Of a stretch of 63,221 nt of DNA, positions 1-63,221 are shown one piece after another. Source of the DNA: Nanobdellati archaeon. Its GTDB lineage: Archaea > Nanobdellota > Nanobdellia > Woesearchaeales > GCA-2686295. Position numbers and translations under genes: made by a program. Below the pieces are notes generated by a model, which was not told the origin of the DNA, did no database searches, and saw nothing but the letters and a program-made list of their open reading frames with translations. How positions within the stretch are numbered: the first letter of the stretch is position 1; the number at the start of each line of letters is the position of its first letter. Location: NCBI GenBank assembly GCA_014384375.1, contig JACNFY010000020.1, positions 1-63,221 of the forward strand, written 5' to 3'.

Positions 1-65
1 CCACCCTCCTAAACCTTTAATTAACAAAGTCATTTATTTATTTTGCGACAAACTCCTCTCAACCG

Positions 66-91
66 AAAACTATTTAATAATAGTTTTATTT
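66..91 (+). terminator. Hairpin plus T-rich tail; candidate terminator of a gene upstream of the window
   Basis: Inverted repeat AAAACTATT / AATAGTTTT (66-74 / 79-87) with a 4-nt loop, running into TTTTATTT. Confidence 0.3.
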
Positions 92-122
92 CAAATAATA
101 CAAATTTTAGGGGGAATAAACC

Positions 123-662
123 ATGGCTGAGGAAGACAGCATATTAGACAATATAGAAATTCATAAGAATTTTGCAATAATCTCAGTAAATCCCAAGCTT
201 TATCCTTTAAGTGTGATTTACTCTGCAGCTTACTGGCTTCTTGATAGAGTTCATGTGATTATCGATGGAGATCCTGATACAGAGATTCTTATAGAGATTC
301 GACCAAAGGATAAAGAGTCAAAAGTTGATTTAAAAGAGATTGGCTTCGAGTTCAATGATGAGCTGATAAATTATTCTGTGTATACTGTGCAGGCAACAAG
401 AAACAAGAAGTTGAGGGAGATGATTGTAGAGAATGCCCTTGCTGGAAACCTTAGGACCGGACCTCCAAATCCATCACGGTTTGAACAAAGAACTCAAATA
501 CAAACAGATGAAGAATGTCCAACTTGTTCTCCTGAAGAACAAGCAAACCGGTCTCCACGAAAAACAAAGTTTCAAACAATCGATGATCCGAAGAATATAG
601 CAGGTGTTATAAAACCCAGAAAGAGCTCTGAAGAGTTCAGGAAAGATATCAAAGAAGTTTAG
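123..662 (+). CDS. HxsD-like small protein with a roughly 75-aa compositionally distinct C-terminal tail
   Basis: ATG preceded by GGGGGA. The N-terminal ~100 aa (KLYPLSVIYSAAYWLLDR ... IGFEFNDELINYSVY ... KLREMIVENAL) resembles the HxsD family of the His-Xaa-Ser system and is paralogous to the next ORF. The tail is Pro/Arg/Gln/Glu-rich with a CPTC motif and is locally GC-richer. Confidence 0.45.
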   Translation: MAEEDSILDNIEIHKNFAIISVNPKLYPLSVIYSAAYWLLDRVHVIIDGDPDTEILIEIRPKDKESKVDLKEIGFEFNDELINYSVYTVQATRNKKLREMIVENALAGNLRTGPPNPSRFEQRTQIQTDEECPTCSPEEQANRSPRKTKFQTIDDPKNIAGVIKPRKSSEEFRKDIKEV

Positions 663-675
663 TTATTGAATAAAA

Positions 676-909
676 ATGCTCTCTGTAAAGATAGAAAATA
701 ACAAATGCATAATCAACTTCAACAAGAGGCTCTATCCAAAATCAATAATAGAACAAGGAATAATAGACTTCAAAGAAGATGAAAAAATTATTTTAACAGA
801 GAGAGGAAAAGTCATTATAACCTCTAATAAGAAGACAAATATTAATGAAGTAGGATATGAATTCTGCGATTATCTTCTTAGTCTAATTCAAGAAAGAAAC
901 AATTTTTAA
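676..909 (+). CDS. HxsD-like small protein (77 aa)
   Basis: KRLYPKSIIEQGIIDF ... VGYEFCDYLLSLIQE parallels the previous ORF. Sits directly upstream of a paired rSAM gene set. Confidence 0.45.
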   Translation: MLSVKIENNKCIINFNKRLYPKSIIEQGIIDFKEDEKIILTERGKVIITSNKKTNINEVGYEFCDYLLSLIQERNNF

Positions 910-910
910 A

Positions 911-2428
911 ATGCCATTCAGTTTATTTGAACAACAACCACAAATAAGAAGAGAAACAGATAAGAATTATGTTATAAATTTTTATCATACAAAAAAGTTT
1001 GATAATGATCACATACTGATAACTGTAGATCATGGAAGTTGGATTGTTCTAAATAAAGAAGAATTTGATTTGTTGAGATTCAACAGACTAAACGAAAGTC
1101 CATATCTTAAGAGTATACTGGAAGAAAAGGGGATAATCCTAACTCAAAAAAGCAAGAATTTTATTCTCACAGCAACAAAGAACAAATATCACCATACTTG
1201 GAGGGGAACAACTCTTCATATCTTAGTTCCGACATTGAGATGTAATCAAAAATGTATATACTGTCATGCAAAGTCTAAAAATCCAAGTTCAAAAAAATAT
1301 GACATGACAAAAGAAACAGCAAGGAAAGTTGTTGATTTTATATTTCAAAGTCCTAGCCAAGTAATCACAATAGAATATCAAGGAGGTGAATCTTTTCTTA
1401 ACTTCGAGATTGTAAAGTACATACAACAATACGCTTTAGAAGTAAATAAAAAACGTAATAAGAATATAAGATTTGTCATCGTTACTAACTTTACTTCTAT
1501 GACTAAAGAAAAAAAGAGATACATAATTGACAACAACATAGATATCTGCACATCAGTGGATGGACCAAAAGAATTGCATAATTACAACAGGCCTATGTAT
1601 GGTGGCGGAAACAGTTATGATAAAGTTGTAGAGGTAATAGAAGAATTTCAGAAAGAAGGAAAAGGTATGGGTGCATTACCAACTATCACAAAGAAATCAT
1701 TGGAATACCCGGAAGAAATAGTTGATGAGTATATATTAAGGGGCTTTAACAGTATTATGTCAAGAAACCTTAGCCATATGGGCTCTGCAAAAGAATTGTG
1801 GGATAAACTAGGATACACTGCAGAAGAATATATAGATTTCTTCAAAAAACAAATTGATTATATTATAAAAATAAATAAAAAAGGAGTTAAATTTATGGAT
1901 GTAAAATCAAGATTTATTCTTCAAAGAATACTGTCAATAGAACCAAGGATTTTTACTTGCTTTGGCTCACCATGTGGAGCGATATTTGGGCAAATAGCAT
2001 ATGATCAAGATGGAAATATTTTTACTTGCGATGAAGCAAGATCTGATGAAAAATTCATAATGGGAAATGTTCACACTCACACATATAAAGATTTAATAAA
2101 GAATTCTGGAAGTAAAATTGTAGATCATACATCCTGTCTTTCACTAAACTGTGACAACTGCGTCTGGCACCCTTATTGTGGTACTTGCATGGTTTGGGCG
2201 CATGGATCCCAAGGAAACGCTGTTTCAAAGCTTGCAATGGATTATGAATGCAAAATAAGAAGTGCTCAAACAGAATACTTATTCAAAAAGTTAATATTTG
2301 ACAAAGAAGCAAGAAAAATACTTATGAACTGGGCTTTTCCAAAGAAATATCCACCTCCATATAAAGAAAAAAAATTATTAACAAAACAAGAAAGAGAAGC
2401 ATTCATAAAAAGTTTGAAAGAAGAATAA
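911..2428 (+). CDS. Radical SAM/SPASM maturase-like enzyme (HxsB-like) with an N-terminal ~100-aa recognition-type domain
   Basis: CNQKCIYC (CxxxCxxC) about 110 aa in. C-terminal Cys motifs CGAIFG...FTCDE and CDNCVWHPYCGTC are typical of SPASM. Start lies 2 nt after the previous stop. Confidence 0.75.
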   Translation: MPFSLFEQQPQIRRETDKNYVINFYHTKKFDNDHILITVDHGSWIVLNKEEFDLLRFNRLNESPYLKSILEEKGIILTQKSKNFILTATKNKYHHTWRGTTLHILVPTLRCNQKCIYCHAKSKNPSSKKYDMTKETARKVVDFIFQSPSQVITIEYQGGESFLNFEIVKYIQQYALEVNKKRNKNIRFVIVTNFTSMTKEKKRYIIDNNIDICTSVDGPKELHNYNRPMYGGGNSYDKVVEVIEEFQKEGKGMGALPTITKKSLEYPEEIVDEYILRGFNSIMSRNLSHMGSAKELWDKLGYTAEEYIDFFKKQIDYIIKINKKGVKFMDVKSRFILQRILSIEPRIFTCFGSPCGAIFGQIAYDQDGNIFTCDEARSDEKFIMGNVHTHTYKDLIKNSGSKIVDHTSCLSLNCDNCVWHPYCGTCMVWAHGSQGNAVSKLAMDYECKIRSAQTEYLFKKLIFDKEARKILMNWAFPKKYPPPYKEKKLLTKQEREAFIKSLKEE

Positions 2429-2430
2429 AA

Positions 2431-3465
2431 ATGGTAGATACAGTTGATATAAAAACAGGTTACTCATGTAACAATGACTGTTATCATTGTGTCATCGCTG
2501 ACAAAAGAAGAGAGTTAATTAAAAACGGAAGAAAAGTGGACAGATCAACAGAAGAGGTAATACACCATATAAACGAAGCAACCATGGAAGGTGCTGAATC
2601 AATAGTTCTAACAGGCGGGGAAATAACTATCAGAGGGGATTTTTTTCAATTAGTGGAGTACGCGCTATCAAAAGGTTTAACTGTCATAATACAAACAAAT
2701 GGAAAGATGTTTTACTATGAAGAATTCGCTAAAAGAATAGCATCTTACGATAAAGTCCATTTAACAGTAGCTCTTCATTCACCCAAACCAGAAGTACATG
2801 ACCGGATAACTGGAAGTAAGAATAGTTTTAAACAAACCACTGAAGGAATAAGAAATTTGAAAAAACATGGCATTGGAAACAGAGTCGGGGGTAAGATAGT
2901 AATGTCAAAAATGAACTATAAAGATTTACCAGAACTAATTAAACTTGCTCACAATCTTGGCTTAATGTCAGTTAATATTGCGTTTCCTCATGCGATGGGA
3001 AATGCCCAACTGAATTTCTATGACTGTGTTCCAAAATACTCAGAAATAAAGAATTACATACTAAAAACTATTAGAAAGAGTCTAGAATTAAAAATGTACA
3101 TAGATTTTGAGGCAATGCCACTGTGCTTTCTACCTGGTTATGAGACGTTTGCTTCAGAGTTCAGACTCTCAGAGCACACTGAGTTAAGGGACTTAACACA
3201 TATAGATCCAAACTATACCAAAACTAGGAAAACAAAGGCCAAAGTCAAAGACCCAAAATGTACAAGGTGTAAACTCTATCTCCTTTGCGAAGGATGCTGG
3301 GATGACTATGCAGAAGGGTATGACACAACAGAATTAACGCCCATCCCAGGACAATATATAAGAGACCCAAGAATGCTGGAAAGTTTTAAGATACATCCAG
3401 TACCTATATATAAAAAGAATATCAATACAGTGACTTCTGAAAAAACACCCTTCCAACTGAAATAA
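2431..3465 (+). CDS. Radical SAM enzyme, paired partner of the preceding gene (HxsC position)
   Basis: CNNDCYHC near the N-terminus, GGE motif (LTGGEITIR), C-terminal CTRCKLYLLCEGC. Tightly spaced after the previous gene. Confidence 0.7.
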   Translation: MVDTVDIKTGYSCNNDCYHCVIADKRRELIKNGRKVDRSTEEVIHHINEATMEGAESIVLTGGEITIRGDFFQLVEYALSKGLTVIIQTNGKMFYYEEFAKRIASYDKVHLTVALHSPKPEVHDRITGSKNSFKQTTEGIRNLKKHGIGNRVGGKIVMSKMNYKDLPELIKLAHNLGLMSVNIAFPHAMGNAQLNFYDCVPKYSEIKNYILKTIRKSLELKMYIDFEAMPLCFLPGYETFASEFRLSEHTELRDLTHIDPNYTKTRKTKAKVKDPKCTRCKLYLLCEGCWDDYAEGYDTTELTPIPGQYIRDPRMLESFKIHPVPIYKKNINTVTSEKTPFQLK

Positions 3466-3496
3466 TCAATTACAAGATCGGCTCTATTCATTAGTC

Positions 3497-4360
3497 CTAA
3501 TCAACAACAATCTCATTAAAATTACAAACATCACAAAGCTTCAATTCATTATATTCTCCTTGAAAATGAGCTTTAACGTACTCAAGTCTTTTTTTTCCAT
3601 TCCAAACTCCAGAAATTGTGTTCTCTTTGACATTTCCTAAAATAACTTCATTTTTCCAATCAGCACAGCACAGAATAACATCCCCATTGACAAGGATGTA
3701 AATCTGGTTCATGAGCCTGCCACAGGGAATCTTCTGAACATTACTGGGACTAATCATATCATAATCAGCAACGTTTCCAGCTCTGTTCTCATATTTGAGA
3801 ATATGAACTGAAACACCCAAGCGATTCCAGTAATTCCTTATTCTGTTTAAAGAAATATCAGATAAACCTATTTTTAGCATGTGAATAGCTATTTCAGGTT
3901 TTTTTCTTTCTCCTCTTAACTTAATAAAATTTGTTATTCTCTCTTTTGTTTTTTCAAAATCAAGATTCTTCATAGCGTTCTCATATTCTTCTTTGGTTGA
4001 ACCATTGAAACTAAATATAATTTCATCAATTTCTGAATCAAGCAATTCCTTCGCTACCTTCTTTGTCAATAAAGAACCATTTGTAAATATTTTAACTAAA
4101 GAATTCGAATTCTTTTCTTTTGCATAGTTAATGTACTTAACTAAATCTTTGTTTAGAAATGGTTCATTGAGAAAGAAAGGCAATATTTGCTCAACATCTT
4201 GCTTTGAACATTCATCAGTTATCCTCTTATAGAGTACCCATTCCATAATCTGAAACTTTTTTTTACCTTCTGTATAAGGATAAGGACAGAAAGTACAAGC
4301 AGCATTGCACTTGTTGCTAGTTTGAATCTGGACAATTAAAGGAAACTTGTTTTGAAACAT
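3497..4360 (-). CDS. Small radical SAM enzyme with a twitch/SPASM-like C-terminal Cys motif
   Basis: CNAACTFCPY. Later IPCGRL ... VILCCADW ... LCDVCNF. Confidence 0.7.
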   Translation of the reverse strand: MFQNKFPLIVQIQTSNKCNAACTFCPYPYTEGKKKFQIMEWVLYKRITDECSKQDVEQILPFFLNEPFLNKDLVKYINYAKEKNSNSLVKIFTNGSLLTKKVAKELLDSEIDEIIFSFNGSTKEEYENAMKNLDFEKTKERITNFIKLRGERKKPEIAIHMLKIGLSDISLNRIRNYWNRLGVSVHILKYENRAGNVADYDMISPSNVQKIPCGRLMNQIYILVNGDVILCCADWKNEVILGNVKENTISGVWNGKKRLEYVKAHFQGEYNELKLCDVCNFNEIVVD

Positions 4361-4434
4361 TTAAAACTCAAAAAAATAAAACTAAGTAACAAATAAATAG
4401 GTTTTGGTTTATGTGCTAGTTCTGTTCAGTAAAT

Positions 4435-4442
4435 TTTATATA
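4435..4442 (+). promoter_or_regulatory. TATA box (TTTATATA) for the 4473 gene
   Basis: Consensus-like archaeal TATA centred about 35 nt upstream of the ATG, in a divergent intergenic region. Confidence 0.4.
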
Positions 4443-4472
4443 GAGAAATAAATTCTTGTTCTTAGAGAAAAA

Positions 4473-4919
4473 ATGAAAAAAACAAAAAGAACTATCCATT
4501 TTTACATAAAAGATGGAAACCTAGAAGGAGAACATGCTTTACTTAAACATATCCCTTTAGAAGAAAAAGAACTCACTACTCCTAACCAAGAAACAACTCC
4601 AGAAACTGTTGATACAAACAATATATGGCCTTTAGAACCAAACATTCTGATTGAAAATGCTCAATATGACCAAAACAACAGCCAATTAATTGTAAGTCTA
4701 ACAAATCTTTCAGTTGAACCAATAAAAATCATACAAAGAGGTGTAAAGTACTCTCCCAGCGAAACAGAAAGCATAAATTTTGAAAACGTAGATATTACCC
4801 TTCCTCCTGGAGAGAACACAATTTCTATTTCTGCACCAGCAGGTAATCCTTTTAAATTTGTCATCAGAACAAGCAACAAAACTGGTTCAGGTCAAACCAG
4901 AGATGAGATAAATTGGTAA
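4473..4919 (+). CDS. Hypothetical soluble 148-aa protein embedded in the rSAM cluster
   Basis: ORF with its own TATA box and no TM segment. C-terminal half looks like a beta-sandwich (alternating pattern LIVSLTNLSVEPIKII ... TISISAPAGNPFKFVIR). No family recognised. Confidence 0.5.
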   Translation: MKKTKRTIHFYIKDGNLEGEHALLKHIPLEEKELTTPNQETTPETVDTNNIWPLEPNILIENAQYDQNNSQLIVSLTNLSVEPIKIIQRGVKYSPSETESINFENVDITLPPGENTISISAPAGNPFKFVIRTSNKTGSGQTRDEINW

Positions 4920-4985
4920 TTATTACAAAAATTTATAAAATATTTGAGTTTATATTCTAATAAGGGGATAAACTAATTTTTCAAA

Positions 4986-6677
4986 ATGCTATACTTGCCT
5001 AAACCACACTCTTGTCATCTGCAATGGCATGTAACTGAGAAGTGTAATTTCCAATGCACACACTGCTATCTGAATGAGGATTACATAAAACAAGAACTAA
5101 GCACTGAAGAATGCTACAAAGTTGTTGATAATTTTGTTGACTTCTGTAAAAAAACTGATATAAAACAGAACAGAAATCTCACCCTAACAGGTGGTGAACC
5201 AATTCTGAAAAAGGATTGGTGGAAGATTCTTGAATACATAAGCGATTACAAGAAAAGAGGACTGATTGACCGCTTTTATATCATGACTAACGGCTCAACA
5301 GTGACTGATAGCATTATAAAAAAATATGTAGAGCTAGGCGTCAACTACATGCAGATAAGCATTGAAGGTATGGAGAAAATAAACGACGAAATAAGAGGAA
5401 AAGGTAACTTCCAGAAAGCGATAAATGGTGCAAAAATAATCATTCAGAATGGCATTCCACTTTCATTCTCACTTACATTGACAAAGAAGAATACCAATGA
5501 CGTAGAATCATTAGCAAGATTAGCTGCAAGTATTGGGGTAGGCGGACTCGGCGTTGGTAGAATAGTGCCTATTGGGATGGGTGCTCAGATGAAGGAATTA
5601 ATGCTAACACCTAAAGAAACAAGAGAATGGTACTTAGAATGTGAGAGAATAAATGAAAGACTGAGAAAGGATGGACTTAACTTCAGAGTTGACTATCATT
5701 GCTCTGATGGAATGTATCAATCAATAAGACCTGACGCTAATAATCCCCAAACAAACCATGCATGTTCTACACCTTTCGATGTCTTCACATTACTGCCTAA
5801 TGGCGATGTTGTTCCTTGCAGACGACTGCCTATTGTAGTTGGAAACTTTCGAGAAAAAAGTTTCTTAGAGATACATTACTCCAGCAACAAGATTTGGAAC
5901 CTAAAGAACTGGGAGAACAGAGCAGAAGAATGCAAGACTTGCAACAGCTTGAGAGATTGCAAAGGAGGTGGTATGTGTATTGCTTACGGCTACTTTGGAA
6001 CTCCTTATGCACCTGATCCTGACTGCTGGAAAGCTTTTGGAGAGCATCTTTCAACTAAGAAGTACTCTAACCCTAATTCTAACAAAGTAACATACTTCAA
6101 AAGATATATCAATAACCTAAGGTTTGATTTAGAACCCGTCTCAAAAGAACAAATTAATAGAAAAATTAGAAGAGTGAAAATTGACAAGCTTGACAAAGTA
6201 AAAGATAACGAAGTTGACATTCTAATTTTTTATTTTGAAGAGCAAGATTTGAATACTGAAACAGGAGCAAAAATATTATCTTTTCTCAAAGACTTAAAAA
6301 AAAGAGGAGTCAAGTTTGAAATTGGTCATACTTTACCACCTTGTGTATCTGATACACAAACATTGAAAGACTTCAGATTAAAAACTCCCACTAATTGTTA
6401 TGATTGTCCTAGCTTATTTCACTTAGAGAGCAACAAAAGAATAGTCTTCTGCAATGATAGGAAAGGTCCTGACTTAAAGTTCATGAACAACAGAGATCAA
6501 ATATGGGAGTATAAAGAGTTGCTGAAAGATTATGACGAACCTAATTTTTTCAAGCAATGCAAAACGTGCGTCTATAGAATAAGAGGGACTTGCTATTACC
6601 TAAAAAACTGCAGGTTAAAACATAGAAAACTAAAGGAAGAAATAAAAACTGTCAAAGCAACAATGTGTAGTTGCTAA
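4986..6677 (+). CDS. Radical SAM/SPASM enzyme with an extra ~175-aa Cys-containing C-terminal module
   Basis: CNFQCTHC, GGEP, SPASM-like CSTPFD...VVPCRR...CKTCNSLRDCKGGGMC. The C-terminal module is shared with the next gene. Confidence 0.75.
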   Translation: MLYLPKPHSCHLQWHVTEKCNFQCTHCYLNEDYIKQELSTEECYKVVDNFVDFCKKTDIKQNRNLTLTGGEPILKKDWWKILEYISDYKKRGLIDRFYIMTNGSTVTDSIIKKYVELGVNYMQISIEGMEKINDEIRGKGNFQKAINGAKIIIQNGIPLSFSLTLTKKNTNDVESLARLAASIGVGGLGVGRIVPIGMGAQMKELMLTPKETREWYLECERINERLRKDGLNFRVDYHCSDGMYQSIRPDANNPQTNHACSTPFDVFTLLPNGDVVPCRRLPIVVGNFREKSFLEIHYSSNKIWNLKNWENRAEECKTCNSLRDCKGGGMCIAYGYFGTPYAPDPDCWKAFGEHLSTKKYSNPNSNKVTYFKRYINNLRFDLEPVSKEQINRKIRRVKIDKLDKVKDNEVDILIFYFEEQDLNTETGAKILSFLKDLKKRGVKFEIGHTLPPCVSDTQTLKDFRLKTPTNCYDCPSLFHLESNKRIVFCNDRKGPDLKFMNNRDQIWEYKELLKDYDEPNFFKQCKTCVYRIRGTCYYLKNCRLKHRKLKEEIKTVKATMCSC

Positions 6678-6694
6678 AGAAATACTTTATAAAA

Positions 6695-8599
6695 ATGAAA
6701 GTATTAATCAACTTATGTCCACCATATCAAATCGGTACAATCCCATCATTAGGATTAGGATATCTAAAAGCAATATTAAAACAAAGAAATCATGAAATCT
6801 TAATAAATGACATTAACTCTTCAGTATTCTTAAATAATAAAGAACTATTTGAAAAATTACTCCAAGAATGCAAACAATATTTGTCTAGAAATAAATTTCT
6901 TATTTATACTTATAACTTGAAAAAATTATTAACTCTATTATATCATGAATTCTTTCCAAGAGAAAAAAATAACCTTATTAAAGACATAAATTCGGAAGCA
7001 GATTTACAAGTCAAAAAAATTCTCACAAAAAAACCTGATATTATCTGCTTTTCAGTTTTTCTTACAAACATATATTTCTCAAGCATTTTAGCTAAAAAAT
7101 TGAGAAAAAATTCTGAAGTAAATATAATATTCGGAGGACCACTTTGTACAGAGGAAAATGCAAATATATTCCTTAAATTAGGTATTTGTGATTATGTTAT
7201 AAGAGGAGAAGGGGAAATAAGTTTTCAGAAACTGATTGAAACTATAGAAAAAAATCAGACTACAGATAATCTTTCTAGTGTATCATACATTCAAAACAAT
7301 AAAATAGTTCACTCTCATGATTCAAAGCTTATTAACAAACTAGATGAACTACCCATGCCTGAATTCGGAGATAAAGAATATGAGATAATTCCTATAACTT
7401 CAAGTAGAGGATGCATTAAAAATTGTTCTTTTTGTGCAGAAACAAATCAATGGCAATATTATAGGAGAAGAAAAGCGGATGATGTTGTTGAAGAGATGAA
7501 AAAAAGAATAAAAGAGAACAAAACAAAAAATTTCTTCTTCTGTGACAGCTTACTCAATTCTTCTAATAATTGGCTTGAAGAATTTTGCGAAAAGATAATC
7601 TCACTAAAAGTTGAATGGTCTGGATTCCTTAGATGTGAAAAATTAGATAAGAAACTAATACAAAAAATGAAGGAATCAGGTTGTAAAGAGGTAGCATTTG
7701 GTATTGAAAATTTCAATCAAGAAATATTAGATAGTATTAAAAAAGAAACAAAAACAAGAGATATGATAAAAATACTTAAAGAGATGTATAAACAAAAAAT
7801 TAATTTTATCATCAACTTAATAATTGGTTATCCTGGCGAGACTCAGAAATTATTTTTTAGGAATTTAGAATATCTTATCAAAATATTTAATGATATAAAG
7901 GGTTTTTTCTATATAAACTCTGAATTCTTTAAAATATACCCAGGAAGCAATATTATGAATAACTCTAAAGAATATGGTATATTCTTAAACAGCAATAAAG
8001 AAAAACTTCCTGAAGAATTAAGTTTCTTGCAAGAAGACTATAACAACTTCTTCACAAAATGGATTAATAAGGGAAAACCAAACCCTGAAGAATTCTATGA
8101 GCGAGTAAAATTCATGGAACTATTATCCTTAGGAACCAATAGAAGAACTTACTCCAAAAAGAAGTTTATAATCATAGATAACAAAAACATTGTAGACTTG
8201 TCAAAAATAGTCAATAAATTAGAGAAAAATAAAAAGTACTTATTTGAATTTAAAATTGAAGGTAACTTATTAAATGAGAATACTGGAGAAAAAATAATTG
8301 AATTCTTTGATAAGGCAAGATATAAAGGTATTGATTATGATATAAATAAAACTCTTCCCTCCTGTATTTTTAACAAAAAAAACATTAACTTTCAAAAAAG
8401 TTGCACAGACTGCAAGGAAGTATTTATTAAGAACAAACAAGAAATTTCTTTATGCTCTAGAAAAATGAAACAAATTCTTAAAATTAACAATGTTCCTAAA
8501 AGCAAACATTTTAATGAAAACAGTTTTATTCACAAATGCAAAAACTGTTATAATTGTGTTTATAGAACTAAAGGAGAATGTAATTACATATATTGTTAA
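6695..8599 (+). CDS. B12-binding-domain (class B) radical SAM enzyme with the same extra C-terminal module
   Basis: N-terminal Rossmann-like B12-binding pattern (LGLGYLKAILKQRNHEILINDIN ... IIFGGPLCT), then CIKNCSFC. I prefer the ATG at 6695 over the in-frame TTG at 6671 used by the ORF track. Confidence 0.75.
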   Translation: MKVLINLCPPYQIGTIPSLGLGYLKAILKQRNHEILINDINSSVFLNNKELFEKLLQECKQYLSRNKFLIYTYNLKKLLTLLYHEFFPREKNNLIKDINSEADLQVKKILTKKPDIICFSVFLTNIYFSSILAKKLRKNSEVNIIFGGPLCTEENANIFLKLGICDYVIRGEGEISFQKLIETIEKNQTTDNLSSVSYIQNNKIVHSHDSKLINKLDELPMPEFGDKEYEIIPITSSRGCIKNCSFCAETNQWQYYRRRKADDVVEEMKKRIKENKTKNFFFCDSLLNSSNNWLEEFCEKIISLKVEWSGFLRCEKLDKKLIQKMKESGCKEVAFGIENFNQEILDSIKKETKTRDMIKILKEMYKQKINFIINLIIGYPGETQKLFFRNLEYLIKIFNDIKGFFYINSEFFKIYPGSNIMNNSKEYGIFLNSNKEKLPEELSFLQEDYNNFFTKWINKGKPNPEEFYERVKFMELLSLGTNRRTYSKKKFIIIDNKNIVDLSKIVNKLEKNKKYLFEFKIEGNLLNENTGEKIIEFFDKARYKGIDYDINKTLPSCIFNKKNINFQKSCTDCKEVFIKNKQEISLCSRKMKQILKINNVPKSKHFNENSFIHKCKNCYNCVYRTKGECNYIYC

Positions 8600-8615
8600 A
8601 TAAAGGTGAAAAATT

Positions 8616-10532
8616 TTGGTTAATATAATGCTAAACTACGAATGCAACAAATCATGTAATTTCTGCTTTCAGAAAGGAGTGAAATTTGATTCTATGATGA
8701 GTTTTGAAGATTTCAGGAAAGTGATTGAGTGGCTTGATCAACTTGAGTTTTTCCAGAAAGCAGAAAGCAGAAAAATCTCACTAATTGGAGGAGAACCAAC
8801 CCTACACCCAAAACTCAAAGATATGATTCAGTTATTAAAAGAGAAAAACATCAAAGCAACTATTTTCTCAAACTTCGTTTTTAACGAGAAAAAACTAGAG
8901 TTGTTTGACAAAGCTGTTGTTAAGGGATTTGTAGGAACTTATAATCCAAATAGTTGGTATAAAAAATCAGAGTATGAGCTGATGGAGAAAAATATTGCTG
9001 AGCTGAAAAGAAGAGGTTTTGATGTCAAGTTTAGCTACAATATTACAAAAGGAAATCTAGATTATAATTATATTCTCGAAGCCTGTGAAAGATATGGTCT
9101 AAATAATTTAAGATTTTCAACAGCTTTTCCAAATCCTAACTATAATAATAACTATCTAAACTTTGAAGATTTAAAAAAAGTCGGAAAAAATATAACATCA
9201 TTCATAAGAGAAGCAGTTGCCAAAGGAATAACTCTTGACTTGGATTGCACAATCCCACTATGCGTATTAGGTGATGAAAAGGACATATTGTTTTTCTTAA
9301 AACATGTCAATGCAGCAAATCTTATCTGTAAATCAGCTATTGATATTAATCCAGATCTTTCAATGTATTATTGTCTTCCAAGAGCAAAGGATGTTAACAT
9401 TAAGAATGTCTTTGATTTCAACAATCTTAGAGAGATTAATGAAATCTTTAATGAAAAGAATAACAAAGAGAAAAATGAATTTTACACCTTCCCTGAGTGC
9501 AAGAGTTGCAAGTATCGCATTAGAAATGTGTGTCAAGGAGGATGCTTGTCCTTGAAAAAAAAGTTCAGCTACACTGTTACAAAAAAATTAATGTCAAAAA
9601 ATCATAAGAAAAAATTAATTGGAATAAGAACTTGGGGAGGTATTGGCGATGGATTACTTGTTACACCTGCATTGAAAGCTCTCAAGCAGAAGTATCCTAA
9701 TTCAGAGATAAGAGTTGTGTGCAATGACAACCATAAAGAGATTTTTGAGAATAATCCATCAATTGATTTTCTCTCTGTTTCCCCTGACGAATCTGCTATC
9801 AAAGATGTTAAGCAAATATATGAAACAAACTATGGCAAGCTAAAACCAAGTATTAACTATAAGAAACATGCAACAGAGATAATAGCAGACCTTCTTGAAG
9901 TTCAATTAAAAAACAAGAAATTACAGGTCTTCCTGACAGAGAAAGAAGAGGAAAAAGCAAAGAAGATTCTGTCAAAATACAAAAATCCAATAACAATGCA
10001 TATCACATCTAAGTGTTCCAAGAATCAAGAATGGTTTGTTGATAGATGGGAAAAACTTGCCAAAAACATGTTCGAATACGATTTCATTCAACTCGGCTCA
10101 AAAGATGATCCTCTTGTAAAAGGAGTTATTGATATGAGGGGAAAAACTACTGTAAGAGAAGCAATAGCTCTCGTAAAGCATTCAAAATGCTTTGTTGGTG
10201 TTGACTCTTTCTTAGGGCATGCACCAAATATAACTGGTACTCCAGGAGTTGTTCTTTTCGGACCATCAAATCCTATTGTTTGGGGTTATGATGAAAACAT
10301 TAATATCTACAAAGACTTAAAATGTGCTCCTTGCATTGATGTTCTTGGTGGTAAGAAATGTCAATATAAGAGTAGATGCATGAGAAAGATAAGTGAAAAA
10401 GAGGTAACTAACGCAATAAGAAATCAAACAGAAACAAAGAAAACAAAAGAAAACACAATCAAAAAAAATATTAAAAAAAATATTATTCTTAAAAAAATAA
10501 AGATGTTTAATCCTCTTACTCAAAAAAATTAA
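8616..10532 (+). CDS. Fusion protein: radical SAM/SPASM domain plus GT9 (heptosyltransferase-family) glycosyltransferase domain
   Basis: CNKSCNFC and GGEPTLHP, SPASM end CKSCKYRIRNVCQGGC. From about 9600, IRTWGGIGDGLLVTPALKALKQKYPNSEIRVV ... GVDSFLGHA ... VLFGPS is typical of GT9. TTG start lies 6 nt after AAAGGTGA. Confidence 0.7.
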   Translation: MVNIMLNYECNKSCNFCFQKGVKFDSMMSFEDFRKVIEWLDQLEFFQKAESRKISLIGGEPTLHPKLKDMIQLLKEKNIKATIFSNFVFNEKKLELFDKAVVKGFVGTYNPNSWYKKSEYELMEKNIAELKRRGFDVKFSYNITKGNLDYNYILEACERYGLNNLRFSTAFPNPNYNNNYLNFEDLKKVGKNITSFIREAVAKGITLDLDCTIPLCVLGDEKDILFFLKHVNAANLICKSAIDINPDLSMYYCLPRAKDVNIKNVFDFNNLREINEIFNEKNNKEKNEFYTFPECKSCKYRIRNVCQGGCLSLKKKFSYTVTKKLMSKNHKKKLIGIRTWGGIGDGLLVTPALKALKQKYPNSEIRVVCNDNHKEIFENNPSIDFLSVSPDESAIKDVKQIYETNYGKLKPSINYKKHATEIIADLLEVQLKNKKLQVFLTEKEEEKAKKILSKYKNPITMHITSKCSKNQEWFVDRWEKLAKNMFEYDFIQLGSKDDPLVKGVIDMRGKTTVREAIALVKHSKCFVGVDSFLGHAPNITGTPGVVLFGPSNPIVWGYDENINIYKDLKCAPCIDVLGGKKCQYKSRCMRKISEKEVTNAIRNQTETKKTKENTIKKNIKKNIILKKIKMFNPLTQKN

Positions 10533-10541
10533 AGATTAAAT

Positions 10542-11207
10542 ATGATAACTACAATAATTCCAACAAAAAACGAAGAAACAACAATAAAAGGAATAATTAA
10601 ATCTGTGAAACCTTATTCTGATGAGATAATCGTAATAGACGGACACTCAAAAGACAAAACAAGAGATATCTCATTAAAAGAAAAAGTTAATGTTATTCTG
10701 GATAATAAAAAAGGAAAAGGAGCCGCTCTACGAATAGCCGGAAAAAAAGCTAAGGGTGATATTCTTGTTTTTATAGATAGTGACGGCTCTCATGACCCAA
10801 AAGACATTCCTAAACTAGTAGAACCAATAGTCAAAAATAAAATAAGTTTAGTTATTGCATCAAGAATAAAAGGAGGAAGTGACGAATTCCAAGGAGATTT
10901 TGAGAAAGTATTCAGAACAATCGCAAGTCATTTAATTACTGCAACAATAAATTGGAGGTGGAAAAAGAATTTGTCTGACACCCAAAATGGCTTTAGATCT
11001 ATTAGAAAAGATGTTTTTTTGGATATTAAATTAAAAGAGAATAGTTTCACAATAGAACAAGAAATGGTTATGAAGTGTTTGAAAAAAGGATACAAAATAA
11101 TAGAGATACCTAGTCATGAGTATCAAAGAAAGAAAGGAATATCAAGAATAAAGCTTTGGAAAGAAGGACCAAAGTATGTCTGGTGCCTGATAAAAAATAT
11201 TTTATAA
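10542..11207 (+). CDS. GT2 glycosyltransferase (dolichyl/polyprenyl-phosphate sugar synthase-like)
   Basis: IIPTKNEE ... IIVIDGHSKDKT ... FIDSDGSHDP ... GFR motifs. Confidence 0.8.
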   Translation: MITTIIPTKNEETTIKGIIKSVKPYSDEIIVIDGHSKDKTRDISLKEKVNVILDNKKGKGAALRIAGKKAKGDILVFIDSDGSHDPKDIPKLVEPIVKNKISLVIASRIKGGSDEFQGDFEKVFRTIASHLITATINWRWKKNLSDTQNGFRSIRKDVFLDIKLKENSFTIEQEMVMKCLKKGYKIIEIPSHEYQRKKGISRIKLWKEGPKYVWCLIKNIL

Positions 11208-11244
11208 ATATGAAAAGAATAATAACTGTTGCTGGAAGTTCAAT

Positions 11245-12282
11245 ATGAAAAAAGAAATTAATCTTGTAAAAAATATAATTCTATCAAACTTTAAAAGACT
11301 AAAAAAACCATACAAACTAACATTCGCAGTAACTTATAACTGCAACTCAAAATGTGTGAATTGCAATATTTGGAAAAAAAAAAGCACAAATGAACTAACA
11401 CTAAATGAAATAAAGAAATTCTTTGAAAAAAACAACCACTTCTCATGGATAGACCTCACCGGAGGAGAAATAACCAAAAGAAAAGACATAGTTCAAATAA
11501 CAGAAACAATCATTAAGAACTGTAAAAACTTATATTTATTACATTACCCAACAAACGCTGAATCAATCAAAAAAACAGTAGAAACAACAAATAAAATACT
11601 AGCTTTGAAACCACATAAATTCATTGTCAGTATAAGTCTAGATGGACCTCCTAAAACACATAATAAGATAAGAGGGTTAAAAAACAGCTGGAAAAGAAGT
11701 GTCAACTGTTATAAAGAATTAAAAAAAATAAGAAGTAGCTCGTTTGATGTATTTTTTGGCATGACAATTTCTAATGACAACTATGATAAGATTAATGAAA
11801 CAATTAAAACTATCAGAAAAGAAGTTCCAAACTTTAAGTATTCAGACCTGCACATCAACATAATTCATGAATCAAAACATTATTATAAGAATAAAATTAA
11901 AGGATTAAAAAAAGAAAGCATATTAAAAGCAGTGGAGAAGTTTAAGAAAAAAAGAGGTGTGCCAAGAAATCTTAGAGAGATAATGGAATATAAATACTTA
12001 AGTTCTATCCCTAAATATTTATACACAGAAAAAACACCCATAACATGTCAAGCTTTATCTGCTTCCTGTTTTCTAGACCCTTATGGAAATATACACCCTT
12101 GCATTGTTTACTATAAATTAATCGAAAACATAAAAAAAATAAACTATGATCTAAAAAAGCTCTGGCAAGAAAAAAGTATCGAAAAGTTAAGAAAAGAAAT
12201 AATACAAAAAAAATGTCAAAATTGCTGGACTCCTTGTGAGGCCTATCAAAGCATATTAGCTAATCTAAAAAATGTTAAATAA
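11245..12282 (+). CDS. Radical SAM enzyme with C-terminal SPASM-like Cys motifs
   Basis: CNSKCVNC, LTGGEIT, CQALSASCFLDPYGNIHPC ... CQNCWTPC. Confidence 0.7.
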   Translation: MKKEINLVKNIILSNFKRLKKPYKLTFAVTYNCNSKCVNCNIWKKKSTNELTLNEIKKFFEKNNHFSWIDLTGGEITKRKDIVQITETIIKNCKNLYLLHYPTNAESIKKTVETTNKILALKPHKFIVSISLDGPPKTHNKIRGLKNSWKRSVNCYKELKKIRSSSFDVFFGMTISNDNYDKINETIKTIRKEVPNFKYSDLHINIIHESKHYYKNKIKGLKKESILKAVEKFKKKRGVPRNLREIMEYKYLSSIPKYLYTEKTPITCQALSASCFLDPYGNIHPCIVYYKLIENIKKINYDLKKLWQEKSIEKLRKEIIQKKCQNCWTPCEAYQSILANLKNVK

Positions 12283-13771
12283 GACATCAAAGAAAAATAT
12301 TCTTTACATACATCCTTACTGTAATAAAGATAATTCTGATTTTGTATTCTTACCTGGAGGAATTATTGGTGTGATTAATAATCTTAGGAAAAAAGGTTTC
12401 AAAGTTATCGGGGTTAATCTTCCTCTAGAAATGAAACTGAATCGTAATATAGATATTAAAGAAACACTGAAAGAAATTGATTTCCAAATTGTAATAATGG
12501 ATTGTCATTGGTACTATTTTCTTTATGGAGTCCAAGAAGTTGCTAGGGTCTGCAAAGAAATAAATCCAAAATGCTATGTGATTATAGGAGGGTTCTCAGC
12601 TAATTTTTTCAGGAAGAATATTCTAACATCATCAGACAACATAGATGTTATAATTAAAGGAGACTCTGAAACTTTATTGCCAAAAATTTGTAATGATATA
12701 ATATCAGAAGGAAAAAAATCAATCAAAAAGTTTCCTAATGTTTCTTATGAAAACGTTTTCTGGTTTATGGCTGACAAAGAAATAAAAAGCTTTGACAATG
12801 ACATTAATAAATTTGATTATGTAGACATGACATTTATGAAACATTGGCAAGAATATTTAAAGTTCCATCCTGGAAAAGAGGCTCCTGGAATCTCACAAAT
12901 AGTTGGGAACAAACAATTTTTTTACTTGCCAACCCAGAAAGGCTGCAAAAACCTATGCCCTGCCTGCGGAGGAAGCAAGTTTTCTTACAAAATCCTATCA
13001 AACAAAAAAGAATTATGTGTAAGATCTCCTGAAAAAATAATTAATGACATTAAAAAGCTTAAAGATATGGGTGTAAAAAATGTAATGGTTTCATGCGAAT
13101 CCAATTTAAATAATTGGCCTAAAATACTAAAAGAATTAGAGAGAGAAAATATTTTTATAGATATTTTATTTGAAGATTGGCAATTGCCAAATAAGAAATT
13201 AACCAAGCAAATGGTTTCATATGCAAAAAATACTGACTCCGGATTCTTGGTTTCAGCTCTTTCCGGAAATGATATTATAAGAATAAAAAATGGCAAGCAT
13301 TACAAAAATAAAGAACTTTCAGAATTTGCAAAATCGATTTCAAAATCTTGTTCTTCTTATGCTACATTTTGGTTTTCTCCAAATCTTGTTGGTGGCACTC
13401 AAAAATATTTTCAGGATACAATATTATTGGCTAAAGAATTAACTGAACTGAATAAATTCGCTGAAAAACCAAATATAAACGTTCTAATGAGTCCTATGGA
13501 AGTAGATATAACGAGTGATGTTTATTCCAATCCTTCATCATACAAATTTTCAGGAAAGTTGTGGGGTTATGATTATATCATAAAACTTTTAAGATTTAGA
13601 GAGCAAGGAAAGAAACTTGGAAACATGTCTTATTGTTCAAAAGAAATAAATATTGAAGAAGGCAATAAAATGTGTGAGAAATTCAAGGAAGAGATTTCAT
13701 TGTTAAAGAATAGGATTAGAGACTTTAGAAAATCAGGAATTTTCCCAACTACCAAGACTTTAATAGAATAA
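12272..13771 (+). CDS. B12-binding-domain-like radical SAM enzyme
   Basis: N-terminal Rossmann-like segment (GVINNLRKKGFKVIGVNL ... VIIGGFSAN), then CKNLCPAC. 11-nt overlap with the previous gene. Confidence 0.65.
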   Translation: MLNKTSKKNILYIHPYCNKDNSDFVFLPGGIIGVINNLRKKGFKVIGVNLPLEMKLNRNIDIKETLKEIDFQIVIMDCHWYYFLYGVQEVARVCKEINPKCYVIIGGFSANFFRKNILTSSDNIDVIIKGDSETLLPKICNDIISEGKKSIKKFPNVSYENVFWFMADKEIKSFDNDINKFDYVDMTFMKHWQEYLKFHPGKEAPGISQIVGNKQFFYLPTQKGCKNLCPACGGSKFSYKILSNKKELCVRSPEKIINDIKKLKDMGVKNVMVSCESNLNNWPKILKELERENIFIDILFEDWQLPNKKLTKQMVSYAKNTDSGFLVSALSGNDIIRIKNGKHYKNKELSEFAKSISKSCSSYATFWFSPNLVGGTQKYFQDTILLAKELTELNKFAEKPNINVLMSPMEVDITSDVYSNPSSYKFSGKLWGYDYIIKLLRFREQGKKLGNMSYCSKEINIEEGNKMCEKFKEEISLLKNRIRDFRKSGIFPTTKTLIE

Positions 13772-13797
13772 TATTTTTATTAAATAGTCTTCGGCTG

Positions 13798-13807
13798 TTT
13801 TTTATTT
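13798..13807. terminator. T-tract (TTTTTTATTT) between convergent genes
   Basis: Oligo-T run in the 52-bp gap between the 13771 (+) and 13824 (-) gene ends. Archaeal terminators are typically oligo-T. Confidence 0.35.
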
Positions 13808-13823
13808 GTAGAGAAAAAGTTTA

Positions 13824-15161
13824 TTATTCATTTTTTGGTTTGAAAACAGAGTTATAAGGGATACTATACTTTTCTAAGAATGAAACATATTTATTAATAT
13901 GTTGCATGTTGTCTATGTTGATAAAATAATTATATTTTTCTATGTTTTTCTTTAAAGTTGTTGGATCTTTATATTTTGTTTTTAAAGTATGACCTAAAAA
14001 AGAATCAAAATATAGACGAAAAAGCATGAGATTAACATGACTGTAATTTCTATGATTATCATACAAATATTTTAAAGTTTGTTCAACATCGGATTCTGTT
14101 TCTCCAGGGTATCCCATAATTATATTAACTTGTGGTTGAATATTAACTTGATTACACAGAGCCATTATCTGCTCAAATTTCTTTAAATTAACAGGTTTGT
14201 TCATCAGTTTCAAAACTCTTTTTGAACCACTTTCTAGGCCAAACTGAATCCATCTACAGCCTGCTTCGCTCATCTTTTTAATTATTTTTTTAGTCATAAG
14301 GTTTGCTGATGCAAGTGCGTACCATTCAACATCTATTATTTTGAGAGCATCCATAAGCACAATTGTCCTTTTATGGTTTGTATTTATATTATCATCTTGA
14401 AAACAGAATTGGTTACAGTTATATCTGGCTTTTAAATGTTTTATTTCATTTATTACTTTAGACACTCTTTTATACTGTGGTTTTTTGTTTGTCAAACCAC
14501 AAAAACGACACTTATTAACACACCCTTCAGAAGTCATATATTGAAGAGTCAAATCTTTTTTAATATTATAATAAAAGTCATAATTAGGGCAAAGTTGGGA
14601 ATCAATGTTGTATCCTTCAATCTTGTTTAGTTTTGTGACTCCATATTTATTTCTGAAAACTAAATTTGGGATTTTCTTAAAAGATTTTTTGTTTTTAATA
14701 TTTTTTATTAACTCACAAAATTGATGTTCTCCTTTTTTCATAACTATAAAATCAATAAAGGAGAAATCATTCATAAGTTCTTGTTCATGGTTAAATGTTC
14801 CTATTCCGCCAAAAATAATTTTTTTATTTGGATCTATAGATTTTATGTACTTTGCGAGAAGAAGGGACTGTTTTAAGGATTCAAAGGAAAAACAAGAAAA
14901 ACCTACTATCTCAGTGTTTATAAGACTTGAAATTTTATCTAGGGCTGTTTCCATCTCAACAGATATTTTGTTAAAGTACAAATACTGATTTATGTCATGT
15001 GTTGAAAACAATATATCTAGATCACCAATTTTTTTTAGATAATTATAATCTATAATATTTGGTTCTATACCGTTTTCTTTAAGAGTACTTACTACCACAC
15101 AAAATCCAAAAGACAAACTTTCATAAGGTATGTACTCTGAGTTTACAAGAGTGATTCTCAT
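13824..15161 (-). CDS. B12-binding-domain (class B) radical SAM enzyme
   Basis: N-terminal B12-binding-like region (IVGFSCFSFE ... IIFGGIGTF), CVNKCRFCG, later GLESGS and GYPGET motifs. Confidence 0.75.
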   Translation of the reverse strand: MRITLVNSEYIPYESLSFGFCVVVSTLKENGIEPNIIDYNYLKKIGDLDILFSTHDINQYLYFNKISVEMETALDKISSLINTEIVGFSCFSFESLKQSLLLAKYIKSIDPNKKIIFGGIGTFNHEQELMNDFSFIDFIVMKKGEHQFCELIKNIKNKKSFKKIPNLVFRNKYGVTKLNKIEGYNIDSQLCPNYDFYYNIKKDLTLQYMTSEGCVNKCRFCGLTNKKPQYKRVSKVINEIKHLKARYNCNQFCFQDDNINTNHKRTIVLMDALKIIDVEWYALASANLMTKKIIKKMSEAGCRWIQFGLESGSKRVLKLMNKPVNLKKFEQIMALCNQVNIQPQVNIIMGYPGETESDVEQTLKYLYDNHRNYSHVNLMLFRLYFDSFLGHTLKTKYKDPTTLKKNIEKYNYFINIDNMQHINKYVSFLEKYSIPYNSVFKPKNE

Positions 15162-15366
15162 TTAAATTTGAAATAATTTAATTATTTAAAAAAGTTTACA
15201 TTAAAATTTTATGTTTTTTATAATATTTATTTTGCTTAATTAAAAAAACTTCAAAATATTACATACAAGAATTTTTTTGGATTTATTGTTGATAAAAAAA
15301 TAAAGATTTCAGAAAACAGAGATTTCTTCATAAAATTATTTAAACAATAATAATTAACACATTCTT

Positions 15367-17655
15367 ATGAGGGGTTTTTTGAGGAAACATTACTTGCTTA
15401 TCATAATACTTGTCATAGGAGTTTTCTTTCGATTATACAATCTTGGAACTTCTAATCTTCATACTGATGAAGCAGAGGTCTATCTAGCTTCTCAAAATAT
15501 TCTTAAGTCAGGTGTTCCTAAAGGTTTCCATAGAGTTCCTTTCTATGAGAACGCTTATCTCTTCGAATCAAACACTTCAATGTATGAGTTTGCTCCAACA
15601 AATTATTACAAGTCAGATTTAGTTTTGAAAAAAGGTTGGCTTCCGTATTATTTGACTGCATTCTTTTCTTTATTCGGAAAGAACGAGTTCTTGCTTAGAT
15701 TTCCTTTTGCTCTTATAGGAGTAATCTCTTTGTTCTTTTTTTTCCAACTAACAAACATATTGTTTAACAAAAGAACTGCTCTTATAGCTTTATTCTTTTA
15801 TGCTATCAGTCCAAGCTTATTATTCTATGAGAGAATGGTTAGGTATTACTCTCCTATGATTTTATTCATTATATTATCAATTTATTTCTATGTTAAGGCT
15901 TTCAAAGAAGATAATTGGAAAAACTATCTTTTAGGAGCATTTTCATTAGTTTTATTATTCTACACAAATGTGTTAATATTTTTGTCATTAGTAATAGTTC
16001 TTTTCATTTTCTGGTTTACTAAGAGGATTAAAATTAATAGAAATTTAATTTATTCAGATTTAATCATTATTGCTCTAATTCTTCCATGGATTTTATTTAG
16101 TGGTTTTTTATGGAACATTGCTAAAGAGCCAAGACAAATTACGGCACCTGTATTTCAATCAATCACAGCAGGTATTAACAATAACGGATCATTATACTTT
16201 TTCTTTTATTTAGGAATCATATTACTATTAATAAATATAATTTTTAAGAAAAAAATTCATAATAAAACTTTTCTTTGGAAGAATAACAGTTCAAATTATT
16301 TAATCTTAATCTATTTATTAGCTCTTATAATTATCCCCTACTTGCTAGCTCCTTCAAGTTCTTTTGAAGAAAAATTATTCTTATCTTTGATTCCCTTTTC
16401 ATTAATAATAATAGCTAAATTATTTGATTCTATTTTTAAGGTCTCAGAGAATAATATTTTCAAATATGTTGTAATAATTTTAATAGTTATTATAAGCATT
16501 GTTCACATTGAAACAGCTATAGGACGCAAAGGCCATAATATTATAACTTTGAAAGAAATAATAAATATTGATAGAAATGAATTATATAATGATATTGAAG
16601 AAGTTATAAAAGAACAAACTTCTGGCAATCCATTGATACTAACAACTTCTGAACAATTTCCTTTGATGTTCTACACAGATTATTCTGCTCAAACAATCTG
16701 GCCTGTTAGAGAAGAGTTTATTAACAACTATGATGAAGAACTTGTCATTATTGAGACTGGTTTTGTTGAAGGAACATGTAATTTATTCTATCGATATGTA
16801 AATCCTGCTGTGAGATGTAATAACAACAAGAACTATCTCGACAGAATCAATGAGTGCAAGGCTTTTGCAATGGATGAGACAACAAACCTGTATTTCTGCA
16901 AGAAAAGAAAAAAATTCATAGGCGGTGGTCTTGGCTTGTTTTTCCCAGACTTTCCAGAGAATCAACCGCCTGACTTTATCTGGGACTTAGAACCTTTCCA
17001 AGTTGCGGTAAATGTCAAGAATCTTGGAGAGAGTAATGTGGATAAATTGAAAATTATTTTTATCCAAGATTTTGGTGGAAGAGAGTTTGATACTGAAAAG
17101 AGCGAATTCTTGTTTAACAAAAAAATAGCTGGCAGAAAAAAAGTCTCTGGTGAAGTCATAACAAGCGAGGAATTCTTCGATTTAGGTAATGTTACTTTTA
17201 ATCATAAGCTTCCTTTAAAGCTAAGATACATCAATGCTAGTGTCAAGCTCTGCTATCCATACATAACTATGCTTAGAATTAACATATGTAATGATTCTCT
17301 GAATATTTGCAACTATGATGTTTCAGGAGGTCCTATGCAGATTAACAGTGTTTCCTATGATGAATTAAACTTTAACTTTTCAATATATAACTCTGCTGAG
17401 GGCTTTCTTGGAAATTTTGAGAATTGCCAAGAAGATAATATGACGAAAGAAATCAAAGTTGAATCTGATTTTTTCAAATGCGAAAAACTAAAAGACGAGT
17501 TTAGATGCCAAGCAGATGTTTTAAAGATTAGAAAGGACGATTATTATCTGATAAGCATCAACTATGACTACCAGCAGGAGTTCAAGAAAGGTCTTCTTCT
17601 AAGGAGCAAGGAGCGGAACAAGTATGACTATGAAAATTTTTACAAAAAAGAATAG
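15367..17655 (+). CDS. GT-C fold membrane glycosyltransferase (ArnT/PMT_2-like) with a ~250-aa extracytoplasmic C-terminal domain
   Basis: About 12 predicted TM helices. Acidic first-loop motif HTDEAEVY. C-terminal soluble Cys-containing domain with a CARDB-like strand pattern (FQVAVNVKNLGES). Confidence 0.65.
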   Translation: MRGFLRKHYLLIIILVIGVFFRLYNLGTSNLHTDEAEVYLASQNILKSGVPKGFHRVPFYENAYLFESNTSMYEFAPTNYYKSDLVLKKGWLPYYLTAFFSLFGKNEFLLRFPFALIGVISLFFFFQLTNILFNKRTALIALFFYAISPSLLFYERMVRYYSPMILFIILSIYFYVKAFKEDNWKNYLLGAFSLVLLFYTNVLIFLSLVIVLFIFWFTKRIKINRNLIYSDLIIIALILPWILFSGFLWNIAKEPRQITAPVFQSITAGINNNGSLYFFFYLGIILLLINIIFKKKIHNKTFLWKNNSSNYLILIYLLALIIIPYLLAPSSSFEEKLFLSLIPFSLIIIAKLFDSIFKVSENNIFKYVVIILIVIISIVHIETAIGRKGHNIITLKEIINIDRNELYNDIEEVIKEQTSGNPLILTTSEQFPLMFYTDYSAQTIWPVREEFINNYDEELVIIETGFVEGTCNLFYRYVNPAVRCNNNKNYLDRINECKAFAMDETTNLYFCKKRKKFIGGGLGLFFPDFPENQPPDFIWDLEPFQVAVNVKNLGESNVDKLKIIFIQDFGGREFDTEKSEFLFNKKIAGRKKVSGEVITSEEFFDLGNVTFNHKLPLKLRYINASVKLCYPYITMLRINICNDSLNICNYDVSGGPMQINSVSYDELNFNFSIYNSAEGFLGNFENCQEDNMTKEIKVESDFFKCEKLKDEFRCQADVLKIRKDDYYLISINYDYQQEFKKGLLLRSKERNKYDYENFYKKE

Positions 17656-18103
17656 AGCTACTTTTATTATTATTGCTATAATCATAATTATTATTTTGTC
17701 AAATAGCAGAACATTTGTTCCAGAGAACAGAATTGTTGATTCTTTGAAAATTGAGTTAGCAAAGCCTAGTGAATTAACCTCTTGTCAGATTGATTGTTCT
17801 TTGAATGATGGCGTGTTTCATGAGGAGTGCATTGGATTTAATGGTTGCGAAGATTCTTCCTATTTGAGAAGCAGAACTTACTGTGAGAAAGATTCTGATT
17901 GTGTTGTTGATCTTGGTTGTTGCACAGAATCATGCAAAGATGATGAATGTTTAGAAGCTAGTTTATGTGCTGTTTCTAATAAAGAGTATGTGAGTGCTCA
18001 TTCTTTTAGCTGTGAGAACAACATAATTTGCAGAGAAAAAGTGAAATGTATTGGTTCATACAAGACTACTTGTTTTAGCGATGTTTGTAGAATTATTAGC
18101 TAG
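17624..18103 (+). CDS. Small Cys-rich secreted or N-terminally anchored protein
   Basis: N-terminal hydrophobic helix (ATFIIIAIIIIIILS) followed by a domain with about 20 Cys. Confidence 0.5.
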   Translation: MTMKIFTKKNRATFIIIAIIIIIILSNSRTFVPENRIVDSLKIELAKPSELTSCQIDCSLNDGVFHEECIGFNGCEDSSYLRSRTYCEKDSDCVVDLGCCTESCKDDECLEASLCAVSNKEYVSAHSFSCENNIICREKVKCIGSYKTTCFSDVCRIIS

Positions 18104-18401
18104 AGGGTTTGCACCTAGTATTTAATATCACTCTTGTTTCTCCAAGGGGGAGTTTTGCTCTTGTTGAAAGATTTTTTGTTTCTTGTGCTTCTATATCAAA
18201 AGTATCTGTAATGGTTCCTGCTTCTTCTAGTCTTATGTCTAGTTCACAAGTTAGATTATAAGTTGTTGGATTCATCGCAATATAGCTTATCACATCAACA
18301 TCTCCATCATGATCAAAGCTTACTTCTGAAAGTTGAACATCATATCTTGAAGTACAGCTAGTTAGAATTAGTAGAAGTATAAAAACAAAGTATTTTAGCA
18401 A
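18096..18401 (-). CDS. Small lipoprotein-like secreted protein
   Basis: TTG start 5 nt after GGGGTGAT. Signal peptide ending in the lipobox-like LTSC. Confidence 0.45.
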   Translation of the reverse strand: MLKYFVFILLLILTSCTSRYDVQLSEVSFDHDGDVDVISYIAMNPTTYNLTCELDIRLEEAGTITDTFDIEAQETKNLSTRAKLPLGETRVILNTRCKPSS

Positions 18402-18458
18402 TCATATCACCCCTTGTATTTTTGTTGTTTCTTTCTTTATTATAAAGTTTTTGTTTAA

Positions 18459-18703
18459 ATGAAAAAATATAAATAGTATACTTACAATGTAAGTATCAAT
18501 CAAGAAGAGAAACTATTTCTATGAAAAAACAAAAAATATAAATATAATACTTACAATGTAAGTATCAATCAAGAAGAGAAACTATTTCTATGAAAAAACA
18601 AAAAATATAAATATAATACTTACAATGTAAGTATCAATCAAGAAGAGAAACTATTTCTATGAAAAAACAAAAAATATAAATATAATACTTACATTGTAAG
18701 TAT
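18459..18703. repeat. Tandem repeat, 69-bp unit, about 3.6 copies, each with a 19-bp perfect palindrome ATACTTACA-N-TGTAAGTAT
   Basis: Units at 18459-18520 (62 bp), 18521-18589, 18590-18658 and 18659-18703 (truncated). Palindromes at 18478-18496, 18547-18565, 18616-18634 and 18685-18703. Each unit also has an AAAATATAAATATAAT TATA-like tract. Confidence 0.9.
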
Positions 18704-18852
18704 TAGACTTTTTGTGCTAGGGCAGTAAACTGAGACAGAAAAAGCAGAAACAGGACTACAGAAACAAATCTAGCACTCGTAAGACTATTCTCATACCATC
18801 ATTTATTCTTAAAGACAGAACACTTGCAGTCCTCGAATCAATAACAGAATAC

Positions 18853-19185
18853 TTGAAAGAGGAAAAAGAGCTAAGCTATCACGAGATAGCAGAAATTCTA
18901 AACAGGGATGACAGAACAATCTGGACAGTTTACAACAGAGCGAAAAACAAGAGAAAAACAGCTAGGGCGGTCTCAGTTTCTAAAACCCCCAAGATAAGTT
19001 TACCTAGCACAATTTTTAGAGACCGCTCTGTCGCTGTTTTAGAAGCAGTTGTTGAATTCTTGAAAGAAGTCAAGGAAATGACGTATCACGAGATAGCTGA
19101 AGCTCTAAACAGAGATGACAGGACTATATGGACTGTTTACTACAGAGCCAAAAAGAAAAGGAGGCAGAATGAAAGAGCTGAATAA
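18853..19185 (+). CDS. Tandem-duplicated helix-turn-helix protein (sigma-70 region 4 / LuxR-like HTH, two copies)
   Basis: Two copies of (L/M)(S/T)YHEIAE.LNRDDRTIWTVY.RAK.KR. The reading frame is open back to 18721 and encodes the missing first helix of copy 1 (IPSFILKDRTLAVLESITEYL), but there is no ATG/GTG/TTG before the TTG at 18853. Confidence 0.6.
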   Translation: MKEEKELSYHEIAEILNRDDRTIWTVYNRAKNKRKTARAVSVSKTPKISLPSTIFRDRSVAVLEAVVEFLKEVKEMTYHEIAEALNRDDRTIWTVYYRAKKKRRQNERAE

Positions 19186-22100
19186 AGTAATTAGGAAGCT
19201 TGAACTTGAACTGAAGCTCTTACATAGCTCAAAGTCTGTCTTACTAAGAGAGAGAAGAAGGAGGAAGATAAGCAAAGAAGATTATGAATTCCATAAGAGA
19301 ATAAGAGAAGATACTGAGACAAAAGCAAAATACAGGAAAGAGATAGAACAAAGATTAGCAGAAGCAAAAGTAAAACTAAGAGAAGAAAGAGAAAAGCTAA
19401 GATACAGAGATGAAAGAAGAGCAGGAATAGGATTAGCAGCAATAATTGTGTTGTTGCTAAGCTTGACTGTCTTAAGTAACTATGAAGGAATCACTGGATA
19501 CTTAACATTTACCAGAGAGCAAACAATAACAGAGACAATAAACAAGACCTTCACAGAGAATATAACGTTAGAACTGAACTTCACAAACGCAACCTCTCTC
19601 AGAATAAGCGGAGATATCATAGGCAGAGGAAGGGCAAGAGTGCTGCTTGATATAGACGGCACACTCTTCACAGTAATGGATGAATTCACAACCATTAAAG
19701 AGCCTACAAACCTAATAACAGGTCTAGTAATAGGTGAAGATGAAGAAAACATTAGTGAAGAAAATATAACAATAGAAGAAGAAATAGTTGAAAACATAAC
19801 TATTGATGAGAACATCACTATAGAAGAAAACATAACAACACTTGAGGTGTTGAACATTAGCGAAGCTAATGTAACAATTGAAGAGAATGTCACAGAAAAC
19901 ATCACAATAGAAAATACAACCATAACACCAGAAAATGTAACTATAGAAGAAAACATCACAGAAGAAATAAATGTAACACCAGAAGAGAATGTTAGTGAGA
20001 ATATAAGTGAGGATATCAATATAACAATAAATGTCACAGAAAACATAACTAAAGACATCAATGTGACACAGAATATAACAGAAAATGTAACACCGGAAAT
20101 AAACATAACACTAGAAGAGAACATAACAATAAATGTAACTCCAGAAATAAATATTACCGAGAACATAACAGAGGAAATCAATGTAACAATAAATATCACA
20201 GAAAACATAACAGTAGAAGAGAATATAACAATCAATATAACTCCAGAAATAAATATTACCGAGAACATCACAGAAGTATTCTCATTCACAGATGAATGTA
20301 TGGAGACATGTCTGCTTGAAATACCAGCTGGAAGATTAGTAATAAAACTAGAAAATGTTGAATTAAAAATAGATAATATAACATACAAGAAAGAGATAGA
20401 TAACAAGCCGCCAATACAAACTAAAGAAATAGAAAACGTCACATTCTTCAATAAATACTCATTAAACGCTTCAGAATACTTCAAAGACCCAGAAGGAGAA
20501 ATACTAATCTTTGATGTAAAAGAAGTTCCAGAGATAAAAGCAACTATAGAAAATAGTATAATAACATTCACAACCAACAAGAGCGGAATCTACGAGACAT
20601 TCATATACGTCACAGATGGAACAAGCTTGGTCAAGAGTAATGTGTTCTCACTAAGAGTAGGAAGCGTAGAAAACATAACAGTAAACATAACTCCAAAGCT
20701 AGAAGAAAATATAACACAGCTACCTGCAGTGATAGGACAACCAGTCAAGTGGAGAAAAGTAGTGAGAGTATTAGAACCAACTAATAAATTAATCGTGAAA
20801 ATAACAGAAGAGGCATATAACATCCGAGTAATAGAAGGGGAAACAGATAAAGAGATAGCAAGAGAAAAACTAAGTGTTGTGGAAAATAATACAAGGAAGA
20901 AACTAGAACAATATGAAACAGAGAAAGAAATGGAGAAAATAAGCGAAGAGATAGAAAAAGAGAAAGATACTACAAAAATCCAAGAACTTGAAAACGAACT
21001 CAAGAAACTAGAGGAAAAGAGAACATCACTAATAACAGGAGTAGTAATACTAGAACAGAAAGAACCCGGAATACTAACTAAGTTACTTGAGAAAACATCT
21101 AGCTATGTACAAACAGCAACCATAACAGGAAGAGTTATACAAGAAGTACCAGAAGCGACCATAGAAGAAGAGATTGAGGAGGAAACAGTAGAAGAAATAG
21201 AGATTGAAGAGGAAGAAGAAGAGGAAAAAGTAGAAACACAAGAAGACGAAGTAGACGATAAAGTTGAAGACAAAGTAAAGAAAGAGAAGAAAAAAGAAAA
21301 GAAAGAAAAAAAGTCTAAAGAGAAAAAAGAAGATAAAGAGGAAGAAGAGGAACCAGACGAGGAAGAAGAAACACCTGAAACAAACATAACAGAAGATTTC
21401 AACATCACACCAGAAATAAACGTCACAATCAACATAACAGAAAACATCACCACAAATGCAACACCAGAAATGAATGTTAGTGAAAACATAACAATAAATG
21501 TCACAGAAAACATAACTAAAGACATCAATGAGAGCATCAATGTAACACAGAATATAACAGAAAATGTAACACTGGAAATAAACATAACACTAGAAGAGAA
21601 TATAACAATAAATATCACACTAGTGAAAAACATAACAGAAAAAATAAACCTGAGCGAAAATATAACAACAAACATAACAGAATATACTAACATAACAATA
21701 AACATAACACCAGAAACAAACATAACAGAGAATATTACAATAGAGATAAATGTAACTGAGAATGTCACACCAATAATTAATGTCACAGAAAATATCACAA
21801 TAGAAAATATAACCATAACACCAGAAAATGTAACTATAGAAGAAAACATCACAGAAGAAATAAACATAACTGCAGAAAATGTTAGCTTAATAATAGAGCA
21901 CAATGCAACAGATTATATAATAGAATACGAGACAAGTACACCTTACATAATAGAAGAAGAAATAAACGTTTACAAGAAAATAGTTACAATAACAGGAATC
22001 CTACCTTACGAGAGAGTATTAGCATTCACAAACATAATACCATCACCAGAAGAAAATATTGGATTATACTGGATAAGGAACGGAACAAAGACAAGATTTG

Positions 22101-25100
22101 AGAATGTCACGTATGTAGACACAGATAATGACAGATTAATAGACAGGCTTGAATGGATAGTACCACACCTAAGCAACCAGACATTCGAAATAACCATAAC
22201 AGTGCTGAACGCTAAGAGTTATCCAATGGTTGGCGGCTTCTGGACAGTACAGCTAAACACAACAGGACAGGCAGACTTAGAAGTCATACCAATCAACTTA
22301 ACAACATTCGTGAACGAATCAATACCAAAATACAACGGAGAGGATGACTTAGAATTCGAAGAGTTCTTATGCGGAGATACACCAGTAACAGATCTATGGA
22401 TAAGCACAACAGAAGAATGTATAAATAACACACTAGAAACTGATGATTCAACATACTGCTACATTGAAGAAAATAAGACTTTCGTCAACTATACAGAGCT
22501 ACAACAGACTAATCTGTCAATCAACGTAACATCATTCAAGATATATGACTACGAGTGTGAGAACATCAGCTACTGGACAGATACAGTAAGAACATCAGGA
22601 GCACACTACATACTATTTACATTTGGACCAGATAATGCAACCGCAGAGAACTGGGCTGTTAAGAACGCGACCTCAAAGACACTTAACGCAACAGTAAGCA
22701 TCAGGAGACCAAGTGGAACAATGACATCAATCCAAGGAGCATATATGTTGTTGAACCACACAACTGAAGACACTCAGAAATGGCATAACACAACATGGGT
22801 CCATAATTACACCACAGATTGTCAAGAAGAAGGAAACTACGAAGTATATGTAGAACTTATGAGTCTTGGTAACTCAGGAGCAGAGAAAGACAGAACTGGA
22901 ATAGCTGAAGCAATAACCTACTGGATTGATAGTTGCATAATAGCAGGAGCAGGTAATATAAATTGTACAGTACATGCAAAGAGTAATAGTTCTGATAGCA
23001 CGTGGAAAGTGTTTGGAGGAAGATTAGAACTACTGAATGGTTCATCTAGCAGAGCTGTTTGTAACATAACAAGCGTAGGCGGAGATGCAGATGCATACTG
23101 GACTGCAGACGGACAAGACACATGTTCAGGAAGTGAGTGCGGACAGTGGATAGAGTTCTACCACAATGTAAGCAGCACTGATGAGGATGAAACAACCTTC
23201 ACAATCACATGTGATGACGGGTCAGATGACAACAGTGTTGTGCTCTTGAATTTAAACGAAACCTGCGGCCCAAGCATCTGCGGAAATGCAACAATATCTC
23301 AAGGAGGATTTGACGCATGTAACAACCCAACATGCTCAGACAACTTCACATACATTGGCAATGATACAGTGGAAAGTTTAGGAGGATTTGACTTAATGAC
23401 ATATGACATTGGAATACTTGACACATGGGGATGGGGTACAGTTAGCACCTACAATATTGATTGGGATTCTGATCAAAAAGACTGTGACTGCTATGTTGGA
23501 AGCACCAACTGTAACAGCGGAAGCTGCTATAATACAACAGGAAACATAATCGGTTTCACAGATGGAGGATCCAATTACAACGCGAGTTGTTGTGGTGATG
23601 ACTCAAGTGAGTATTACAACGAAACAGGATACACAAACCTTGAAAGCGTACCAACAATAAGTGCAGCTTGCTGTAATTCAACTACTAGCTGTGTATCAGC
23701 TAGCACATGTTATGCAAACACTACAAGCATAGCAAGCATAGACTCAGACTCAGACACAGATTATTGCATAGAAGGAATATGGTATGACTGTGGAAGCGAT
23801 TCTGACTGTTCAAGCGGACAGTTCTGTAACTCAAGCGACTGTGAAGGATCAGAGATAAATATTACATTTGAGAGTCCGACACCTGCACATGACTCTATAC
23901 AAATAAACAACCAAGTGACAATTAATGTCTCTGTAAGCTCGTTAGGAAGCAATGTAGACGCTTGTATCTTAGAATGGAATGGAGTTAACGAGACAATGGA
24001 CAGACAAGGTAGCGGAACAAGCGTGACATGTAACACAACAAAAACAACAACAGATGGAACAGTATACACATACAAGGTTTTTGCTAACAACACCGTTGGA
24101 TTATGGAGTAGCAGCACTACTAGGAACTTCACAGAGAATAGCGTACCAAGTATAAGCAGTATATCATTAACCACTGAAACAGGTAATAATTTAACGACAG
24201 AAACCTTAAATTGCTCATTTACAATCTCTGATTCAGAGAACACTAGCTTGTATGCATACTACAAATGGTACAATGGAACAAACTTAAAAGATAGTGGAGG
24301 AGTTAGTATGACAAGCGGAGTGGAGAACTCCATACTTCTAGGTTCAGGAAACACGACAAAAGGCGAAACCTGGTATTGCGAGATAACTCCTTATGATGGA
24401 TTTGAAAATGGAACGGCTCAGAACACCTCATTAACTATACTTAACTCCAACCCATCAGTCACACTCACAGCACCAACAAATGACACTGTCTTGACGCAGT
24501 ACAGCAACAGGACGCCAACATTTACCTGGAGTGCTAGCGATAACGACTCAATAGATACCTTGAACTACACAATCTGGATATATGAAGACTCTGCATTAAC
24601 AAGTCTGAACAGGAGTAATTACACACAAAGCATGATATTCATACCATCCTCTGACTTAGGACTTGATATGCCTTACTGGTGGATCGTTGAGGTTTATGAT
24701 GGCTCAAGCAGAGTTAACAGCACTGTATGGAACTTTACAATACAATCCTACAAAGCAATAAATTTAACTACTTCAACTGTTGACTTTGGAAACATGCTTC
24801 CAAATGTTAACAAGGATACTGAGAACAACGCAACTCCGTTCAAGATTGAAAACATTGGAAACATATTCGTAAACCTAACAATATATGCAAACACCACCTT
24901 GTGGACAAATGCTGCTATTAACACAAGTTATTACAGATATAGAGCAGATGTTGAGGAATCAGGCGCTTTCAATACAACTAATTCACAAACGACTTGGAAG
25001 AACATGGATAATGTCTCAACTGATTTGCTTAAAGAGTTAAACTTCAGTGTATCAGCAGACGAGGCACAGATAGATATCAATATAACAGTACCTGACAAAG

Positions 25101-25147
25101 AACCACCCGGAACAAAATCATCGCAGATAATTGTAACAGCTGAATAA
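19169..25147 (+). CDS. Giant (about 1990 aa) type-II membrane-anchored surface protein saturated with N-glycosylation sequons
   Basis: ATG at 19169 lies 5 nt after AAGGAGG (preferred over the alternative start at 19115). Basic coiled-coil N-terminus, one TM (GIGLAAIIVLLLSLTVL), two NIT/NVT repeat arrays, an acidic/Lys block, a Cys-rich region (CCGDDSSEYY ...) and Ig-like C-terminal domains. Confidence 0.85.
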   Translation: MKELNKVIRKLELELKLLHSSKSVLLRERRRRKISKEDYEFHKRIREDTETKAKYRKEIEQRLAEAKVKLREEREKLRYRDERRAGIGLAAIIVLLLSLTVLSNYEGITGYLTFTREQTITETINKTFTENITLELNFTNATSLRISGDIIGRGRARVLLDIDGTLFTVMDEFTTIKEPTNLITGLVIGEDEENISEENITIEEEIVENITIDENITIEENITTLEVLNISEANVTIEENVTENITIENTTITPENVTIEENITEEINVTPEENVSENISEDINITINVTENITKDINVTQNITENVTPEINITLEENITINVTPEINITENITEEINVTINITENITVEENITINITPEINITENITEVFSFTDECMETCLLEIPAGRLVIKLENVELKIDNITYKKEIDNKPPIQTKEIENVTFFNKYSLNASEYFKDPEGEILIFDVKEVPEIKATIENSIITFTTNKSGIYETFIYVTDGTSLVKSNVFSLRVGSVENITVNITPKLEENITQLPAVIGQPVKWRKVVRVLEPTNKLIVKITEEAYNIRVIEGETDKEIAREKLSVVENNTRKKLEQYETEKEMEKISEEIEKEKDTTKIQELENELKKLEEKRTSLITGVVILEQKEPGILTKLLEKTSSYVQTATITGRVIQEVPEATIEEEIEEETVEEIEIEEEEEEEKVETQEDEVDDKVEDKVKKEKKKEKKEKKSKEKKEDKEEEEEPDEEEETPETNITEDFNITPEINVTINITENITTNATPEMNVSENITINVTENITKDINESINVTQNITENVTLEINITLEENITINITLVKNITEKINLSENITTNITEYTNITINITPETNITENITIEINVTENVTPIINVTENITIENITITPENVTIEENITEEINITAENVSLIIEHNATDYIIEYETSTPYIIEEEINVYKKIVTITGILPYERVLAFTNIIPSPEENIGLYWIRNGTKTRFENVTYVDTDNDRLIDRLEWIVPHLSNQTFEITITVLNAKSYPMVGGFWTVQLNTTGQADLEVIPINLTTFVNESIPKYNGEDDLEFEEFLCGDTPVTDLWISTTEECINNTLETDDSTYCYIEENKTFVNYTELQQTNLSINVTSFKIYDYECENISYWTDTVRTSGAHYILFTFGPDNATAENWAVKNATSKTLNATVSIRRPSGTMTSIQGAYMLLNHTTEDTQKWHNTTWVHNYTTDCQEEGNYEVYVELMSLGNSGAEKDRTGIAEAITYWIDSCIIAGAGNINCTVHAKSNSSDSTWKVFGGRLELLNGSSSRAVCNITSVGGDADAYWTADGQDTCSGSECGQWIEFYHNVSSTDEDETTFTITCDDGSDDNSVVLLNLNETCGPSICGNATISQGGFDACNNPTCSDNFTYIGNDTVESLGGFDLMTYDIGILDTWGWGTVSTYNIDWDSDQKDCDCYVGSTNCNSGSCYNTTGNIIGFTDGGSNYNASCCGDDSSEYYNETGYTNLESVPTISAACCNSTTSCVSASTCYANTTSIASIDSDSDTDYCIEGIWYDCGSDSDCSSGQFCNSSDCEGSEINITFESPTPAHDSIQINNQVTINVSVSSLGSNVDACILEWNGVNETMDRQGSGTSVTCNTTKTTTDGTVYTYKVFANNTVGLWSSSTTRNFTENSVPSISSISLTTETGNNLTTETLNCSFTISDSENTSLYAYYKWYNGTNLKDSGGVSMTSGVENSILLGSGNTTKGETWYCEITPYDGFENGTAQNTSLTILNSNPSVTLTAPTNDTVLTQYSNRTPTFTWSASDNDSIDTLNYTIWIYEDSALTSLNRSNYTQSMIFIPSSDLGLDMPYWWIVEVYDGSSRVNSTVWNFTIQSYKAINLTTSTVDFGNMLPNVNKDTENNATPFKIENIGNIFVNLTIYANTTLWTNAAINTSYYRYRADVEESGAFNTTNSQTTWKNMDNVSTDLLKELNFSVSADEAQIDINITVPDKEPPGTKSSQIIVTAE
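19742..20277 (+). repeat. Intragenic sequon array 1 (degenerate ENIT/INVT units)
   Basis: About 33 N-x-S/T sequons by hand count in about 175 residues. Degenerate 12-18 nt DNA periodicity (gaaaacataaca / gaaataaatgtaaca). Confidence 0.85.
21377..21910 (+). repeat. Intragenic sequon array 2, a partial duplicate of array 1
   Basis: Blocks 21488-21620 and 21782-21864 are near-identical at the DNA level to 20021-20145 and 19889-19971. Confidence 0.85.
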
Positions 25148-25149
25148 AA

Positions 25150-26256
25150 ATGAAGAGAGAACTACTGGTAATAATGGCAATCCTGCTAGTTCACAGTGTC
25201 TGGGGAATAGGCGTCGGACCTGCCAGTACAAAAATAGACTTTGAACCAAATCTTACAAGGCAATACTCAATAACTGTTTACAACACAGAACACAAGAGCT
25301 TTGAAGCAACTCTAGAGTTAACAGGGGAACTTGAAAAGTTTTTGCTCTTAGAAAGCAAAGCAGTTTCATTCACAGAAGAAGATAATCAAAAAAGTATCTT
25401 CTTCAACGTCTCCTTCCCAAGAGACATACCACCAGGCTCTTACACAGGACAAATTGTAATCACTGAAAAGCCATTGGACAGGCAAGGCACAATAATAGCT
25501 TCACTTGGAGTCACACATGAAATAAGCCTTAAAGTTCCCACTCATGGAAAATACATAAAGGAATCAATTGAAAAGAGGAACAAATCAATACATATCAGCA
25601 TAAAGAACATCGGCTTGAAAGAGATAGAAAAACTAGAAGTGTTTAACAAAATATATGATAGCACAAAAAACTTTTCATACTATCACTCAAAAAACAACTT
25701 CTTGTCTGACGAAGTGTTTAATTTTTCCTTAGTGCTAACTCAACCTATAGGAATCTACACTCACAAAGTTTCAATAAGATACGATGAATTAACAAAAAAC
25801 ATAACCAAGACATTAATAATTGGAGAAATTCAGATTTTAATAACTGACCTGAAAATAAAAGATTTCAACCTTGGAGAAATAGCGGCTATCGATATTTCTC
25901 TATCCAGCAACTGGAATCAAGACTTAAAAAACGTTTATGTAGAAATAGATGTATTTGACCAAGAAGAACTTATTGATACCATAAAAGGACCAACACTCAC
26001 AATAAATAATATGAAAACTACAACCTTGTTCTGGGATACAAAAGAACTGTTAGAAGGAGAGTACAAACTAGTTGTGAAAGTCTTCCATAACAACAAAATA
26101 ATCTCAGAAAAAGAATACTCAACCAAATTAACAGAGAAGAAAGCTGTTATAAGAAAAGAAGTTAAGCTCTATCCAATCATAATATTATCAATCACCATAG
26201 TCATCCTGGGACTTATAATATTAGTCCTAAAAATAAAAAGAAGAAAAAAAACTTAA
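25150..26256 (+). CDS. Secreted beta-sandwich repeat protein with a C-terminal TM anchor and basic tail
   Basis: Signal peptide (LLVIMAILLVHSVWG), C-terminal TM plus KIKRRKKT. Paralog of the 27351 gene. Start lies 2 nt after the giant gene stop. Confidence 0.6.
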   Translation: MKRELLVIMAILLVHSVWGIGVGPASTKIDFEPNLTRQYSITVYNTEHKSFEATLELTGELEKFLLLESKAVSFTEEDNQKSIFFNVSFPRDIPPGSYTGQIVITEKPLDRQGTIIASLGVTHEISLKVPTHGKYIKESIEKRNKSIHISIKNIGLKEIEKLEVFNKIYDSTKNFSYYHSKNNFLSDEVFNFSLVLTQPIGIYTHKVSIRYDELTKNITKTLIIGEIQILITDLKIKDFNLGEIAAIDISLSSNWNQDLKNVYVEIDVFDQEELIDTIKGPTLTINNMKTTTLFWDTKELLEGEYKLVVKVFHNNKIISEKEYSTKLTEKKAVIRKEVKLYPIIILSITIVILGLIILVLKIKRRKKT

Positions 26257-26268
26257 AAAAAAGAAAGA

Positions 26269-26276
26269 TTTATATA
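26269..26276 (+). promoter_or_regulatory. TATA box (TTTATATA)
   Basis: Upstream of the 26317 gene, which also has an AAGGTG Shine-Dalgarno sequence. Confidence 0.35.
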
Positions 26277-26316
26277 CTACAACAAGCAAGAAGATAAATA
26301 TAAAGGTGTATTAGCT

Positions 26317-26541
26317 ATGAAAGAGGATATATCCAAAAATACTATCTTAGTTCTCGTTGTATTAACAGTTGTTATTTCACTTCTTGGAACTTGGACTGTT
26401 ATCAATGAAGTGAACAATATAAAAGTTACATCACCTGAAGTAAGCAGAGAAGCACAAAGTAGTGGAAAAATCATGCTCACAATTAACCCACCTGACGAAG
26501 TTGAAACAACTGGAAAGGTGGTATTAACTAAGACTCAATAG
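26317..26541 (+). CDS. Small (74 aa) secreted protein with an N-terminal hydrophobic helix ending LLGTWTV
   Basis: SD AAGGTG 9 nt upstream. N-terminus MKEDISKNTILVLVVLTVVISLLGTWTV. Short beta-strand-like C-terminus. Confidence 0.45.
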   Translation: MKEDISKNTILVLVVLTVVISLLGTWTVINEVNNIKVTSPEVSREAQSSGKIMLTINPPDEVETTGKVVLTKTQ

Positions 26542-26555
26542 GAGGATGTCAAAAA

Positions 26556-27284
26556 ATGGAAGAAACAAACAAAACATTAGCGCTTTTATTGGTCGCTGCA
26601 ATAGTAGTTTCGTTAGGAGGAACTATTGTTAGCTTAAACAAATTAGGACAAATCCAGTTAGGAGCACTAACAGGAAGAGCAGTAGACACATCTCCAGGTT
26701 ATGTCCAGCTAAACGTTACATCAGAGACAACCGTTACATTCACAAGGAACACTATAAATTTCGGGAATGGTTATGTTAACTCTACATGCAACAACTGTAC
26801 CATGTATACAAATTCATCAACATCAGGTACAAATTACACAAACCCCCAGTGCTGCATAAATGAATGGGGAAACCCTGGTAGTGGTAAAGAGGCAGATACT
26901 GGTTTGTGGATACAAAATCAAGGTAACACCAACTTGACACTTAACTTGGATTTCTCTGATACTGCAGCAACCTTCATCGGAGGAGCAAGCCCCTCCCCTG
27001 AGTTCCAATGGATAGTAATAAATGACTCTAGTGCTAGAACCTGTACTGGAACCTGCAGCGCTCCAGGAGATGACACTAGTGGCGCTTGTGCTTTTATTAA
27101 TAACTATGGCCTCCAATGGAACAATGCAAATACAAGCGATCCTCAAATATGTGCTGACAACTATGGATTCAAGGCCATAACAACTCAGGACGAGTTTGTT
27201 ATTGATGCAAGGGTGTTGGTTCCAAGAACAGCAGCAGCTGCCCAAAAAACAGCCACATTAACAATTACAGGAACTTCTGCATAA
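26556..27284 (+). CDS. Secreted Asn/Thr/Cys-rich protein (242 aa) with an N-terminal helix ending SLGGTIVS
   Basis: SD AGGAGG upstream. N-terminus MEETNKTLALLLVAAIVVSLGGTIVS. Many sequons. Ends ATLTITGTSA. Confidence 0.55.
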   Translation: MEETNKTLALLLVAAIVVSLGGTIVSLNKLGQIQLGALTGRAVDTSPGYVQLNVTSETTVTFTRNTINFGNGYVNSTCNNCTMYTNSSTSGTNYTNPQCCINEWGNPGSGKEADTGLWIQNQGNTNLTLNLDFSDTAATFIGGASPSPEFQWIVINDSSARTCTGTCSAPGDDTSGACAFINNYGLQWNNANTSDPQICADNYGFKAITTQDEFVIDARVLVPRTAAAAQKTATLTITGTSA

Positions 27285-27319
27285 TTAATTTTTTCTTTTC
27301 TAATTTTGTTTTAAAAAAA

Positions 27320-27327
27320 TTTATATA
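27320..27327 (+). promoter_or_regulatory. TATA box (TTTATATA), leaderless geometry
   Basis: Centre is 27-28 nt upstream of the ATG at 27351. Confidence 0.45.
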
Positions 27328-27350
27328 GAAACAGTCATAAAGTGTTAGAG

Positions 27351-28484
27351 ATGAGAAAAACAATATTTTTTTTACTTATGATTATCCTATCAACAAGTGC
27401 CTATAGCATAGGTCTCTCAAGCGGTCGCAGCTATCCTAAGCCAATATTATTTGAGCCAGGATTAGTGTTCTCAGAAGACCTTGTCATGTCACAATATAAG
27501 TATGAGTCAGAACCCTATATTGAAGGAGACCTTGTAGAGTACGCCATCATAACTAACCATAAAGACTATGGTGACTATCAAACTTTTACAGTGATTCTTA
27601 CTCTCCCTGAAAAGCTGGATAGGGCAGGAATACACACATTGTACATAGGAGCAAGAGAGCTCCCCCCAACAGAAGGAGGTATTGTCGGACTAACAAGAGT
27701 TCGAAAACTTAGACAGTTTTTGGTTCTTTACGATGAAAAAATAGCAAAGTTCTACGAATTATTAACTCCTAATGTTAATGAAGGCCAAACAACAAAGTTC
27801 TCATTCAAGGCAGAGAGCCTCTCAAAACAGAAAATAACTAGCATAGAAGTTGATATAAAAATTTATGATTTTAACAGAAAACTAATAAAAACTCTCAATA
27901 TTGAAAAGTTTGAGTTGGCGTCTGCAGAGAAAAAAACTCTTAGTGTTGAATTTGACTCTCAAGGACTAACATCAGGACAATACTTCGCAGAGGCAGAGAT
28001 ACATTGGGAAAATGAAATCACAAAATTGGAAAGCAGCTTTAAAATCGGAGCTTTAAACCTGCAAATATTGAATTTTACAAGGAACTTCACTGCAAATCAG
28101 ATAAATAAGATAAACATCGAGGTAGAAAGTAAGTGGAATGGAAAAATAAATGATGTTTATGCTCAGCTATTCATTGATGATGAGGAGCAAACATCAACCC
28201 AAACATACAACTTTGGTCCTTTTGAGAGGAAAGAGATAACTGGATATCTGGATTTAAGCTATGTTGAAGGAGGAATGCACACTTTAAGAATAATACTAAA
28301 CTATGGAAACGAGAAAACTGTTGTTGAAGATGATATTAATATTGTTGGAGAAGGAAAAAAGAAACCAAGAGTAAGAAAACCAATAACCATCACGCTTAAC
28401 AGCACTGAGATAATGATGCTTCTAGTGATAATAGTCTTAATACTGGCAATAGTTGTTATTCTTCAACAGAGAAAGAAAAAATGA
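27351..28484 (+). CDS. Secreted beta-sandwich repeat protein with a C-terminal TM anchor; paralog of 25150-26256
   Basis: Signal peptide (IFFLLMIILSTSAYS), C-terminal TM plus QQRKKK. ATG at 27351 fits the TATA spacing better than the GTG at 27342. Confidence 0.6.
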   Translation: MRKTIFFLLMIILSTSAYSIGLSSGRSYPKPILFEPGLVFSEDLVMSQYKYESEPYIEGDLVEYAIITNHKDYGDYQTFTVILTLPEKLDRAGIHTLYIGARELPPTEGGIVGLTRVRKLRQFLVLYDEKIAKFYELLTPNVNEGQTTKFSFKAESLSKQKITSIEVDIKIYDFNRKLIKTLNIEKFELASAEKKTLSVEFDSQGLTSGQYFAEAEIHWENEITKLESSFKIGALNLQILNFTRNFTANQINKINIEVESKWNGKINDVYAQLFIDDEEQTSTQTYNFGPFERKEITGYLDLSYVEGGMHTLRIILNYGNEKTVVEDDINIVGEGKKKPRVRKPITITLNSTEIMMLLVIIVLILAIVVILQQRKKK

Positions 28485-28897
28485 AAGTAAAGGAAATAAT
28501 AATTCTGCTTGTTTCACTATTATTACTAACTTATGGTCTGAGCTTTCTATACTATACATATTTCAAAGTTGTAGATGTAAAATCTTTACCTTATTATTTC
28601 AGCGTACAGCATCATATAGGCCTTGTTGGGGACAGAGATGCTGTGAAGTTCGGTGGAGTAATGCCTGGAGAAACAGGCAAAAGATGGCTTCATCTAATGA
28701 ATAATCTTGACTTTCCTGTAAAAGTAAACATAAAAATAAAGGGGGAGAAAAGTGATTGGATAACAATAGAAGAAAACAATTTCATTCTAGAACCAAACAC
28801 TTACAATAATGTAAGTATAATAGTCCAAGTTCCTGAATATGCAGAGCAACACACTAACTATACTGGAAAAGTAACTGCTTATTATTTAAAGACATAA
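28481..28897 (+). CDS. Small N-terminally anchored beta-sandwich protein (DUF1573/PapD-like pattern)
   Basis: ATGA overlap with the previous gene. TM helix, then AVKFGGVMPGETGKRWLHLMN, typical of the FG.V..GE beta-sandwich family. Confidence 0.5.
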   Translation: MKVKEIIILLVSLLLLTYGLSFLYYTYFKVVDVKSLPYYFSVQHHIGLVGDRDAVKFGGVMPGETGKRWLHLMNNLDFPVKVNIKIKGEKSDWITIEENNFILEPNTYNNVSIIVQVPEYAEQHTNYTGKVTAYYLKT

Positions 28898-28914
28898 CTA
28901 GAAAAAACACAATT

Positions 28915-28922
28915 TTTATATA
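28915..28922 (+). promoter_or_regulatory. TATA box (TTTATATA), leaderless geometry
   Basis: Centre is about 29 nt upstream of the ATG at 28948. Confidence 0.45.
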
Positions 28923-28947
28923 GAAAAATCCTGATTATGATTGTTAA

Positions 28948-30906
28948 ATGAGAGACAACTACTTGACCCTATTGGCAATTGTACTTATTCTATCCACAAT
29001 TATCCAGAGCAGTTATATAATAATCAAGATTCAGGAAGTAAGACAAATCCCTATTGCAGGCAAAGCAGCATCTTCCAGCACAGGATTGATAAAACTATGT
29101 ATAGGAGGCATGTCTCCTGAGAACATGACAACCAACTGCCCTAATAGGACAAGGGAAGGGGTTGAAATATATTGTGAAGTAAACGCGAGTGACCCTGATG
29201 GAGGAAACCTAACATTTTATTATTCAGGAACAGAACCATTTCTTAACGTAACTTCTGATGGAAATATAACTATTAAAACATACAATGGCTCACTTGAAAC
29301 TCCTCCGTTACTTGAGAAATACCAGAATATGTTAGGAAATCATAGTCCCTTGTTAGTAGCCAGCAAACCATCTATTTGCGGAGATATTTGGACAGGTCTC
29401 AGCCTTCATCTTGAAATCTACGACGAAAATGATGTTCCCTACCTTACACAATCATTACCTGACAGGACCATTCCTCTTAGTACTACAGTACTTTTATTCA
29501 GGCTTGATGACTACTTCGATGACCCTGAAAGACAAACTTTGTCATACACTCATAGTCCTTCTCCAAGCATAGTTCTTACCATACTAGGTAGTAGTGATGT
29601 GCTTGCATATACAAACAGTTGTGCTAGTGAAAATGTTGTTTTCACAGGAACTGACCCTGGAAGTCTATCTGCGGACAGTAATTCAGTTACAATAACCCCT
29701 GATTGTGGTGATGCTAGCGCTGAAGAGGGTGAAACTACTCAAACTAGTAGTGGAGACGGAGGCGGAGGAGTAGAAAGTCCTTGTGTTTCAGACTGGTACT
29801 GTGATCCATGGACAAAATGCACTCCTAACGGAACAACAACAAAAAGATGCATCGATAAAAATGCATGCAATCCTGACAATTTCATTTATGAGATAGAAGA
29901 AGAATGCGGATACATACCTCCTCCAGAGTGTGAAGAATTCTGGGAGTGTACTGAATGGGAACCCTGTCAACCTGATAACACTCAAACAAGGGAGTGTACT
30001 GAATTAAATGGTTGTGACACGCAAGAGAACAAACCACCTACTATTCAAGAATGTGTTTATAATCCTACATGCACAGATGGGGTTCAGAATCAAGGAGAAA
30101 CAGGAATTGACTGTGGAGGACCTTGTCTTCCCTGTAGTGAAGTACAGGTTCCTGGTGTTATCCAAGAGCAAAAAACAATCATATCGAGTCTTCTCTTGTT
30201 AATAATATTAATTCTCATATCACTCTTAATGGTATACAAGTATTTCCATAAGCAGATAAATGCAGCAGTAGTGAAAATGTTGTTGACAATCACTGAAAAA
30301 AGAGCTAAAAGAATATTACTCTCTGAGAAGGATAAGAAATACTTATTGGAAAAGTTGTTAGAGGTTGAGAAAGGTATAAACAATAAAAATCTGAACAAGA
30401 AAGTAATGGATACATCAGTGATTTGCAGGGAATACTTCTCTAAGATTTTCAAGGTTTCTTTAACGCTTACCAAAAAACAACTAGAGGAGTATATTAGCCA
30501 TTTAAGAATAAAAGAACCATTAAGCAGCATATTCTTGTCTTTCTATGACAAAATATCGGTTGTTGAAACTAAAAAGATTCGCATGTACAAAACAGATTTA
30601 CTTATATTGATTGAAGAGTTAAGGGAAATAATACACCAGACATCAAGATTTAAAGAAGAAGATATTGGGAAGGAAATAAAAGAAATAACTATTGAGAAGA
30701 AGGACAAGCCTGTTGTAAAAATAAAGAAACAGATATACAACACATATATAGCTATGCACTTCAACAAATTAGAAGTTTCCAAGAATAAATACTCAGAGAT
30801 AATAAACATATATGAAGAGTTCTCAGAACGTCTAAAAGCAAAGTTCTACAAAGACTTAGAAAGGCTCTTTAATGAGATAAAGTATTTGGTTAGCATAAAC
30901 CAATGA
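28948..30906 (+). CDS. Bitopic membrane protein: extracellular domain with Cys/Trp-rich repeats, central TM, ~230-aa cytoplasmic helical domain
   Basis: N-terminal anchor. CVSDWYCDPWTKC / CEEFWECTEWEPC repeats. CTDGVQNQGETGIDCGGPCLPC motif. TM (IISSLLLLIILILISLLMV). The cytoplasmic tail resembles the 35221-35928 product. Confidence 0.6.
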   Translation: MRDNYLTLLAIVLILSTIIQSSYIIIKIQEVRQIPIAGKAASSSTGLIKLCIGGMSPENMTTNCPNRTREGVEIYCEVNASDPDGGNLTFYYSGTEPFLNVTSDGNITIKTYNGSLETPPLLEKYQNMLGNHSPLLVASKPSICGDIWTGLSLHLEIYDENDVPYLTQSLPDRTIPLSTTVLLFRLDDYFDDPERQTLSYTHSPSPSIVLTILGSSDVLAYTNSCASENVVFTGTDPGSLSADSNSVTITPDCGDASAEEGETTQTSSGDGGGGVESPCVSDWYCDPWTKCTPNGTTTKRCIDKNACNPDNFIYEIEEECGYIPPPECEEFWECTEWEPCQPDNTQTRECTELNGCDTQENKPPTIQECVYNPTCTDGVQNQGETGIDCGGPCLPCSEVQVPGVIQEQKTIISSLLLLIILILISLLMVYKYFHKQINAAVVKMLLTITEKRAKRILLSEKDKKYLLEKLLEVEKGINNKNLNKKVMDTSVICREYFSKIFKVSLTLTKKQLEEYISHLRIKEPLSSIFLSFYDKISVVETKKIRMYKTDLLILIEELREIIHQTSRFKEEDIGKEIKEITIEKKDKPVVKIKKQIYNTYIAMHFNKLEVSKNKYSEIINIYEEFSERLKAKFYKDLERLFNEIKYLVSINQ

Positions 30907-30995
30907 TTCTAATTTAACGTTCTAAATGAAAAAATTTATATACTTTAGAAATAAGTTATTTAAATAAGCTAACTTACATAACTTAGTAATTACTA

Positions 30996-31133
30996 ATGAC
31001 GAACATAAACATAGAGATATCAGACGACATACACAAACAGATAAAGCTGAAAGCAGTTCTAGAAGATTTAACGATAAAAGATTACATAATCAAAAGTCTA
31101 GAAAAAAAGTTCTCTCATAAAAAAATAACCTGA
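30996..31133 (+). CDS. Ribbon-helix-helix (CopG/Arc-like) mini-protein, 45 aa (absent from the ORF track)
   Basis: Hand translation: MTNINIEISDDIHKQIKLKAVLEDLTIKDYIIKSLEKKFSHKKIT. Classic beta-strand, helix, helix RHH pattern. Confidence 0.65.
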   Translation: MTNINIEISDDIHKQIKLKAVLEDLTIKDYIIKSLEKKFSHKKIT

Positions 31134-31137
31134 TAGA

Positions 31138-31263
31138 ATGACCAATATAAACATCAAAATACCAAACGAATTGCACAAGAAAATCAAAATAGAATCAGTC
31201 AAAAGAGAGATGACAATAAAAGAACTCATAATAAAGACCTTGGAGGAAAAGGCAAAAGAATGA
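31138..31263 (+). CDS. Ribbon-helix-helix mini-protein, 41 aa; paralog of the previous ORF (absent from the ORF track)
   Basis: Hand translation: MTNINIKIPNELHKKIKIESVKREMTIKELIIKTLEEKAKE. Its TGA overlaps the ATG of the giant gene (ATGA at 31260-31263). Confidence 0.65.
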   Translation: MTNINIKIPNELHKKIKIESVKREMTIKELIIKTLEEKAKE

Positions 31264-34200
31264 AAGTCAAAAGATCGCATAAAATAATACTTACAATTAT
31301 AATAGCTCTCTTAATAAGCATATCAGTTCAATCATTTTCATTTATCAAACCGGTAAGAATTGGAGACGGAGACACTATCGACAATGCAACACAAATCAGG
31401 AAGAGTGGAGGACTCAGATGCAAATGGAGCTACTCATTAGACACTGAGAACATAACTGTTACTTGGTATAACAACAGCGTATTCTATGATTCCACCACAT
31501 GGACTTCTGGAAACTTAGAAAACTTCACAAACCTACTACCAAGTGCATTAAATGAAGGAGAAATATGGAACTGTACAGTTATCCTAACAAACAGCTCAGG
31601 AAATACTTTAACAGATTCAGCCATTATAGAACTCATCTACGATCCGTTGGTTTATATTCAGATAAATGGTTCATACCAACAGATAACCAACCAAACACAA
31701 GAAATCTACGAAGACTCAACATACAACGTTGTGTGGAATACAACAGCAAGCTATGATCCTACAGAGGGATTCTCAGTATCCCCAACAACAAGCTTCTGCT
31801 CAGGAGGAGGAACTGATTCAGGATCAGGAACATGCTCACCAAACAGTTCGCACTTAGGAACAGACAAAAACACTTCAGGAGTCCAGACAATAACCTTCAA
31901 ATATGAACACTCAAGTGGAACACAAAAAAATAAAATTAATTTCACAATCATACCAGTCAATGATGCGCCTGGTTTGAGTAATGTTATAAATGATTCCATA
32001 AACGAAGACCAAAGTTGGACTAACACAATAACAATCACTGATGAAGAAGGTAATTTTCCAATGAACATTTCTATCTCACAGCCGACATTCTGCAGTTATA
32101 CGAACGCATCAAATACAATAACATTCAACTGCACACCAACACCACTAGACGTTGGAAACTTCACTATCTACATCAATGTAACCGATAATCCTCCATACAA
32201 TGAAACATACACAATAATACCACAAAACATAACAACAAATTTCACATTAGAAGTACTACCAGTAAACCATGTTCCAAACATAACTTACGTGAGCAACTTT
32301 AATGCCAGTCAGAACCAACTATACAACATAACAATGAACGCCACTGACATATATGACAACAATACACTTAACTTTTCAATAACAAGCTCTTGTAGCTTAA
32401 CTAATCCATGGACAAATGTAACTACCACTACAAATGTGACTTGGGATGGAGAAAACTTCACAAGCTATGGAAACGGAACATGGATTAGAACATTAACAAA
32501 CGACCATATAGTTTGTAGAAATATAACTGTTACAGTAACTGATCAATTTGGAGCATCAAACTCAACAAATATATATCTGAACATATCAAATGTTAATGAC
32601 CCTCCAGTCATAGAAAACTACAGTTCGCATCCGAATGATCTCTTAAATAACAATTACATCAATAACCTAACTGGTTATGAACTAGCACCATTCATATATC
32701 AGATAAACGTTACAGACCCCGACTTATTAGTAACATATGACCCCAACTTGGATTCCTTCAATGAATCATTAACATATACAAGCAACGATAGTTGGTTGAA
32801 CAACTACATAGACAACAGTACTGGATTGATAAATATTAGTTCTCAAAATATGAACATAACCCCAAGTAATTACTCCTTCCTAATCAACGTGACTGACAAC
32901 GGCACAACGAGATACAGCAACACTAGCATCATGGTATTAGAAGTAAGACCAAATGATCCGCCACTGTTCAACCAAACTCTAAACTTTACCTGCTACGAAT
33001 TTGACTCATTAAACAATCCATCAAGCTGCAACATAAACCTAAGCCAATATGCAAGTGATCCTAACGCCGTCACAGGTGATTCAGTAGCAAACTTCTCAGA
33101 TGACTCAGACACATTCAATGTATCAAATGAAGGATTACTTCTATTTAATGCAACACAAGATATGGTGGGATTACATACTTTCAATATAACAATAACAGAC
33201 ACGAGAGGAGCCAGCAACATAAGCTTGATGTATCTATATATAAACAACACTAATAACGAACCAAATATAACAAGCATAGAAGCACGAGATCCGCCTATAG
33301 CATTATACTATAACAAACCAGCTAACAACAAAATACCTATATCTGCGTCTGACCTGGATCTAAACTTGAATGGAAACAACGAGTCATACTTGAATTACTC
33401 ATATGAAAGATTAACATTTACATGGGCTAACAACAATCAAAGCCAAAACCTCACAGAATATATCACTATAAGCCCAAATATTACCAATCAAACAAACGAC
33501 ATATTCTTGATAATAAACACAACACAATTAGTCAATAACACATTATTACAAACAGGGACTTACAGTATTAACATAACAGTACAGGACAACTATTTGAACT
33601 ACTCAGGAGCTAGCACTTCTGACTCAGACACATACATGTACAATTTCACAGTCTATAACACAACAGGACCTCCTGTCATAACAAGCATTTACCCATATGG
33701 AAAACCATGGTTCACTAATGGAACAGTATTTGGGTGGAGGAACATAACATCTTCAAACGAGACAACTTATATCAACATCACTGAAAACAGGAGTATCTTT
33801 TTCAATCATACAGCGACAGATGAGAACCCAGACAACCTAACATATGAATGGTACTATGACGGAATAAGACTAAACACGAGCTCCACTGTGAACTATAACT
33901 CATCAGCAAGTTTAATTGATAACAATAAATCCCTTAATCTCACATTCGGATTCTTCGAAGCAGGTCCGTTTAGCATAGAGTCACACAACCTTAGTTTGGT
34001 GGTTGTCGATGGATTTGACGAAACACTAAATGATACGTTCATCTGGAGTATAAACGTAACAGATGTTAATAGACCTGTAGTATTAAACTCGTTGATACCT
34101 AACATAACAGTTGAAGGAAGCAGAAATGTAGATAACAAGGATTTGTGGACAGCAAGTTATACTTATGGATTCTACGACCCGGATTTTGATAAAGATGGTG

Positions 34201-35246
34201 ACGGAACCATAGAGCTTGGAGAAAGCAATTTCTCAATAACTTATAGTATTCCCACAGGAGAGAACGGAACACTATGTCAAGGATTTGCAACTATCAACGT
34301 GTCAGACCCATACTCAAACTTCACAGACTCCAACACCAATAAAACATGGATATACGGACATGGAATAAAAGCAACAGCAACTGCAAATGGAACCTGCAAT
34401 GTAACATTCACAGCGACAGATGGAGAATTCAATGCAACTAGCAATGTTGTCTTCCTCATCGTCACACTTCTATCCTCACAAAGCCCTGAAACAGTTGATA
34501 TAATACAAGGATCAAAAACCAAAACAAGGACTGTGACTGAAACAGTAACAATACCAGTGCCTGAAGAAATAGAAAAACCCATACCAATTGATATCATACT
34601 TCCAGACATGGTGACTGTATATGAGAACAACACCATAGAGATTCCATTAACAGTCACCAATACATGGAACAAAACAGTATATGGAGTGCGCTTAGACTTT
34701 AAGACAGCAAACACTAGCTTGAACTATACTGTAAAATTCCAAAGGCAAAACTTCTTCAAGATTGAACCTGGAGAAGTCACAAAAACTGTTATGACAGTCT
34801 CTAACTACAGAGTTGGAGGAGTATACGAGATACTAGTGCTTGCAAATGTTACAGAACCACCGTATGTGGACAGTGCAAAGATATACCTAAACTCAATAGA
34901 ACAAAGCACTACAGGAGCACAAGTAAGAACACTAATAAAATTTGCAAGGGATCTATTACAGAAGAACAAGGAATGCCAGGAACTTGGAGAAGTACTAAAC
35001 AAAGCAGAAGAGAAAGCAAGGGAAGGTGAACTACAAAAAGCTATTGAATTAGTAAACTCTGTGATAAACGGCTGCAAATACCTAATAAGTCAAGAACAGC
35101 AGATAAAAGAAAGCCCAAGAAGGTTCAGAAAGATACATCTCCCAATAAAGAAAGAATACTTAATCTACCTCCTAATAATAGGAATAACTGGACTAATAGT
35201 AGCAGGCGGATATACTCTTTTCAAGAAGAAAGACCAGATTTCTTAA
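31260..35246 (+). CDS. Giant (1328 aa) type-I membrane-anchored, sequon-rich surface protein with cadherin-like repeats
   Basis: Signal peptide (IILTIIIALLISISVQS). Repeat-boundary motifs PVNDAP, PVNHVP, NVNDPP, RPNDPP, NNEPN and DVNRPV every 100-130 aa. C-terminal TM plus FKKKDQIS. Confidence 0.85.
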   Translation: MKVKRSHKIILTIIIALLISISVQSFSFIKPVRIGDGDTIDNATQIRKSGGLRCKWSYSLDTENITVTWYNNSVFYDSTTWTSGNLENFTNLLPSALNEGEIWNCTVILTNSSGNTLTDSAIIELIYDPLVYIQINGSYQQITNQTQEIYEDSTYNVVWNTTASYDPTEGFSVSPTTSFCSGGGTDSGSGTCSPNSSHLGTDKNTSGVQTITFKYEHSSGTQKNKINFTIIPVNDAPGLSNVINDSINEDQSWTNTITITDEEGNFPMNISISQPTFCSYTNASNTITFNCTPTPLDVGNFTIYINVTDNPPYNETYTIIPQNITTNFTLEVLPVNHVPNITYVSNFNASQNQLYNITMNATDIYDNNTLNFSITSSCSLTNPWTNVTTTTNVTWDGENFTSYGNGTWIRTLTNDHIVCRNITVTVTDQFGASNSTNIYLNISNVNDPPVIENYSSHPNDLLNNNYINNLTGYELAPFIYQINVTDPDLLVTYDPNLDSFNESLTYTSNDSWLNNYIDNSTGLINISSQNMNITPSNYSFLINVTDNGTTRYSNTSIMVLEVRPNDPPLFNQTLNFTCYEFDSLNNPSSCNINLSQYASDPNAVTGDSVANFSDDSDTFNVSNEGLLLFNATQDMVGLHTFNITITDTRGASNISLMYLYINNTNNEPNITSIEARDPPIALYYNKPANNKIPISASDLDLNLNGNNESYLNYSYERLTFTWANNNQSQNLTEYITISPNITNQTNDIFLIINTTQLVNNTLLQTGTYSINITVQDNYLNYSGASTSDSDTYMYNFTVYNTTGPPVITSIYPYGKPWFTNGTVFGWRNITSSNETTYINITENRSIFFNHTATDENPDNLTYEWYYDGIRLNTSSTVNYNSSASLIDNNKSLNLTFGFFEAGPFSIESHNLSLVVVDGFDETLNDTFIWSINVTDVNRPVVLNSLIPNITVEGSRNVDNKDLWTASYTYGFYDPDFDKDGDGTIELGESNFSITYSIPTGENGTLCQGFATINVSDPYSNFTDSNTNKTWIYGHGIKATATANGTCNVTFTATDGEFNATSNVVFLIVTLLSSQSPETVDIIQGSKTKTRTVTETVTIPVPEEIEKPIPIDIILPDMVTVYENNTIEIPLTVTNTWNKTVYGVRLDFKTANTSLNYTVKFQRQNFFKIEPGEVTKTVMTVSNYRVGGVYEILVLANVTEPPYVDSAKIYLNSIEQSTTGAQVRTLIKFARDLLQKNKECQELGEVLNKAEEKAREGELQKAIELVNSVINGCKYLISQEQQIKESPRRFRKIHLPIKKEYLIYLLIIGITGLIVAGGYTLFKKKDQIS

Positions 35247-35928
35247 TCGAATCGTAAACAGAATTAAGCACTTCATAATAACTAGCTTTCTCCTCAGGCG
35301 GAAGAGTGTTGTACAAAGAAACAACTTTTTGATAAAGGTCAGTCGCACTGGTTAAGTCACTATTATAAAGACTGTAATAGATTTTCTCAAGCAAACTATT
35401 AATCTCTACATGATTCGCCATGACAGGGCTCATTACTTCCAAACTAAGATGAGGAACTTCCTTTTCCTGCAAATCATCCTTTTTAACATCATGCTTTCTA
35501 AACTTCCTGAAATAGTCAAGAGTCCTATCCTTCCATCTCTTAAAAACAACAGAGCCAACTCTTTTACTCCTCTCTTGGGTGGAGACAAGCAAGTAATCTA
35601 TATAACTTTTAAACTCATTTAGAAAAGTCTTTAAATCCTCATCAGAATAACTAACCTGCGAATACTCAAACATAAAAACCTTCTCTATAAACTTGAAAAA
35701 ATCAGACCTGATATTATAAGGAAGATAAACATTCTTCAGTTCTTCAAAAAGCTCATCTTTAGTGAACTCATAATCAAGACGAAGGTAATTTCTCAAAAAA
35801 TTCTTAATAAGATAATAAACCTCATTATCAGAAATCAACCCTTTAGTAGACAGGTAGTTTATATCCCTTAGAACATCGCGTCTCAGTGTAGCTTTAGCTT
35901 GAATCTCACCTATTTTTCCCTCTACCAT
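35221..35928 (-). CDS. Hypothetical cytoplasmic helical protein (235 aa), homologous to the tail of the 28948 product
   Basis: ORF convergent with giant gene 2, overlapping it by 26 nt. No TM. Similarity to residues ~440-650 of the 28948-30906 product. Confidence 0.55.
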   Translation of the reverse strand: MVEGKIGEIQAKATLRRDVLRDINYLSTKGLISDNEVYYLIKNFLRNYLRLDYEFTKDELFEELKNVYLPYNIRSDFFKFIEKVFMFEYSQVSYSDEDLKTFLNEFKSYIDYLLVSTQERSKRVGSVVFKRWKDRTLDYFRKFRKHDVKKDDLQEKEVPHLSLEVMSPVMANHVEINSLLEKIYYSLYNSDLTSATDLYQKVVSLYNTLPPEEKASYYEVLNSVYDSIKKSGLSS

Positions 35929-36005
35929 ATCAAAAACTTATAAGCGCTCAAATATTTAAAATATTCGATTTTTAAGTTACTCTTCTCCAGTAGGCCAAAA
36001 AAGTT

Positions 36006-36011
36006 TTTATA
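36006..36011 (+). promoter_or_regulatory. TATA box (TTTATA), leaderless geometry
   Basis: Centre is about 28 nt upstream of the ATG at 36037. Confidence 0.4.
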
Positions 36012-36036
36012 GATAGAGTATAATTAAAAGAAATAC

Positions 36037-37050
36037 ATGGTACAAGTAACGAAAAAAAGGGTTCATGAAAACAAAGAGTTAGAGAAAGATGTTAAAGAAT
36101 TAAATGAGAAGATTAACAAAGCAAAAGCAGAGATAGGAAAGATACTTATAGGACAGGAAGATATAGTGAATTCACTGTTTGAAGCCCTCCTTGCAAACGG
36201 ACATGTTCTGGTTGAGGGAATACCTGGAACAGGTAAAACCTTGCTTGTAAGAGCCCTGTCAAAAGTCTCAGGTAGTGCATTCTCAAGAATCCAGTTCACA
36301 CCAGACTTGTTACCAACAGATATACTTGGAATCACCACATATGAAGAAGGAAAAGGGTTCTATACAGTGAAAGGACCAATATTCTCAAATTTTGTGTTAG
36401 CAGACGAGATTAATAGGTCACCACCAAAAGTACAGTCAGCACTGCTTGAAGGAATGCAAGAACGCCAAGTAACAATAGGAAAGGAAACATTCAAACTACC
36501 GCATCCGTTCTTAGTCATGGCAACACAGAACCCGATTGAGCAACTAGGAACATACAAGCTACCAGAAGCACAGGTCGACAGATTCATATACAAAGTGATT
36601 ATATCATATCCAAAAACTGATGAAGAATTAAAGATACTTAACACTAATATAACTACCAGAAGATTCGAAGACTACAACTTGATGCCAATATTATCAACTA
36701 TGGAAATAACAAACGCTCAAGAGCTAGTGAAAAAAATATACTGCGATGAAAAGATAGAGAAGTACATAATAAGAATGACAGACGCTACACGCTACCCAGA
36801 AAAATATGGTATTGAAACAGGGAAATATATCGAATATGGTGCATCGCCGAGATCAAGCATAAGTCTATTCATAGCTTCAAAAGCACACGCGCTTCTAAAA
36901 AAAAGGTCCTATGTTACACAACAAGATGTGAAAGACATAGCATACAATGTATTGAGGCATAGAATACTCGTGAACTTTGAGGGAGAAGCAGAGAATATAA
37001 AACCAGAGGACATAATAAAAGAAGTACTGAATAAAGCACCTATACTCTAA
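36037..37050 (+). CDS. MoxR-family AAA+ ATPase
   Basis: Walker A GIPGTGKT, Walker B LADEINR, and ATQNPIE..GTY.LPEAQ.DRF typical of AAA_3/MoxR. Confidence 0.9.
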   Translation: MVQVTKKRVHENKELEKDVKELNEKINKAKAEIGKILIGQEDIVNSLFEALLANGHVLVEGIPGTGKTLLVRALSKVSGSAFSRIQFTPDLLPTDILGITTYEEGKGFYTVKGPIFSNFVLADEINRSPPKVQSALLEGMQERQVTIGKETFKLPHPFLVMATQNPIEQLGTYKLPEAQVDRFIYKVIISYPKTDEELKILNTNITTRRFEDYNLMPILSTMEITNAQELVKKIYCDEKIEKYIIRMTDATRYPEKYGIETGKYIEYGASPRSSISLFIASKAHALLKKRSYVTQQDVKDIAYNVLRHRILVNFEGEAENIKPEDIIKEVLNKAPIL

Positions 37051-37053
37051 AAA

Positions 37054-37962
37054 ATGGTTGTAAAAGAGTTGAAGCTAGACTTTCTAGGTAAAATAAAGAA
37101 GCCTGAATTTCAGGTAAGGAGGAAAATGCTAAGCAAAATCCTAGAAGGAGAACTAGCTGCCTCTTCAAAAGGAAGAGGAATTGAGTTCACAGGTTTCAGA
37201 AAATATGTTTATGGAGATGACGCAAGTCTGATTGATTGGTCAGCAACTCTTAGAGCAAAAGAAACTCTTATAAGAGAATATGAGGAGTATAGAAACTTCC
37301 AGATATACTTGTTATTCGATGTCAGCGATAGCATGTTATTCTCGTCAACAGAGAAGCTAAAATGTGAATATGCAGCAGAACTTGTATTCTCAATAGTCTA
37401 TTCAGTAGTGAACACCGGTAACAAGGTAGGAATGGGCATGTTCACAAACAATCTGATAACAAAGAATATCCCTCAAAGCGGCACAAAAAATTATTACAGG
37501 ATACTTCAGGATTTGACAAATCCGGAGAATTACGGAGGAGCATTTAACATCAAAAAAGTCCTTATGGAAACAAGAGCCTTGCTAGGAGAGAAAAGCCTCA
37601 TAGTCATAGTATCCGACTTCATAGGAATGGAAGAGGGATGGGATCGCTATGTAAGGATGCTTTCAACCAACTTTGATATCCTTGGAATAATGGTGAGAGA
37701 CCCAAGAGATAGGGAAATACCTGAAGACGCAGGACAGTTCCTTCTAGAAGACCCATACACAGGGGAAAGACTGCGAATAGACACAAAGGACTACGCAAAA
37801 TTATACAAAGAAATGGCAGCAAAAGAGGAAGAAGAAATAAAACAAGGATTTCAAACAGCGAAAGCAGGATTCATATCAGTAGCCACAGATGAAGACTTTC
37901 TCAAACCACTGCTGAAATATATCCGACTAAGAGCTAAAATAATTATGAAAATGAGAGAATAG
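37054..37962 (+). CDS. DUF58 domain protein (MoxR partner)
   Basis: YVYGDDASLIDWSATLR motif and the conserved position after moxR. Confidence 0.85.
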   Translation: MVVKELKLDFLGKIKKPEFQVRRKMLSKILEGELAASSKGRGIEFTGFRKYVYGDDASLIDWSATLRAKETLIREYEEYRNFQIYLLFDVSDSMLFSSTEKLKCEYAAELVFSIVYSVVNTGNKVGMGMFTNNLITKNIPQSGTKNYYRILQDLTNPENYGGAFNIKKVLMETRALLGEKSLIVIVSDFIGMEEGWDRYVRMLSTNFDILGIMVRDPRDREIPEDAGQFLLEDPYTGERLRIDTKDYAKLYKEMAAKEEEEIKQGFQTAKAGFISVATDEDFLKPLLKYIRLRAKIIMKMRE

Positions 37963-38050
37963 GTGAAATTTTGGCTGAAATAACAAAAATCAAAAAAAGA
38001 TTTTTGGATTCCAGCCAAAATTTTGAGGTGAATTTTTGGCTGAAATAACA
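37961..38050 (+). promoter_or_regulatory. Duplicated SD-plus-TTG-start segment with an intervening antisense segment; candidate translational control element with a 25-codon uORF
   Basis: AGGTGAAATTTTGGCTGAAATAACA (37961-37985) and AGGTGAATTTTTGGCTGAAATAACA (38026-38050) match 24/25. CAGCCAAAATTT (38012-38023) is complementary to both. Confidence 0.35.
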
Positions 38051-38998
38051 TTCAACAACCCAACATATCTATGGTTTCTCCTAAGCATACCTCTAATGAT
38101 AATAACACACTTCTACCTTCTAAGACATTCTAAGAAAAAAGCCTTGAAGTTTGCGAACTTTGAGACAATAAAGAGAGTCACAGGCAAAGGTTTACTGACG
38201 AAGAATTTAACAGTTCTAATCACAAGAACACTGATACTTTTATTTGTTATCTTCGGAGTGTCAGGATCAGTCTTCTGGTATGAAGGAGAAAGCAACAAGA
38301 ACAACTTCGTCATAGCAATAGATACCAGTGCCTCAATGACTGCAGAAGACTTGTATCCTTCAAGACTTGAAGCAGCAAAGGACCATGCAACAAAGTTCGT
38401 TGATTTGCTAAGATCAGATGCAAAGATAGGACTGGTTACATTCTCAGGAGTCACATTCATAAACAAACTACCTACGAGGAATAGGCTTGATATAAAAAAT
38501 TCTATAGAAGAGATAATTATCGCCAAAGCAGGAGGAACAGATATTCCGGGAGCAATAATCACATCATCAAACCTTCTTGCAGATTCAGAGAAAGGAAAAA
38601 CCGTCATCCTGATAACAGATGGTAGCAGCACTATAGGAAGATTTATTGAGGACTCAATAGTGGAAAGCATAGCATATGCGCAGGACAATCACGTCATAAT
38701 CCATACTATAGGAACAGGAACTGAAAGTGAGCAACCAATAGGCTACATACCGAAATATTATAATATAAGCACTGTATATAATGAGAGGAATCTTCAAGAA
38801 ATAAGCAATCTCACAAGCGGAAGGTACTACCATGCAGCTGATAACCAAAAACTAATAGAAGCCTTCAAAGAGATTTCAGAAGACGCAGACAAAGCATTGC
38901 TACACACAAACCTCACCCCCGGGCTCATGCTGATAGCAATGGTTGTGTTATTCATCGAATGGGGTCTTATCAACATGAGGTTTAAGAAACTACCATGA
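38036..38998 (+). CDS. vWA-domain membrane protein (BatA-like)
   Basis: TTG start after GAGGTGA. N-terminal ITFNNPTYLWFLLSIPLMII, as in the BatA family. MIDAS motif IAIDTSASM. C-terminal TM. Confidence 0.8.
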   Translation: MAEITFNNPTYLWFLLSIPLMIITHFYLLRHSKKKALKFANFETIKRVTGKGLLTKNLTVLITRTLILLFVIFGVSGSVFWYEGESNKNNFVIAIDTSASMTAEDLYPSRLEAAKDHATKFVDLLRSDAKIGLVTFSGVTFINKLPTRNRLDIKNSIEEIIIAKAGGTDIPGAIITSSNLLADSEKGKTVILITDGSSTIGRFIEDSIVESIAYAQDNHVIIHTIGTGTESEQPIGYIPKYYNISTVYNERNLQEISNLTSGRYYHAADNQKLIEAFKEISEDADKALLHTNLTPGLMLIAMVVLFIEWGLINMRFKKLP

Positions 38999-39408
38999 TT
39001 GGAAAAATTGTAACAAGCATTGTTTTGGCATTCCTAGTAGCCCAGACATCAAAATTCATAATAAACCACAAAAAAAGTGGTAGATGGAACCTCTCATCCT
39101 ACTTGCAGAATGGTGGAATGCCATCATCACACACAGCCACAGCTATTGCTTTGACAACGAGCATGCTAATAGAGACAGGGTTATCATACTACTTCGTGAT
39201 TTGTGCCTTATTCTCGTTAATTGTGATGAACGACGCTATGATAGTTAGAAGAGAAACAGGTGAAGAAGCAGAAGTGCTCAACATTGTGATGGAAAAAGAT
39301 AACATACTTCATCATAAACTAATAGAGAGAGTCGGTCATACACCACTACAGGTTGCAGTTGGATTTGTGGTCGGAGTGGTCTGCGCTCTAATTGTGTACG
39401 CTTTCTAA
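38995..39408 (+). CDS. DUF212 (divergent PAP2 / acid phosphatase-related) membrane protein
   Basis: GGMPSSHTA motif. 4-nt overlap with the previous gene. Confidence 0.7.
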   Translation: MIGKIVTSIVLAFLVAQTSKFIINHKKSGRWNLSSYLQNGGMPSSHTATAIALTTSMLIETGLSYYFVICALFSLIVMNDAMIVRRETGEEAEVLNIVMEKDNILHHKLIERVGHTPLQVAVGFVVGVVCALIVYAF

Positions 39409-39446
39409 GAAAATTTTTTAAAGACACAAAAAGTCTCAACAAACAT

Positions 39447-39531
39447 GCCCCCGTAGCATAGTAGCTATTGCGGCAGACTTGTAGCTCAGCAAGATATCTG
39501 CAGGTCGCGGGTGCAATTCCCGTCGGGGGCT
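39447..39531 (+). tRNA. tRNA-Thr (anticodon UGU) with a ~12-nt intron after position 37
   Basis: Acceptor GCCCCCG/CGGGGGC, discriminator U. Anticodon stem GCAGA/TCTGC with loop CT-TGT-A[gctcagcaagat]A. The intron CAAG pairs with CTTG of the anticodon loop. T-arm GCGGG-TGCAATT-CCCGT. 73 nt after intron removal. Confidence 0.75.
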
Positions 39532-40403
39532 TACTTTACTTCTATATTCAAAGATTTTAACAAATCAATAATCTCTTTCGGAGTTCTAGTATCCCCTAAA
39601 TCAAACTGCTTTAAGACTTCTTCAGAACCTTTATGAATTGTTCTGCCGCCAGGAAAAGTCACTCCTCCAGTTCCAATATATTCAGTCAAAGAAAATAAAG
39701 CATCACGATGCCTTTCCCTTCCACTCAGAGCTATAGAAACACCCGACAAGGCAATGCGAATCTGAGAAGTAATTTTATATAACTCTTCAGAAGAGATATT
39801 TGCTTGATTCAAGGCAGGTACTGAAACTATCACATTCACTCCTTTATCTTGCAAATTTTCTGTGTGTTTACAAAGCTCTTCAACCTCAAATGTGTAATTT
39901 TTATTTAGTCCGAATAAAGCACCTATACCAATATTACTAAAACCTGCTTCAATAGCTTCATCAATTTTCTGCAATCTTAAGTCATAATCATTTTTCAAAG
40001 GACTTTTCTTATGCAGTTTTCCATATAGCTCTCTATTATAAGTTTCTTGAAAGAGAACAAAATGATCTGAACCAATATCATGGAGTTCCTTTAGTGTTTC
40101 ATAGGATAGATTCTCAAACTCTATCCAAGGAATCAAATTCTCTTCAACAGCTGTTTCAGTGCTTGCAAGAATCAAATCTTTATAGTCTCCTTCTGGTAAC
40201 GTTCCGCCTATGATTATCGCGTTTCTAACTCCTGATTCTCTTATTGCAATGGCTTCTTCTCTAATTTCATTCTCTGTTAGAGTAATCCTTTCTAAATTAT
40301 CATTGCTCTTTCTAAAACCACAGTAACCACAGTCATTAATGCATTCGTTTGTTATATACAAACATGTGTATAACGTTGCAATATTCCTTTCTATATTTGT
40401 CAT
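39531..40403 (-). CDS. ThiH/HydG-like radical SAM enzyme (tyrosine-lyase family), N-terminally short
   Basis: LYITNECINDCGYCGF, VLFQETYNRELYGKLH..SPLKNDYDLRL, GIGALFGL, and the C-terminal ALSGRERHRDALF ... GGVTFPGG ... QFDLGDTR pattern as in ThiH. Confidence 0.65.
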   Translation of the reverse strand: MTNIERNIATLYTCLYITNECINDCGYCGFRKSNDNLERITLTENEIREEAIAIRESGVRNAIIIGGTLPEGDYKDLILASTETAVEENLIPWIEFENLSYETLKELHDIGSDHFVLFQETYNRELYGKLHKKSPLKNDYDLRLQKIDEAIEAGFSNIGIGALFGLNKNYTFEVEELCKHTENLQDKGVNVIVSVPALNQANISSEELYKITSQIRIALSGVSIALSGRERHRDALFSLTEYIGTGGVTFPGGRTIHKGSEEVLKQFDLGDTRTPKEIIDLLKSLNIEVK

Positions 40404-40590
40404 TATCCTAAAACCCTCTCATTAAAATCACAGAATTCTTAGCAGCAATGAAACTCATAAGTAACCGAGCTTCTTCAACTTTGATTTGATTGACATTCTT
40501 ATCAACTGAAGGTAATCAAAACAAATATATAAAGATAAGTTGTCATATTATACGACAACCTTTATAAAAAACAAAGACTTACTAAGAACA

Positions 40591-41289
40591 ATGCTTGAGA
40601 AATTACAGAAAATAGGATTATCTGAGAAAGAATCTCACATCTATTTGGCGCTTGTTAAATCAGGAGAATCAACCGCTAATAAAATAGCTAAACAAACAGC
40701 AACGAACAGGACAGTAACTTACAATGTCTTGCAACAATTAGTAGAGAAAGGTTTAGTAACCTATATTCACAAGGACAAGATAAGGCTATATGTAGTTGCA
40801 AAACCAGAAGCACTACTATCATCAATCAAAGAGAAAGAAACTCTAGCAAAAGATTTAATCTCAGAAATAAACAAAATAAAAGTAACTCCCCAAAGTTTCA
40901 AAAATGTAGCAATATACGAAGGATTAGAAGGTATGAAAGTAATCTTCGATGAGATAAGAAGATCAGATGATTTGAGAGTTATCAATGCAACAGGATTAAT
41001 CTTTGAATACCTAAAATATAGTGCAGGACACATAGTGAAAGACATAGAACTATACGGGAATACAAAGGTAATAGCTAATCAATCACTGAAGAAAACACCA
41101 TTAGCAAAATTCAAAATAAATATCAAATATCTGCCAAAAGAAGCAGAGAACTACGCCACAACATTCATCTTCAAAGAAAAAGTTATAATACAAGTTCTGA
41201 AAGACAAGCCATTCCTAATAAAGATAGAAAACAAGGAGATTTATGACGGTTATAAGAAAGACTTCGATGTTTTATGGAGTAAATTATGA
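40591..41289 (+). CDS. TrmB-family transcriptional regulator
   Basis: LEKLQKIGLSEKESHIYLALVKSGESTANKIAKQTATNRTVTYNVLQQLVEKGLV winged helix. ATG at 40591 preferred over the TTG at 40540. Confidence 0.75.
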   Translation: MLEKLQKIGLSEKESHIYLALVKSGESTANKIAKQTATNRTVTYNVLQQLVEKGLVTYIHKDKIRLYVVAKPEALLSSIKEKETLAKDLISEINKIKVTPQSFKNVAIYEGLEGMKVIFDEIRRSDDLRVINATGLIFEYLKYSAGHIVKDIELYGNTKVIANQSLKKTPLAKFKINIKYLPKEAENYATTFIFKEKVIIQVLKDKPFLIKIENKEIYDGYKKDFDVLWSKL

Positions 41290-41364
41290 AATTTCATAAT
41301 CTGGCAGAAACTTATTTTTCAATAAAGGAAAAAATTAAATAATAATAATCCTCATTAACATCTT

Positions 41365-42174
41365 ATGATTGATGAATTATTCTTCAAGCAGGGATTGGCT
41401 CGTAGAAAGTTAAACTTCATATTCTTTGGTTTCATAGTAACAATAGTTGGATTTCTAACGTCTTTGATTCTATTTAACGCTGACTCCTTGGCAACCCTGT
41501 TAGTTATCACCATGCTTTTGATGCCTGTCCTCATGAGATTGTTTCGCAAAGAGGAGGTAATTGTTCGTGAAAAAAGACTCAAAAAGATTTTCGAGAATCA
41601 TAAATTTGTTTTCGAGACTTACTTCTTCTTGTTCTTAGGAATCTTCTTTGCGTTCTTAATCTTACAATTAACTACTATCTACAACCAAGATTTCTTTGCA
41701 ACAGCTTTTGAATTTCAAAGCAGTTGGGTTGTTAAGAATCAGGAAAGCCTAGGAGTTATCGATGATAGTATCTCGGGAGTTATAGTATCCTCTTTAATAA
41801 ACGACCTCCTAATAATGGTGGTGAGCTTTCTATTATCATTCTTTTATGGTAGTGGAGGAATATTCCTGATAATCGCTGCTGCTTCTATTCTATCCACGAC
41901 CCTGATTTACCTGTTGAGATTCTTCGAGTCATTTTTCGGATTTACTTTGTTCTTATTAGCAACCCTCATAATTTATGTCCTTCCGTTGATCTTTGTTTTC
42001 ATAATCACCTCAACTGCAGGGGGTATTCTTTCAAAAGCAGTTATTTCAGAAAAAATATTCGGAAAACATTTCCAAAACGTCTTAAGGGATGCTGTAAGGT
42101 TGTTTATTTACGCGATTGTCCTTTTAGTGGTTATTAACGCTTTGAAATTGTTATTAGCATTATTATTCTTATGA
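41365..42174 (+). CDS. Multi-pass membrane protein (possibly SpoIIM/DUF95-like)
   Basis: Five to six hydrophobic helices. Family call is tentative. Confidence 0.4.
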   Translation: MIDELFFKQGLARRKLNFIFFGFIVTIVGFLTSLILFNADSLATLLVITMLLMPVLMRLFRKEEVIVREKRLKKIFENHKFVFETYFFLFLGIFFAFLILQLTTIYNQDFFATAFEFQSSWVVKNQESLGVIDDSISGVIVSSLINDLLIMVVSFLLSFFYGSGGIFLIIAAASILSTTLIYLLRFFESFFGFTLFLLATLIIYVLPLIFVFIITSTAGGILSKAVISEKIFGKHFQNVLRDAVRLFIYAIVLLVVINALKLLLALLFL

Positions 42175-42175
42175 C

Positions 42176-42418
42176 TCATCCACAAACTGAATTGCACTTA
42201 TCACAAGAATACTCTTGAAAAACACTACAAGTTTTTTGATTTCCTTCTTCATTTGCATACTCACAACATTTCTTCAATTGTTCAGAAGGAATTATAAGCC
42301 TTTCCTCATCTCTGTTATTCAACAAATATTGGTGCAGAGCTTCTGAAAAGAAGACATACGAACCTAATAATATCACTATTACTCCAAGGCCAATTATTAT
42401 CTTAGTATATGATTCCAA
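42176..42418 (-). CDS. Small N-terminally anchored peptide with a C-terminal six-Cys motif (CC-x11-C-x7-C-x2-C-x3-C)
   Basis: TM helix, then HQY, then LKKCCEYANEEGNQKTCSVFQEYSCDKCNSVCG. Overlaps the 3' end of the signal peptidase gene by 17 nt. Paralog at 44054-44323. Confidence 0.6.
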   Translation of the reverse strand: MESYTKIIIGLGVIVILLGSYVFFSEALHQYLLNNRDEERLIIPSEQLKKCCEYANEEGNQKTCSVFQEYSCDKCNSVCG

Positions 42419-42884
42419 CGGTAACCCTCCTTATTTGGTCAAAGCGAACCCTGCCCGGGTCTCTAAAAATATTATTATCTCCTTTTAGATAATAATATGC
42501 ACCTAAATCATCCTCTCCAATAGAGACTACTCTATGAATTATAGTCCCAGTCGCATACTCTGATTCGTATGATACAATATCACCAATATGAACCTCTTCT
42601 TGTTCTATTGGTATTATCTGGATGCTATTTGCGTATTCATCGATTATAGGATCCATAGAATTAGTGTCTATAAACTCAGCCCATTGAGGATTTTTTATAT
42701 CAATAATAACTCTATCATCATAAATATGTACGTTCTCCTCTTTTATATGATCAGAAGGTGACAATCTCTCAGCAGCACTCGAGACCTTAATAGGAATACT
42801 CACTTGATTATGAAATGCGATATTAAGAAGCACGACTATTACTGTTAGCATAGCAAAAATGAATACTAGCGGTAAAACTCTCAT
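42402..42884 (-). CDS. Signal peptidase I, archaeal/Sec11 type (S26B)
   Basis: N-terminal TM. Ser box TNSMDPII, GDIVSY, His box IIHRVV, and LKGDNN..D. Confidence 0.75.
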   Translation of the reverse strand: MRVLPLVFIFAMLTVIVVLLNIAFHNQVSIPIKVSSAAERLSPSDHIKEENVHIYDDRVIIDIKNPQWAEFIDTNSMDPIIDEYANSIQIIPIEQEEVHIGDIVSYESEYATGTIIHRVVSIGEDDLGAYYYLKGDNNIFRDPGRVRFDQIRRVTVGIIY

Positions 42885-42975
42885 AATTACTATCTTAACA
42901 TAGGATATATTTATTTTTTATGAAATTGTTAACTAACGAAAAACTTTAAAACTCGAAGAATCCTTAAAATGTAAA

Positions 42976-43842
42976 ATGATAGACGAAGAAACAAAACTTG
43001 CAATCCTTAATGCTCAGAGAAGTGAAATCACAGAACACTTTATTTACAAGAAACTGGCTAAATCAACAAAAGATTCTAAGAATAGAAAAATACTTGAACA
43101 TATTTCTAATGATGAATTAGGACATTATAGCTTCTGGAAGTCCTACACAAAGAGAGATGTTAATCCAAAGAAATTCATAATATGGCTCTACTATTTTGTT
43201 TCAAAAATATTTGGCTTGACTTTTGGAATAAAACTTATGGAAAGCAGCGAGGATGTTGCTCAGAAGAATTACAACAAAATTGCAAAAGTCATTCCTGAAG
43301 TTGGAAAACTTGAGAAAGAAGAACATGAACACGAAAGAAAATTAATAGCTATGATTAACGAGGAAAAACTACAATATGTAGGTTCAGTTGTTCTTGGCTT
43401 GAACGATGCACTTGTTGAACTTACTGGTGCAATTGCTGGTTTAACATTTGCTTTCCAGAATACGAGGATTGTTGGTGTAGCTGGTTTAATCACTGGAATA
43501 GCAGCTTCTTTCTCTATGGCTGCATCAGAATATTTATCAACAAAGACAGAAGGAGGTAAGAATCCTTTCAAAGCATCTGTTTATACAGGCATAGCTTACA
43601 TATTCACGACTTTATTCCTGATAATCCCATACTTCATATTGAAGAATCATTTCTTTGCTTTGGGGTCGACTCTTGTGAATGCAATTATAATCATATTAAT
43701 ATTTAACTTCTACATCTCTGTTGCAAAGGATTACTCCTTCAAGAAGAGATTCTGGGAGATGGCACTTATCAGCTTAGGTGTAGCTGCTCTATCATTCCTT
43801 ATCGGACTTGGTGTGAGAGCAGTGATTGGAGTTGATATCTAG
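42976..43842 (+). CDS. Er-VIT1 (MbfA-like) iron exporter: ferritin-like/erythrin domain fused to a VIT1/CCC1 membrane domain
   Basis: ExxH pairs (EITEH, DELGH) in the N-terminal four-helix region. C-terminal VIT1 pattern (GLNDALVELTGAIAG ... SMAASEYLS). Confidence 0.8.
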   Translation: MIDEETKLAILNAQRSEITEHFIYKKLAKSTKDSKNRKILEHISNDELGHYSFWKSYTKRDVNPKKFIIWLYYFVSKIFGLTFGIKLMESSEDVAQKNYNKIAKVIPEVGKLEKEEHEHERKLIAMINEEKLQYVGSVVLGLNDALVELTGAIAGLTFAFQNTRIVGVAGLITGIAASFSMAASEYLSTKTEGGKNPFKASVYTGIAYIFTTLFLIIPYFILKNHFFALGSTLVNAIIIILIFNFYISVAKDYSFKKRFWEMALISLGVAALSFLIGLGVRAVIGVDI

Positions 43843-44013
43843 TTTCAGTTATCAGAGTACTCCGAAGGAACTATCCTCCATCGTGTAGTGTCTATATGCA
43901 TTGATGATGAAGGCTTGTATGCAATAATGAAAGACGATAACAACTCAAGAACATATCCTGGAAAGGTAAGATTTAGCCAGATAAAAAGAGTGGTTGTGGG
44001 AATTATTTATTAA
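43843..44013 (+). pseudogene. Remnant of a second signal peptidase I gene (C-terminal ~55 codons only)
   Basis: Translates to QLSEYSEGTILHRVVSICIDDEGLYAIMKDDNNSRTYPGKVRFSQIKRVVVGIIY, colinear with the C-terminus of the 42402-42884 product. No start codon and no Ser box. Confidence 0.6.
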
Positions 44014-44053
44014 AAGAAAAAATTTAAAAAACTTAAAATAATATTTTTTAAGA

Positions 44054-44323
44054 ATGAAAAAAATAATTCTTTACACAGCATTGGCAATAGCCGCTTTATT
44101 AGTTCTAAACATAGAAGTTGATCATCAATATGCTGGATTCAATGATTTATCTGGAAAGGTTATTTTTGAACCAAAAGAAAAAATCGTTAACTATGATGAA
44201 AACATAGAAATCCAAAAGGACGAATTGAAAGAATGCTGCTCATTCACCGACGAAAAAGGTGATGAGAAGTCTTGTTTTGCTCTTGGAAGCTTTAGTTGTG
44301 ATTACTGCAATGCAGTTTGTTGA
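44054..44323 (+). CDS. Small N-terminally anchored peptide with the same six-Cys C-terminal motif; paralog of 42176-42418
   Basis: Signal/TM, HQY, then LKECCSFTDEKGDEKSCFALGSFSCDYCNAVC. Gapless alignment to the paralog. Confidence 0.6.
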   Translation: MKKIILYTALAIAALLVLNIEVDHQYAGFNDLSGKVIFEPKEKIVNYDENIEIQKDELKECCSFTDEKGDEKSCFALGSFSCDYCNAVC

Positions 44324-44420
44324 GTTTCTTTCTCCATCTGGTTTATAAAAATATTATGAAAAAACATTATTTAGCAACACATTTAAATATCTGAGAGATA
44401 CTTAATAATATCAAAAAAAA

Positions 44421-45113
44421 ATGAGCAAAAAAATAATAATTGAACTAAAGAATGTGTGGAAGACATATCAAATGGGAGAAATTCAAGTGCACGCACTACG
44501 AGGATTAACACTTAAAGTGTTTAAGGGAGAATTTCTCGCGATAATGGGTCCATCTGGAAGCGGAAAAAGCACTGCTATGAACATGATTGGATGCTTAGAT
44601 GTTCCTACAAAAGGAGAGATATTTCTATCAGGCAAAGATATATCTCATATGAGTGAATCAAACCTCGCTCAGATTAGAGGCAGGAAAATAGGCTTTATTT
44701 TCCAGACTTTCAACTTGTTAAACACACTTACTGCAAAAGAGAATATTAAGCTGCCTATGACCTTTCAAGATATTCAAAGTGAGGATAGAGAGAAAAAAGC
44801 AGAACAACTGCTTGAAATGGTAGAATTGGGAGATAGGATGGATCATAAACCAACTGAAATGAGCGGCGGCCAGCAACAGAGAGTTGCTATTGCAAGATCA
44901 CTCTCAAATAGTCCAGAGGTTGTGCTTGCTGATGAACCTACTGGCAACCTGGACAGTAAAACAGGCGAGAGAGTACTGGACTTCCTGAAAAGACTTCACA
45001 AGGAAAAAGGCACTACTATAGTCATGGTCACTCATGATAGAAAAGTGGCTGAACAATCCGATAGAATGGAGTACTTAAAGGATGGTATAATCGTAAAAAA
45101 CTTAAAAAGGTGA
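44421..45113 (+). CDS. ABC transporter ATP-binding protein (MacB/LolD-type)
   Basis: Walker A GPSGSGKST, signature MSGGQQQRVAIARSL, Walker B VVLADEPTGNLD. Confidence 0.9.
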   Translation: MSKKIIIELKNVWKTYQMGEIQVHALRGLTLKVFKGEFLAIMGPSGSGKSTAMNMIGCLDVPTKGEIFLSGKDISHMSESNLAQIRGRKIGFIFQTFNLLNTLTAKENIKLPMTFQDIQSEDREKKAEQLLEMVELGDRMDHKPTEMSGGQQQRVAIARSLSNSPEVVLADEPTGNLDSKTGERVLDFLKRLHKEKGTTIVMVTHDRKVAEQSDRMEYLKDGIIVKNLKR

Positions 45114-45120
45114 TAAAAAA

Positions 45121-46326
45121 ATGAGAAAGACAACAATTTTAGTGGCAATGGTTTTATTGTTGATGGTTAACATCGTATCGGCTGTTGATAGACCTTATCT
45201 AACGGCTACATTGATGAAGTATGAGCCCCAGCCTGCAGAGCCAGGTAAATACACAACAGTGTTTATCAAGTTAGAGAACACAGGAACAGGAACTGCACAA
45301 AATGTTATTTTAGAGATAGATCCTGAGTACCCGTTCAGCCTTGACCCTGGGAAAACAAACCAAGAGTATGTAGGTCTACTTGGTGGAGGAAGCTTTCATG
45401 TTGCTGAATTCGACTTGAAAGTGGATGAAAATGCTATTGAAGGCACAAACAAGCTCAAAGTCAGATATAACATAGATGCAAACCAGGAGGTCTGGACTGA
45501 ACAGAAATTAGAGATAAGCGTGCAGACACAGGAAGCGGTTCTTTCAATTGAAAAAATAGTTGTTGAACCTGCAGAGATAGTTCCTGGCAGTAGCGGAACA
45601 ATAAAACTTGAACTAGAGAATCTTGCATACTCAACATTATCAGATATAAAAGTAAAGCTGGATTTGTCATCAACAACTCTTCCGTTTGCTCCTTTCAATT
45701 CAGCTTCTGAGAAAAGCTTATATCAGCTGAATCCAGGTAAGAAACATTCATTCACTTTTGACATCGTTGCATTTCCAGATGCAGAATCAAAGATTTACAA
45801 AGTGCCTGTTAACATAACATACTATGACAATGTTGGTACAGCGTATAGTAAATCGGATTTGATTGGAGTCATTGTTAACAGCAAGCCAGACATAAAAGTC
45901 GTTGTAGACAGCACAACTCTTCTAGCAGAGAAAAGAATTGGCGACATAGTGTTAAAAATCGTCAACAAAGGATTAAATGATGTAAAATTGATGAATATGA
46001 AACTCTCTGAGACTGATAAGTTTGAGATTCTTTCATCCAGTAATGAGGAGTACATCGGAAATCTTGACTCTGACGATTTTGAAACAGTTGACTTCAAGAT
46101 TCTGTTCAAAGGAGAAGATACTGTTGAAATTCCTTTGGAGCTAGAGTACATGGACAACAATAACAACTACTACAAGGAAGACCTTACATTAAAGCTAAAG
46201 GTTCACAGTGGTGAAAAATTAGGTACATCAAACGGAAAAGGTGTAGTTTACCTTGTAGTTATAGTTGTTGTAGCAGTAGTAGCATTCATAATATACAGGA
46301 GAAGAAAAAAGAAAAAACATCAATAG
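45121..46326 (+). CDS. Secreted S-layer-like/CARDB-type beta-sandwich repeat protein with a C-terminal TM anchor
   Basis: Signal peptide, repeated beta-sandwich pattern (KYEPQPAEPGKYTTVFIKLENTGTGTA), C-terminal TM plus RRRKKKKHQ. Embedded in the ABC operon. Confidence 0.55.
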   Translation: MRKTTILVAMVLLLMVNIVSAVDRPYLTATLMKYEPQPAEPGKYTTVFIKLENTGTGTAQNVILEIDPEYPFSLDPGKTNQEYVGLLGGGSFHVAEFDLKVDENAIEGTNKLKVRYNIDANQEVWTEQKLEISVQTQEAVLSIEKIVVEPAEIVPGSSGTIKLELENLAYSTLSDIKVKLDLSSTTLPFAPFNSASEKSLYQLNPGKKHSFTFDIVAFPDAESKIYKVPVNITYYDNVGTAYSKSDLIGVIVNSKPDIKVVVDSTTLLAEKRIGDIVLKIVNKGLNDVKLMNMKLSETDKFEILSSSNEEYIGNLDSDDFETVDFKILFKGEDTVEIPLELEYMDNNNNYYKEDLTLKLKVHSGEKLGTSNGKGVVYLVVIVVVAVVAFIIYRRRKKKKHQ

Positions 46327-46327
46327 A

Positions 46328-47545
46328 ATGCTTTCTGACTACATAGTCATGGCCTTGCGGAGTCTGGGAAGAAGAAAGCTCCGCTCATGGCTAACAATGA
46401 TAGGAATATTCATAGGAATAGCTGCAGTTGTATCCCTAATAAGCCTTGGGGAAGGCCTTTCTAATGTTATAGAGTCACAATTTGACATTATCGGAGCAGA
46501 TGTTCTCACCATAACTGCCACAGGAAATAATTATGGACCGCCAGGAACAGGAGTAACCGATCCTCTCACAACATCTCAACTTGAGGCTATTGAACGTGTG
46601 AAAGGAGTGGAGTTCACGGTTGGAAGAATAATTGAAACAGGAACTGTGGAATTCAATAATAGAGTTGATATCTCCATAATAGCCAGTCTTCCTGAAGGTG
46701 AGAGGGGAGAACATATGATTGATCTCCTGAATTTTGAAGTTGATAGGGGCAGACTTCTTAATCCTGGTGAGAGAAATAAGGTCATGGTCGGAGACAATTT
46801 TGCAGACAGTGATAAATTTGGAAAACCAGTGCAATCAGGTTCTCGCGTATACATAGAAGATCAGCAATTCGAAGTGGTTGGAGTTTTGAAGAAAAAAGGA
46901 AGCTTTGTGGTAGACAACACTATTATCATGAATGATGATCAAATGCGAGAAATATTCGAAGTCGATAGAGAGGATTTAGATGCAATCGCTGCACAAGTAA
47001 AAAAAGGAGTCAGTATTAGCAAAACAAAAGAAGATATTGAGAGAGTTCTTCGAAAAGAGAGGGATGTAAAACTTGGACAAGAAGACTTTGGTGTCGAAAC
47101 AGCTCAAGCAGCATTGTCAACCATTAACTCAACACTTTTTGCAGTGAAATTATTTGTTTATCTGATAGCAGCAATATCTCTTATTGTCGGAGGCATAGGA
47201 ATAACCAACACAATGTACACTTCTGTGCTTGAGAGAACCAAAGACATAGGCATAATGAAAGCAATAGGAGCAAAGAACAGAACAATATTTACGCTCTTCT
47301 TCATTGAATCAGGATTCTTAGGGGCAGTCGGAGGAATAATAGGAATTGTGCTAGGAGTTTCGCTGGCAAAAGGACTTGCTTTTGTAGGTCAGGCAACTCT
47401 GGGTAGCGGTTTGATAAATGCAGATGTTAGCATAGGTTTGGTTGTCGGATCACTGTTTTTTTCATTCATCGTCGGAACAATATCAGGATTAGTTCCTGCA
47501 CTTAAAGCAGCAAAGCTTAATCCTGTAGATGCATTAAGGAGTTAA
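46328..47545 (+). CDS. ABC transporter permease, MacB/FtsX family
   Basis: N-terminal TM, periplasmic-type domain, and FtsX C-terminal helices with TMYTSVLERTKDIGIMKAIGA. Confidence 0.85.
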   Translation: MLSDYIVMALRSLGRRKLRSWLTMIGIFIGIAAVVSLISLGEGLSNVIESQFDIIGADVLTITATGNNYGPPGTGVTDPLTTSQLEAIERVKGVEFTVGRIIETGTVEFNNRVDISIIASLPEGERGEHMIDLLNFEVDRGRLLNPGERNKVMVGDNFADSDKFGKPVQSGSRVYIEDQQFEVVGVLKKKGSFVVDNTIIMNDDQMREIFEVDREDLDAIAAQVKKGVSISKTKEDIERVLRKERDVKLGQEDFGVETAQAALSTINSTLFAVKLFVYLIAAISLIVGGIGITNTMYTSVLERTKDIGIMKAIGAKNRTIFTLFFIESGFLGAVGGIIGIVLGVSLAKGLAFVGQATLGSGLINADVSIGLVVGSLFFSFIVGTISGLVPALKAAKLNPVDALRS

Positions 47546-47546
47546 A

Positions 47547-48764
47547 ATGAATTCAGACCTAATAATACACTCGGTGAAAAGCCTTTTCACACGAAAAACA
47601 AGGTCCTTTCTGACAGTTCTATCTATATTGATAGGCATAATGGCCATCTTCACTCTGATAAGTTTTGGACTGGGTTTGTCAAAGTATGTTACAGAAATCT
47701 CAACTGAGATGGGAGTGGACAAACTTGTAATACAACCTAAGAGTTTTGGGGGCATATCAATTCCTGAAAAACAGATGAGCCAGGATGATGTTGATTTCAT
47801 AGCCAATGTTAAAGGAGTTAGAGATGTAACAGGTCTAATGATTCAATCAGCAAAGATACAGCCTGATGAGGACACTAAACCAAAATATTTGTTCTTGATG
47901 GGCTTTACAACAGAGAAGGAAGAAAAGGAAATATTTCTAGAATTGATGACTGTTGACCTGTATTCAGGCAGGATGCTGAAAAAAGGTGACAAACTAAAAG
48001 TCATTCTCGGTTATAACTATCAGTTACCAAATAAGATTTTTGAGAAATCAATAAGACTCGGAGAGAAAATCCTGGTGAATGATGTTCAAGTCGAGGTTGT
48101 TGGCTTCTTTGAATCTGTAGGTAATCCACAGGACGATTCAAACATCTACATGACTTATGAAGGTGTTGAAGAGCTTCTTGGAGAAGAGCAGGGTTATGAG
48201 TGGATAATGGCAAGAGTAGAGCCAGGAGAGGATCCAAAAGCATTAAGCGAGAAAGTTTTTGAGAAGCTAAGAAAATTCAAAGACCAAGAAAAAGGTAAGG
48301 AGGATTTCTTTGTTCAGACTTTCCAAGAACAGATAGAGATGTTCACTAATATAATGCGGGTCTTGAACGCTGTCTTGGTTATGATAGCGCTTGTCTCTGT
48401 CTTTGTATCAGGTATTAACATTATGAACACAATGTATACATCTGTTCTTGAAAGGACAAAAGACATCGGTATAATGAAGGCTATTGGAGCGAAGAACAGT
48501 GATATCCTGATAATATTCGTCGCTGAAGCAGGAGTTCTAGGATTAATAGGAGGGATTGCTGGCATCTTGGTTGGATATGGAATCTCAAGCCTTGCAGGCT
48601 TTGCAGTTGCCCAGGCAGGCTACAGCTTCCTGAAACCAGCATTCCCACTAGTCTTGATTATCGGCTCACTTCTATTTGCAACAATAACAGGTGCAGGTGC
48701 TGGTATGGCTCCAGCAATCCAAGCCTCAAAACAGGAAGCAGCAGAATCTTTGAGATATGAATAG
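47547..48764 (+). CDS. ABC transporter permease, MacB/FtsX family (second copy)
   Basis: Same architecture and the identical TMYTSVLERTKDIGIMKAIGA motif. Confidence 0.85.
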   Translation: MNSDLIIHSVKSLFTRKTRSFLTVLSILIGIMAIFTLISFGLGLSKYVTEISTEMGVDKLVIQPKSFGGISIPEKQMSQDDVDFIANVKGVRDVTGLMIQSAKIQPDEDTKPKYLFLMGFTTEKEEKEIFLELMTVDLYSGRMLKKGDKLKVILGYNYQLPNKIFEKSIRLGEKILVNDVQVEVVGFFESVGNPQDDSNIYMTYEGVEELLGEEQGYEWIMARVEPGEDPKALSEKVFEKLRKFKDQEKGKEDFFVQTFQEQIEMFTNIMRVLNAVLVMIALVSVFVSGINIMNTMYTSVLERTKDIGIMKAIGAKNSDILIIFVAEAGVLGLIGGIAGILVGYGISSLAGFAVAQAGYSFLKPAFPLVLIIGSLLFATITGAGAGMAPAIQASKQEAAESLRYE

Positions 48765-48794
48765 TTAGCAAAAATTATTTAAATCTCTTAAGTC

Positions 48795-49865
48795 ATGAAC
48801 CAACTCATGAATAGCATATTATCACTTTCTAAATATGTAATGAACCTCTCTAAGAAAGACAAAGATTTATTTTCAAGGATTTACACTGTCACAGAGGATG
48901 TAGGAGCTTTAAAGATTCCTAAAGAGATGAAGGAATGGGTTATCTCCAGGTTTGGTTCTGTCAGAGCTGTTGAGAATCAGAAGATTGTCAGAGTTGATAA
49001 CAATGTTACCTGTGAGTCTGCCTTGTTCAATGAGTTAAGGGCTATGAGACCTATAGAGGCAAATAAAAACGAGAACACTCAAAAATTTATAAAGGAAAAA
49101 ATAGGAGGAGACTTCTGCAATCCAAATACTAGAACTGCTGAAGACACCTTTGGAAGAGTGAAGGGAAGCAGAAGTGTAACTGGCAGTAATATTGCAAAAT
49201 ACGATGCACTTCACGGTTTAGTTATCTTCAAAGAACATAACCCTTTAAAATTCAGCTTATCAGATGTCAAAGACTACTTAAAAATAGCTGAGAAATGGAT
49301 AAAGAAAGGTTACAAGAAATATCCTGAAAGGAAATATCCATACATCATGTGGAATTGTCTATGGAAAGCTGCTGCAAGCATTGCTCATGGTCACATGCAA
49401 ATAGTGCTGGCAAAGAATAGACATTACGGAGGAATCGAAAGTTTGAGGAGGTTTGCAGAAGGTTATAGCAAAGTTTTCAAATCAGATTACCACGATGATA
49501 TATACAGAGTTCATAAATCAGTTGGTTTGGCTTTTGAAAAGAAAAATAACAGAGTATTAACCTATTTGACGCCTGTAAAAGAGAAGGAAATGATTATTAT
49601 CTCTAAAAGTATCAAAAACTGCTCAGAGGCCATCTATCGAGCTCTAAAAGCATATCTTGAGATGGGTGTTGAGAGCTTTAATATAGGCATATACCTTCAG
49701 CCATTAGATAATTCTTGGAACATGCCTGTTATTGCAAGATTAGTGGACAGAGGAAGTCTTTCAAACAACACAGTTGATATTGGTGGCATGGAGATCTTTG
49801 CAGGTTCGAATGTTATCGCCTCTGACCCATACAAAGTTTTTGATAGAGTTAAAGAGGAATTCTAG
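48795..49865 (+). CDS. GalT/Apa-like HIT-superfamily nucleotidyltransferase or NDP-sugar phosphorylase (tentative)
   Basis: H-x-H-x-Q type motif (IAHGHMQIV) in a ~350-aa protein. Family assignment is by motif only. Confidence 0.4.
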   Translation: MNQLMNSILSLSKYVMNLSKKDKDLFSRIYTVTEDVGALKIPKEMKEWVISRFGSVRAVENQKIVRVDNNVTCESALFNELRAMRPIEANKNENTQKFIKEKIGGDFCNPNTRTAEDTFGRVKGSRSVTGSNIAKYDALHGLVIFKEHNPLKFSLSDVKDYLKIAEKWIKKGYKKYPERKYPYIMWNCLWKAAASIAHGHMQIVLAKNRHYGGIESLRRFAEGYSKVFKSDYHDDIYRVHKSVGLAFEKKNNRVLTYLTPVKEKEMIIISKSIKNCSEAIYRALKAYLEMGVESFNIGIYLQPLDNSWNMPVIARLVDRGSLSNNTVDIGGMEIFAGSNVIASDPYKVFDRVKEEF

Positions 49866-50818
49866 AAAAAGAAAAATCTTGATTCAGTGTATTTTTTGAA
49901 TTTTTTTCTGTTCATCTTCTTTGCTGCAGGCAGGAAGAACTTTCTTCCAAACTGGAAGTAGTCATGAGTTATAATTCCCTTAGCAAAAACATAGTAGTCG
50001 ACAAACTCATGGCTCAGATATGCGTATTTTATTGCTCTGAAGATACTCTTTTTCTCCTCGTTGCTTAGTTTTCTGTACTTTTCATAGAATTTAAGAAATT
50101 TTCTTGTTTTTCTGTAATCCAAGCCTTTCCAGTCAGTGCAGAACCAATTTATAGCAATAGCCAAATCAAGGAGGAATGGTCCTATCTGGCAATTGTCAAA
50201 GTCAACAACTCCTGACAGGTTCCTATTATGAACAAGTATGTTCTCCCTTTTCACATCACAGTGTATGGCTCCAGATGGCAGGTTTTCAGGCAATCTGTTC
50301 TTGAGAAGCTCTTCTTTGAGATATAATATCTCGGATTCATATTCAGGAATTTCCTTTAGAAGGTATTTCTCGAATTCATCTGCTCTTTCATCTGTAAAAG
50401 AATACCATGAAAACCTGTTAATACCGGATTCAAATGAGTTTATCTTGTTGTGGAACTTTGCCAGGAAGAAAGCTACTTGTTTGAAAAGCTTCTTTGTCGT
50501 TTTCTTCGGCATTGAGCCATTAAGGAATAAGTATATGGAGTAATGATGGCCTTTGAAAGTATTGATATAACGATTTCTGTTGTCCTTGATATAATAAGGA
50601 ACAGGAAAACCCTGCAGATGATTCACCATTCCTATCTCAAACAGCCTATCCTTCTTTTTCTTGGTTTTTTTGCTTATTCTAAGAACAAACCTGCCCTGAT
50701 CTGTAGTTATTATGTAGCTATAGTTCATGAAACCCTGCTTTATCCTCTCAAAAGAAACCAGATTGCCAACTGGATATTTTGAGATTAATTTTTCAACCTC
50801 GGAATGTGTGAGTTTCAT
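49862..50818 (-). CDS. APH/choline-kinase-fold phosphotransferase (homoserine kinase type II-like); substrate unknown
   Basis: Catalytic loop HCDVKRENILV and metal-binding VVDFDN. Confidence 0.7.
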   Translation of the reverse strand: MKLTHSEVEKLISKYPVGNLVSFERIKQGFMNYSYIITTDQGRFVLRISKKTKKKKDRLFEIGMVNHLQGFPVPYYIKDNRNRYINTFKGHHYSIYLFLNGSMPKKTTKKLFKQVAFFLAKFHNKINSFESGINRFSWYSFTDERADEFEKYLLKEIPEYESEILYLKEELLKNRLPENLPSGAIHCDVKRENILVHNRNLSGVVDFDNCQIGPFLLDLAIAINWFCTDWKGLDYRKTRKFLKFYEKYRKLSNEEKKSIFRAIKYAYLSHEFVDYYVFAKGIITHDYFQFGRKFFLPAAKKMNRKKFKKYTESRFFFF

Positions 50819-51756
50819 TTTTGCTCAGACAAGTATTGTTTCATATGTTTAAAGAAACTAGTATCAATATGTCCATTGGTGAATAAACCTGGATAGTATG
50901 CTGCTGGTTTATCCATTTGAAGAGTCCAAGACATAGGTGTTGTCAGTTGAACTCTTTTCCTGGCGATATATGAGCATCCATTTGCCTGCTCCAGTATTAA
51001 TGAAGCAGCTGCATAATCCCAATTAGCTGCCTTGGCAGAGAGATAAACATCAACTTTTCCTGAAGCAACATCCATTATCTCTAGCCCTGCTGAAAATTTG
51101 CTGTTGGCTTTAACTTGTTCCACATTGTCATTTTGGAAAGCCTTCATAATATCAGCGATTCTTAGGTATTCATCAGGATAATCAACTGGAAATGTCTGTC
51201 TGCCTATTGCTACATTCACAGACGTTTTGCCTTGTAAAAAATTAGTATTTCTCGAAGTTTGCAGGACTTCTCTTTCACCGTCTTCAGTTATATGCATAGC
51301 ATCAGAATCAATTGTTGCAAAGTAAAACTCTCTTGTCAGAGGCTTATATATAACTCCGGCTGTCATTTCATATCCATTGCGCCAGGTTTCAGCCATACCC
51401 AATAAAATACTAAAATGTTCTTTTTCTTTTGTGAAATTCAAAGTTCCATCTAATTCATCAACAACCAAAATAGGTATTTTTTCATTAGAAATAGCTCTTT
51501 TATAGCCAAAGTTTTTTGCAGATTCTTCTGACAATAAAATAACTCTTTCTCCAAATTCTTTATTCAGAGAAGAAACAATATGATCACTTATCTCAGTGTC
51601 AGCAATTGTAACAGGATCATCAAGATGTCCTTTTTTTTTGACAACTTGAGAATCGTTTATATTTCCAAAATATTTCAATGCTATACCGCCCATTATTGGG
51701 GCTTGTTCCATATAGAAAGTTAAAATCTCTTCTCTTAGGGTTTTATCTCCATTCAT
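50815..51756 (-). CDS. Inositol monophosphatase / FBPase-family phosphatase
   Basis: LLSEES, VVDELDGTLNF and WDYAAASLILEQANG motifs. ATG at 51756 fits a TTTAAATA box centred about 26 nt upstream (the ORF track TTG is at 51777). Confidence 0.75.
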   Translation of the reverse strand: MNGDKTLREEILTFYMEQAPIMGGIALKYFGNINDSQVVKKKGHLDDPVTIADTEISDHIVSSLNKEFGERVILLSEESAKNFGYKRAISNEKIPILVVDELDGTLNFTKEKEHFSILLGMAETWRNGYEMTAGVIYKPLTREFYFATIDSDAMHITEDGEREVLQTSRNTNFLQGKTSVNVAIGRQTFPVDYPDEYLRIADIMKAFQNDNVEQVKANSKFSAGLEIMDVASGKVDVYLSAKAANWDYAAASLILEQANGCSYIARKRVQLTTPMSWTLQMDKPAAYYPGLFTNGHIDTSFFKHMKQYLSEQK

Positions 51757-51814
51757 GCTTATAGCAATAAGAAACAATATTTAAATCTTTCTATTTTTCA
51801 CCACCATTAAGTAG

Positions 51815-53605
51815 CTAATCTTTCAAAGAAAGATTGTGCGCTTCAATATAGTTCGGCACAAAACTCTTCCAGTCAGCATAGTTTGCTAGGCTTTTAGCCA
51901 CTACTTTGTTCTTAACTCTGTCCTCGTGTGATAAGTTTGCGAATTCATACATTGTTTTAAACATGTCATGGACTACTTGCTCTTCTGTCAGGTTAAATCT
52001 CTTTAATACGTATATACCCCTTATCTTATCTTTTGGATCTGGGATTTTAGTCTCCATAAACCTGCCAAAACCTGCCAAGTCAGTTGTTAGAGAAGCAACA
52101 CCCATTGCTGCTGTTTCTAGTGGCGTATATCCCCATGGCTCATAATAGCTTGGAAATAATCCCAAATGGCTTCCTGCTATTGCATCATAATAAGGAAGGT
52201 TGATTAAGCTATCATTTCCATCAAGATAAACAGGGTAAACTATTGTCTTAACAGGATCATCCTTTTTGTTGTCCAATCCTGCCTGTTTCAAAGCAGTTAA
52301 TATAGGGTCATTTTTCTCATCTGAAATGTTGTGTGTTAATACTAAAGGGTTGCCGTGTCTCTTGAATTGTATTAAGTCTTTTTCTAAGTCTTTCAAGAAT
52401 CTTTTTGTGAACATGCTCTTAACAGAAGGTGTTTTAGATGTGACTATATCCATAACTATCTTTCTCAGAATATCTTGAGAGTGCCATTGTATGTAGTTCT
52501 TTATATGCCGATAGTAATTCTTGTTCTCCAGCACTTCTACTTTTACTCCATGAGTCTCCATAGGTATCCAGAAGAAAACAGATATTGTTCTCTTGGACTT
52601 TTCTTTCTTCAATTTTTCATTCAACTTCTTAAGGGCTTTTATCATTGTATCTATGCCTTTATTTTTGAACTCGTATCTTCCTACGATGAAGAATATCAGA
52701 TTGTGTTCAAGGTCCACTGTGTAGTATGGAAAGAAGTGGAATGTTAGAAACTCCCTTATTTTTTCTCTTGTCAGGAGATGCTTCATAGAGGTTTCTTCGA
52801 TTGTTGGGAACTTCTTCATTGTAAGACCATTGTTCAATATAACTTCTGGTTTTCTGCCAAGTATCTTCTCAGCTTCTAAAGCAGTTATCTCAGAGACTGT
52901 TGTAAATATATCTGCTGTCTGTGCCGAGGCTCTCTCTGTAAGGAATTTGTCTTGAACACCATAGTGATAAGCTCTTTCTTCAGGATTCATAGTTTCCAAG
53001 AGCTTGTAAATATCCTCTCCTGAGCCTGCCATGGCTCTCCCAAGCATGGTTGCGTGGGTAGTGAAAACAGTCTTTACATTTGACCTGCATTTTTTCAGGT
53101 GAAATATAGCGAACCCTGACAACCATTCATGGAAGTGCCCTATAATCTTCTTATCTGGCAAACGGCTCTCTATTGCACATAGAAGTATACCTACTGCCCA
53201 AGACCAAATCATGGGCTCTTCAAAATCCCATTTCGAGTTTATGGAATCTATCTTATGAGATTCCCATAACTCTTTCTTGATATCGTTTTTCCTTTTAATC
53301 AAAGAATTAAAGTCAATTAATACTGTGTCTGGAGAGCCTTCAACATCCCAAGTACCATAATAACAAGAAATTCCTTGCTTTTTTACATCCTCAAAAGCTT
53401 TCTTTAATTGCTCAGGAGGTTCCTTTTCATTAAGTTCAATCATCGCTTTTTTTGGAAAATAAGGACCTATAAGGAAGTAGTGCTTGTAGAACTCCTTCAT
53501 AGCATAGGCTTTACTCTTAACAACAGTGTAGATGCCTCCTACTTTGTTACAAACCTCCCATGAAACCTCGAACAAGTAATCTGCTTCTGGTTTTGTTTGT
53601 GTCAT
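51815..53605 (-). CDS. Glycogen synthase, eukaryote-type GT3 family
   Basis: FEVSWEVCNKVGGIYTV, HFHEWLSG, FTTHATMLGR, FTTVSEITALEA, GRYEFKNKG, DPILT and HLGLFPSYYEPWGYTPLE are colinear with animal/fungal glycogen synthase. Confidence 0.9.
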   Translation of the reverse strand: MTQTKPEADYLFEVSWEVCNKVGGIYTVVKSKAYAMKEFYKHYFLIGPYFPKKAMIELNEKEPPEQLKKAFEDVKKQGISCYYGTWDVEGSPDTVLIDFNSLIKRKNDIKKELWESHKIDSINSKWDFEEPMIWSWAVGILLCAIESRLPDKKIIGHFHEWLSGFAIFHLKKCRSNVKTVFTTHATMLGRAMAGSGEDIYKLLETMNPEERAYHYGVQDKFLTERASAQTADIFTTVSEITALEAEKILGRKPEVILNNGLTMKKFPTIEETSMKHLLTREKIREFLTFHFFPYYTVDLEHNLIFFIVGRYEFKNKGIDTMIKALKKLNEKLKKEKSKRTISVFFWIPMETHGVKVEVLENKNYYRHIKNYIQWHSQDILRKIVMDIVTSKTPSVKSMFTKRFLKDLEKDLIQFKRHGNPLVLTHNISDEKNDPILTALKQAGLDNKKDDPVKTIVYPVYLDGNDSLINLPYYDAIAGSHLGLFPSYYEPWGYTPLETAAMGVASLTTDLAGFGRFMETKIPDPKDKIRGIYVLKRFNLTEEQVVHDMFKTMYEFANLSHEDRVKNKVVAKSLANYADWKSFVPNYIEAHNLSLKD

Positions 53606-53968
53606 TTAAATCAACTTGCTTAGTATTATTCCAATGATGATTCCAAATATTAAGCCATATATGAATTCTCTTACGATGAATCTTTTGAATTCATCTGAGT
53701 CTTGAGCCTCAATCTCGTGGTCTTTCATTATCTCGTCATTTATCAGCTCAAGCACATCTTCTTTTGAATGAACTTTTTCAATTCTGTCTGCCAAGTAATC
53801 TTTATGAAGTATATCCCTTAACCAATTGGCAAAGTCGTTTCTGGCTTGAGTTGTATGGTGTTTGAAATCTTTCTCAGACATCTCAGCTATTAATGCTCTT
53901 AAGTCTAATAGATTTTCAGCTTTTTTCCCATTGACTGCAAAGAAGTGCTTATGTTCAGGAAGTTTCAT
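53606..53968 (-). CDS. Hypothetical 120-aa protein with a C-terminal TM helix, translationally adjacent to the GT3 gene
   Basis: SD GAGGTGA upstream. Its stop abuts the GT3 ATG (TAAATG). No family named. Confidence 0.5.
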   Translation of the reverse strand: MKLPEHKHFFAVNGKKAENLLDLRALIAEMSEKDFKHHTTQARNDFANWLRDILHKDYLADRIEKVHSKEDVLELINDEIMKDHEIEAQDSDEFKRFIVREFIYGLIFGIIIGIILSKLI

Positions 53969-53997
53969 AATTCACCTCTGGGGGAATTATGGAACAT

Positions 53998-54068
53998 CAA
54001 CATTTTTTGAATGTTGAGTTGCAGAAATCTAACGATTTCTGACAACATCAAAAACTCTGTTTTTGATT
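53998..54068 (-). other. Three consecutive perfect hairpins in an intra-operon spacer
   Basis: TCAACATT/AATGTTGA (53998-54018), CAGAAATC/GATTTCTG (54023-54042), ATCAAAAAC/GTTTTTGAT (54048-54068). Confidence 0.4.
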
Positions 54069-54089
54069 TCTTCATAGCCCACCCCTTTT

Positions 54090-55322
54090 TTATTTTAATG
54101 TCTTACTTGGAAATTCTGTTATAGGAACTTTTATTGGTTTGGTTTCAACTTCTTTGTTTTTGATTCTATAAACCATATCGTTGAGTATGTTTATGAATGT
54201 TATAAAGGCCTCATATGGAGTATCATAAGGATTAAAGTACTTGTGAACATCTCCATCATTGAACCACTTCGTACACATATAGTAGAAGTGATCAGATGTT
54301 GTTAGCTTTCTCCAATCTTCCAATAACGCAGGATCGTTTATCTCTTTGATTTTCTTTTCTAGTTTATAGAGTTCCTCTGCAGCAGAGACTTGTATCTTGT
54401 TGCCTAACCATGCGCTTAAATCTCTCTCTACATCAGCCCATGATACAAAGCTGTGCATATCTATCTCATCCTTTGATTCATGTTTGAGAAGTGCTGAAGG
54501 CGTGACAAACTCTATGCCATTACTAATAAGCTCGTCTGGGAACTTCTCTAAGAATTGGAATATTCCTGTATCTTCCCATTGGTGTTCTCCAAAGGTTTCA
54601 TAATCCATAAAGAGATTAACTATTTCTCCTGGGCTTTTATTAATCCAATGAACGAACTTTTCAACTGTTAAGGGGTGGTCCTTCCATGAACGCTGACTGA
54701 ACCTGAAAGCTATATCATCGCTTAACTTGTAGTTCTTCAGCAAGAGCTTTAGTTTCTTAGTTGTCTTAGCTTTGTAAACATAGTTTGGTGACTTCCAATC
54801 AAGTATGTGGTCTGCTCCTTCTGCCAGTATTCCTTTATAACCCATCCTCTCTACATAGTTCGCTAGTTCATTATTAAATATAAGCTCAGTATTCCTGAAT
54901 ATCTTGGGCTTCTGTCCAAATAATTTTTTTATCTTTTTTCTGTGCATTCTCACTTGTTCTTCAAACTCTTCTTTTGAATACAGGTAGGATAAAGAGTGGT
55001 AATAGGTCTCTGATAAGAACTCGACATTTCCTGTCTTTGCAAGTTCTTTGAATAACTCTAATACCTTAGGAGCGTATTTTTCGAACTGTTCAAGAACAAC
55101 TCCTGTAACGCTAAATGATACCTTGAACTTGTCCTTATACTTTTTTATTAGACTTAATAGCAACTTATTTGTTGGTATGTAGCATTTCTTTGCAACTTTC
55201 TCCATTACTTCCTTATTCTTCTTATCATCAAAATAGTTTGATTTATTACCAATATCAAATACCTTGTATTTCCCTAGTCTATAAGGTTGATGAACCTGGA
55301 AGTAAAGGCATACTTTCTTCAT
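54090..55322 (-). CDS. GH57-family alpha-glucan-active enzyme (alpha-amylase / glucanotransferase-like)
   Basis: YFQVHQPYRL, FMDYETFGEHQW and TSDHFYYMC regions. ATG at 55322 forms an ATGA overlap with the upstream gene's stop. Confidence 0.85.
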   Translation of the reverse strand: MKKVCLYFQVHQPYRLGKYKVFDIGNKSNYFDDKKNKEVMEKVAKKCYIPTNKLLLSLIKKYKDKFKVSFSVTGVVLEQFEKYAPKVLELFKELAKTGNVEFLSETYYHSLSYLYSKEEFEEQVRMHRKKIKKLFGQKPKIFRNTELIFNNELANYVERMGYKGILAEGADHILDWKSPNYVYKAKTTKKLKLLLKNYKLSDDIAFRFSQRSWKDHPLTVEKFVHWINKSPGEIVNLFMDYETFGEHQWEDTGIFQFLEKFPDELISNGIEFVTPSALLKHESKDEIDMHSFVSWADVERDLSAWLGNKIQVSAAEELYKLEKKIKEINDPALLEDWRKLTTSDHFYYMCTKWFNDGDVHKYFNPYDTPYEAFITFINILNDMVYRIKNKEVETKPIKVPITEFPSKTLK

Positions 55323-56533
55323 CTTTTTACCTCTTCGTATACTCTTAAGCATTTTTCTGCTGGGATATCCCAGTTGAATTTCTTAACTTCTAATAACCCA
55401 TGATGTTTCAACTCATTATTTAGAACTTTGTAGTGAATCAATGCTAGAATTTTGCTCGCTATATCCTCAGTATCCCAAAAGTCCACTTTTAGGACATGAT
55501 TTATCACTTCGCTAACACCTGACTGCCTTGAGATTATAACTGGTGTTCCTGATTTCATAGCTTCAAGAGGTGTTATGCCGAATGGCTCGCTAACAGAGGG
55601 CATTACATATACATCTGCCATGTGGTATGCTCTGTTAACATCATCTCCTGCTAGGAAGCCTGCAAACAACACATTTTTGGATATTCCTAGTTCTGCTGCT
55701 CTTTCAATCATCCTTGGCTCCATGTCTCCGCTACCTACAAACATAAATTTTATGGTTGGGTCCCTGTCAAGCACCCTTTTTGCAGCTTCTAAAAAGTAGT
55801 CTGGTCCTTTCTGAAGGGTTATTCTTCCAAGGAATAGAACAAGCTTGTCTGTTTTCTTAATCTTATAATCTGGTCCCTCTTTGAATTCAACAGCGTTATG
55901 CACAACAGTTACTTTCTCAGGCGAAACACTATAATGCCTTACTACCATGCTCTTTGTGTAGTTGCTAACTGCAATAATCCTATCTGCCTCGTGAAAACCC
56001 ATTCTTTCAATGTCATATACGTACTGGTTCAAGTTGTGACCTCCTGTTCTGTCAAACTCTGTTGCGTGTATATGAAGTATAAGTGGTTTTCCAGACGCTT
56101 TCTTCGCTTTTATCCCTGCCTGGTATGTCATCCAGTCATGGGCATGTACTACATCGAAATCTTCAAGCATAGCTATCATTTTGACCCTTTCGCTGTACCT
56201 ATAGACTTCATCAAAAAGATTTCTACCATATAAAATCCCTGAGACTCCATTTTTCTTCATTGACAATGCATACTCATGATCATATGCTCTTGATGTCAAG
56301 TATGGCACAAGCAAGGTTTCTATTTGCTTTATCTTTATCCTTTTGTCCTTGTATATCTTGTCTGCTACTAGTAAATTGACGTATTCACCTTTTACATTCG
56401 CAGGTCCTGTGGGCATGACAAAAGTGACACTGACATTATGATGGCTCAATCCTTTTGTGAGTCCATAGCAGGCAGTTCCTAACCCTCCTGAGTAGATTGG
56501 TGGAAACTCCCATCCAAGCATAAGCACCCTCAT
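55319..56533 (-). CDS. GT-B glycosyltransferase, glycogen/starch-synthase-like (GT5/GT4)
   Basis: MRVLMLGWEFPPIYSGGLGTACYGL N-terminus, HAHDWM, and the C-terminal E-x7-E region (PSVSEPFGITPLEAM). Confidence 0.75.
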   Translation of the reverse strand: MRVLMLGWEFPPIYSGGLGTACYGLTKGLSHHNVSVTFVMPTGPANVKGEYVNLLVADKIYKDKRIKIKQIETLLVPYLTSRAYDHEYALSMKKNGVSGILYGRNLFDEVYRYSERVKMIAMLEDFDVVHAHDWMTYQAGIKAKKASGKPLILHIHATEFDRTGGHNLNQYVYDIERMGFHEADRIIAVSNYTKSMVVRHYSVSPEKVTVVHNAVEFKEGPDYKIKKTDKLVLFLGRITLQKGPDYFLEAAKRVLDRDPTIKFMFVGSGDMEPRMIERAAELGISKNVLFAGFLAGDDVNRAYHMADVYVMPSVSEPFGITPLEAMKSGTPVIISRQSGVSEVINHVLKVDFWDTEDIASKILALIHYKVLNNELKHHGLLEVKKFNWDIPAEKCLRVYEEVKR

Positions 56534-56679
56534 TCTCGCCTCTTTTTTTAGATTTTTAACTAGTTTAAGTGTTTACTCATACTTTCTTTATATAATTTGT
56601 CATATATACAACTTTAATTAATTAAGTTATTAAGTTAATTATTAAAGTCTTTAATTTAGTAAATTACAAAATAGAAAAG

Positions 56680-56687
56680 TTTATATA
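56680..56687 (+). promoter_or_regulatory. TATA box (TTTATATA), leaderless geometry
   Basis: Centre is 27 nt upstream of the ATG at 56711. Confidence 0.45.
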
Positions 56688-56710
56688 GTCGAAACATCCT
56701 CAAAAGACTA

Positions 56711-57385
56711 ATGGAATACGGCACCTTACTAACAGATTCTAAGTGGAACATAATAAAAGAACTATCCAAAAAAGAACAAACACCAACAGACCTTGCAGAG
56801 AAAACAAATACAAGCTTAGCCAATATAAGCCAACAGTTAAGGCTGTTGGAAGCCTATGGATTAGTGAAAAAAGAAAGAAAGATTAACACAAAAGAACCTG
56901 GAAAGCCAAGAACAGTTTTCTCACTTGGAAAAGAGGTAATGCACACAATCATTGTATCAAAATATTTTGCTGAGAAAAAGGATTTAGAGCTTGATTATCT
57001 CCAAAAAGCGATATTCACCCTTTGGATGATGGAAAGGAAAGAGGACATCTACTATCTGGAGAAATTCCTAATAACGAACGAGGAAGTGATAAAGAAATGC
57101 GATGCCATAGGCTTAGTAAAGTCAGACAACGAGAAAATAGAACTTCTGCTAGTAACAGAACACATACAAGACATAAGAGACAAGTACAGCAACCAAACAG
57201 TACAGAACCTTGAAGATAAGAAAAAAACAATCGTTTGCTGGACCCACAACATAAAAGAGATAGAAGAGGGTATAAAAGGTAATAATGATCACTTCATTCA
57301 TTTAGTGAAAAATCTTAAGTCTGTTTTGGAGAAAGACAATTTGATAAAAAAAATATTAGATATGAAGAATGAAAAGAATACATAA
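56711..57385 (+). CDS. Winged-helix (ArsR-like) transcriptional regulator with an uncharacterised C-terminal domain
   Basis: WNIIKELSKKEQTPTDLAEKTNTSLANISQQLRLLEAYGLVKKE. Confidence 0.5.
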   Translation: MEYGTLLTDSKWNIIKELSKKEQTPTDLAEKTNTSLANISQQLRLLEAYGLVKKERKINTKEPGKPRTVFSLGKEVMHTIIVSKYFAEKKDLELDYLQKAIFTLWMMERKEDIYYLEKFLITNEEVIKKCDAIGLVKSDNEKIELLLVTEHIQDIRDKYSNQTVQNLEDKKKTIVCWTHNIKEIEEGIKGNNDHFIHLVKNLKSVLEKDNLIKKILDMKNEKNT

Positions 57386-57635
57386 ACTGATAGAATCACT
57401 CAACTATGAGGAGCTAGTAGAACTAAAAAATAAACTGGAAGAAGGAACACTAAGCTCCGCTATCAAGAAGAAATTAGAAAGATTTAAAAATCTGAATAAA
57501 ATCTGTCCTGTATGTAATACACCTGTGGGTGATGAGGGATTAACGCTTATATTCGGGCCATCAAATTTCAAAAAGAAAGCCACTTTTGATGGCACTGATT
57601 GTCTGGAATACTTCCTATATAAAATAAGAAAATGA
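57369..57635 (+). CDS. Hypothetical 88-aa protein
   Basis: ORF overlapping both neighbours. Single CPVC motif. No family recognised. Confidence 0.4.
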   Translation: MKRIHKLIESLNYEELVELKNKLEEGTLSSAIKKKLERFKNLNKICPVCNTPVGDEGLTLIFGPSNFKKKATFDGTDCLEYFLYKIRK

Positions 57636-57925
57636 CTTTCGTAGAAATAAAGAGAATATTCGAAAAGAGAAAATACAACCTTATAAGAACTCTGGAAAGC
57701 GGAAGAGAGGAGATAGATCTATCAAAACAACACCAGATATACGGAGCAATAAAAGAGCTCGAAAATATTATGAAAACATTGGATTATTACCAGGAAATGG
57801 AAGTTAAGAACCAATTCGACTTCAGGCTTAGCAACGAGCCAAACAAAACACTCTTACAAAAAATAACATTAAAGTTGAAAAACAAAAAGCCAGAAGCAGA
57901 AACAACACTAACAGTTAATGAATAA
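57632..57925 (+). CDS. Hypothetical 97-aa protein
   Basis: ORF with a 4-nt overlap to the previous gene. No family recognised. Confidence 0.4.
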   Translation: MTFVEIKRIFEKRKYNLIRTLESGREEIDLSKQHQIYGAIKELENIMKTLDYYQEMEVKNQFDFRLSNEPNKTLLQKITLKLKNKKPEAETTLTVNE

Positions 57926-58098
57926 GCCTTCTCTTCTTCATCCTCATAAACACACAACCATCCCTATATTCAATCTGCTTGTGAATCATAACACCTTTGT
58001 TAAAACTAACAAAGTTACCAAACTCAGCCTTATCAACAGTTTTCTGAAATAAGATAGTTCTCAAAACAATCCCCCGAAATCAAAAAATAACTATGTAT

Positions 58099-59547
58099 TT
58101 AAAAAGCTTTTTCTAAAGTCCTCTCATACAACAAGACTATCAAGAAGTACAATGGAGTAGCCACGAAAACCAACAAGAAGATAAGCATCTTGAACAAAAA
58201 GACCAGACCATATACTTGGCCAAGGTAAGCTCCTATCGGCGAGAGAATTAACAATGGAAGTGAAACAGCTACACCAACAAATGAGAAGTATATCTGCCGC
58301 TCTGCCTCTGATAACAGTTTTCTAGTAAAAAAACCCTGAGCCATACCAAGTATAGAGGAACCAACAATAGATAGAGCGGTGGCAACACTTACAACAATCA
58401 AGTGGGGGTTATAAGCCAATGATAGCGGAAGCATTGCTGTAAGCAAAGTTCCAAACACAAGCATAGGTGAGATGCCTATGTGATGCCTTAAACGCCTTGT
58501 AAACCAAGGGCCTATGAAAGAAAACACAACAGCAATAGAGAAAACAACAGCTACATTTAGGAATCCACCAATGAACTGATTTTTAAACTCGTTGTAAATA
58601 CGAATACCATAAAAAGAATTTCCCAAAACTTGTACAAGGCCAGTAATTATGGAAGTCAATGTTAAGAACACAACAATCTTGTTACTGACAAAGAAGCCAG
58701 AGTGAACCTTTATCCTTGTAACAAACTCCTTAACAAAAGAAGACATCTTTGCCTGTGAAGAAGTCATTTCCTGCTTGATACGAGAAAGCACATAACCAGA
58801 AAGGATGAAAGCAAAAGCAGTTATTTCAAAAGAGATAAGATAACCATACACATTGACACTGAAAGTTCTTCCGAATAAACTCAAAGATACAAGTTTACCG
58901 GCAAGAGGGAATAAGTCCATCACATATCCAGAAATCAACAAGGAAACAACAGTTATCAATATGCCATAGCTCGATATTCTGGAAAGAAAAGCACCCATTC
59001 TTTCCTTCTTAAGATTATCTCTCAAGAACTTCGTGTAGATTTCACCATGAGCCACAACACCTAAACTTCCAGCTAGGAAAGCAAGAGAGTAGAGTAAAGG
59101 AGAGCGTACAACCACTGCAAATGACAGTATTAGGAAAGAAAAACCATAAAGTATTCCTGAACGACTAATAAAAGCCTTGCTAATTTCATGCACCCTTGAA
59201 AACTCTTTGAGAAAAGAAGAGTAAAGCAAGGAAAGAACTGTTCGCAAGCCATTGATAAACCCTATAAGGAAATAAGATGCACCTGAAAAAGAGAATAAAA
59301 TGTTCAAGAATGGATGTGAAACAAAACCATAACCAATCCTATCAAGCACCTCTTTCCAGGCAAAATCACCTATCATCTTCTTAGTAGAATCAATCTTTTT
59401 CAATCTTAACTGCAAAGCTGCACGCTCAATAGCATCATCAACATCTGCCTCAAGAAAACCCTGCTTGACCAAACGATTCTTAATCTGATCAATAGATATA
59501 TTCTGAGACAATAAATCTCTAACAACAACAAAAATATCCTCACCCAT
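58099..59547 (-). CDS. Multi-pass membrane transporter-like protein (MFS-like) with a ~60-aa soluble N-terminal domain
   Basis: About 12 hydrophobic helices. Leaderless geometry relative to an ATTTAAAT box at about 59572-59580. Confidence 0.45.
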   Translation of the reverse strand: MGEDIFVVVRDLLSQNISIDQIKNRLVKQGFLEADVDDAIERAALQLRLKKIDSTKKMIGDFAWKEVLDRIGYGFVSHPFLNILFSFSGASYFLIGFINGLRTVLSLLYSSFLKEFSRVHEISKAFISRSGILYGFSFLILSFAVVVRSPLLYSLAFLAGSLGVVAHGEIYTKFLRDNLKKERMGAFLSRISSYGILITVVSLLISGYVMDLFPLAGKLVSLSLFGRTFSVNVYGYLISFEITAFAFILSGYVLSRIKQEMTSSQAKMSSFVKEFVTRIKVHSGFFVSNKIVVFLTLTSIITGLVQVLGNSFYGIRIYNEFKNQFIGGFLNVAVVFSIAVVFSFIGPWFTRRLRHHIGISPMLVFGTLLTAMLPLSLAYNPHLIVVSVATALSIVGSSILGMAQGFFTRKLLSEAERQIYFSFVGVAVSLPLLILSPIGAYLGQVYGLVFLFKMLIFLLVFVATPLYFLIVLLYERTLEKAF

Positions 59548-59686
59548 AGAACAACACTAAAAGAGAAGCGATATTTAAATTTATTGAAAAACAACAAAAA
59601 CCTTTTTAGGTTTTTGAGTTGCAAAAAGAAAAACTTTTTGCAAAACCACAACTTTTTTAAAATCCAAATCTATAAGTTCTAATACT

Positions 59687-60937
59687 GTGAAGATAACCTT
59701 TGGATTAAAAAGGCTTCTTGGAAAGGGAAAAAGAGGTCAGATAAAGGAGAAATGGAAATTTGATTCAAAGACATCTCTATTAGCACCTCCAATTATATGT
59801 GACCTTGCCAACACAGGACAGAAAAATATTGTTTTCGGAACAAATAATGGAAAGATATACTCACTTGACAAGGATGGAGCTGTTAAATGGGTGTTTGATG
59901 CTAAGGAACAAGTTGACCAGGTTGAATTGATGTTTTTCGATGTAGAGACAGCTAACAGCATACAATCATCACCTAACACCTATGACCTTAATGGAGACGG
60001 AAAAAAAGAAGTTGTATTCGGCTCAGAAATGGGTGTTGTCTACGCGCTTAACCATCAAGGAAAATCCTTGTGGAAGTTCAAGGCAGATGGTTCTGTAAGA
60101 GGAAGAGTAGTGATAAAAGACATTAACAATGATGGAAAAGCTGAAGTCATATTCGGCTCAGGAGATACGCACCTTTATATCCTTAGTGCCCGTGGAGAAT
60201 TATTGCAAAAACACGAGATAGGTGCTCAAATCGAATCAACACCTGAAACAATAAATGAGAAAATAATATTCGGTTGTAATGATGGAACAATACATTGCAT
60301 AACTCAAGCAGGCCATGAAATTTGGACTTTCAAAACAGAAGGAAAAGTGGTTGCCCAACCAGCAATCGGAAAGATATTTGGAGATGAAAAAAATTATATA
60401 GTTATAGGCTCATTAGACCATTACTTATACGCATTGAACTTAGAAGGAGAGCTTGTCTGGAAATTTAAAACTGATGGAGCAATCTATTCAAGAGCAACGC
60501 TTGCAGATATAAATAGAGACAAAAAACTTGAAATAATCTTTGGCTCATGTGATAATAATGTCTATGCCTTACAATGCACAGGAGAGAAAATTTGGTCCTA
60601 CGAGACAGACTTCTGGATCGTAGCGCCAGTAATCGTGGATGATATTGACAAGGATGGAAACTTGGAGATAATAGCTGGCTCATATGATCATAACATATAC
60701 ATACTTGATGCAAAAGGTAATTATATGCTTGATTATGTTCCTGGATTGTCAGGAGTCATGCAACAGACAGGCTCCTATACTGATGTAATGACATCAGAAC
60801 CAGGAAAAGTTACAGGAAAAAAGATTTGGCAATACCAAGCAGACGGAGTGGTCGTTGGTTGCGCTTTTATCAATGAAACAAAGAACATAGTCGTTAACAC
60901 AAGGCCAGGAAAAGTTAATAATCTTGAACATGAATAA
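59687..60937 (+). CDS. Beta-propeller protein with FG-GAP/PQQ-like repeats
   Basis: Repeated DLNGDGKKEVVFGS / DINNDGKAEVIFGS / DINRDKKLEIIFGS / DIDKDGNLEIIAGS, interleaved with G.(I/V)Y(A/S)L..(D/E)G...W.F blades. GTG start lies 28 nt after a TTTTAAAA box. Confidence 0.6.
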   Translation: MKITFGLKRLLGKGKRGQIKEKWKFDSKTSLLAPPIICDLANTGQKNIVFGTNNGKIYSLDKDGAVKWVFDAKEQVDQVELMFFDVETANSIQSSPNTYDLNGDGKKEVVFGSEMGVVYALNHQGKSLWKFKADGSVRGRVVIKDINNDGKAEVIFGSGDTHLYILSARGELLQKHEIGAQIESTPETINEKIIFGCNDGTIHCITQAGHEIWTFKTEGKVVAQPAIGKIFGDEKNYIVIGSLDHYLYALNLEGELVWKFKTDGAIYSRATLADINRDKKLEIIFGSCDNNVYALQCTGEKIWSYETDFWIVAPVIVDDIDKDGNLEIIAGSYDHNIYILDAKGNYMLDYVPGLSGVMQQTGSYTDVMTSEPGKVTGKKIWQYQADGVVVGCAFINETKNIVVNTRPGKVNNLEHE

Positions 60938-60950
60938 GAGGTGAAATATA

Positions 60951-61745
60951 ATGGCAGAACAAACAGAGAGAGTAAAAACATACATTCAAGGATTCGACGA
61001 AGCGATGCAAGGAGGCATCCCAAAAGGTCATTTAGTACTTGTAAGCGGAACCGCTGGATCAATGAAATCATCAATGTGCTTCAATATCCTCTATAACGAA
61101 GCATTGAACGGACAAACAGGGCTTTACGTCTCATTAGAGCAATCTTATGAATCATTGTACAAACACTTCATAAACATGGGTCTAAAGCTTGACAACATAA
61201 ATGTTCAATCAATAAAAGACCTTTCAAAGATTGATGAAGTTGTCAATTCTGCAAAGACCGTTGATAAGGGATCAATAATCATAGCTGATATGGGTTGCAT
61301 AAGAAAAGAAATAAAAGATATCAGGGTCGGAGACAACAAGAGCTGGTTAAACGTTATAAAGAACATTGCTAAGAAAATAAAGATGGAAACAAATTGCTCG
61401 TTGTTTGTGTTAGACTCGTTATCAGCTCTTTATACACTCTCAAGATTTGAAAACCCGCGAGTCGAGCTGTTTTACATCTTCGAATTTCTGAGAGACATGA
61501 GCCTGACAACCTACTTGATATCAGAGATGCCTCTTGACGGCAGAAAATACTCTGACTACGGGATAGAAGACTACTTAGCAGATGGAATCATACACTTAAG
61601 ACTAACCCCTTTCAGGAGGAACGTTGTAAGAGAGATATCGGTTGTCAAAATGAGAGCAACTGATTGTAACAACGACGTGTTCAGCCTAGAATTCAAGAGT
61701 GGACAATTCCAAGCATTGTATGGAGGACAGAACCCATTGTTGTAA
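60951..61745 (+). CDS. KaiC/RecA-superfamily ATPase-like protein with a degenerate P-loop
   Basis: IQGFDEAMQGGIPKGHLVLVSGTAGSMKSS. The Walker A reads G-T-A-G-S-M-K-S. Confidence 0.6.
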   Translation: MAEQTERVKTYIQGFDEAMQGGIPKGHLVLVSGTAGSMKSSMCFNILYNEALNGQTGLYVSLEQSYESLYKHFINMGLKLDNINVQSIKDLSKIDEVVNSAKTVDKGSIIIADMGCIRKEIKDIRVGDNKSWLNVIKNIAKKIKMETNCSLFVLDSLSALYTLSRFENPRVELFYIFEFLRDMSLTTYLISEMPLDGRKYSDYGIEDYLADGIIHLRLTPFRRNVVREISVVKMRATDCNNDVFSLEFKSGQFQALYGGQNPLL

Positions 61746-61814
61746 ATTTTTTTATTTTTCTCTTCAAACAAAAACCTTTTTAATATTCTAGCCTTTCTTC
61801 TATAAAGGGATAAA

Positions 61815-62192
61815 ATGAAAGAAATGTTCGAAGAGCTATACAAAGCAGTAAAAAAGGACAGAAACAACTCAGAATTCTCAAGAAAGCATACTATGAAGGC
61901 CAGGTTAGAGGAATTTCAGAGCGAAGTAAACGAGATAAAGAAAGCTTTGGAGAACAATGACTTTGAAAATCTCAAAGAAGAACTCGGAGACGCTCTCTGG
62001 GACTTGATATTTATGATAGCCATAGCAGAAGAACAAAAAATATTCACAGGAAAAGAAGTTATAAATAATGTAATAGAAAAATTCAAACGCAGAAAGCCAT
62101 GGATTTTCAACGGAGAAAAACTAGATGTTGAAGAAGAAGTCAGAAGATGGGATAAAACCAAAGAGATTGAGAAGGAGAACAAGGTAATCTAA
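61815..62192 (+). CDS. MazG-family nucleotide pyrophosphohydrolase
   Basis: EE..E...A ... EELGDALWDLIFMIAIAE motif. Size is typical of the family. Confidence 0.7.
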   Translation: MKEMFEELYKAVKKDRNNSEFSRKHTMKARLEEFQSEVNEIKKALENNDFENLKEELGDALWDLIFMIAIAEEQKIFTGKEVINNVIEKFKRRKPWIFNGEKLDVEEEVRRWDKTKEIEKENKVI

Positions 62193-62193
62193 T

Positions 62194-62772
62194 ATGGATA
62201 AGCACAAACAATTACTGAACTTTTTTTTCGAAGTTGGACAATTGAAGAGGATACCTAGGAGTGGATGGGTAGCTTTAGGGGTTAAAAATCCGGAGTCAGT
62301 AGCTGACCACACTGCTAGGTCAGTCTTCATATCATTTGTTATTGCAAAGCTTGAAGGAGCAGATCCTTACAAAGCATCTCTTATAAACGCTTTCCATGAG
62401 CTCCCTGAAACAAGAGTTGGTGATATCAACAGAGTTGGCAGCAGATACCTAAACAAAGATGAAGCAGAGGAAAAAGCTTTGAAAGACCAGCTAAACTATA
62501 TCCCTGAAGACATAGGAGCAGAATTCAAAAAACTGATTTCAGATTTCGGTAAAGATACATCAAAAGAGCAGATAATAGCAAGAGACGCTGACTATTTAGA
62601 ATGTGCAATACAAGGAAAGGAATACATAGACCAAGGCTTTAGTTATGCTCAGAATTGGATAGACAACTCCAGGAAATGTGTGAAAACAAAGACATCAAAG
62701 AAATTCTTTGACTTATTAAATAAATCAAACAGCCAGGATTGGTTCAACACATTGAAGAAGATAAAAAGATGA
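62194..62772 (+). CDS. HD-domain phosphohydrolase (YfbR-like 5'-deoxynucleotidase family)
   Basis: LKRIPRSGW ... ESVADHTARSV ... HELPETRVGD pattern. Confidence 0.75.
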   Translation: MDKHKQLLNFFFEVGQLKRIPRSGWVALGVKNPESVADHTARSVFISFVIAKLEGADPYKASLINAFHELPETRVGDINRVGSRYLNKDEAEEKALKDQLNYIPEDIGAEFKKLISDFGKDTSKEQIIARDADYLECAIQGKEYIDQGFSYAQNWIDNSRKCVKTKTSKKFFDLLNKSNSQDWFNTLKKIKR

Positions 62773-63221
62773 GATTCGCTCACATGGCTGACTGCCACAT
62801 TGGTGCGTGGCGGGATCCAAAACTCAAGAACCTTAGTATGAAGGCCTTTATTAAAGCAGTTGATATTTCTTTTGAGAGAAAAGTTGATTTCATCTTAATC
62901 TCAGGCGACTTGTTCAACACTTCCATGCCAGGAATAGATTATTTGAAAGAAACCACGAGAAAACTCAAAGAGATAAAAGAAAAAGATATTCCAGTGTATG
63001 TAATCCCTGGAAGCCATGATCAAAGTCCAAGCGGCAAGACAATGCTTGACGTGTTGGAAGAAGCAGGGTTACTTATCAATGTTTTCAAGGGAAGAGTTCA
63101 GGAGAAGAGATTAGTCCTTGATTTCACAGTTGACAAGAAGACAGGTGCTAAGATAACAGGTATTCTAGGAAGAAGAGGTATGCTTGATAGGAAATTCTAT
63201 GAACACCTTGCCAAAGCTAAT
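62769..63221 (+). CDS. mre11: Mre11 DNA double-strand-break repair nuclease (5' partial, runs off the window)
   Basis: Hand translation: MRFAHMADCHIGAWRD ... FILISGDLFN ... VYVIPGSHD (metallophosphoesterase motifs I-III). ATGA overlap with the HD gene stop. Open to the last base. Confidence 0.8.
   Translation, partial: MRFAHMADCHIGAWRDPKLKNLSMKAFIKAVDISFERKVDFILISGDLFNTSMPGIDYLKETTRKLKEIKEKDIPVYVIPGSHDQSPSGKTMLDVLEEAGLLINVFKGRVQEKRLVLDFTVDKKTGAKITGILGRRGMLDRKFYEHLAKAN

Follow-up and report, generated by a model that had tools for sequence, protein, structure and literature searches.

A conserved radical SAM gene cluster with an Hxs head and a radical SAM-glycosyltransferase fusion in a DPANN archaeon

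The window analyzed here, a stretch of 63,221 nt from a Nanobdellati archaeon, begins with 17.6 kb that hold nine radical SAM (rSAM) genes, two HxsD-like genes and the genes for a GT2 glycosyltransferase, an rSAM-GT9 fusion protein and a GT-C membrane glycosyltransferase. By curated cut-offs (HxsD, HxsD-like and HxsB), the head of this cluster is a His-Xaa-Ser (Hxs) module, and the cluster as a whole is conserved, with a chance pile-up ruled out by synteny. We interpret the region, with modest confidence, as an expanded variant of Hxs rSAM protein maturation that is coupled to glycosylation and confined, within the DPANN archaea, to a narrow group.

Composition and conservation of the cluster

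All nine CxxxCxxC strings listed in the original prediction were found, one in each of the ORFs 911–2428, 2431–3465, 3497–4360 (minus strand), 4986–6677, 6671–8599, 8616–10532, 11245–12282, 12272–13771 and 13824–15161 (minus strand). Eight of the nine reach the Pfam Radical_SAM gathering score; the exception, 12272–13771, has just 19.4 bits to PF04055 but 174.7 bits to the B12-rSAM family TIGR04190 (cut-off 500). SPASM/twitch-like Cys motifs had been claimed for five ORFs and were counted in five to six: Pfam SPASM was detected in three (3497–4360, 4986–6677 and 11245–12282), and SPASM-type C-terminal Cys clusters are also present in HxsB, the HxsC-like protein and the rSAM half of the fusion. 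The analysis likewise recovered the predicted three B12-binding domains (PF02310, 40.6, 30.8 and 32.3 bits for 6671–8599, 12272–13771 and 13824–15161, respectively; cut-off 32.1), three glycosyltransferases (GT2, PF00535, 97.8 bits; rSAM-fused GT9, PF01075, 40.9 bits; GT-C PMT_2, PF13231, 58 bits), two HxsD-like genes (both above their cut-offs) and two adjoining sequon-saturated giant proteins. Of these, the 2010-aa protein has 143 N-x-S/T sequons and the 1328-aa protein has 96, approximately 3.6-fold and 2.8-fold, respectively, the number estimated from composition.

CxxxCxxC-containing ORFs of 150 aa or more number nine in the first 15.2 kb versus two in the remaining 48 kb. Intergenic gaps are mostly shorter than 70 nt and four overlaps occur, an operon-like spacing, and the GC content of the accessory genes (25.6–27.4%) is below that of the core genes. 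The cluster starts only 205 nt from the contig end (GCA_016783785.1, JADHVY010000003.1), and its left border is cut there; a repeat precursor could sit upstream of this border, because such repeats break assemblies, as seen from the gap inside the precursor of locus L022, and this counts against our interpretation.

Gene order is kept in about nine other assemblies, mostly labeled Nanoarchaeota, with 43–86% identity of the fusion protein. The order shared by loci L003, L005/L016, L008, L010 and L012 is HxsD, HxsD_rel, HxsB, HxsC-like, variable genes, orf148, rSAM/SPASM-563, rSAM-GT9 and GT-C, with an rSAM/SPASM gene of about 290 codons preceding orf148 in some syntenic loci. Genes for a Cys-rich protein and a lipoprotein come next in L005/L016, L006/L015, L008 and L010, and a giant protein is encoded 3' of the cluster in L006/L015, L008 and L010. 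In L006/L015, the contig breaks off before reaching the Hxs genes, and L002 is partly syntenic, with its Hxs genes inverted relative to the rest. The guess that these genes form a coherent system was therefore upheld by synteny in divergent genomes, where the genes were not found scattered.

Hxs head, additional rSAM enzymes and glycosyl-transfer genes

HxsD (123–662, plus strand; 179 aa), a small protein that acts as partner or chaperone in Hxs systems, scores 56.4 bits with TIGR03976 (cut-off 50), has an extension of about 70 aa at the C-terminus and shares 56–86% identity with its orthologues in syntenic loci. The HxsD-like protein (676–909, plus strand; 77 aa; NF038315 HxsD_rel, 45.9 bits, cut-off 41) is in related loci always encoded between HxsD and HxsB. 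HxsB (911–2428, plus strand; 505 aa; CNQKCIYC) is an rSAM/SPASM maturase with 432.9 bits to TIGR03978 (cut-off 370). A search at E<=1e-30 gave 807 homologues; of the top 120, those that are named come mostly from DPANN archaea. Directly after HxsB, in the HxsC position, lies the gene for an HxsC-like rSAM protein (2431–3465, plus strand; 344 aa; CNNDCYHC, with a C-terminal CxxCx5CxxC), which shares 38–71% identity with its orthologues in related loci. Its top NCBIfam matches, HxsC4 (102.3, cut-off 500) and HxsC (95.7, cut-off 267.9), are far under both cut-offs, and this counts against our interpretation.

The core also includes rSAM/SPASM-563 (4986–6677, plus strand; 563 aa; CNFQCTHC; PF04055 81.5 bits, PF13186 35.5 bits), with orthologues in all loci of the orf148 type (50–82% identity) and in 2 of 5 classical Hxs loci (L013, 50%; L023, 40% over residues 6–351). 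It ends in a Cys-rich C-terminal module of about 150 aa that is common to this enzyme, the 6671–8599 protein and a DUF362 protein of L003; the occurrence of one module on three enzyme classes suggests a common partner or substrate. The signature gene of the sub-family encodes the rSAM-GT9 fusion (8616–10532, plus strand), in which an rSAM/SPASM-like part (residues 1–310, CNKSCNFC; PF04055 44.2 bits) precedes a GT9 domain of GT-B type (residues 334–605). The fusion is rare, with 13 full-length clusters among 5.8 billion proteins, and rSAM is fused to GT9 only in loci of the window type and L002; an unfused orthologue of the rSAM half (42%) is present in L013, 1 of the 5 classical Hxs loci examined. 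We know of no characterized enzyme in which GT9 and rSAM are fused. An AF2 model (mean pLDDT 77) predicts two domains joined by a disordered linker. With Foldseek, the GT half matched the GT9 enzymes 3tov, WaaF and TibC, the last a protein heptosyltransferase, and the nearest structures to the rSAM half were the peptide/protein-modifying SPASM enzymes anSME, SuiB, PqqE, SkfB and CteB.

The remaining rSAM enzymes are less widely conserved. An rSAM/SPASM protein (3497–4360, minus strand; 287 aa; CNAACTFC; PF04055 57.5 bits, PF13186 46.3 bits) is semi-conserved, with orthologues in L002, L005/L016, L010/L011 and L012 but none in L003 and L008. The 6671–8599 protein (plus strand; 642 aa; CIKNCSFC; PF04055 60 bits) is a B12-binding rSAM whose top NCBIfam match is the RiPP C-methyltransferase family TIGR03975 (146.5, cut-off 281.85); its gene has a GC content of 25.6%, and a true orthologue was found only in L006/L007/L015. 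For an accessory rSAM/SPASM protein (11245–12282, plus strand; 345 aa; CNSKCVNC; PF04055 46.9 bits, PF13186 25.7 bits), no clear orthologue was detected among the syntenic loci. The B12-binding rSAM of 499 aa (12272–13771, plus strand; CKNLCPAC) has a full-length orthologue only in L006/L015 (58%) and a fragment at the edge of L005/L016, and that of 445 aa (13824–15161, minus strand; CVNKCRFC; PF04055 83.3 bits) has an orthologue in L005/L016 (64%), located there upstream of HxsD. These B12-rSAMs, together with GT2 and the methyltransferases, are best read as variable accessories of the cluster.

GT2 (10542–11207, plus strand; 221 aa) resembles polyprenyl-phosphate sugar synthases; its NCBIfam matches, i.e. 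AglJ (128, cut-off 325), PpgS and Dol-P-hexose transferase, are all under cut-off, and its only counterparts, in L002, L012 and L013, are weak. The GT-C membrane glycosyltransferase (15367–17655, plus strand; 762 aa) is a core member with orthologues in all syntenic loci (34–82%). Its first loop carries a conserved DE motif ('[T/S/F]DEAE' after TM1), and its extracytoplasmic C-terminal domain of about 250 aa is homologous to a 732-aa lipoprotein of L013, encoded there directly 3' of the HxsC-like gene. Two further core members follow: a Cys-rich membrane-anchored protein (17624–18103, plus strand; 159 aa, with an N-terminal TM segment and 13 invariant Cys residues), the start of which overlaps the end of GT-C by 32 nt, and a small predicted lipoprotein (18096–18401, minus strand; 101 aa) with an 'LT[AS]C' lipobox-like signal in the alignment. 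Both have orthologues in L005, L006/L015, L008 and L010 (46–55% and 32–46%, respectively). A tandem-HTH protein (18853–19185, plus strand; 110 aa; Sigma70_r4_2, 45.5 bits, in two stretches), with orthologues of 67–69% in L006/L015 and L010, precedes the gene for a giant type-II membrane surface protein (19115–25147, plus strand; 2010 aa) that contains two 'ENIT/NVT' sequon arrays. Orthologues of the latter (48–54%, with Laminin_G_3) are encoded 3' of the cluster in L006/L015, L008 and L010, and this syntenic neighbor is a possible glycosylation target.

The orphan protein orf148 and comparison with known systems

All five classical DPANN Hxs loci (L002, L013, L014, L022 and L023) encode an A24-like peptidase and a precursor in which a conserved leader, 'IKKxISSFxxxEExxIxKxxLL', is combined with His-rich repeats (His/Ser/Cys); the L014 precursor scores 52.1 with the HxsA4 model (cut-off 55). 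A canonical HxsA-like precursor is not visible in the cluster, and this counts against our interpretation. The candidate to replace HxsA, as substrate or scaffold, is the orphan protein orf148 (4473–4919, plus strand; 148 aa), for which Pfam and NCBIfam searches gave no match. Its model (AF2, mean pLDDT 74) predicts a disordered, partly conserved N-terminus of about 50 residues followed by a 7-strand beta-sandwich, and a conserved Trp lies at or near the C-terminus. The protein is rare (16 clusters in a 90%-identity database, 12 representatives in a set of 1.84 billion proteins) and is found only together with this cluster. It occurs in 7 syntenic locus types, none with a His-rich precursor or A24 peptidase, and is missing from all 5 loci that have both, a complementary distribution based on about 12 loci with flanks of up to 10 kb each. 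In L008, orf148 lies directly 3' of the HxsC-like gene, which is the usual position of HxsA in the bacterial order D-B-C-A. From these data we infer that orf148 replaces the His-rich precursor and the A24-type peptidase in this sub-family. Similarity of the orf148 N-terminus to the HxsA4-type leader was not significant: with three leaders P was 0.045, but it rose to 0.09 when five leaders were compared over 8 columns. None of 14 orf148 members was matched by the HxsA3 or the HxsA4 model, even with the threshold relaxed to E<=10. In addition, orf148 has no signal peptide and no membrane segment that would explain its link to an extracytoplasmic glycosylation arm. These points count against our interpretation.

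The His-Xaa-Ser system was first described by Haft and Basu, according to a citation in PMC9062424. Bacterial Hxs is an antiphage system, 99.7% of it in Pseudomonadota, and archaea are unmentioned in that report (Li et al. 2026, PMC13128918). Like the bacterial system, the cluster has HxsB and HxsD by curated cut-offs, a second rSAM in the HxsC position, the order D-(D')-B-C and the logic of rSAM maturation of a protein aided by a small HxsD partner. It differs from the bacterial system in that no HxsA, whether with HxS repeats or with a peptidoglycan-binding domain, is encoded, the HxsC-like protein is far under cut-off, and the host is an archaeon, which has no periplasm. Moreover, the gene set is larger by another HxsD-like gene, two or more further conserved rSAMs, three rSAMs of the B12 type and three glycosyltransferases. 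Similarity is also seen to the DPANN/CPR 'type 4' Hxs modeled in NCBIfam (HxsA4 NF038313, HxsC4 NF038332, HxsD_rel NF038315; L013, L014, L022 and L023), which shares HxsD, HxsD_rel, HxsB and an HxsC4-like rSAM, includes 40–50% orthologues of the third rSAM/SPASM (the core part of 4986–6677) and of the fusion's rSAM half, and often has PMT_2 GT-C genes nearby; however, it uses a leader-bearing His/Ser/Cys-repeat precursor and an A24-like membrane peptidase, whereas the cluster has orf148 and neither of these.

The clustering of several rSAMs, some of them resembling B12-dependent C-methyltransferases, with one candidate precursor is also reminiscent of multi-rSAM RiPP pathways (proteusins, with polytheonamide PoyB/C/D, and SPASM maturase systems), and two of the B12-rSAMs match TIGR03975 best, although under its cut-off (146.5 and 134.3 versus 281.85). 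The candidate substrate here, however, is a folded 148-aa protein instead of a short peptide, and the cluster lacks a nitrile-hydratase-type leader, a protease and a transporter. The GT9 domain of the fusion is close in structure to TibC (Foldseek E of about 5e-10), one of the GT9-type protein heptosyltransferases (TibC/BAHT), and to the LPS heptosyltransferases. The PMT_2 GT-C with its loop-1 DE motif and the DPM-synthase-like GT2 resemble a PMT-type GT-C paired with a polyprenyl-phosphate sugar synthase, but the GT2 is not kept across loci.

Alternative explanations and proposed mechanism

Two possibilities had been offered in the original prediction, multi-step peptide or protein maturation and glycan tailoring; the former is clearly better supported, and the latter found no positive support as the main task of the rSAMs. 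Maturation is favored because i) the Hxs head reaches curated cut-offs, ii) rSAM/SPASM-563 and the rSAM half of the fusion recur in Hxs loci with His-rich precursors, and iii) this half, as predicted, resembles peptide/protein-modifying SPASM enzymes. It seems unlikely that most of the rSAMs act instead on sugars, a polyprenyl-linked oligosaccharide or a lipid headgroup by methylation, epimerization or ring contraction, with Hxs as a side module and a product that decorates the adjoining hyper-glycosylated surface proteins. Sugars and lipids are among the substrates of B12-rSAMs and SPASM/twitch rSAMs (examples are GenK, BtrN, Tes and Gms), as are cofactors, which counts against our interpretation. 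One of the three glycosyltransferases of the cluster is a fusion with an rSAM; the loci of relatives also contain polysaccharide deacetylases, DUF2079, YfhO, a cytidylyltransferase, APS kinase and SAM methyltransferases; and the sequon-rich giant protein is syntenic. However, the rSAMs conserved across loci are exactly those also present in classical Hxs loci with peptide precursors, whereas the variable enzymes are those that would be the most characteristic of tailoring (B12-rSAMs, GT2 and methyltransferases). Furthermore, Tes scores 31 bits (cut-off 450), no sugar-acting rSAM family ranks high, and the structural neighbors of the fusion's rSAM half are mostly peptide/protein-modifying.

It is also doubtful that the region is a surface-biogenesis island shared by two or three independent modules (Hxs maturation, accessory rSAMs, and GT2/GT-C/surface-protein glycosylation) with no common product. 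The variable content between the Hxs and GT genes, the inverted Hxs genes of L002, the lower GC content of the accessory genes, the two genes on the opposite strand and the frequency of PMT_2 genes in DPANN surface islands, with a varying position in L012, L013 and L023, would fit such an island. Against this, an Hxs-associated rSAM is physically joined to GT9 in 13 protein clusters, the GT-C domain corresponds to a separate L013 lipoprotein encoded directly after the HxsC-like gene, and both halves of the cluster are still adjacent where the fusion proteins share 43% identity. Far less probable is a cofactor or small-molecule pathway with the logic of mycofactocin or PQQ, in which the C-terminal Trp tail of orf148 would be modified by radical chemistry, excised and glycosylated to yield a diffusible molecule. 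The small cluster-specific protein with its conserved Trp at or near the C-terminus agrees with this idea, mycofactocin biosynthesis likewise has glycosyltransferases and methylating enzymes (MftC, MftF and MftM), and mycofactocin maturase (126.9 bits) and PqqE (92 bits) are among the better matches of rSAM/SPASM-563. Yet these scores are far under the cut-offs (265 and 381), Pfam and NCBIfam searches of the cluster revealed no MftB/PqqD-type RRE, peptidase or dependent oxidoreductase, and orf148 is best conserved in the folded beta-sandwich rather than in the tail, the Trp being non-terminal in two members.

In the maturation scheme that we favor, the two HxsD-type proteins would present orf148 to HxsB, the HxsC-like enzyme, rSAM/SPASM-563 and the rSAM half of the fusion. 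These four rSAMs would modify orf148 by radical chemistry, for example by cross-linking it or by functionalizing C-H bonds in another way, and the variable B12-rSAMs may contribute methyl groups. With a nucleotide sugar as donor, the GT9 domain, tethered to a maturase, would glycosylate orf148 too, in the manner of the protein heptosyltransferase TibC. A second arm would operate outside the cytoplasm: GT2 and the DE-motif GT-C with its C-terminal domain, together with the lipoprotein and the Cys-rich membrane protein, would draw on a polyprenyl-phosphate donor for sugar transfer at the surface of the cell, possibly to the neighboring giant glycoprotein. The original prediction recognized no known pathway of this composition. 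For the core this did not hold, as it is a variant of the His-Xaa-Ser system, which NCBIfam already models with its HxsA4, HxsC4 and HxsD_rel variants, whereas three features of the cluster do appear to be undescribed: its enlarged gene complement, the joining of an rSAM to GT9 and the exchange of the precursor.

Gene content and Hxs core of the cluster

The window opens with 18.4 kb in which sixteen genes are tightly packed; the gaps are mostly below 70 nt, four overlaps occur, and two genes are on the minus strand. The original inventory of radical-SAM (rSAM), HxsD-like, GT2, rSAM-GT9 and GT-C genes was borne out by Pfam and NCBIfam profiles, and all nine rSAM proteins contain the CxxxCxxC strings quoted for them. 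Eight of these score above the Pfam gathering score; the ninth (12272–13771) matches PF04055 weakly (19.4 bits) and the B12-rSAM family TIGR04190 with 174.7 bits, below the 500-bit cut-off of that model. Pfam SPASM domains are present in three of the rSAM proteins, SPASM-like C-terminal Cys clusters in three more, and B12-binding domains (Pfam) in three. The glycosyltransferases recognized by Pfam are a GT2, a GT9 domain joined to an rSAM, and a PMT_2-type GT-C, while NCBIfam identifies two HxsD-like genes. ORFs of at least 150 aa with a CxxxCxxC motif number nine in the first 15.2 kb versus two in the 48 kb that follow. Outside the cluster, a tenth protein with this motif (CINDCGYC, 290 aa) is encoded at 39531–40403 (minus strand), directly beside the only tRNA gene of the window (39447–39531, 85 nt). 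This tRNA scores 53 bits with the Rfam model but received an unassignable four-base anticodon from ARAGORN, and it probably holds an archaeal intron near the anticodon loop. The cluster starts 205 nt from the contig end (JADHVY010000003.1, GCA_016783785.1), and its left border is therefore not visible. Since a close relative (locus L012) carries further glycan-type genes upstream of HxsD, namely PMT_2, GT2-deacetylase, B12-rSAM and DUF2079 genes, the cluster in the window is probably truncated.

In the bacterial His-Xaa-Ser (HXS) system, the repeat protein HxsA is matured by HxsB and HxsC, two enzymes of the rSAM type, with HxsD binding HxsC, and the effector is a processed, extracytoplasmic, rSAM-matured protein whose maturation appears as a +8 Da change (PMC13128918). 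Work of 2026 showed that this system prevents the entry of phage DNA, an antiphage activity known for the E. coli system only; its distribution is 99.7% Pseudomonadota, and archaea are not mentioned in that paper (PMC13128918). The left end of our cluster encodes relatives of these proteins: HxsB (911–2428) scores 432.9 bits with TIGR03978 (cut-off 370) in a full-length match to residues 23–475, HxsD (123–662) 56.4 bits with TIGR03976 (cut-off 50), and a second HxsD-type gene (676–909) 45.9 with the "HxsD-like protein" model NF038315 (cut-off 41). The family motifs of HxsD, LYW and LLNDYxLRE, are degenerate in the window copies (FEFNDELINY and YEFCDYLLSL). Beside HxsB lies an HxsC-like rSAM gene (2431–3465), the best matches of which are HxsC4 (NF038332, 102.3 versus 500) and HxsC (TIGR03977, 95.7 versus 267.9), both scoring far below the respective cut-off. 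HxsB homologues number 807 at E≤1e-30, and the names among the best 120 of them include Aenigmarchaeota, Diapherotrites, Altiarchaeales, Woesearchaeota, Nanoarchaeota and one Patescibacteria. A PADLOC search for a defence-system identity returned only generic rSAM-core matches to pVip.

No His-rich, HxS-repeat or HxNC-repeat ORF of at least 30 aa was found in the cluster region, in which 205 nt separate HxsD from the upstream contig end; elsewhere in the window there are only a few His-rich stop-to-stop frames, all of them short and unannotated, and a profile HMM of the HxsA-type leader found no match in the window. Likewise, a BLAST search for an A24/Arc_PepC-like peptidase gave no match at E≤0.01 in the 63-kb window. 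Thus, the cluster differs from canonical Hxs systems, because HxsA is missing and the HxsC-like protein falls below the cut-off, and from the classical Hxs form of DPANN archaea (see below), because both the A24-type peptidase and the His-rich precursor are missing.

The original prediction had recognized no known pathway with this composition. The Hxs core, with HxsB, HxsD and the HxsD-like protein above cut-offs, is known, but the features added to it were not found described. The narrower claim that the cluster is not a PQQ, mycofactocin, sactipeptide or Tes pathway stands, as those families and the heme-type rSAM families all scored far below their NCBIfam cut-offs. For mycofactocin, the best scores were 126.9 versus 265 for MftC (TIGR03962) and 36 versus 280 for MftF, and no MftA/MftB-like genes were found; the archaeal tetraether lipid rSAM Tes (NF045702) gave 31–32 bits against a cut-off of 450.

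Conserved gene order and the classical DPANN loci

Full-length relatives of the rSAM-GT9 fusion protein (8616–10532, plus strand) are rare, with only 13 found among 5.8 billion proteins (43–100% identity), and those that are named come from Nanoarchaeota or an "archaeon". Their gene contexts were fetched and compared by BLAST. The same order recurs in L003, L005/L016, L008, L010 and L012: 1) HxsD, a 77-aa HxsD-like protein, HxsB and the HxsC-like rSAM, followed by variable genes; 2) in some loci only, a minus-strand gene for an rSAM/SPASM protein of about 290 aa, then an orphan protein of about 150 aa (orf148 in the window) and an rSAM/SPASM enzyme of about 560 aa; and 3) the rSAM-GT9 fusion and a GT-C of about 750 aa. 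The genes are thus not scattered, in agreement with the proposal of a coherent system as opposed to a chance pile-up. In L006/L015 the contig end cuts the loci before the Hxs genes, and synteny is partial in L002, the most divergent relative (43%). Downstream, L005/L016, L006/L015, L008 and L010 encode a Cys-rich membrane protein (about 160 aa) and a lipoprotein (about 100 aa); a tandem-HTH gene follows in L006/L015 and L010, and the gene for a giant Laminin_G_3 surface protein in L006/L015, L008 and L010. Genes for B12-rSAMs, GT2, a 345-aa rSAM/SPASM, SAM methyltransferases, deacetylases and APS kinase vary in presence between loci, and these accessory genes have the lowest GC content in the window's cluster (25.6–27.4%). 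Two cluster-bearing contigs (L017/L003 and L018/L002) lie in bins titled "Methanosarcinales archaeon" and "Candidatus Aminicenantes bacterium"; judging from their gene content, these labels are probably binning or labelling errors.

Five DPANN loci of the classical form were examined (L002, L013, L014, L022 and L023). In all five, an A24/Arc_PepC-like membrane peptidase adjoins HxsD, a second HxsD-like gene and HxsB, and each has a precursor in which a conserved leader (IKKxISSFxxxEExxIxKxxLL) and a hydrophobic stretch are combined with His/Ser/Cys repeats. These repeats are SHGSHG in L014 and L022, HSNC/HSSC in L013 and L023, and HxNC in L002; the L014 precursor falls just short of the HxsA4 cut-off (52.1 versus 55). 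Public gene calls missed two of the five precursors and gave a third a truncated start. In L013, the 169-aa HxsA-like precursor (6594–7103, plus strand), with its leader and HSNC/HTNC/HSSC repeats, lies directly upstream of the A24-like peptidase, and the public call at 6699–7046 (minus strand) is on the wrong strand. In L002, a protein of 926 aa or longer (4846–7779, plus strand) consists almost wholly of repeats of the THDNCHTESHSNCHSNCSYPESTSPD type, contains 101 HxNC motifs and is followed by an A24-like peptidase (7794–8876). As its HxsA4-type leader precedes the called ATG, translation probably starts upstream of 4999 at a codon other than ATG. The Diapherotrites-type contig L022 (1–21356) contains 11 rSAM genes in 21 kb around the Hxs genes, a super-cluster larger than that of the window; an Hxs module surrounded by a comparably expanded set of rSAM genes is therefore present in at least one further DPANN lineage. 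These genes surround two HxsD-like genes, HxsB, the A24 peptidase and an uncalled His-rich precursor (11383–11949), which has a run of N (an assembly gap) within its SHGSHG repeat.

The candidate substrate and the additional maturases

Orf148 (148 aa; 4473–4919, plus strand) is present in the window and in all loci of its type, in L008 directly after the HxsC-like gene, and is absent from the five classical loci. In the available sequence of the orf148-type loci, no His-rich or HxS-repeat ORF and no leader-bearing precursor was found, and no A24/Arc_PepC-like peptidase was detected at E≤1e-5. Orf148 matched no Pfam or NCBIfam family; 12 representatives were found among 1.84 billion proteins, with no remote homologues. 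In its predicted structure, about 50 N-terminal residues are disordered and include a few conserved positions; a seven-strand beta-sandwich is modelled with confidence, and the short tail carries a conserved Trp at its end or close to it. The top Foldseek match is the globular domain of an archaeal type IV pilin (8fk7_A, E=9e-4, TM 0.43). A pilin identity, to which the A24 peptidases of related loci might point, was rejected, as the match is to a generic Ig-like beta-sandwich and the hydrophobic N-terminal helix is absent. By eye the N-terminus had looked strikingly like the HxsA4-type leader, and a comparison with three leaders gave an hhalign P=0.045; when five leaders were used, the value was P=0.09 over 8 columns and hmmsearch gave E of about 0.6, so that homology was dropped as not significant. 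The NCBIfam models HxsA3 and HxsA4 matched none of the 14 members of the orf148 family. Since neither the leader similarity nor the precursor models lend support, the case for orf148 as the maturase substrate, which we infer, is built on its position, its exclusivity and its distribution complementary to that of the repeat precursor.

Two more of the conserved rSAM enzymes appear from their orthologues to belong to the Hxs machinery. The 563-aa rSAM/SPASM enzyme (4986–6677, plus strand) has orthologues in L013 (50% identity, full-length) and L023 (40%, catalytic core), and an unfused orthologue of the rSAM half of the fusion (42%) is encoded in L013 between the peptidase and HxsD. For the fusion, a structure of two domains with a disordered linker between them is predicted (mean pLDDT 77). 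Its rSAM half is structurally nearest to the peptide- or protein-modifying SPASM enzymes anSME, SuiB, PqqE, SkfB and CteB (Foldseek), and bacterial relatives with 29–36% identity occur in Acetobacterium, Anaerocolumna and Desulfovibrio. The one bacterial context read, that of Acetobacterium (L019), was unrelated, with the gene beside a large oxidoreductase-like gene, and gave no functional clue. The other half of the fusion scores 40.9 bits with PF01075 (cut-off 22) and has Foldseek matches to 3tov (E=5e-13), 1psw (9e-11) and TibC (about 5e-10), which places the modelled domain in the GT9 family with a predicted GT-B fold like those of WaaC, WaaF and the protein heptosyltransferase TibC. PDB sequence searches with the fusion and the 563-aa enzyme gave generic rSAM and GT9 matches only. 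The C-terminal half of the fusion's rSAM domain is homologous to a Cys-rich module of about 150 aa (TLPPC...CxxC...C...CxxCxYRxRGxC) that is appended to the 563-aa enzyme (6100–6677), to a 642-aa B12-rSAM (8080–8599) and, in L003 (9500–9987), to a DUF362 Fe-S protein.

Surface-directed genes and proposed function

A hallmark of PMT/ArnT-like GT-C transferases is an acidic DE motif, which lies in the first extracytoplasmic loop. The GT-C of the cluster scores 58 bits with PF13231 (cut-off 26.1), and [T/S/F]DEAE after TM1 is kept in six orthologues, so that its sequence has both the PMT_2 match and the predicted first-loop motif of such enzymes. Its C-terminal extracytoplasmic domain is homologous to a 732-aa lipoprotein, which L013 encodes directly after its HxsC-like gene. 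The two giant neighbouring proteins contain 143 and 96 N-x-S/T sequons, about three times the composition-based estimate. One of them (19115–25147) looks like a type-II membrane protein, with a basic coiled-coil N-terminus of about 100 aa, one TM segment, two ENIT/INVT sequon arrays (residues about 210–390 and 755–930) separated by a poly-Glu/Lys linker, and a Cys-rich C-terminal half. The end of a preceding gene (18853–19185) overlaps its start; this gene encodes a 110-aa protein with two near-identical sigma-70 region-4-like HTH repeats (YHEIAE.LNRDDRTIWTVY.RAK.KR) and shares 67–69% identity with counterparts in L006/L015 and L010. Downstream of the second giant protein are a MoxR-type AAA ATPase and DUF58 pair (36037–37962) and, nearby, CARDB-like and other predicted surface proteins, suggesting a larger surface-biogenesis island.

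The cluster most probably works like Hxs systems, by rSAM maturation of a protein helped by HxsD-type partners. HxsB, the HxsC-like enzyme, the two HxsD-type proteins and the two further rSAM/SPASM enzymes make up a maturase set that would modify a cytoplasmic protein, most likely orf148. The variable B12-rSAMs may add C-methyl groups, and the GT9 domain, tethered to one maturase, would glycosylate the same substrate from a nucleotide sugar. On the surface side, GT2 may make a polyprenyl-phosphate sugar that the GT-C would use at the external face of the membrane, acting with the lipoprotein and with the Cys-rich membrane protein, which is translationally coupled; the acceptor could be the syntenic giant sequon-rich protein. 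The weak point of this scheme is that the two arms, cytoplasmic and extracytoplasmic, cannot be connected, because orf148 has no export signal.

Three other explanations were weighed against Hxs-like maturation. That the locus, with its three glycosyltransferases beside an Hxs core above cut-offs, is a glycan or lipid tailoring cluster seems unlikely, and we regard it as similarly improbable that independent modules, despite their recurring order, merely share a surface island. A cofactor-type pathway acting on the tail of orf148, with its conserved Trp, is very unlikely.

Extending Hxs-like maturation to a single reading of all the loci, DPANN archaea would have turned the Hxs machinery into multi-rSAM super-clusters (in L022, as many as 11 rSAM genes within 21 kb) that produce a radically cross-linked or methylated, glycosylated surface component. 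In the window lineage, the place of the His-rich repeat precursor would be taken by a folded beta-sandwich protein, a dedicated rSAM-GT9 enzyme would couple radical chemistry to glycosylation, and the product would act at the envelope like bacterial HXS, either hindering the entry of virus genomes or taking part in host-cell attachment. Taken as a whole, this reading is speculative and quite unlikely. Literature searches on rSAM/glycosyltransferase clusters of DPANN archaea and on Hxs systems of archaea returned nothing relevant, and we could not find descriptions of i) an rSAM-GT9 fusion, ii) a folded orphan protein where a precursor is expected, iii) a Cys-rich module common to three enzyme classes, or iv) the association of such genes with a GT-C that has a dedicated extracytoplasmic domain.

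HxsB relatives are widespread in DPANN archaea, and the forms in the few loci examined are far more elaborate. In one lineage, the repeat precursor appears to have been exchanged for a small folded protein, and a maturase has been fused to a glycosyltransferase. The result is a compact, testable gene set for heterologous expression, through which the actual work of HxsB- and HxsC-type enzymes could come to light, as could any coupling of radical chemistry to protein glycosylation. Nine rSAM genes at one locus are a large investment for such small genomes, and the cluster bears on how genome-reduced, host-dependent archaea build heavily glycosylated surfaces.

What the first reader, a model, noticed from the sequence alone, without database searches (positions are those of the whole stretch)
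19169..25147. Giant type-II anchored protein with extreme N-x-S/T sequon density
After a basic coiled-coil cytoplasmic head and one TM helix, the ectodomain contains two arrays made almost entirely of ENIT/INVT units. I count about 33 sequons in about 175 residues for array 1. Sequons continue at high density through the Cys-rich and Ig-like regions. Such a protein would be essentially a glycan brush. Its position beside a glycosyltransferase/rSAM island suggests a dedicated, heavily tailored glycoprotein, for example for host attachment in an episymbiotic archaeon.
Basis: partly seen in the sequence, partly recalled or inferred. Interest (0 to 1): 0.65.

Follow-up and report, generated by a model that had tools for sequence, protein, structure and literature searches.

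The report
Giant sequon-packed archaeal surface glycoprotein
This is an intact 1,992-residue membrane-anchored surface protein of a tiny (DPANN-type) archaeon whose outer part carries N-glycosylation motifs far above chance, including two stretches with one motif every 4-6 residues; the trait is shared by its whole family of giant surface proteins, and the gene sits behind a conserved small DNA-binding partner gene and a repeated palindromic site.

Summary
ORF 19169..25147 is intact and encodes a basic helical head, one TM helix and a 1,889-aa ectodomain. It has 143 N-x-S/T sequons, against 39 +/- 5 expected from shuffling (z about 19). Array 1 holds 33 sequons in 180 aa and array 2 holds 33 in 170 aa. 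Outside the arrays the sequon is still 2.6-3.5x enriched, whereas reversed or shifted motifs and cytoplasmic enzymes are not.

All 94 other homologues found are 1.2-3.4 kaa proteins. Those that carry a source name are almost all named Woesearchaeota, Nanoarchaeota or Pacearchaeota. All are sequon-rich, so the trait is lineage-wide and not unique to this gene. AF2 gives array 1 as disordered (array 2 was not modelled) and the modelled remainder as mostly Ig/FnIII-like beta-sandwiches.

Most likely this is a heavily N-glycosylated, adhesin-like surface fibre with two "N-linked mucin-like" brush segments. The rSAM/GT/GT-C island and six downstream surface genes are syntenic in four or five other genomes but absent from one orthologue lineage. 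"Dedicated tailoring" is therefore only partly supported.

One result is new. A tandem sigma-70-region-4-like HTH gene, preceded by an array of CTTACA-N-TGTAAG palindromes, precedes the giant gene in nearly all loci. Distant members of this HTH family of more than 1,000 proteins also flank giant genes.

Glycosylation itself and host binding remain untested.

The parts
18457..18703 (.). 69-bp direct repeat (about 3.5 copies). Each unit carries the 19-bp palindrome ATACTTACA-A/T-TGTAAGTAT, at 18478, 18547, 18616 and 18685. This is an operator-like array upstream of the HTH-giant operon.
   Evidence: 4 sites in the window against 0.1 expected, and none elsewhere. The core CTTACA-N-TGTAAG occurs 2-4 times, roughly 160-600 bp upstream of the giant gene, in L004, L005, L006, L010, L011, L013 and L014. 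Diverged CTTACAT-type repeats occur in L001, L012, L016 and L017.
18721..19185 (+). Gene for a tandem sigma-70-region-4-like HTH protein. It has two repeats of IPSxIFxDRxxAVLExxxEYLKExKxxxYHEIAxxLNRDDRTIWTVYxRAKxKR. Its stop overlaps the start of the giant gene by 17 nt. The first repeat has no ATG/GTG/TTG start; the listed ORF begins at TTG 18853, and candidate starts are CTG 18730 or ATT 18787.
   Evidence: Pfam Sigma70_r4_2 E 6e-12. Frame analysis. Orthologues lie directly upstream of the giant gene in L001-3, L005, L006 and L010-L014, and downstream of it in L004. The family has 1,072 members at E<=1e-5.
19169..25147 (+). Giant surface protein gene: 1,992 aa, 223.5 kDa polypeptide, pI 4.2, 143 sequons.
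19169..19420 (+). Cytoplasmic head, aa 1-84. It is basic (pI 10.2) and consists of four helices, the last running into the TM segment.
   Evidence: AF2 pLDDT about 90 and helices 2-18, 22-30, 36-47 and 49-103. Charge count. Conserved in orthologues.
19421..19477 (+). Single TM helix (signal anchor), aa 85-103, followed by the conserved juxtamembrane motif N-Y-E-G-I-T-G-Y (aa 104-111).
   Evidence: Hydropathy. An [ILVMF]TG motif lies within 25 aa after the TM in 53 of 88 family members, against 8% expected.
19514..19693 (+). First ectodomain beta module, aa 116-175.
   Evidence: AF2 pLDDT 84-90, five strands.
19739..20278 (+). Sequon array 1, aa 191-370. It has 33 sequons (NIT 19, NVT 9, NIS 3, NTT 1, NVS 1), spaced mostly 4 or 6 residues apart. 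It holds 45 D+E against 1 K+R.
   Evidence: AF2 pLDDT 23-30 with no secondary structure. Orthologues have 24-46 sequons at the same position with different unit types.
20279..20773 (+). Module starting with the FxDECxETC motif, followed by two Ig/cadherin-like beta-sandwiches, aa 371-535.
   Evidence: AF2 pLDDT 70-92 apart from a dip at aa 500-508. Weak Foldseek hits to dystroglycan, protocadherin and SraP Ig-like domains.
20846..21373 (+). Glu/Lys-rich segment that looks coiled-coil-like (aa 560-640, with two LITG/ITG motifs), then a poly-Glu/poly-Lys low-complexity linker (aa 655-735).
   Evidence: Sequence read directly. TRF short repeats.
21374..21883 (+). Sequon array 2, aa 736-905. It has 33-34 sequons depending on the exact bounds, spaced 4 or 6 residues apart, with 29 D+E against 3 K+R.
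21884..22648 (+). Conserved beta module ('IIEHNA..EYET..LSNQTFEITITVLN'), aa 906-1160. It is the part most widely shared with other giant DPANN proteins.
   Evidence: phmmer domain map against the 94 other homologues. AF2 pLDDT mostly 72-87.
23060..23842 (+). Cys-rich region, aa 1298-1558 (23 of the 36 Cys).
   Evidence: Mostly low AF2 confidence.
23843..25144 (+). C-terminal string of Ig/FnIII-like beta-sandwich domains, aa 1559-1992, with 30 sequons. There is no C-terminal anchor.
   Evidence: AF2 pLDDT about 75-90 for aa 1555-1865. Foldseek hits to contactin, gp130 and CD45 FnIII strings, an RTX adhesin and the H. volcanii S-layer 7ptp.
911..17655 (.). Upstream glycan-type island. It holds about ten radical-SAM genes (SPASM and B12 types), a GT2 (10542..11207), an rSAM-GT9 fusion (8616..10532) and a PMT_2 GT-C membrane protein (15367..17655).
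   Evidence: Pfam. The PMT_2 protein has a sub-threshold hit to Agl23, TIGR03663 (E 6e-11, 42 bits against a cutoff of 126). Synteny with the giant gene in L004, L005/L013 and L014.
25150..35246 (+). Downstream cluster of six co-oriented surface proteins. Their features:
- 25150 and 27342: signal peptide plus C-terminal TM with a basic tail.
- 26317: small.
- 26556: TM plus 'LTG'.
- 28481: no features assigned.
- 28948: bitopic, Cys-rich.
- 31260..35246: 1,328 aa, type I, 96 sequons.
   Evidence: Conserved order in L004, L005/L013, L006, L010 and L014.

Best explanation
The gene encodes a giant cell-surface glycoprotein of a DPANN-type archaeon, close to proteins named Woesearchaeota or Nanoarchaeota.

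Shown:
- It is inserted with its basic helical head in the cytoplasm and one N-terminal TM helix as its only predicted anchor.
- The 1,889-aa acidic ectodomain is a chain of beta-sandwich modules (Ig/cadherin/FnIII-like) plus a Cys-rich region.
- The chain is interrupted by two acidic arrays of about 175 aa, the one that was modelled being predicted as disordered, in which every Asn sits in an N-(I/V)-T/S sequon every 4-6 residues.
- Sequons are also 2.6-3.5x over-represented in the folded parts.

Inferred:
- After Sec-dependent insertion, the organism's AglB-type oligosaccharyltransferase loads lipid-linked glycans onto these sequons.
- The arrays become bottle-brush, protease-resistant, extended spacers. 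They would be an N-linked functional counterpart of mucin domains.
- These spacers hold the distal Cys-rich and Ig-like modules far from the membrane.
- The glycan coat on the folded modules shields and stabilises them.
- The distal modules act as an adhesin or contact fibre, towards a host cell or a surface, and contribute to a glycocalyx.

Also shown: expression is tied to a translationally coupled tandem-HTH protein and a conserved upstream array of palindromic sites. I infer that this is a dedicated transcriptional control.
For: - ORF integrity and independent assemblies.
- Sequon excess against shuffles and against the window proteome.
- Motif-specific and direction-specific enrichment with a Thr preference, absent from cytoplasmic enzymes.
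- In the conserved C-terminal half, 54% of sequon positions are kept as sequons in orthologues of about 55% identity. Nineteen sequons are kept in at least 6 of 7. Totals stay at 45-90 per orthologue.
- Arrays at the same two positions in orthologues differ in unit type and length, yet nearly all their Asn lie in sequons (for example 46/46 and 49/52; the lowest values are 39/48 and 15/23 in P0006), with almost no K/R. Density and acidity are therefore what is conserved, not sequence.
- DNA repeats in the arrays are short and degenerate (65-90% matches), and Asn, Ile/Val and Thr/Ser codons are mixed. The arrays are therefore not a recent perfect expansion.
- AF2 shows a confident helical head, array 1 with pLDDT 23-30 and no secondary structure, and confident beta modules.
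- Foldseek gives Ig/FnIII/cadherin strings, adhesins and an archaeal S-layer protein.
- All 94 other homologues are giant and sequon-rich, most have a single N-terminal TM, and the named ones are almost all DPANN.
- AglB exists in DPANN according to the literature cited in PMC8993221.
- Giant Ig/LamG surface proteins of DPANN are regarded as host-contact factors (PMC10266531).
Against: - No glycan has been observed, and no AglB/STT3 gene lies in the 63 kb window or in about 6 kb beyond its 3' end.
- Whether an archaeal OST can fill sequons spaced only 4 residues apart is unknown.
- A 31% Ile+Val content is unusual for a disordered region and could favour some beta structure that AF2 misses with a 10-sequence alignment.
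- There is no evidence on the binding partner or on expression. Only DNA runs were found.
- The conserved 'ITG' motif just after the TM fits a signal-peptidase -3/-1 pattern. The protein might be cut from its anchor, in which case 'type-II anchored' would be wrong.
- Array length is not confirmed by long reads. The assemblies break there and show alternative joints between the two arrays.
Confidence: 0.65

Rival explanations
1. The protein is an envelope or S-layer-type structural glycoprotein, or a passive glycocalyx and protective coat, and not an adhesin. The brush segments and glycan shield would mainly protect a wall-less small cell and set its surface charge.
For: The ectodomain is acidic (pI 4.1). 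The Foldseek list includes the H. volcanii S-layer protein 7ptp and Bacillus S-layer proteins. Heavy N-glycosylation is typical of archaeal S-layer proteins (PMC5744192 and PMC6098224, listed). The same sequon richness in every large surface protein of the lineage suggests a general envelope property.
Against: There is no sequence relation to any known S-layer family. It has an N-terminal signal anchor and a long flexible architecture, not a compact lattice-forming unit. The family is highly modular and variable, with LamG, beta-helix and other inserts in homologues, as is usual for adhesins. It has a dedicated regulator, which is not expected for a constitutive major envelope protein.
Confidence: 0.2
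2. The giant protein is also, or mainly, a surface sensor. Its conserved cytoplasmic head would hold the co-encoded tandem sigma-4-like HTH protein at the membrane, an arrangement like sigma/anti-sigma pairs or membrane-tethered transcription factors. Ectodomain engagement or cleavage near the ITG motif would free the HTH protein to act on the CTTACA-N-TGTAAG sites.
For: - The HTH gene overlaps the giant gene's start in the window and lies directly upstream of it in L001-3, L005, L006 and L010-L014.
- The head is conserved and confidently helical, about 84 aa, N-in, followed by one TM. This is the layout of anti-sigma factors.
- The palindromic repeat array upstream is conserved.
- Three of three distant family members lie next to giant genes of 4,250 aa, 12,558 aa and 1,641 aa.
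- In P0084, P0092 and P0093 the same tandem HTH is fused to the C-terminus of a giant protein, behind a short TM and a polybasic stretch. It is therefore physically membrane-tethered.
Against: There is no direct evidence that head and HTH interact. The head matches no anti-sigma or other Pfam family. The HTH protein has two region-4-like domains and no region 2, and archaea do not use sigma factors. Simple autoregulation or activation of a long operon explains the adjacency equally well. In L004 the HTH gene lies after the giant gene.
Confidence: 0.15
3. The Thr-rich arrays are modified mainly by O-glycosylation on Thr, through the neighbouring PMT_2-type GT-C enzyme, and not by N-glycosylation.
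For: A PMT_2 (protein O-mannosyltransferase-like) gene lies 1.5 kb upstream and stays syntenic in L004, L005/L013 and L014. The arrays are 18-21% Thr.
Against: Thr/Ser is enriched specifically at +2 of Asn. The N-x-x-[ST], N-[ST] and [ST]-x-N patterns are not enriched. Every Asn of array 1 and all but one of array 2 lie in a sequon. This pattern is explained by an Asn-directed OST and not by a Thr-directed enzyme. The PMT_2 protein's best curated match is the N-glycosylation-associated Agl23, although below cutoff. The orthologue in L001 lacks the PMT_2 neighbour.
Confidence: 0.08
4. The arrays are not glycosylated. They fold into a regular Asn/Thr-faced beta-solenoid, for example an ice-, mineral- or polysaccharide-binding surface, with Ile/Val in the core.
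For: The alternation E-N-I-T-I-N-V-T puts N/T on one face and I/V on the other face of a strand. Thr/Asn ladders are known in ice-binding adhesins (from my own knowledge, not tested).
Against: - Unit length is irregular, a mix of 4, 5, 6, 7, 8 and 10, and differs between orthologues.
- Net charge is about -44 per 180 aa.
- AF2 gives pLDDT 23-30 with no strands.
- The enrichment continues in clearly globular domains and in unrelated surface proteins.
Confidence: 0.04

Closest known systems
Giant surface proteins of DPANN archaea (LamG/PKD/Ig-rich proteins of Woesearchaeota and Pacearchaeota; SPEARE-type proteins of Nanohaloarchaeota; PMC10266531 and references therein)
   Same: Same lineage and size class. 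Membrane-anchored, with long strings of Ig-like modules, and many homologues carry LamG (PF13385) or beta-helix inserts. They are generally thought to mediate contact with host cells.
   Different: The window protein has no LamG, protease, ATPase or other Pfam domain. It uses an N-terminal signal anchor with a conserved helical head. The two poly-sequon arrays and the HTH/palindrome partner did not turn up in the four literature searches I ran, though none of them targeted the HTH/palindrome partner.
Archaeal N-glycosylated S-layer and surface glycoproteins (for example Haloferax volcanii Csg, PDB 7ptp; Sulfolobus SlaA)
   Same: Extracellular, acidic, built of Ig-like beta-sandwiches, and substrates of the AglB pathway through N-x-S/T sequons. 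A Foldseek hit to 7ptp was found.
   Different: No sequence homology. From my own knowledge, sequon density here (7.2 per 100 aa overall, 18-20 per 100 aa in the arrays) is several-fold above those proteins. It has disordered arrays and an N-terminal anchor, and there is no evidence for lattice formation.
Mucin-like domains and serine-rich-repeat adhesins (alpha-dystroglycan, MUC-type PTS domains, SraP/GspB/Fap1)
   Same: It works alike. A densely glycosylated, extended, low-complexity spacer is set between folded Ig/cadherin-like modules and projects a binding region. Weak fold hits to dystroglycan and SraP modules were found.
   Different: The chemistry differs: Asn-linked sequons in a Glu/Ile/Asn/Thr composition (Pro about 3%, Ser about 2%) in place of O-linked Ser/Thr/Pro repeats. 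There is no accessory SecA2/Gtf system, and it is not homologous.
Viral glycan shields (HIV-1 Env)
   Same: Selection for a very high sequon density on an exposed protein. A compositional phmmer hit of array 1 to an Env construct was found (E 0.009).
   Different: No homology. The shield covers a folded trimer, whereas here a third of the sites lie in disordered arrays.
ECF sigma / anti-sigma operons and membrane-tethered transcription factors (ToxR/CadC type)
   Same: A small region-4-type HTH gene is translationally coupled to a gene for a type-II membrane protein with a helical cytoplasmic head of about 85 aa. A repeated cis element lies upstream. Fusions tether the HTH to the membrane in relatives.
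   Different: The HTH protein has two region-4-like domains and no region 2. The head matches no anti-sigma family. Archaeal transcription does not use sigma factors. The interaction is untested.

Membership tests
AglB-dependent archaeal N-glycoprotein | The polypeptide is exported or exposed outside the cytoplasmic membrane. | tested here: met
   A single N-terminal hydrophobic segment (aa 85-103) with a strongly basic N-flank, and the rest of the protein acidic with 36 Cys. The same layout is seen in most of the 94 other homologues.
AglB-dependent archaeal N-glycoprotein | Asn-X-Ser/Thr (X not Pro) acceptor sequons under selection. | tested here: met
   143 sequons, z about 19. The enrichment is motif- and direction-specific. 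N-x-T is favoured over N-x-S. 54% of sequon positions are conserved in orthologues.
AglB-dependent archaeal N-glycoprotein | An AglB/STT3 oligosaccharyltransferase is encoded by the organism. | not testable with these tools
   No STT3 hit among the 50 window ORFs, nor in the roughly 6 kb that L007 adds beyond the window's 3' end. The rest of the genome is not available. AglB is reported for DPANN in general (PMC8993221, citing Nikolayev 2020).
AglB-dependent archaeal N-glycoprotein | Glycans are actually attached to the Asn residues. | not testable with these tools
   This needs glycoproteomics. Only DNA runs hold the sequence.
Mucin / PTS domain | Pro/Thr/Ser-rich tandem repeats that are O-glycosylated. 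| tested here: not met
   The array composition is E 23%, I 23%, N 18%, T 18%, P 3%, S 2%. Every Thr/Ser of the repeat sits at +2 of an Asn. It is a functional analogy only.
Regular beta-solenoid / pentapeptide-type repeat | A constant repeat period giving a predicted stacked beta structure. | tested here: not met
   Sequon spacing is a mix of 4, 5, 6, 7, 8 and 10. TRF finds only short degenerate repeats. AF2 gives pLDDT 23-30 with no strands.
Archaeal S-layer protein | Membership of a known S-layer family, or evidence of lattice formation or high abundance. | tested here: inconclusive
   No Pfam, NCBIfam or PDB sequence match. Only generic Ig-string fold similarity including 7ptp. Abundance and lattice formation are not testable.
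SPEARE-type giant proteins of Nanohaloarchaeota | A size of several thousand residues, with the protease/ATPase-type domains described for that family. | tested here: not met
   No Pfam domain at all in the 1,992 aa. No SPEARE-like protein is among the named homologues.
ECF sigma / anti-sigma pair | A sigma factor with regions 2 and 4, and a partner with a recognised anti-sigma domain. | tested here: not met
   The HTH protein matches only region 4, twice. The head of the giant protein matches no family. The operon layout resembles such pairs, but membership fails.

The most novel reading that the evidence does not exclude
The giant glycoprotein and its translationally coupled tandem sigma-4-like HTH protein form a trans-envelope contact-sensing module of DPANN archaea. 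The conserved cytoplasmic head of the surface fibre would sequester the HTH protein; in some relatives the HTH is fused and membrane-tethered. Engagement or juxtamembrane cleavage at the conserved ITG motif would release it onto the conserved CTTACA-N-TGTAAG operator arrays that precede giant surface-protein genes. This would be an archaeal analogue of sigma/anti-sigma or Notch-like signalling, used to sense a host. Separately, the two arrays would be the first described 'N-linked mucin' domains.
Probability: 0.15. Interest if true: 0.8.

Novelty: new variant of a known kind. Interest (0 to 1): 0.5.

Why it matters
DPANN archaea are mostly uncultured, and many depend on contact with a host cell. 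Their giant surface proteins are the prime candidates for that contact, but they are annotated as 'hypothetical'.

This locus offers three things:
- A quantitative, controlled demonstration that these proteins are under selection for extreme N-glycosylation potential. It includes disordered poly-sequon segments that would behave like N-linked mucin domains, a design I could not find described.
- A conserved gene cluster: glycan-type enzymes, regulator, giant protein and six further surface proteins. It can be targeted in enrichment cultures.
- A concrete, testable regulatory handle. A family of more than 1,000 tandem-HTH proteins, with a conserved palindromic site, accompanies giant surface-protein genes across Woesearchaeota and Nanoarchaeota.

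If the arrays are fully occupied, the protein would carry more glycan than polypeptide. It would also test how densely an archaeal oligosaccharyltransferase can work.

Tried and rejected
- Pfam, NCBIfam and PDB sequence searches of the giant protein and its parts gave nothing. The only hit was a compositional one to HIV Env.
- Foldseek gave only generic Ig/FnIII strings, so no specific function could be assigned.
- A look-up of the window's own giant protein in the contig index failed. Extending the window to look for AglB found none in about 6 kb.
- I considered that the sequon excess is only a composition effect or a beta-strand alternation effect. I rejected this using shuffles and the reversed and shifted motif controls.
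- I considered a recent tandem-repeat expansion. I rejected it because DNA repeats are short and degenerate and codons are mixed.
- I considered ORF disruption. I rejected it because four independent assemblies show no differences.
- I considered that the C-terminal HTH 'fusions' in relatives are extracellular or artefacts. Inspection showed a short TM plus a polybasic stretch before the HTH in P0084, P0092 and P0093. The 'TM' first seen in P0079 lies between the HTH repeats and is not real.
- A search with array 1 against 1.84 billion representatives gave only 51 hits. Among the 16 I inspected or already knew, the true relatives belong to the same family and the rest are low-complexity noise. 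It therefore says little about poly-sequon arrays of other unit types.
- The weak WxLIP_HBD hit of the 27342 protein (E 0.003, below cutoff) was not pursued.

Full report
**1. The observation**

The ORF listed at 19115..25147 is uninterrupted. GGAGG lies 4 nt upstream of it. Every orthologue begins at the equivalent Met, reading MKELNK, MEELSK or similar. The same GGAGGCAGAATG context is present in locus L005.

From 19169 the product is 1,992 aa, 223.5 kDa, pI 4.2. It contains 195 Asn, of which 143 (73%) start an N-x(not P)-S/T sequon. That is 7.18 sequons per 100 aa. Shuffling the residues gives 39.4 +/- 5.4, so z is about 19, and none of 2,000 shuffles reaches the observed count.

| Region | Sequons observed | Comparison |
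|---|---|---|
| Array 2 (aa 736-905) | 33 | 34 Asn in total |
| Non-array middle (aa 371-735) | 8 | 2.2 expected |
| C-terminal 1,087 aa | 64 | 24 expected, z 9.6 |

The other 49 ORFs of the window average 1.22 sequons per 100 aa, with 18.5% of Asn in a sequon.

**2. Is it more than composition or strand alternation?**

I compared the sequon with related motifs after shuffling.

- In the non-array ectodomain, N-x-[ST] has an observed/expected ratio of 2.6 (aa 906-1992) and 3.5 (aa 104-190 plus 371-600).
- [ST]-x-N, N-[ST], N-x-x-[ST], D-x-[ST], Q-x-[ST] and N-x-[AG] lie between about 0.6 and 1.5 where the expected count is above 3.
- N-x-T (3.4) is favoured over N-x-S (1.6). This matches the known preference of oligosaccharyltransferases (my own knowledge).
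- Sixteen pooled cytoplasmic enzymes of the window have a ratio of 0.91.

The other condition, 'ORF split in read-level data', is also not met as far as it can be tested.

- The stretch is held at 72-99% of sampled words in eight metagenome runs from five studies.
- Contigs of four runs from four separate studies were laid on the ORF. Two tile it completely, one covers all but its first ~600 nt, and the low-depth fourth covers parts. None shows a substitution, indel or stop.
- The contigs break only inside the two arrays, and some contigs join array 1 to array 2.
- The arrays share 31-mers, so their exact length needs long reads.

**3. Anatomy**

Hydropathy finds one TM segment, aa 85-103. The 84-aa head before it has 30 K+R against 18 D+E (pI 10.2). 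The 1,889 aa after it have pI 4.1 and 36 Cys. This gives an N-in, C-out topology.

AlphaFold2 on aa 1-560 (10-sequence alignment) gives:
- Four helices for the head with pLDDT about 90, the last running through the TM.
- A beta module at aa 116-175 (pLDDT 84-90).
- No secondary structure and pLDDT 23-30 for aa 177-367, which is array 1.
- Confident beta-sandwiches for aa 370-535.

AlphaFold2 on aa 906-1992 (15 sequences) gives:
- An all-beta protein.
- Confident modules at aa 925-1160 and about 1555-1865 (pLDDT mostly 72-90).
- Low confidence for most of the Cys-rich part.

Foldseek returns strings of Ig/FnIII/cadherin-like domains. The hits include contactins, gp130, CD45, alpha-2-macroglobulins, an RTX adhesin, SraP, dystroglycan, protocadherin and the Haloferax S-layer protein 7ptp. 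No specific functional match emerges. Pfam, NCBIfam and PDB sequence searches give nothing.

The arrays are built of units such as ENIT, INVT, PEINIT and EEINVT.
- Sequon spacing is mostly 4 or 6 residues, with some 5, 7, 8 and 10.
- The x position is almost always Ile or Val.
- The arrays have 45 and 29 acidic residues against 1 and 3 basic residues.
- At the DNA level there are only short degenerate repeats (65-90% matches).
- Asn, Ile/Val and Thr/Ser codons are mixed.
- The arrays are therefore old and maintained at the protein level, not a recent expansion.

**4. Relatives**

A search of 5.8 billion clustered proteins found 95 proteins including the query itself. All are 1.2-3.4 kaa. Those that carry a source name are almost all named Nanoarchaeota, Woesearchaeota, Pacearchaeota or 'archaeon'. 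Five species-representative genomes (three titled Nanoarchaeota or Woesearchaeota, two only 'archaeon') hold an orthologue.

Full-length orthologues (46-52% identity) share the whole architecture. Many add a LamG module that the window protein lacks.

Every one of the 94 other proteins is sequon-rich, at 2.4-8.3 per 100 aa with z 5-21. The window protein is near the top of that range. Most have a single N-terminal TM behind one of a few types of cytoplasmic head.

In the orthologues the two arrays sit at the same positions.
- They use different units: spacings of 4, 6 or 8, and NIT, NIS, NTT or NET types.
- They hold 15-49 sequons each.
- In most, nearly every Asn lies in a sequon (46/46, 49/52, 24/24, 34/35); the lowest values are 39/48 and 15/23 in P0006. 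There are almost no basic residues.

In the alignable C-terminal half, 54% of the window's sequon positions are sequons in the orthologues, and 19 are kept in at least 6 of 7. At positions where the window has a non-sequon Asn, only 9% of orthologue residues form a sequon.

Scoring array 1 against 1.84 billion representatives gave only 51 hits. Among the 16 I inspected or already knew, the real relatives belong to this family and the rest are low-complexity matches.

What is conserved is therefore the density of acceptor sites and the acidity. The trait belongs to the whole family of giant DPANN surface proteins. A second protein of the window shows it too: 31260..35246, type I, 1,328 aa, 96 sequons, z 12.

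**5. Surroundings**

*Upstream.* This is a glycan-type island.
- About ten radical-SAM genes of SPASM and B12 types.
- A GT2.
- An rSAM-GT9 fusion.
- A 762-aa PMT_2 GT-C membrane protein.

The PMT_2 protein's best curated match is the N-glycosylation-associated Agl23, but far below cutoff (E 6e-11, 42 bits against 126). No STT3/AglB gene is in the window.

*Downstream.* Six co-oriented surface proteins follow.

*Synteny.* tblastn of all window proteins against the fetched loci gave these results.
- The order rSAM genes, PMT_2, 159-aa Cys-rich protein, 101-aa lipoprotein-like ORF, HTH, giant gene, then the five to six downstream genes is kept in L004, L005/L013 and L014.
- The downstream set is also kept in L006 and L010.
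- The P0006 lineage (L001-3) has the orthologue among housekeeping genes (Hjc, histone, tRNA-intron endonuclease, FEN1).
- L011 and L012 lack the island.

The link to the glycan island is therefore real but not obligatory. Because the sequon trait is general, a dedicated pathway is not required to explain it.

**6. The most conserved partner**

The 110-aa ORF 18853..19185 matches sigma-70 region 4 (E 6e-12). In fact it is the end of a tandem double HTH whose frame is open from 18721. It has no ATG/GTG/TTG before TTG 18853. The same holds in L005.

Its stop overlaps the start of the giant gene. An orthologue lies directly upstream of the giant gene in L001-3, L005, L006 and L010-L014, and just after it in L004.

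Upstream of it lies a 69-bp repeat of about 3.5 copies. It carries four copies of the palindrome ATACTTACA-A/T-TGTAAGTAT, found nowhere else in the window (0.1 expected). The core CTTACA-N-TGTAAG occurs 2-4 times at the equivalent place in seven other loci and nowhere else in them. Diverged CTTACAT-type repeats occupy that place in L001, L012, L016 and L017. Such conservation of a non-coding element at about 50% protein identity argues for a binding site. The adjacent HTH protein is the obvious candidate, but that is an inference.

The HTH family has 1,072 members at E<=1e-5, and those that carry a source name are named Nanoarchaeota, Woesearchaeota or 'archaeon'. I looked up three distant members on long contigs. 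One sits directly before a 4,250-aa gene, one directly before a 12,558-aa gene, and one directly after a 1,641-aa gene and before a surface-gene cluster.

In P0084, P0092 and P0093 the same tandem HTH is the C-terminus of the giant protein itself. It follows a short TM, a polybasic stretch and a helical linker.

**7. Mechanism**

*Best-supported reading (confidence 0.65).* The protein is a signal-anchored surface fibre that is heavily N-glycosylated by the general AglB pathway. AglB in DPANN rests on the literature cited in PMC8993221.
- The two disordered acidic poly-sequon arrays act as bottle-brush spacers, an N-linked counterpart of mucin domains.
- The glycan coat on the Ig-like and Cys-rich modules shields them.
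- The distal modules serve adhesion or contact. This is the role generally proposed for giant Ig/LamG proteins of DPANN (PMC10266531).

*Shown:* the ORF, the topology prediction, the sequon statistics and their specificity, conservation of density, disorder of array 1, the beta-sandwich modules, the synteny and the HTH/palindrome partner.

*Inferred:* actual glycosylation and occupancy, extension of the arrays, adhesion, and regulation by the HTH protein.

*Rivals:*
- A structural glycocalyx or S-layer-type role (0.2).
- A sensor role in which the head holds the HTH protein, like an anti-sigma factor or a tethered transcription factor (0.15, not exclusive of the main reading).
- O-glycosylation by the PMT_2 enzyme (0.08).
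- An unglycosylated Asn/Thr-faced solenoid (0.04).

*Caveat.* The motif [ILVMF]-T-G lies within 25 residues after the TM in 53 of 88 family members, against 8% expected. It fits a -3/-1 signal-peptidase pattern. The protein may therefore be released from its anchor.

**8. Comparison and novelty**

The protein works like a mucin-type or serine-rich-repeat adhesin, but with Asn-linked chemistry. It fails the compositional definition of a PTS domain.

It belongs to the known kind 'giant, glycosylated surface proteins of DPANN archaea', though not to any named family. It resembles archaeal S-layer glycoproteins in fold elements and pathway, but not in sequence, anchor or density. The operon layout resembles sigma/anti-sigma pairs but fails both defining domain tests.

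I rate it a new variant of a known kind. The extreme sequon density is confirmed and clearly selected, yet it is a lineage-wide property and not a singular oddity. What I could not find described is the poly-sequon 'N-mucin' arrays and the conserved tandem-HTH and palindrome module that accompanies giant genes. Four literature searches found nothing relevant.

Interest is 0.5. The finding is solid and useful for an under-studied group, but its key functional claims remain untested.

Noticed in passing
window 18457-18703: A 69-bp tandem repeat (about 3.5 copies) carries four copies of the 19-bp palindrome ATACTTACA-A/T-TGTAAGTAT. The core CTTACA-N-TGTAAG is conserved 2-4 times upstream of the orthologous gene in seven other loci. 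It looks like an operator array.
   Followed up: yes
window 18721-19185 (also L005 6990-7405): The tandem sigma-70-region-4-like HTH gene has an open, conserved first repeat but no ATG/GTG/TTG start before it, both here and in L005. It may use CTG or ATT, or be translated in some unusual way. The family has more than 1,000 members, and three of three distant members lie next to giant genes (4,250 aa, 12,558 aa, 1,641 aa).
   Followed up: partly
window 19484-19501 (aa 106-111 EGITGY); also aa 183-185, 620-622, 652-654 and 941-943; the 26556..27284 product aa 38-40: A conserved [ILVMF]-T-G motif lies just after the N-terminal TM in 53 of 88 giant homologues (8% expected), often as (K/R/N)-P-x-I-T-G-F/L. 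It recurs before each array. It is a possible signal-peptidase-type or other processing or sorting signal of this lineage.
   Followed up: partly
window 31260-35246: A second hyper-sequon surface protein: 1,328 aa, signal peptide plus C-terminal TM, 96 sequons (7.2 per 100 aa, z 12), with weak Big_9 and tandem-95-repeat hits. It is conserved downstream in L005.
   Followed up: partly
window 30990-31260: Two small tandem ORFs, MTNINIEISDDIHKQIKLKAVLEDLTIKDYIIKSLEKK.. and MTNINIKIPNELHKKIKIESVKREMTIKELIIKTLEEKAKE, look like ribbon-helix-helix proteins and lie directly upstream of the second hyper-sequon gene. L005 has 42- and 41-aa ORFs at the same place.
   Followed up: no
window 8616-10532: A single ORF fuses a radical-SAM domain to a GT9 (heptosyltransferase-family) glycosyltransferase domain. 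It is conserved at 62-65% identity next to the PMT_2 gene in L004, L005 and L013.
   Followed up: no
window 15367-17655: A 762-aa PMT_2 GT-C membrane protein has a Cys-containing C-terminal domain. It has a sub-threshold match to the N-glycosylation-associated Agl23 (TIGR03663, E 6e-11). It is syntenic with the giant gene in four loci.
   Followed up: partly
window 25150-28897: Two paralogous proteins of about 370 aa (25150 and 27342) each have a signal peptide, a C-terminal TM and a KKRRKK-type tail. One has a weak WxL-interacting-protein hit. They flank a 242-aa Cys- and sequon-rich protein, and small proteins of 74 aa and 138 aa accompany them. The set is conserved behind the giant gene in six loci and may form a surface complex.
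   Followed up: partly
window 19838/19912 joined to 21788/21424 (contigs of runs X3 and X8): Some assembly contigs join array 1 directly to array 2. One such junction would be an in-frame loss of about 649 codons. It could be a population variant, a paralogue or a graph artefact of shared 31-mers.
   Followed up: no
P0084, P0092, P0093 (C-terminal 200 aa): In some giant relatives the ectodomain ends in a short TM (for example WTIKVVTLLVAVIPA), a polybasic stretch, a helical linker and the same tandem HTH. This amounts to a membrane-tethered DNA-binding domain on a giant surface protein.
   Followed up: partly
window 18096-18401 (- strand): A 101-aa ORF has a lipobox-like signal (LILTSC). It is conserved divergently upstream of the HTH-giant operon in L004, L005, L011, L013 and L014.
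   Followed up: no
window 39447-39531: ARAGORN calls one tRNA-like gene with an undetermined four-base anticodon (tgta). It is the only tRNA call in 63 kb.
   Followed up: no
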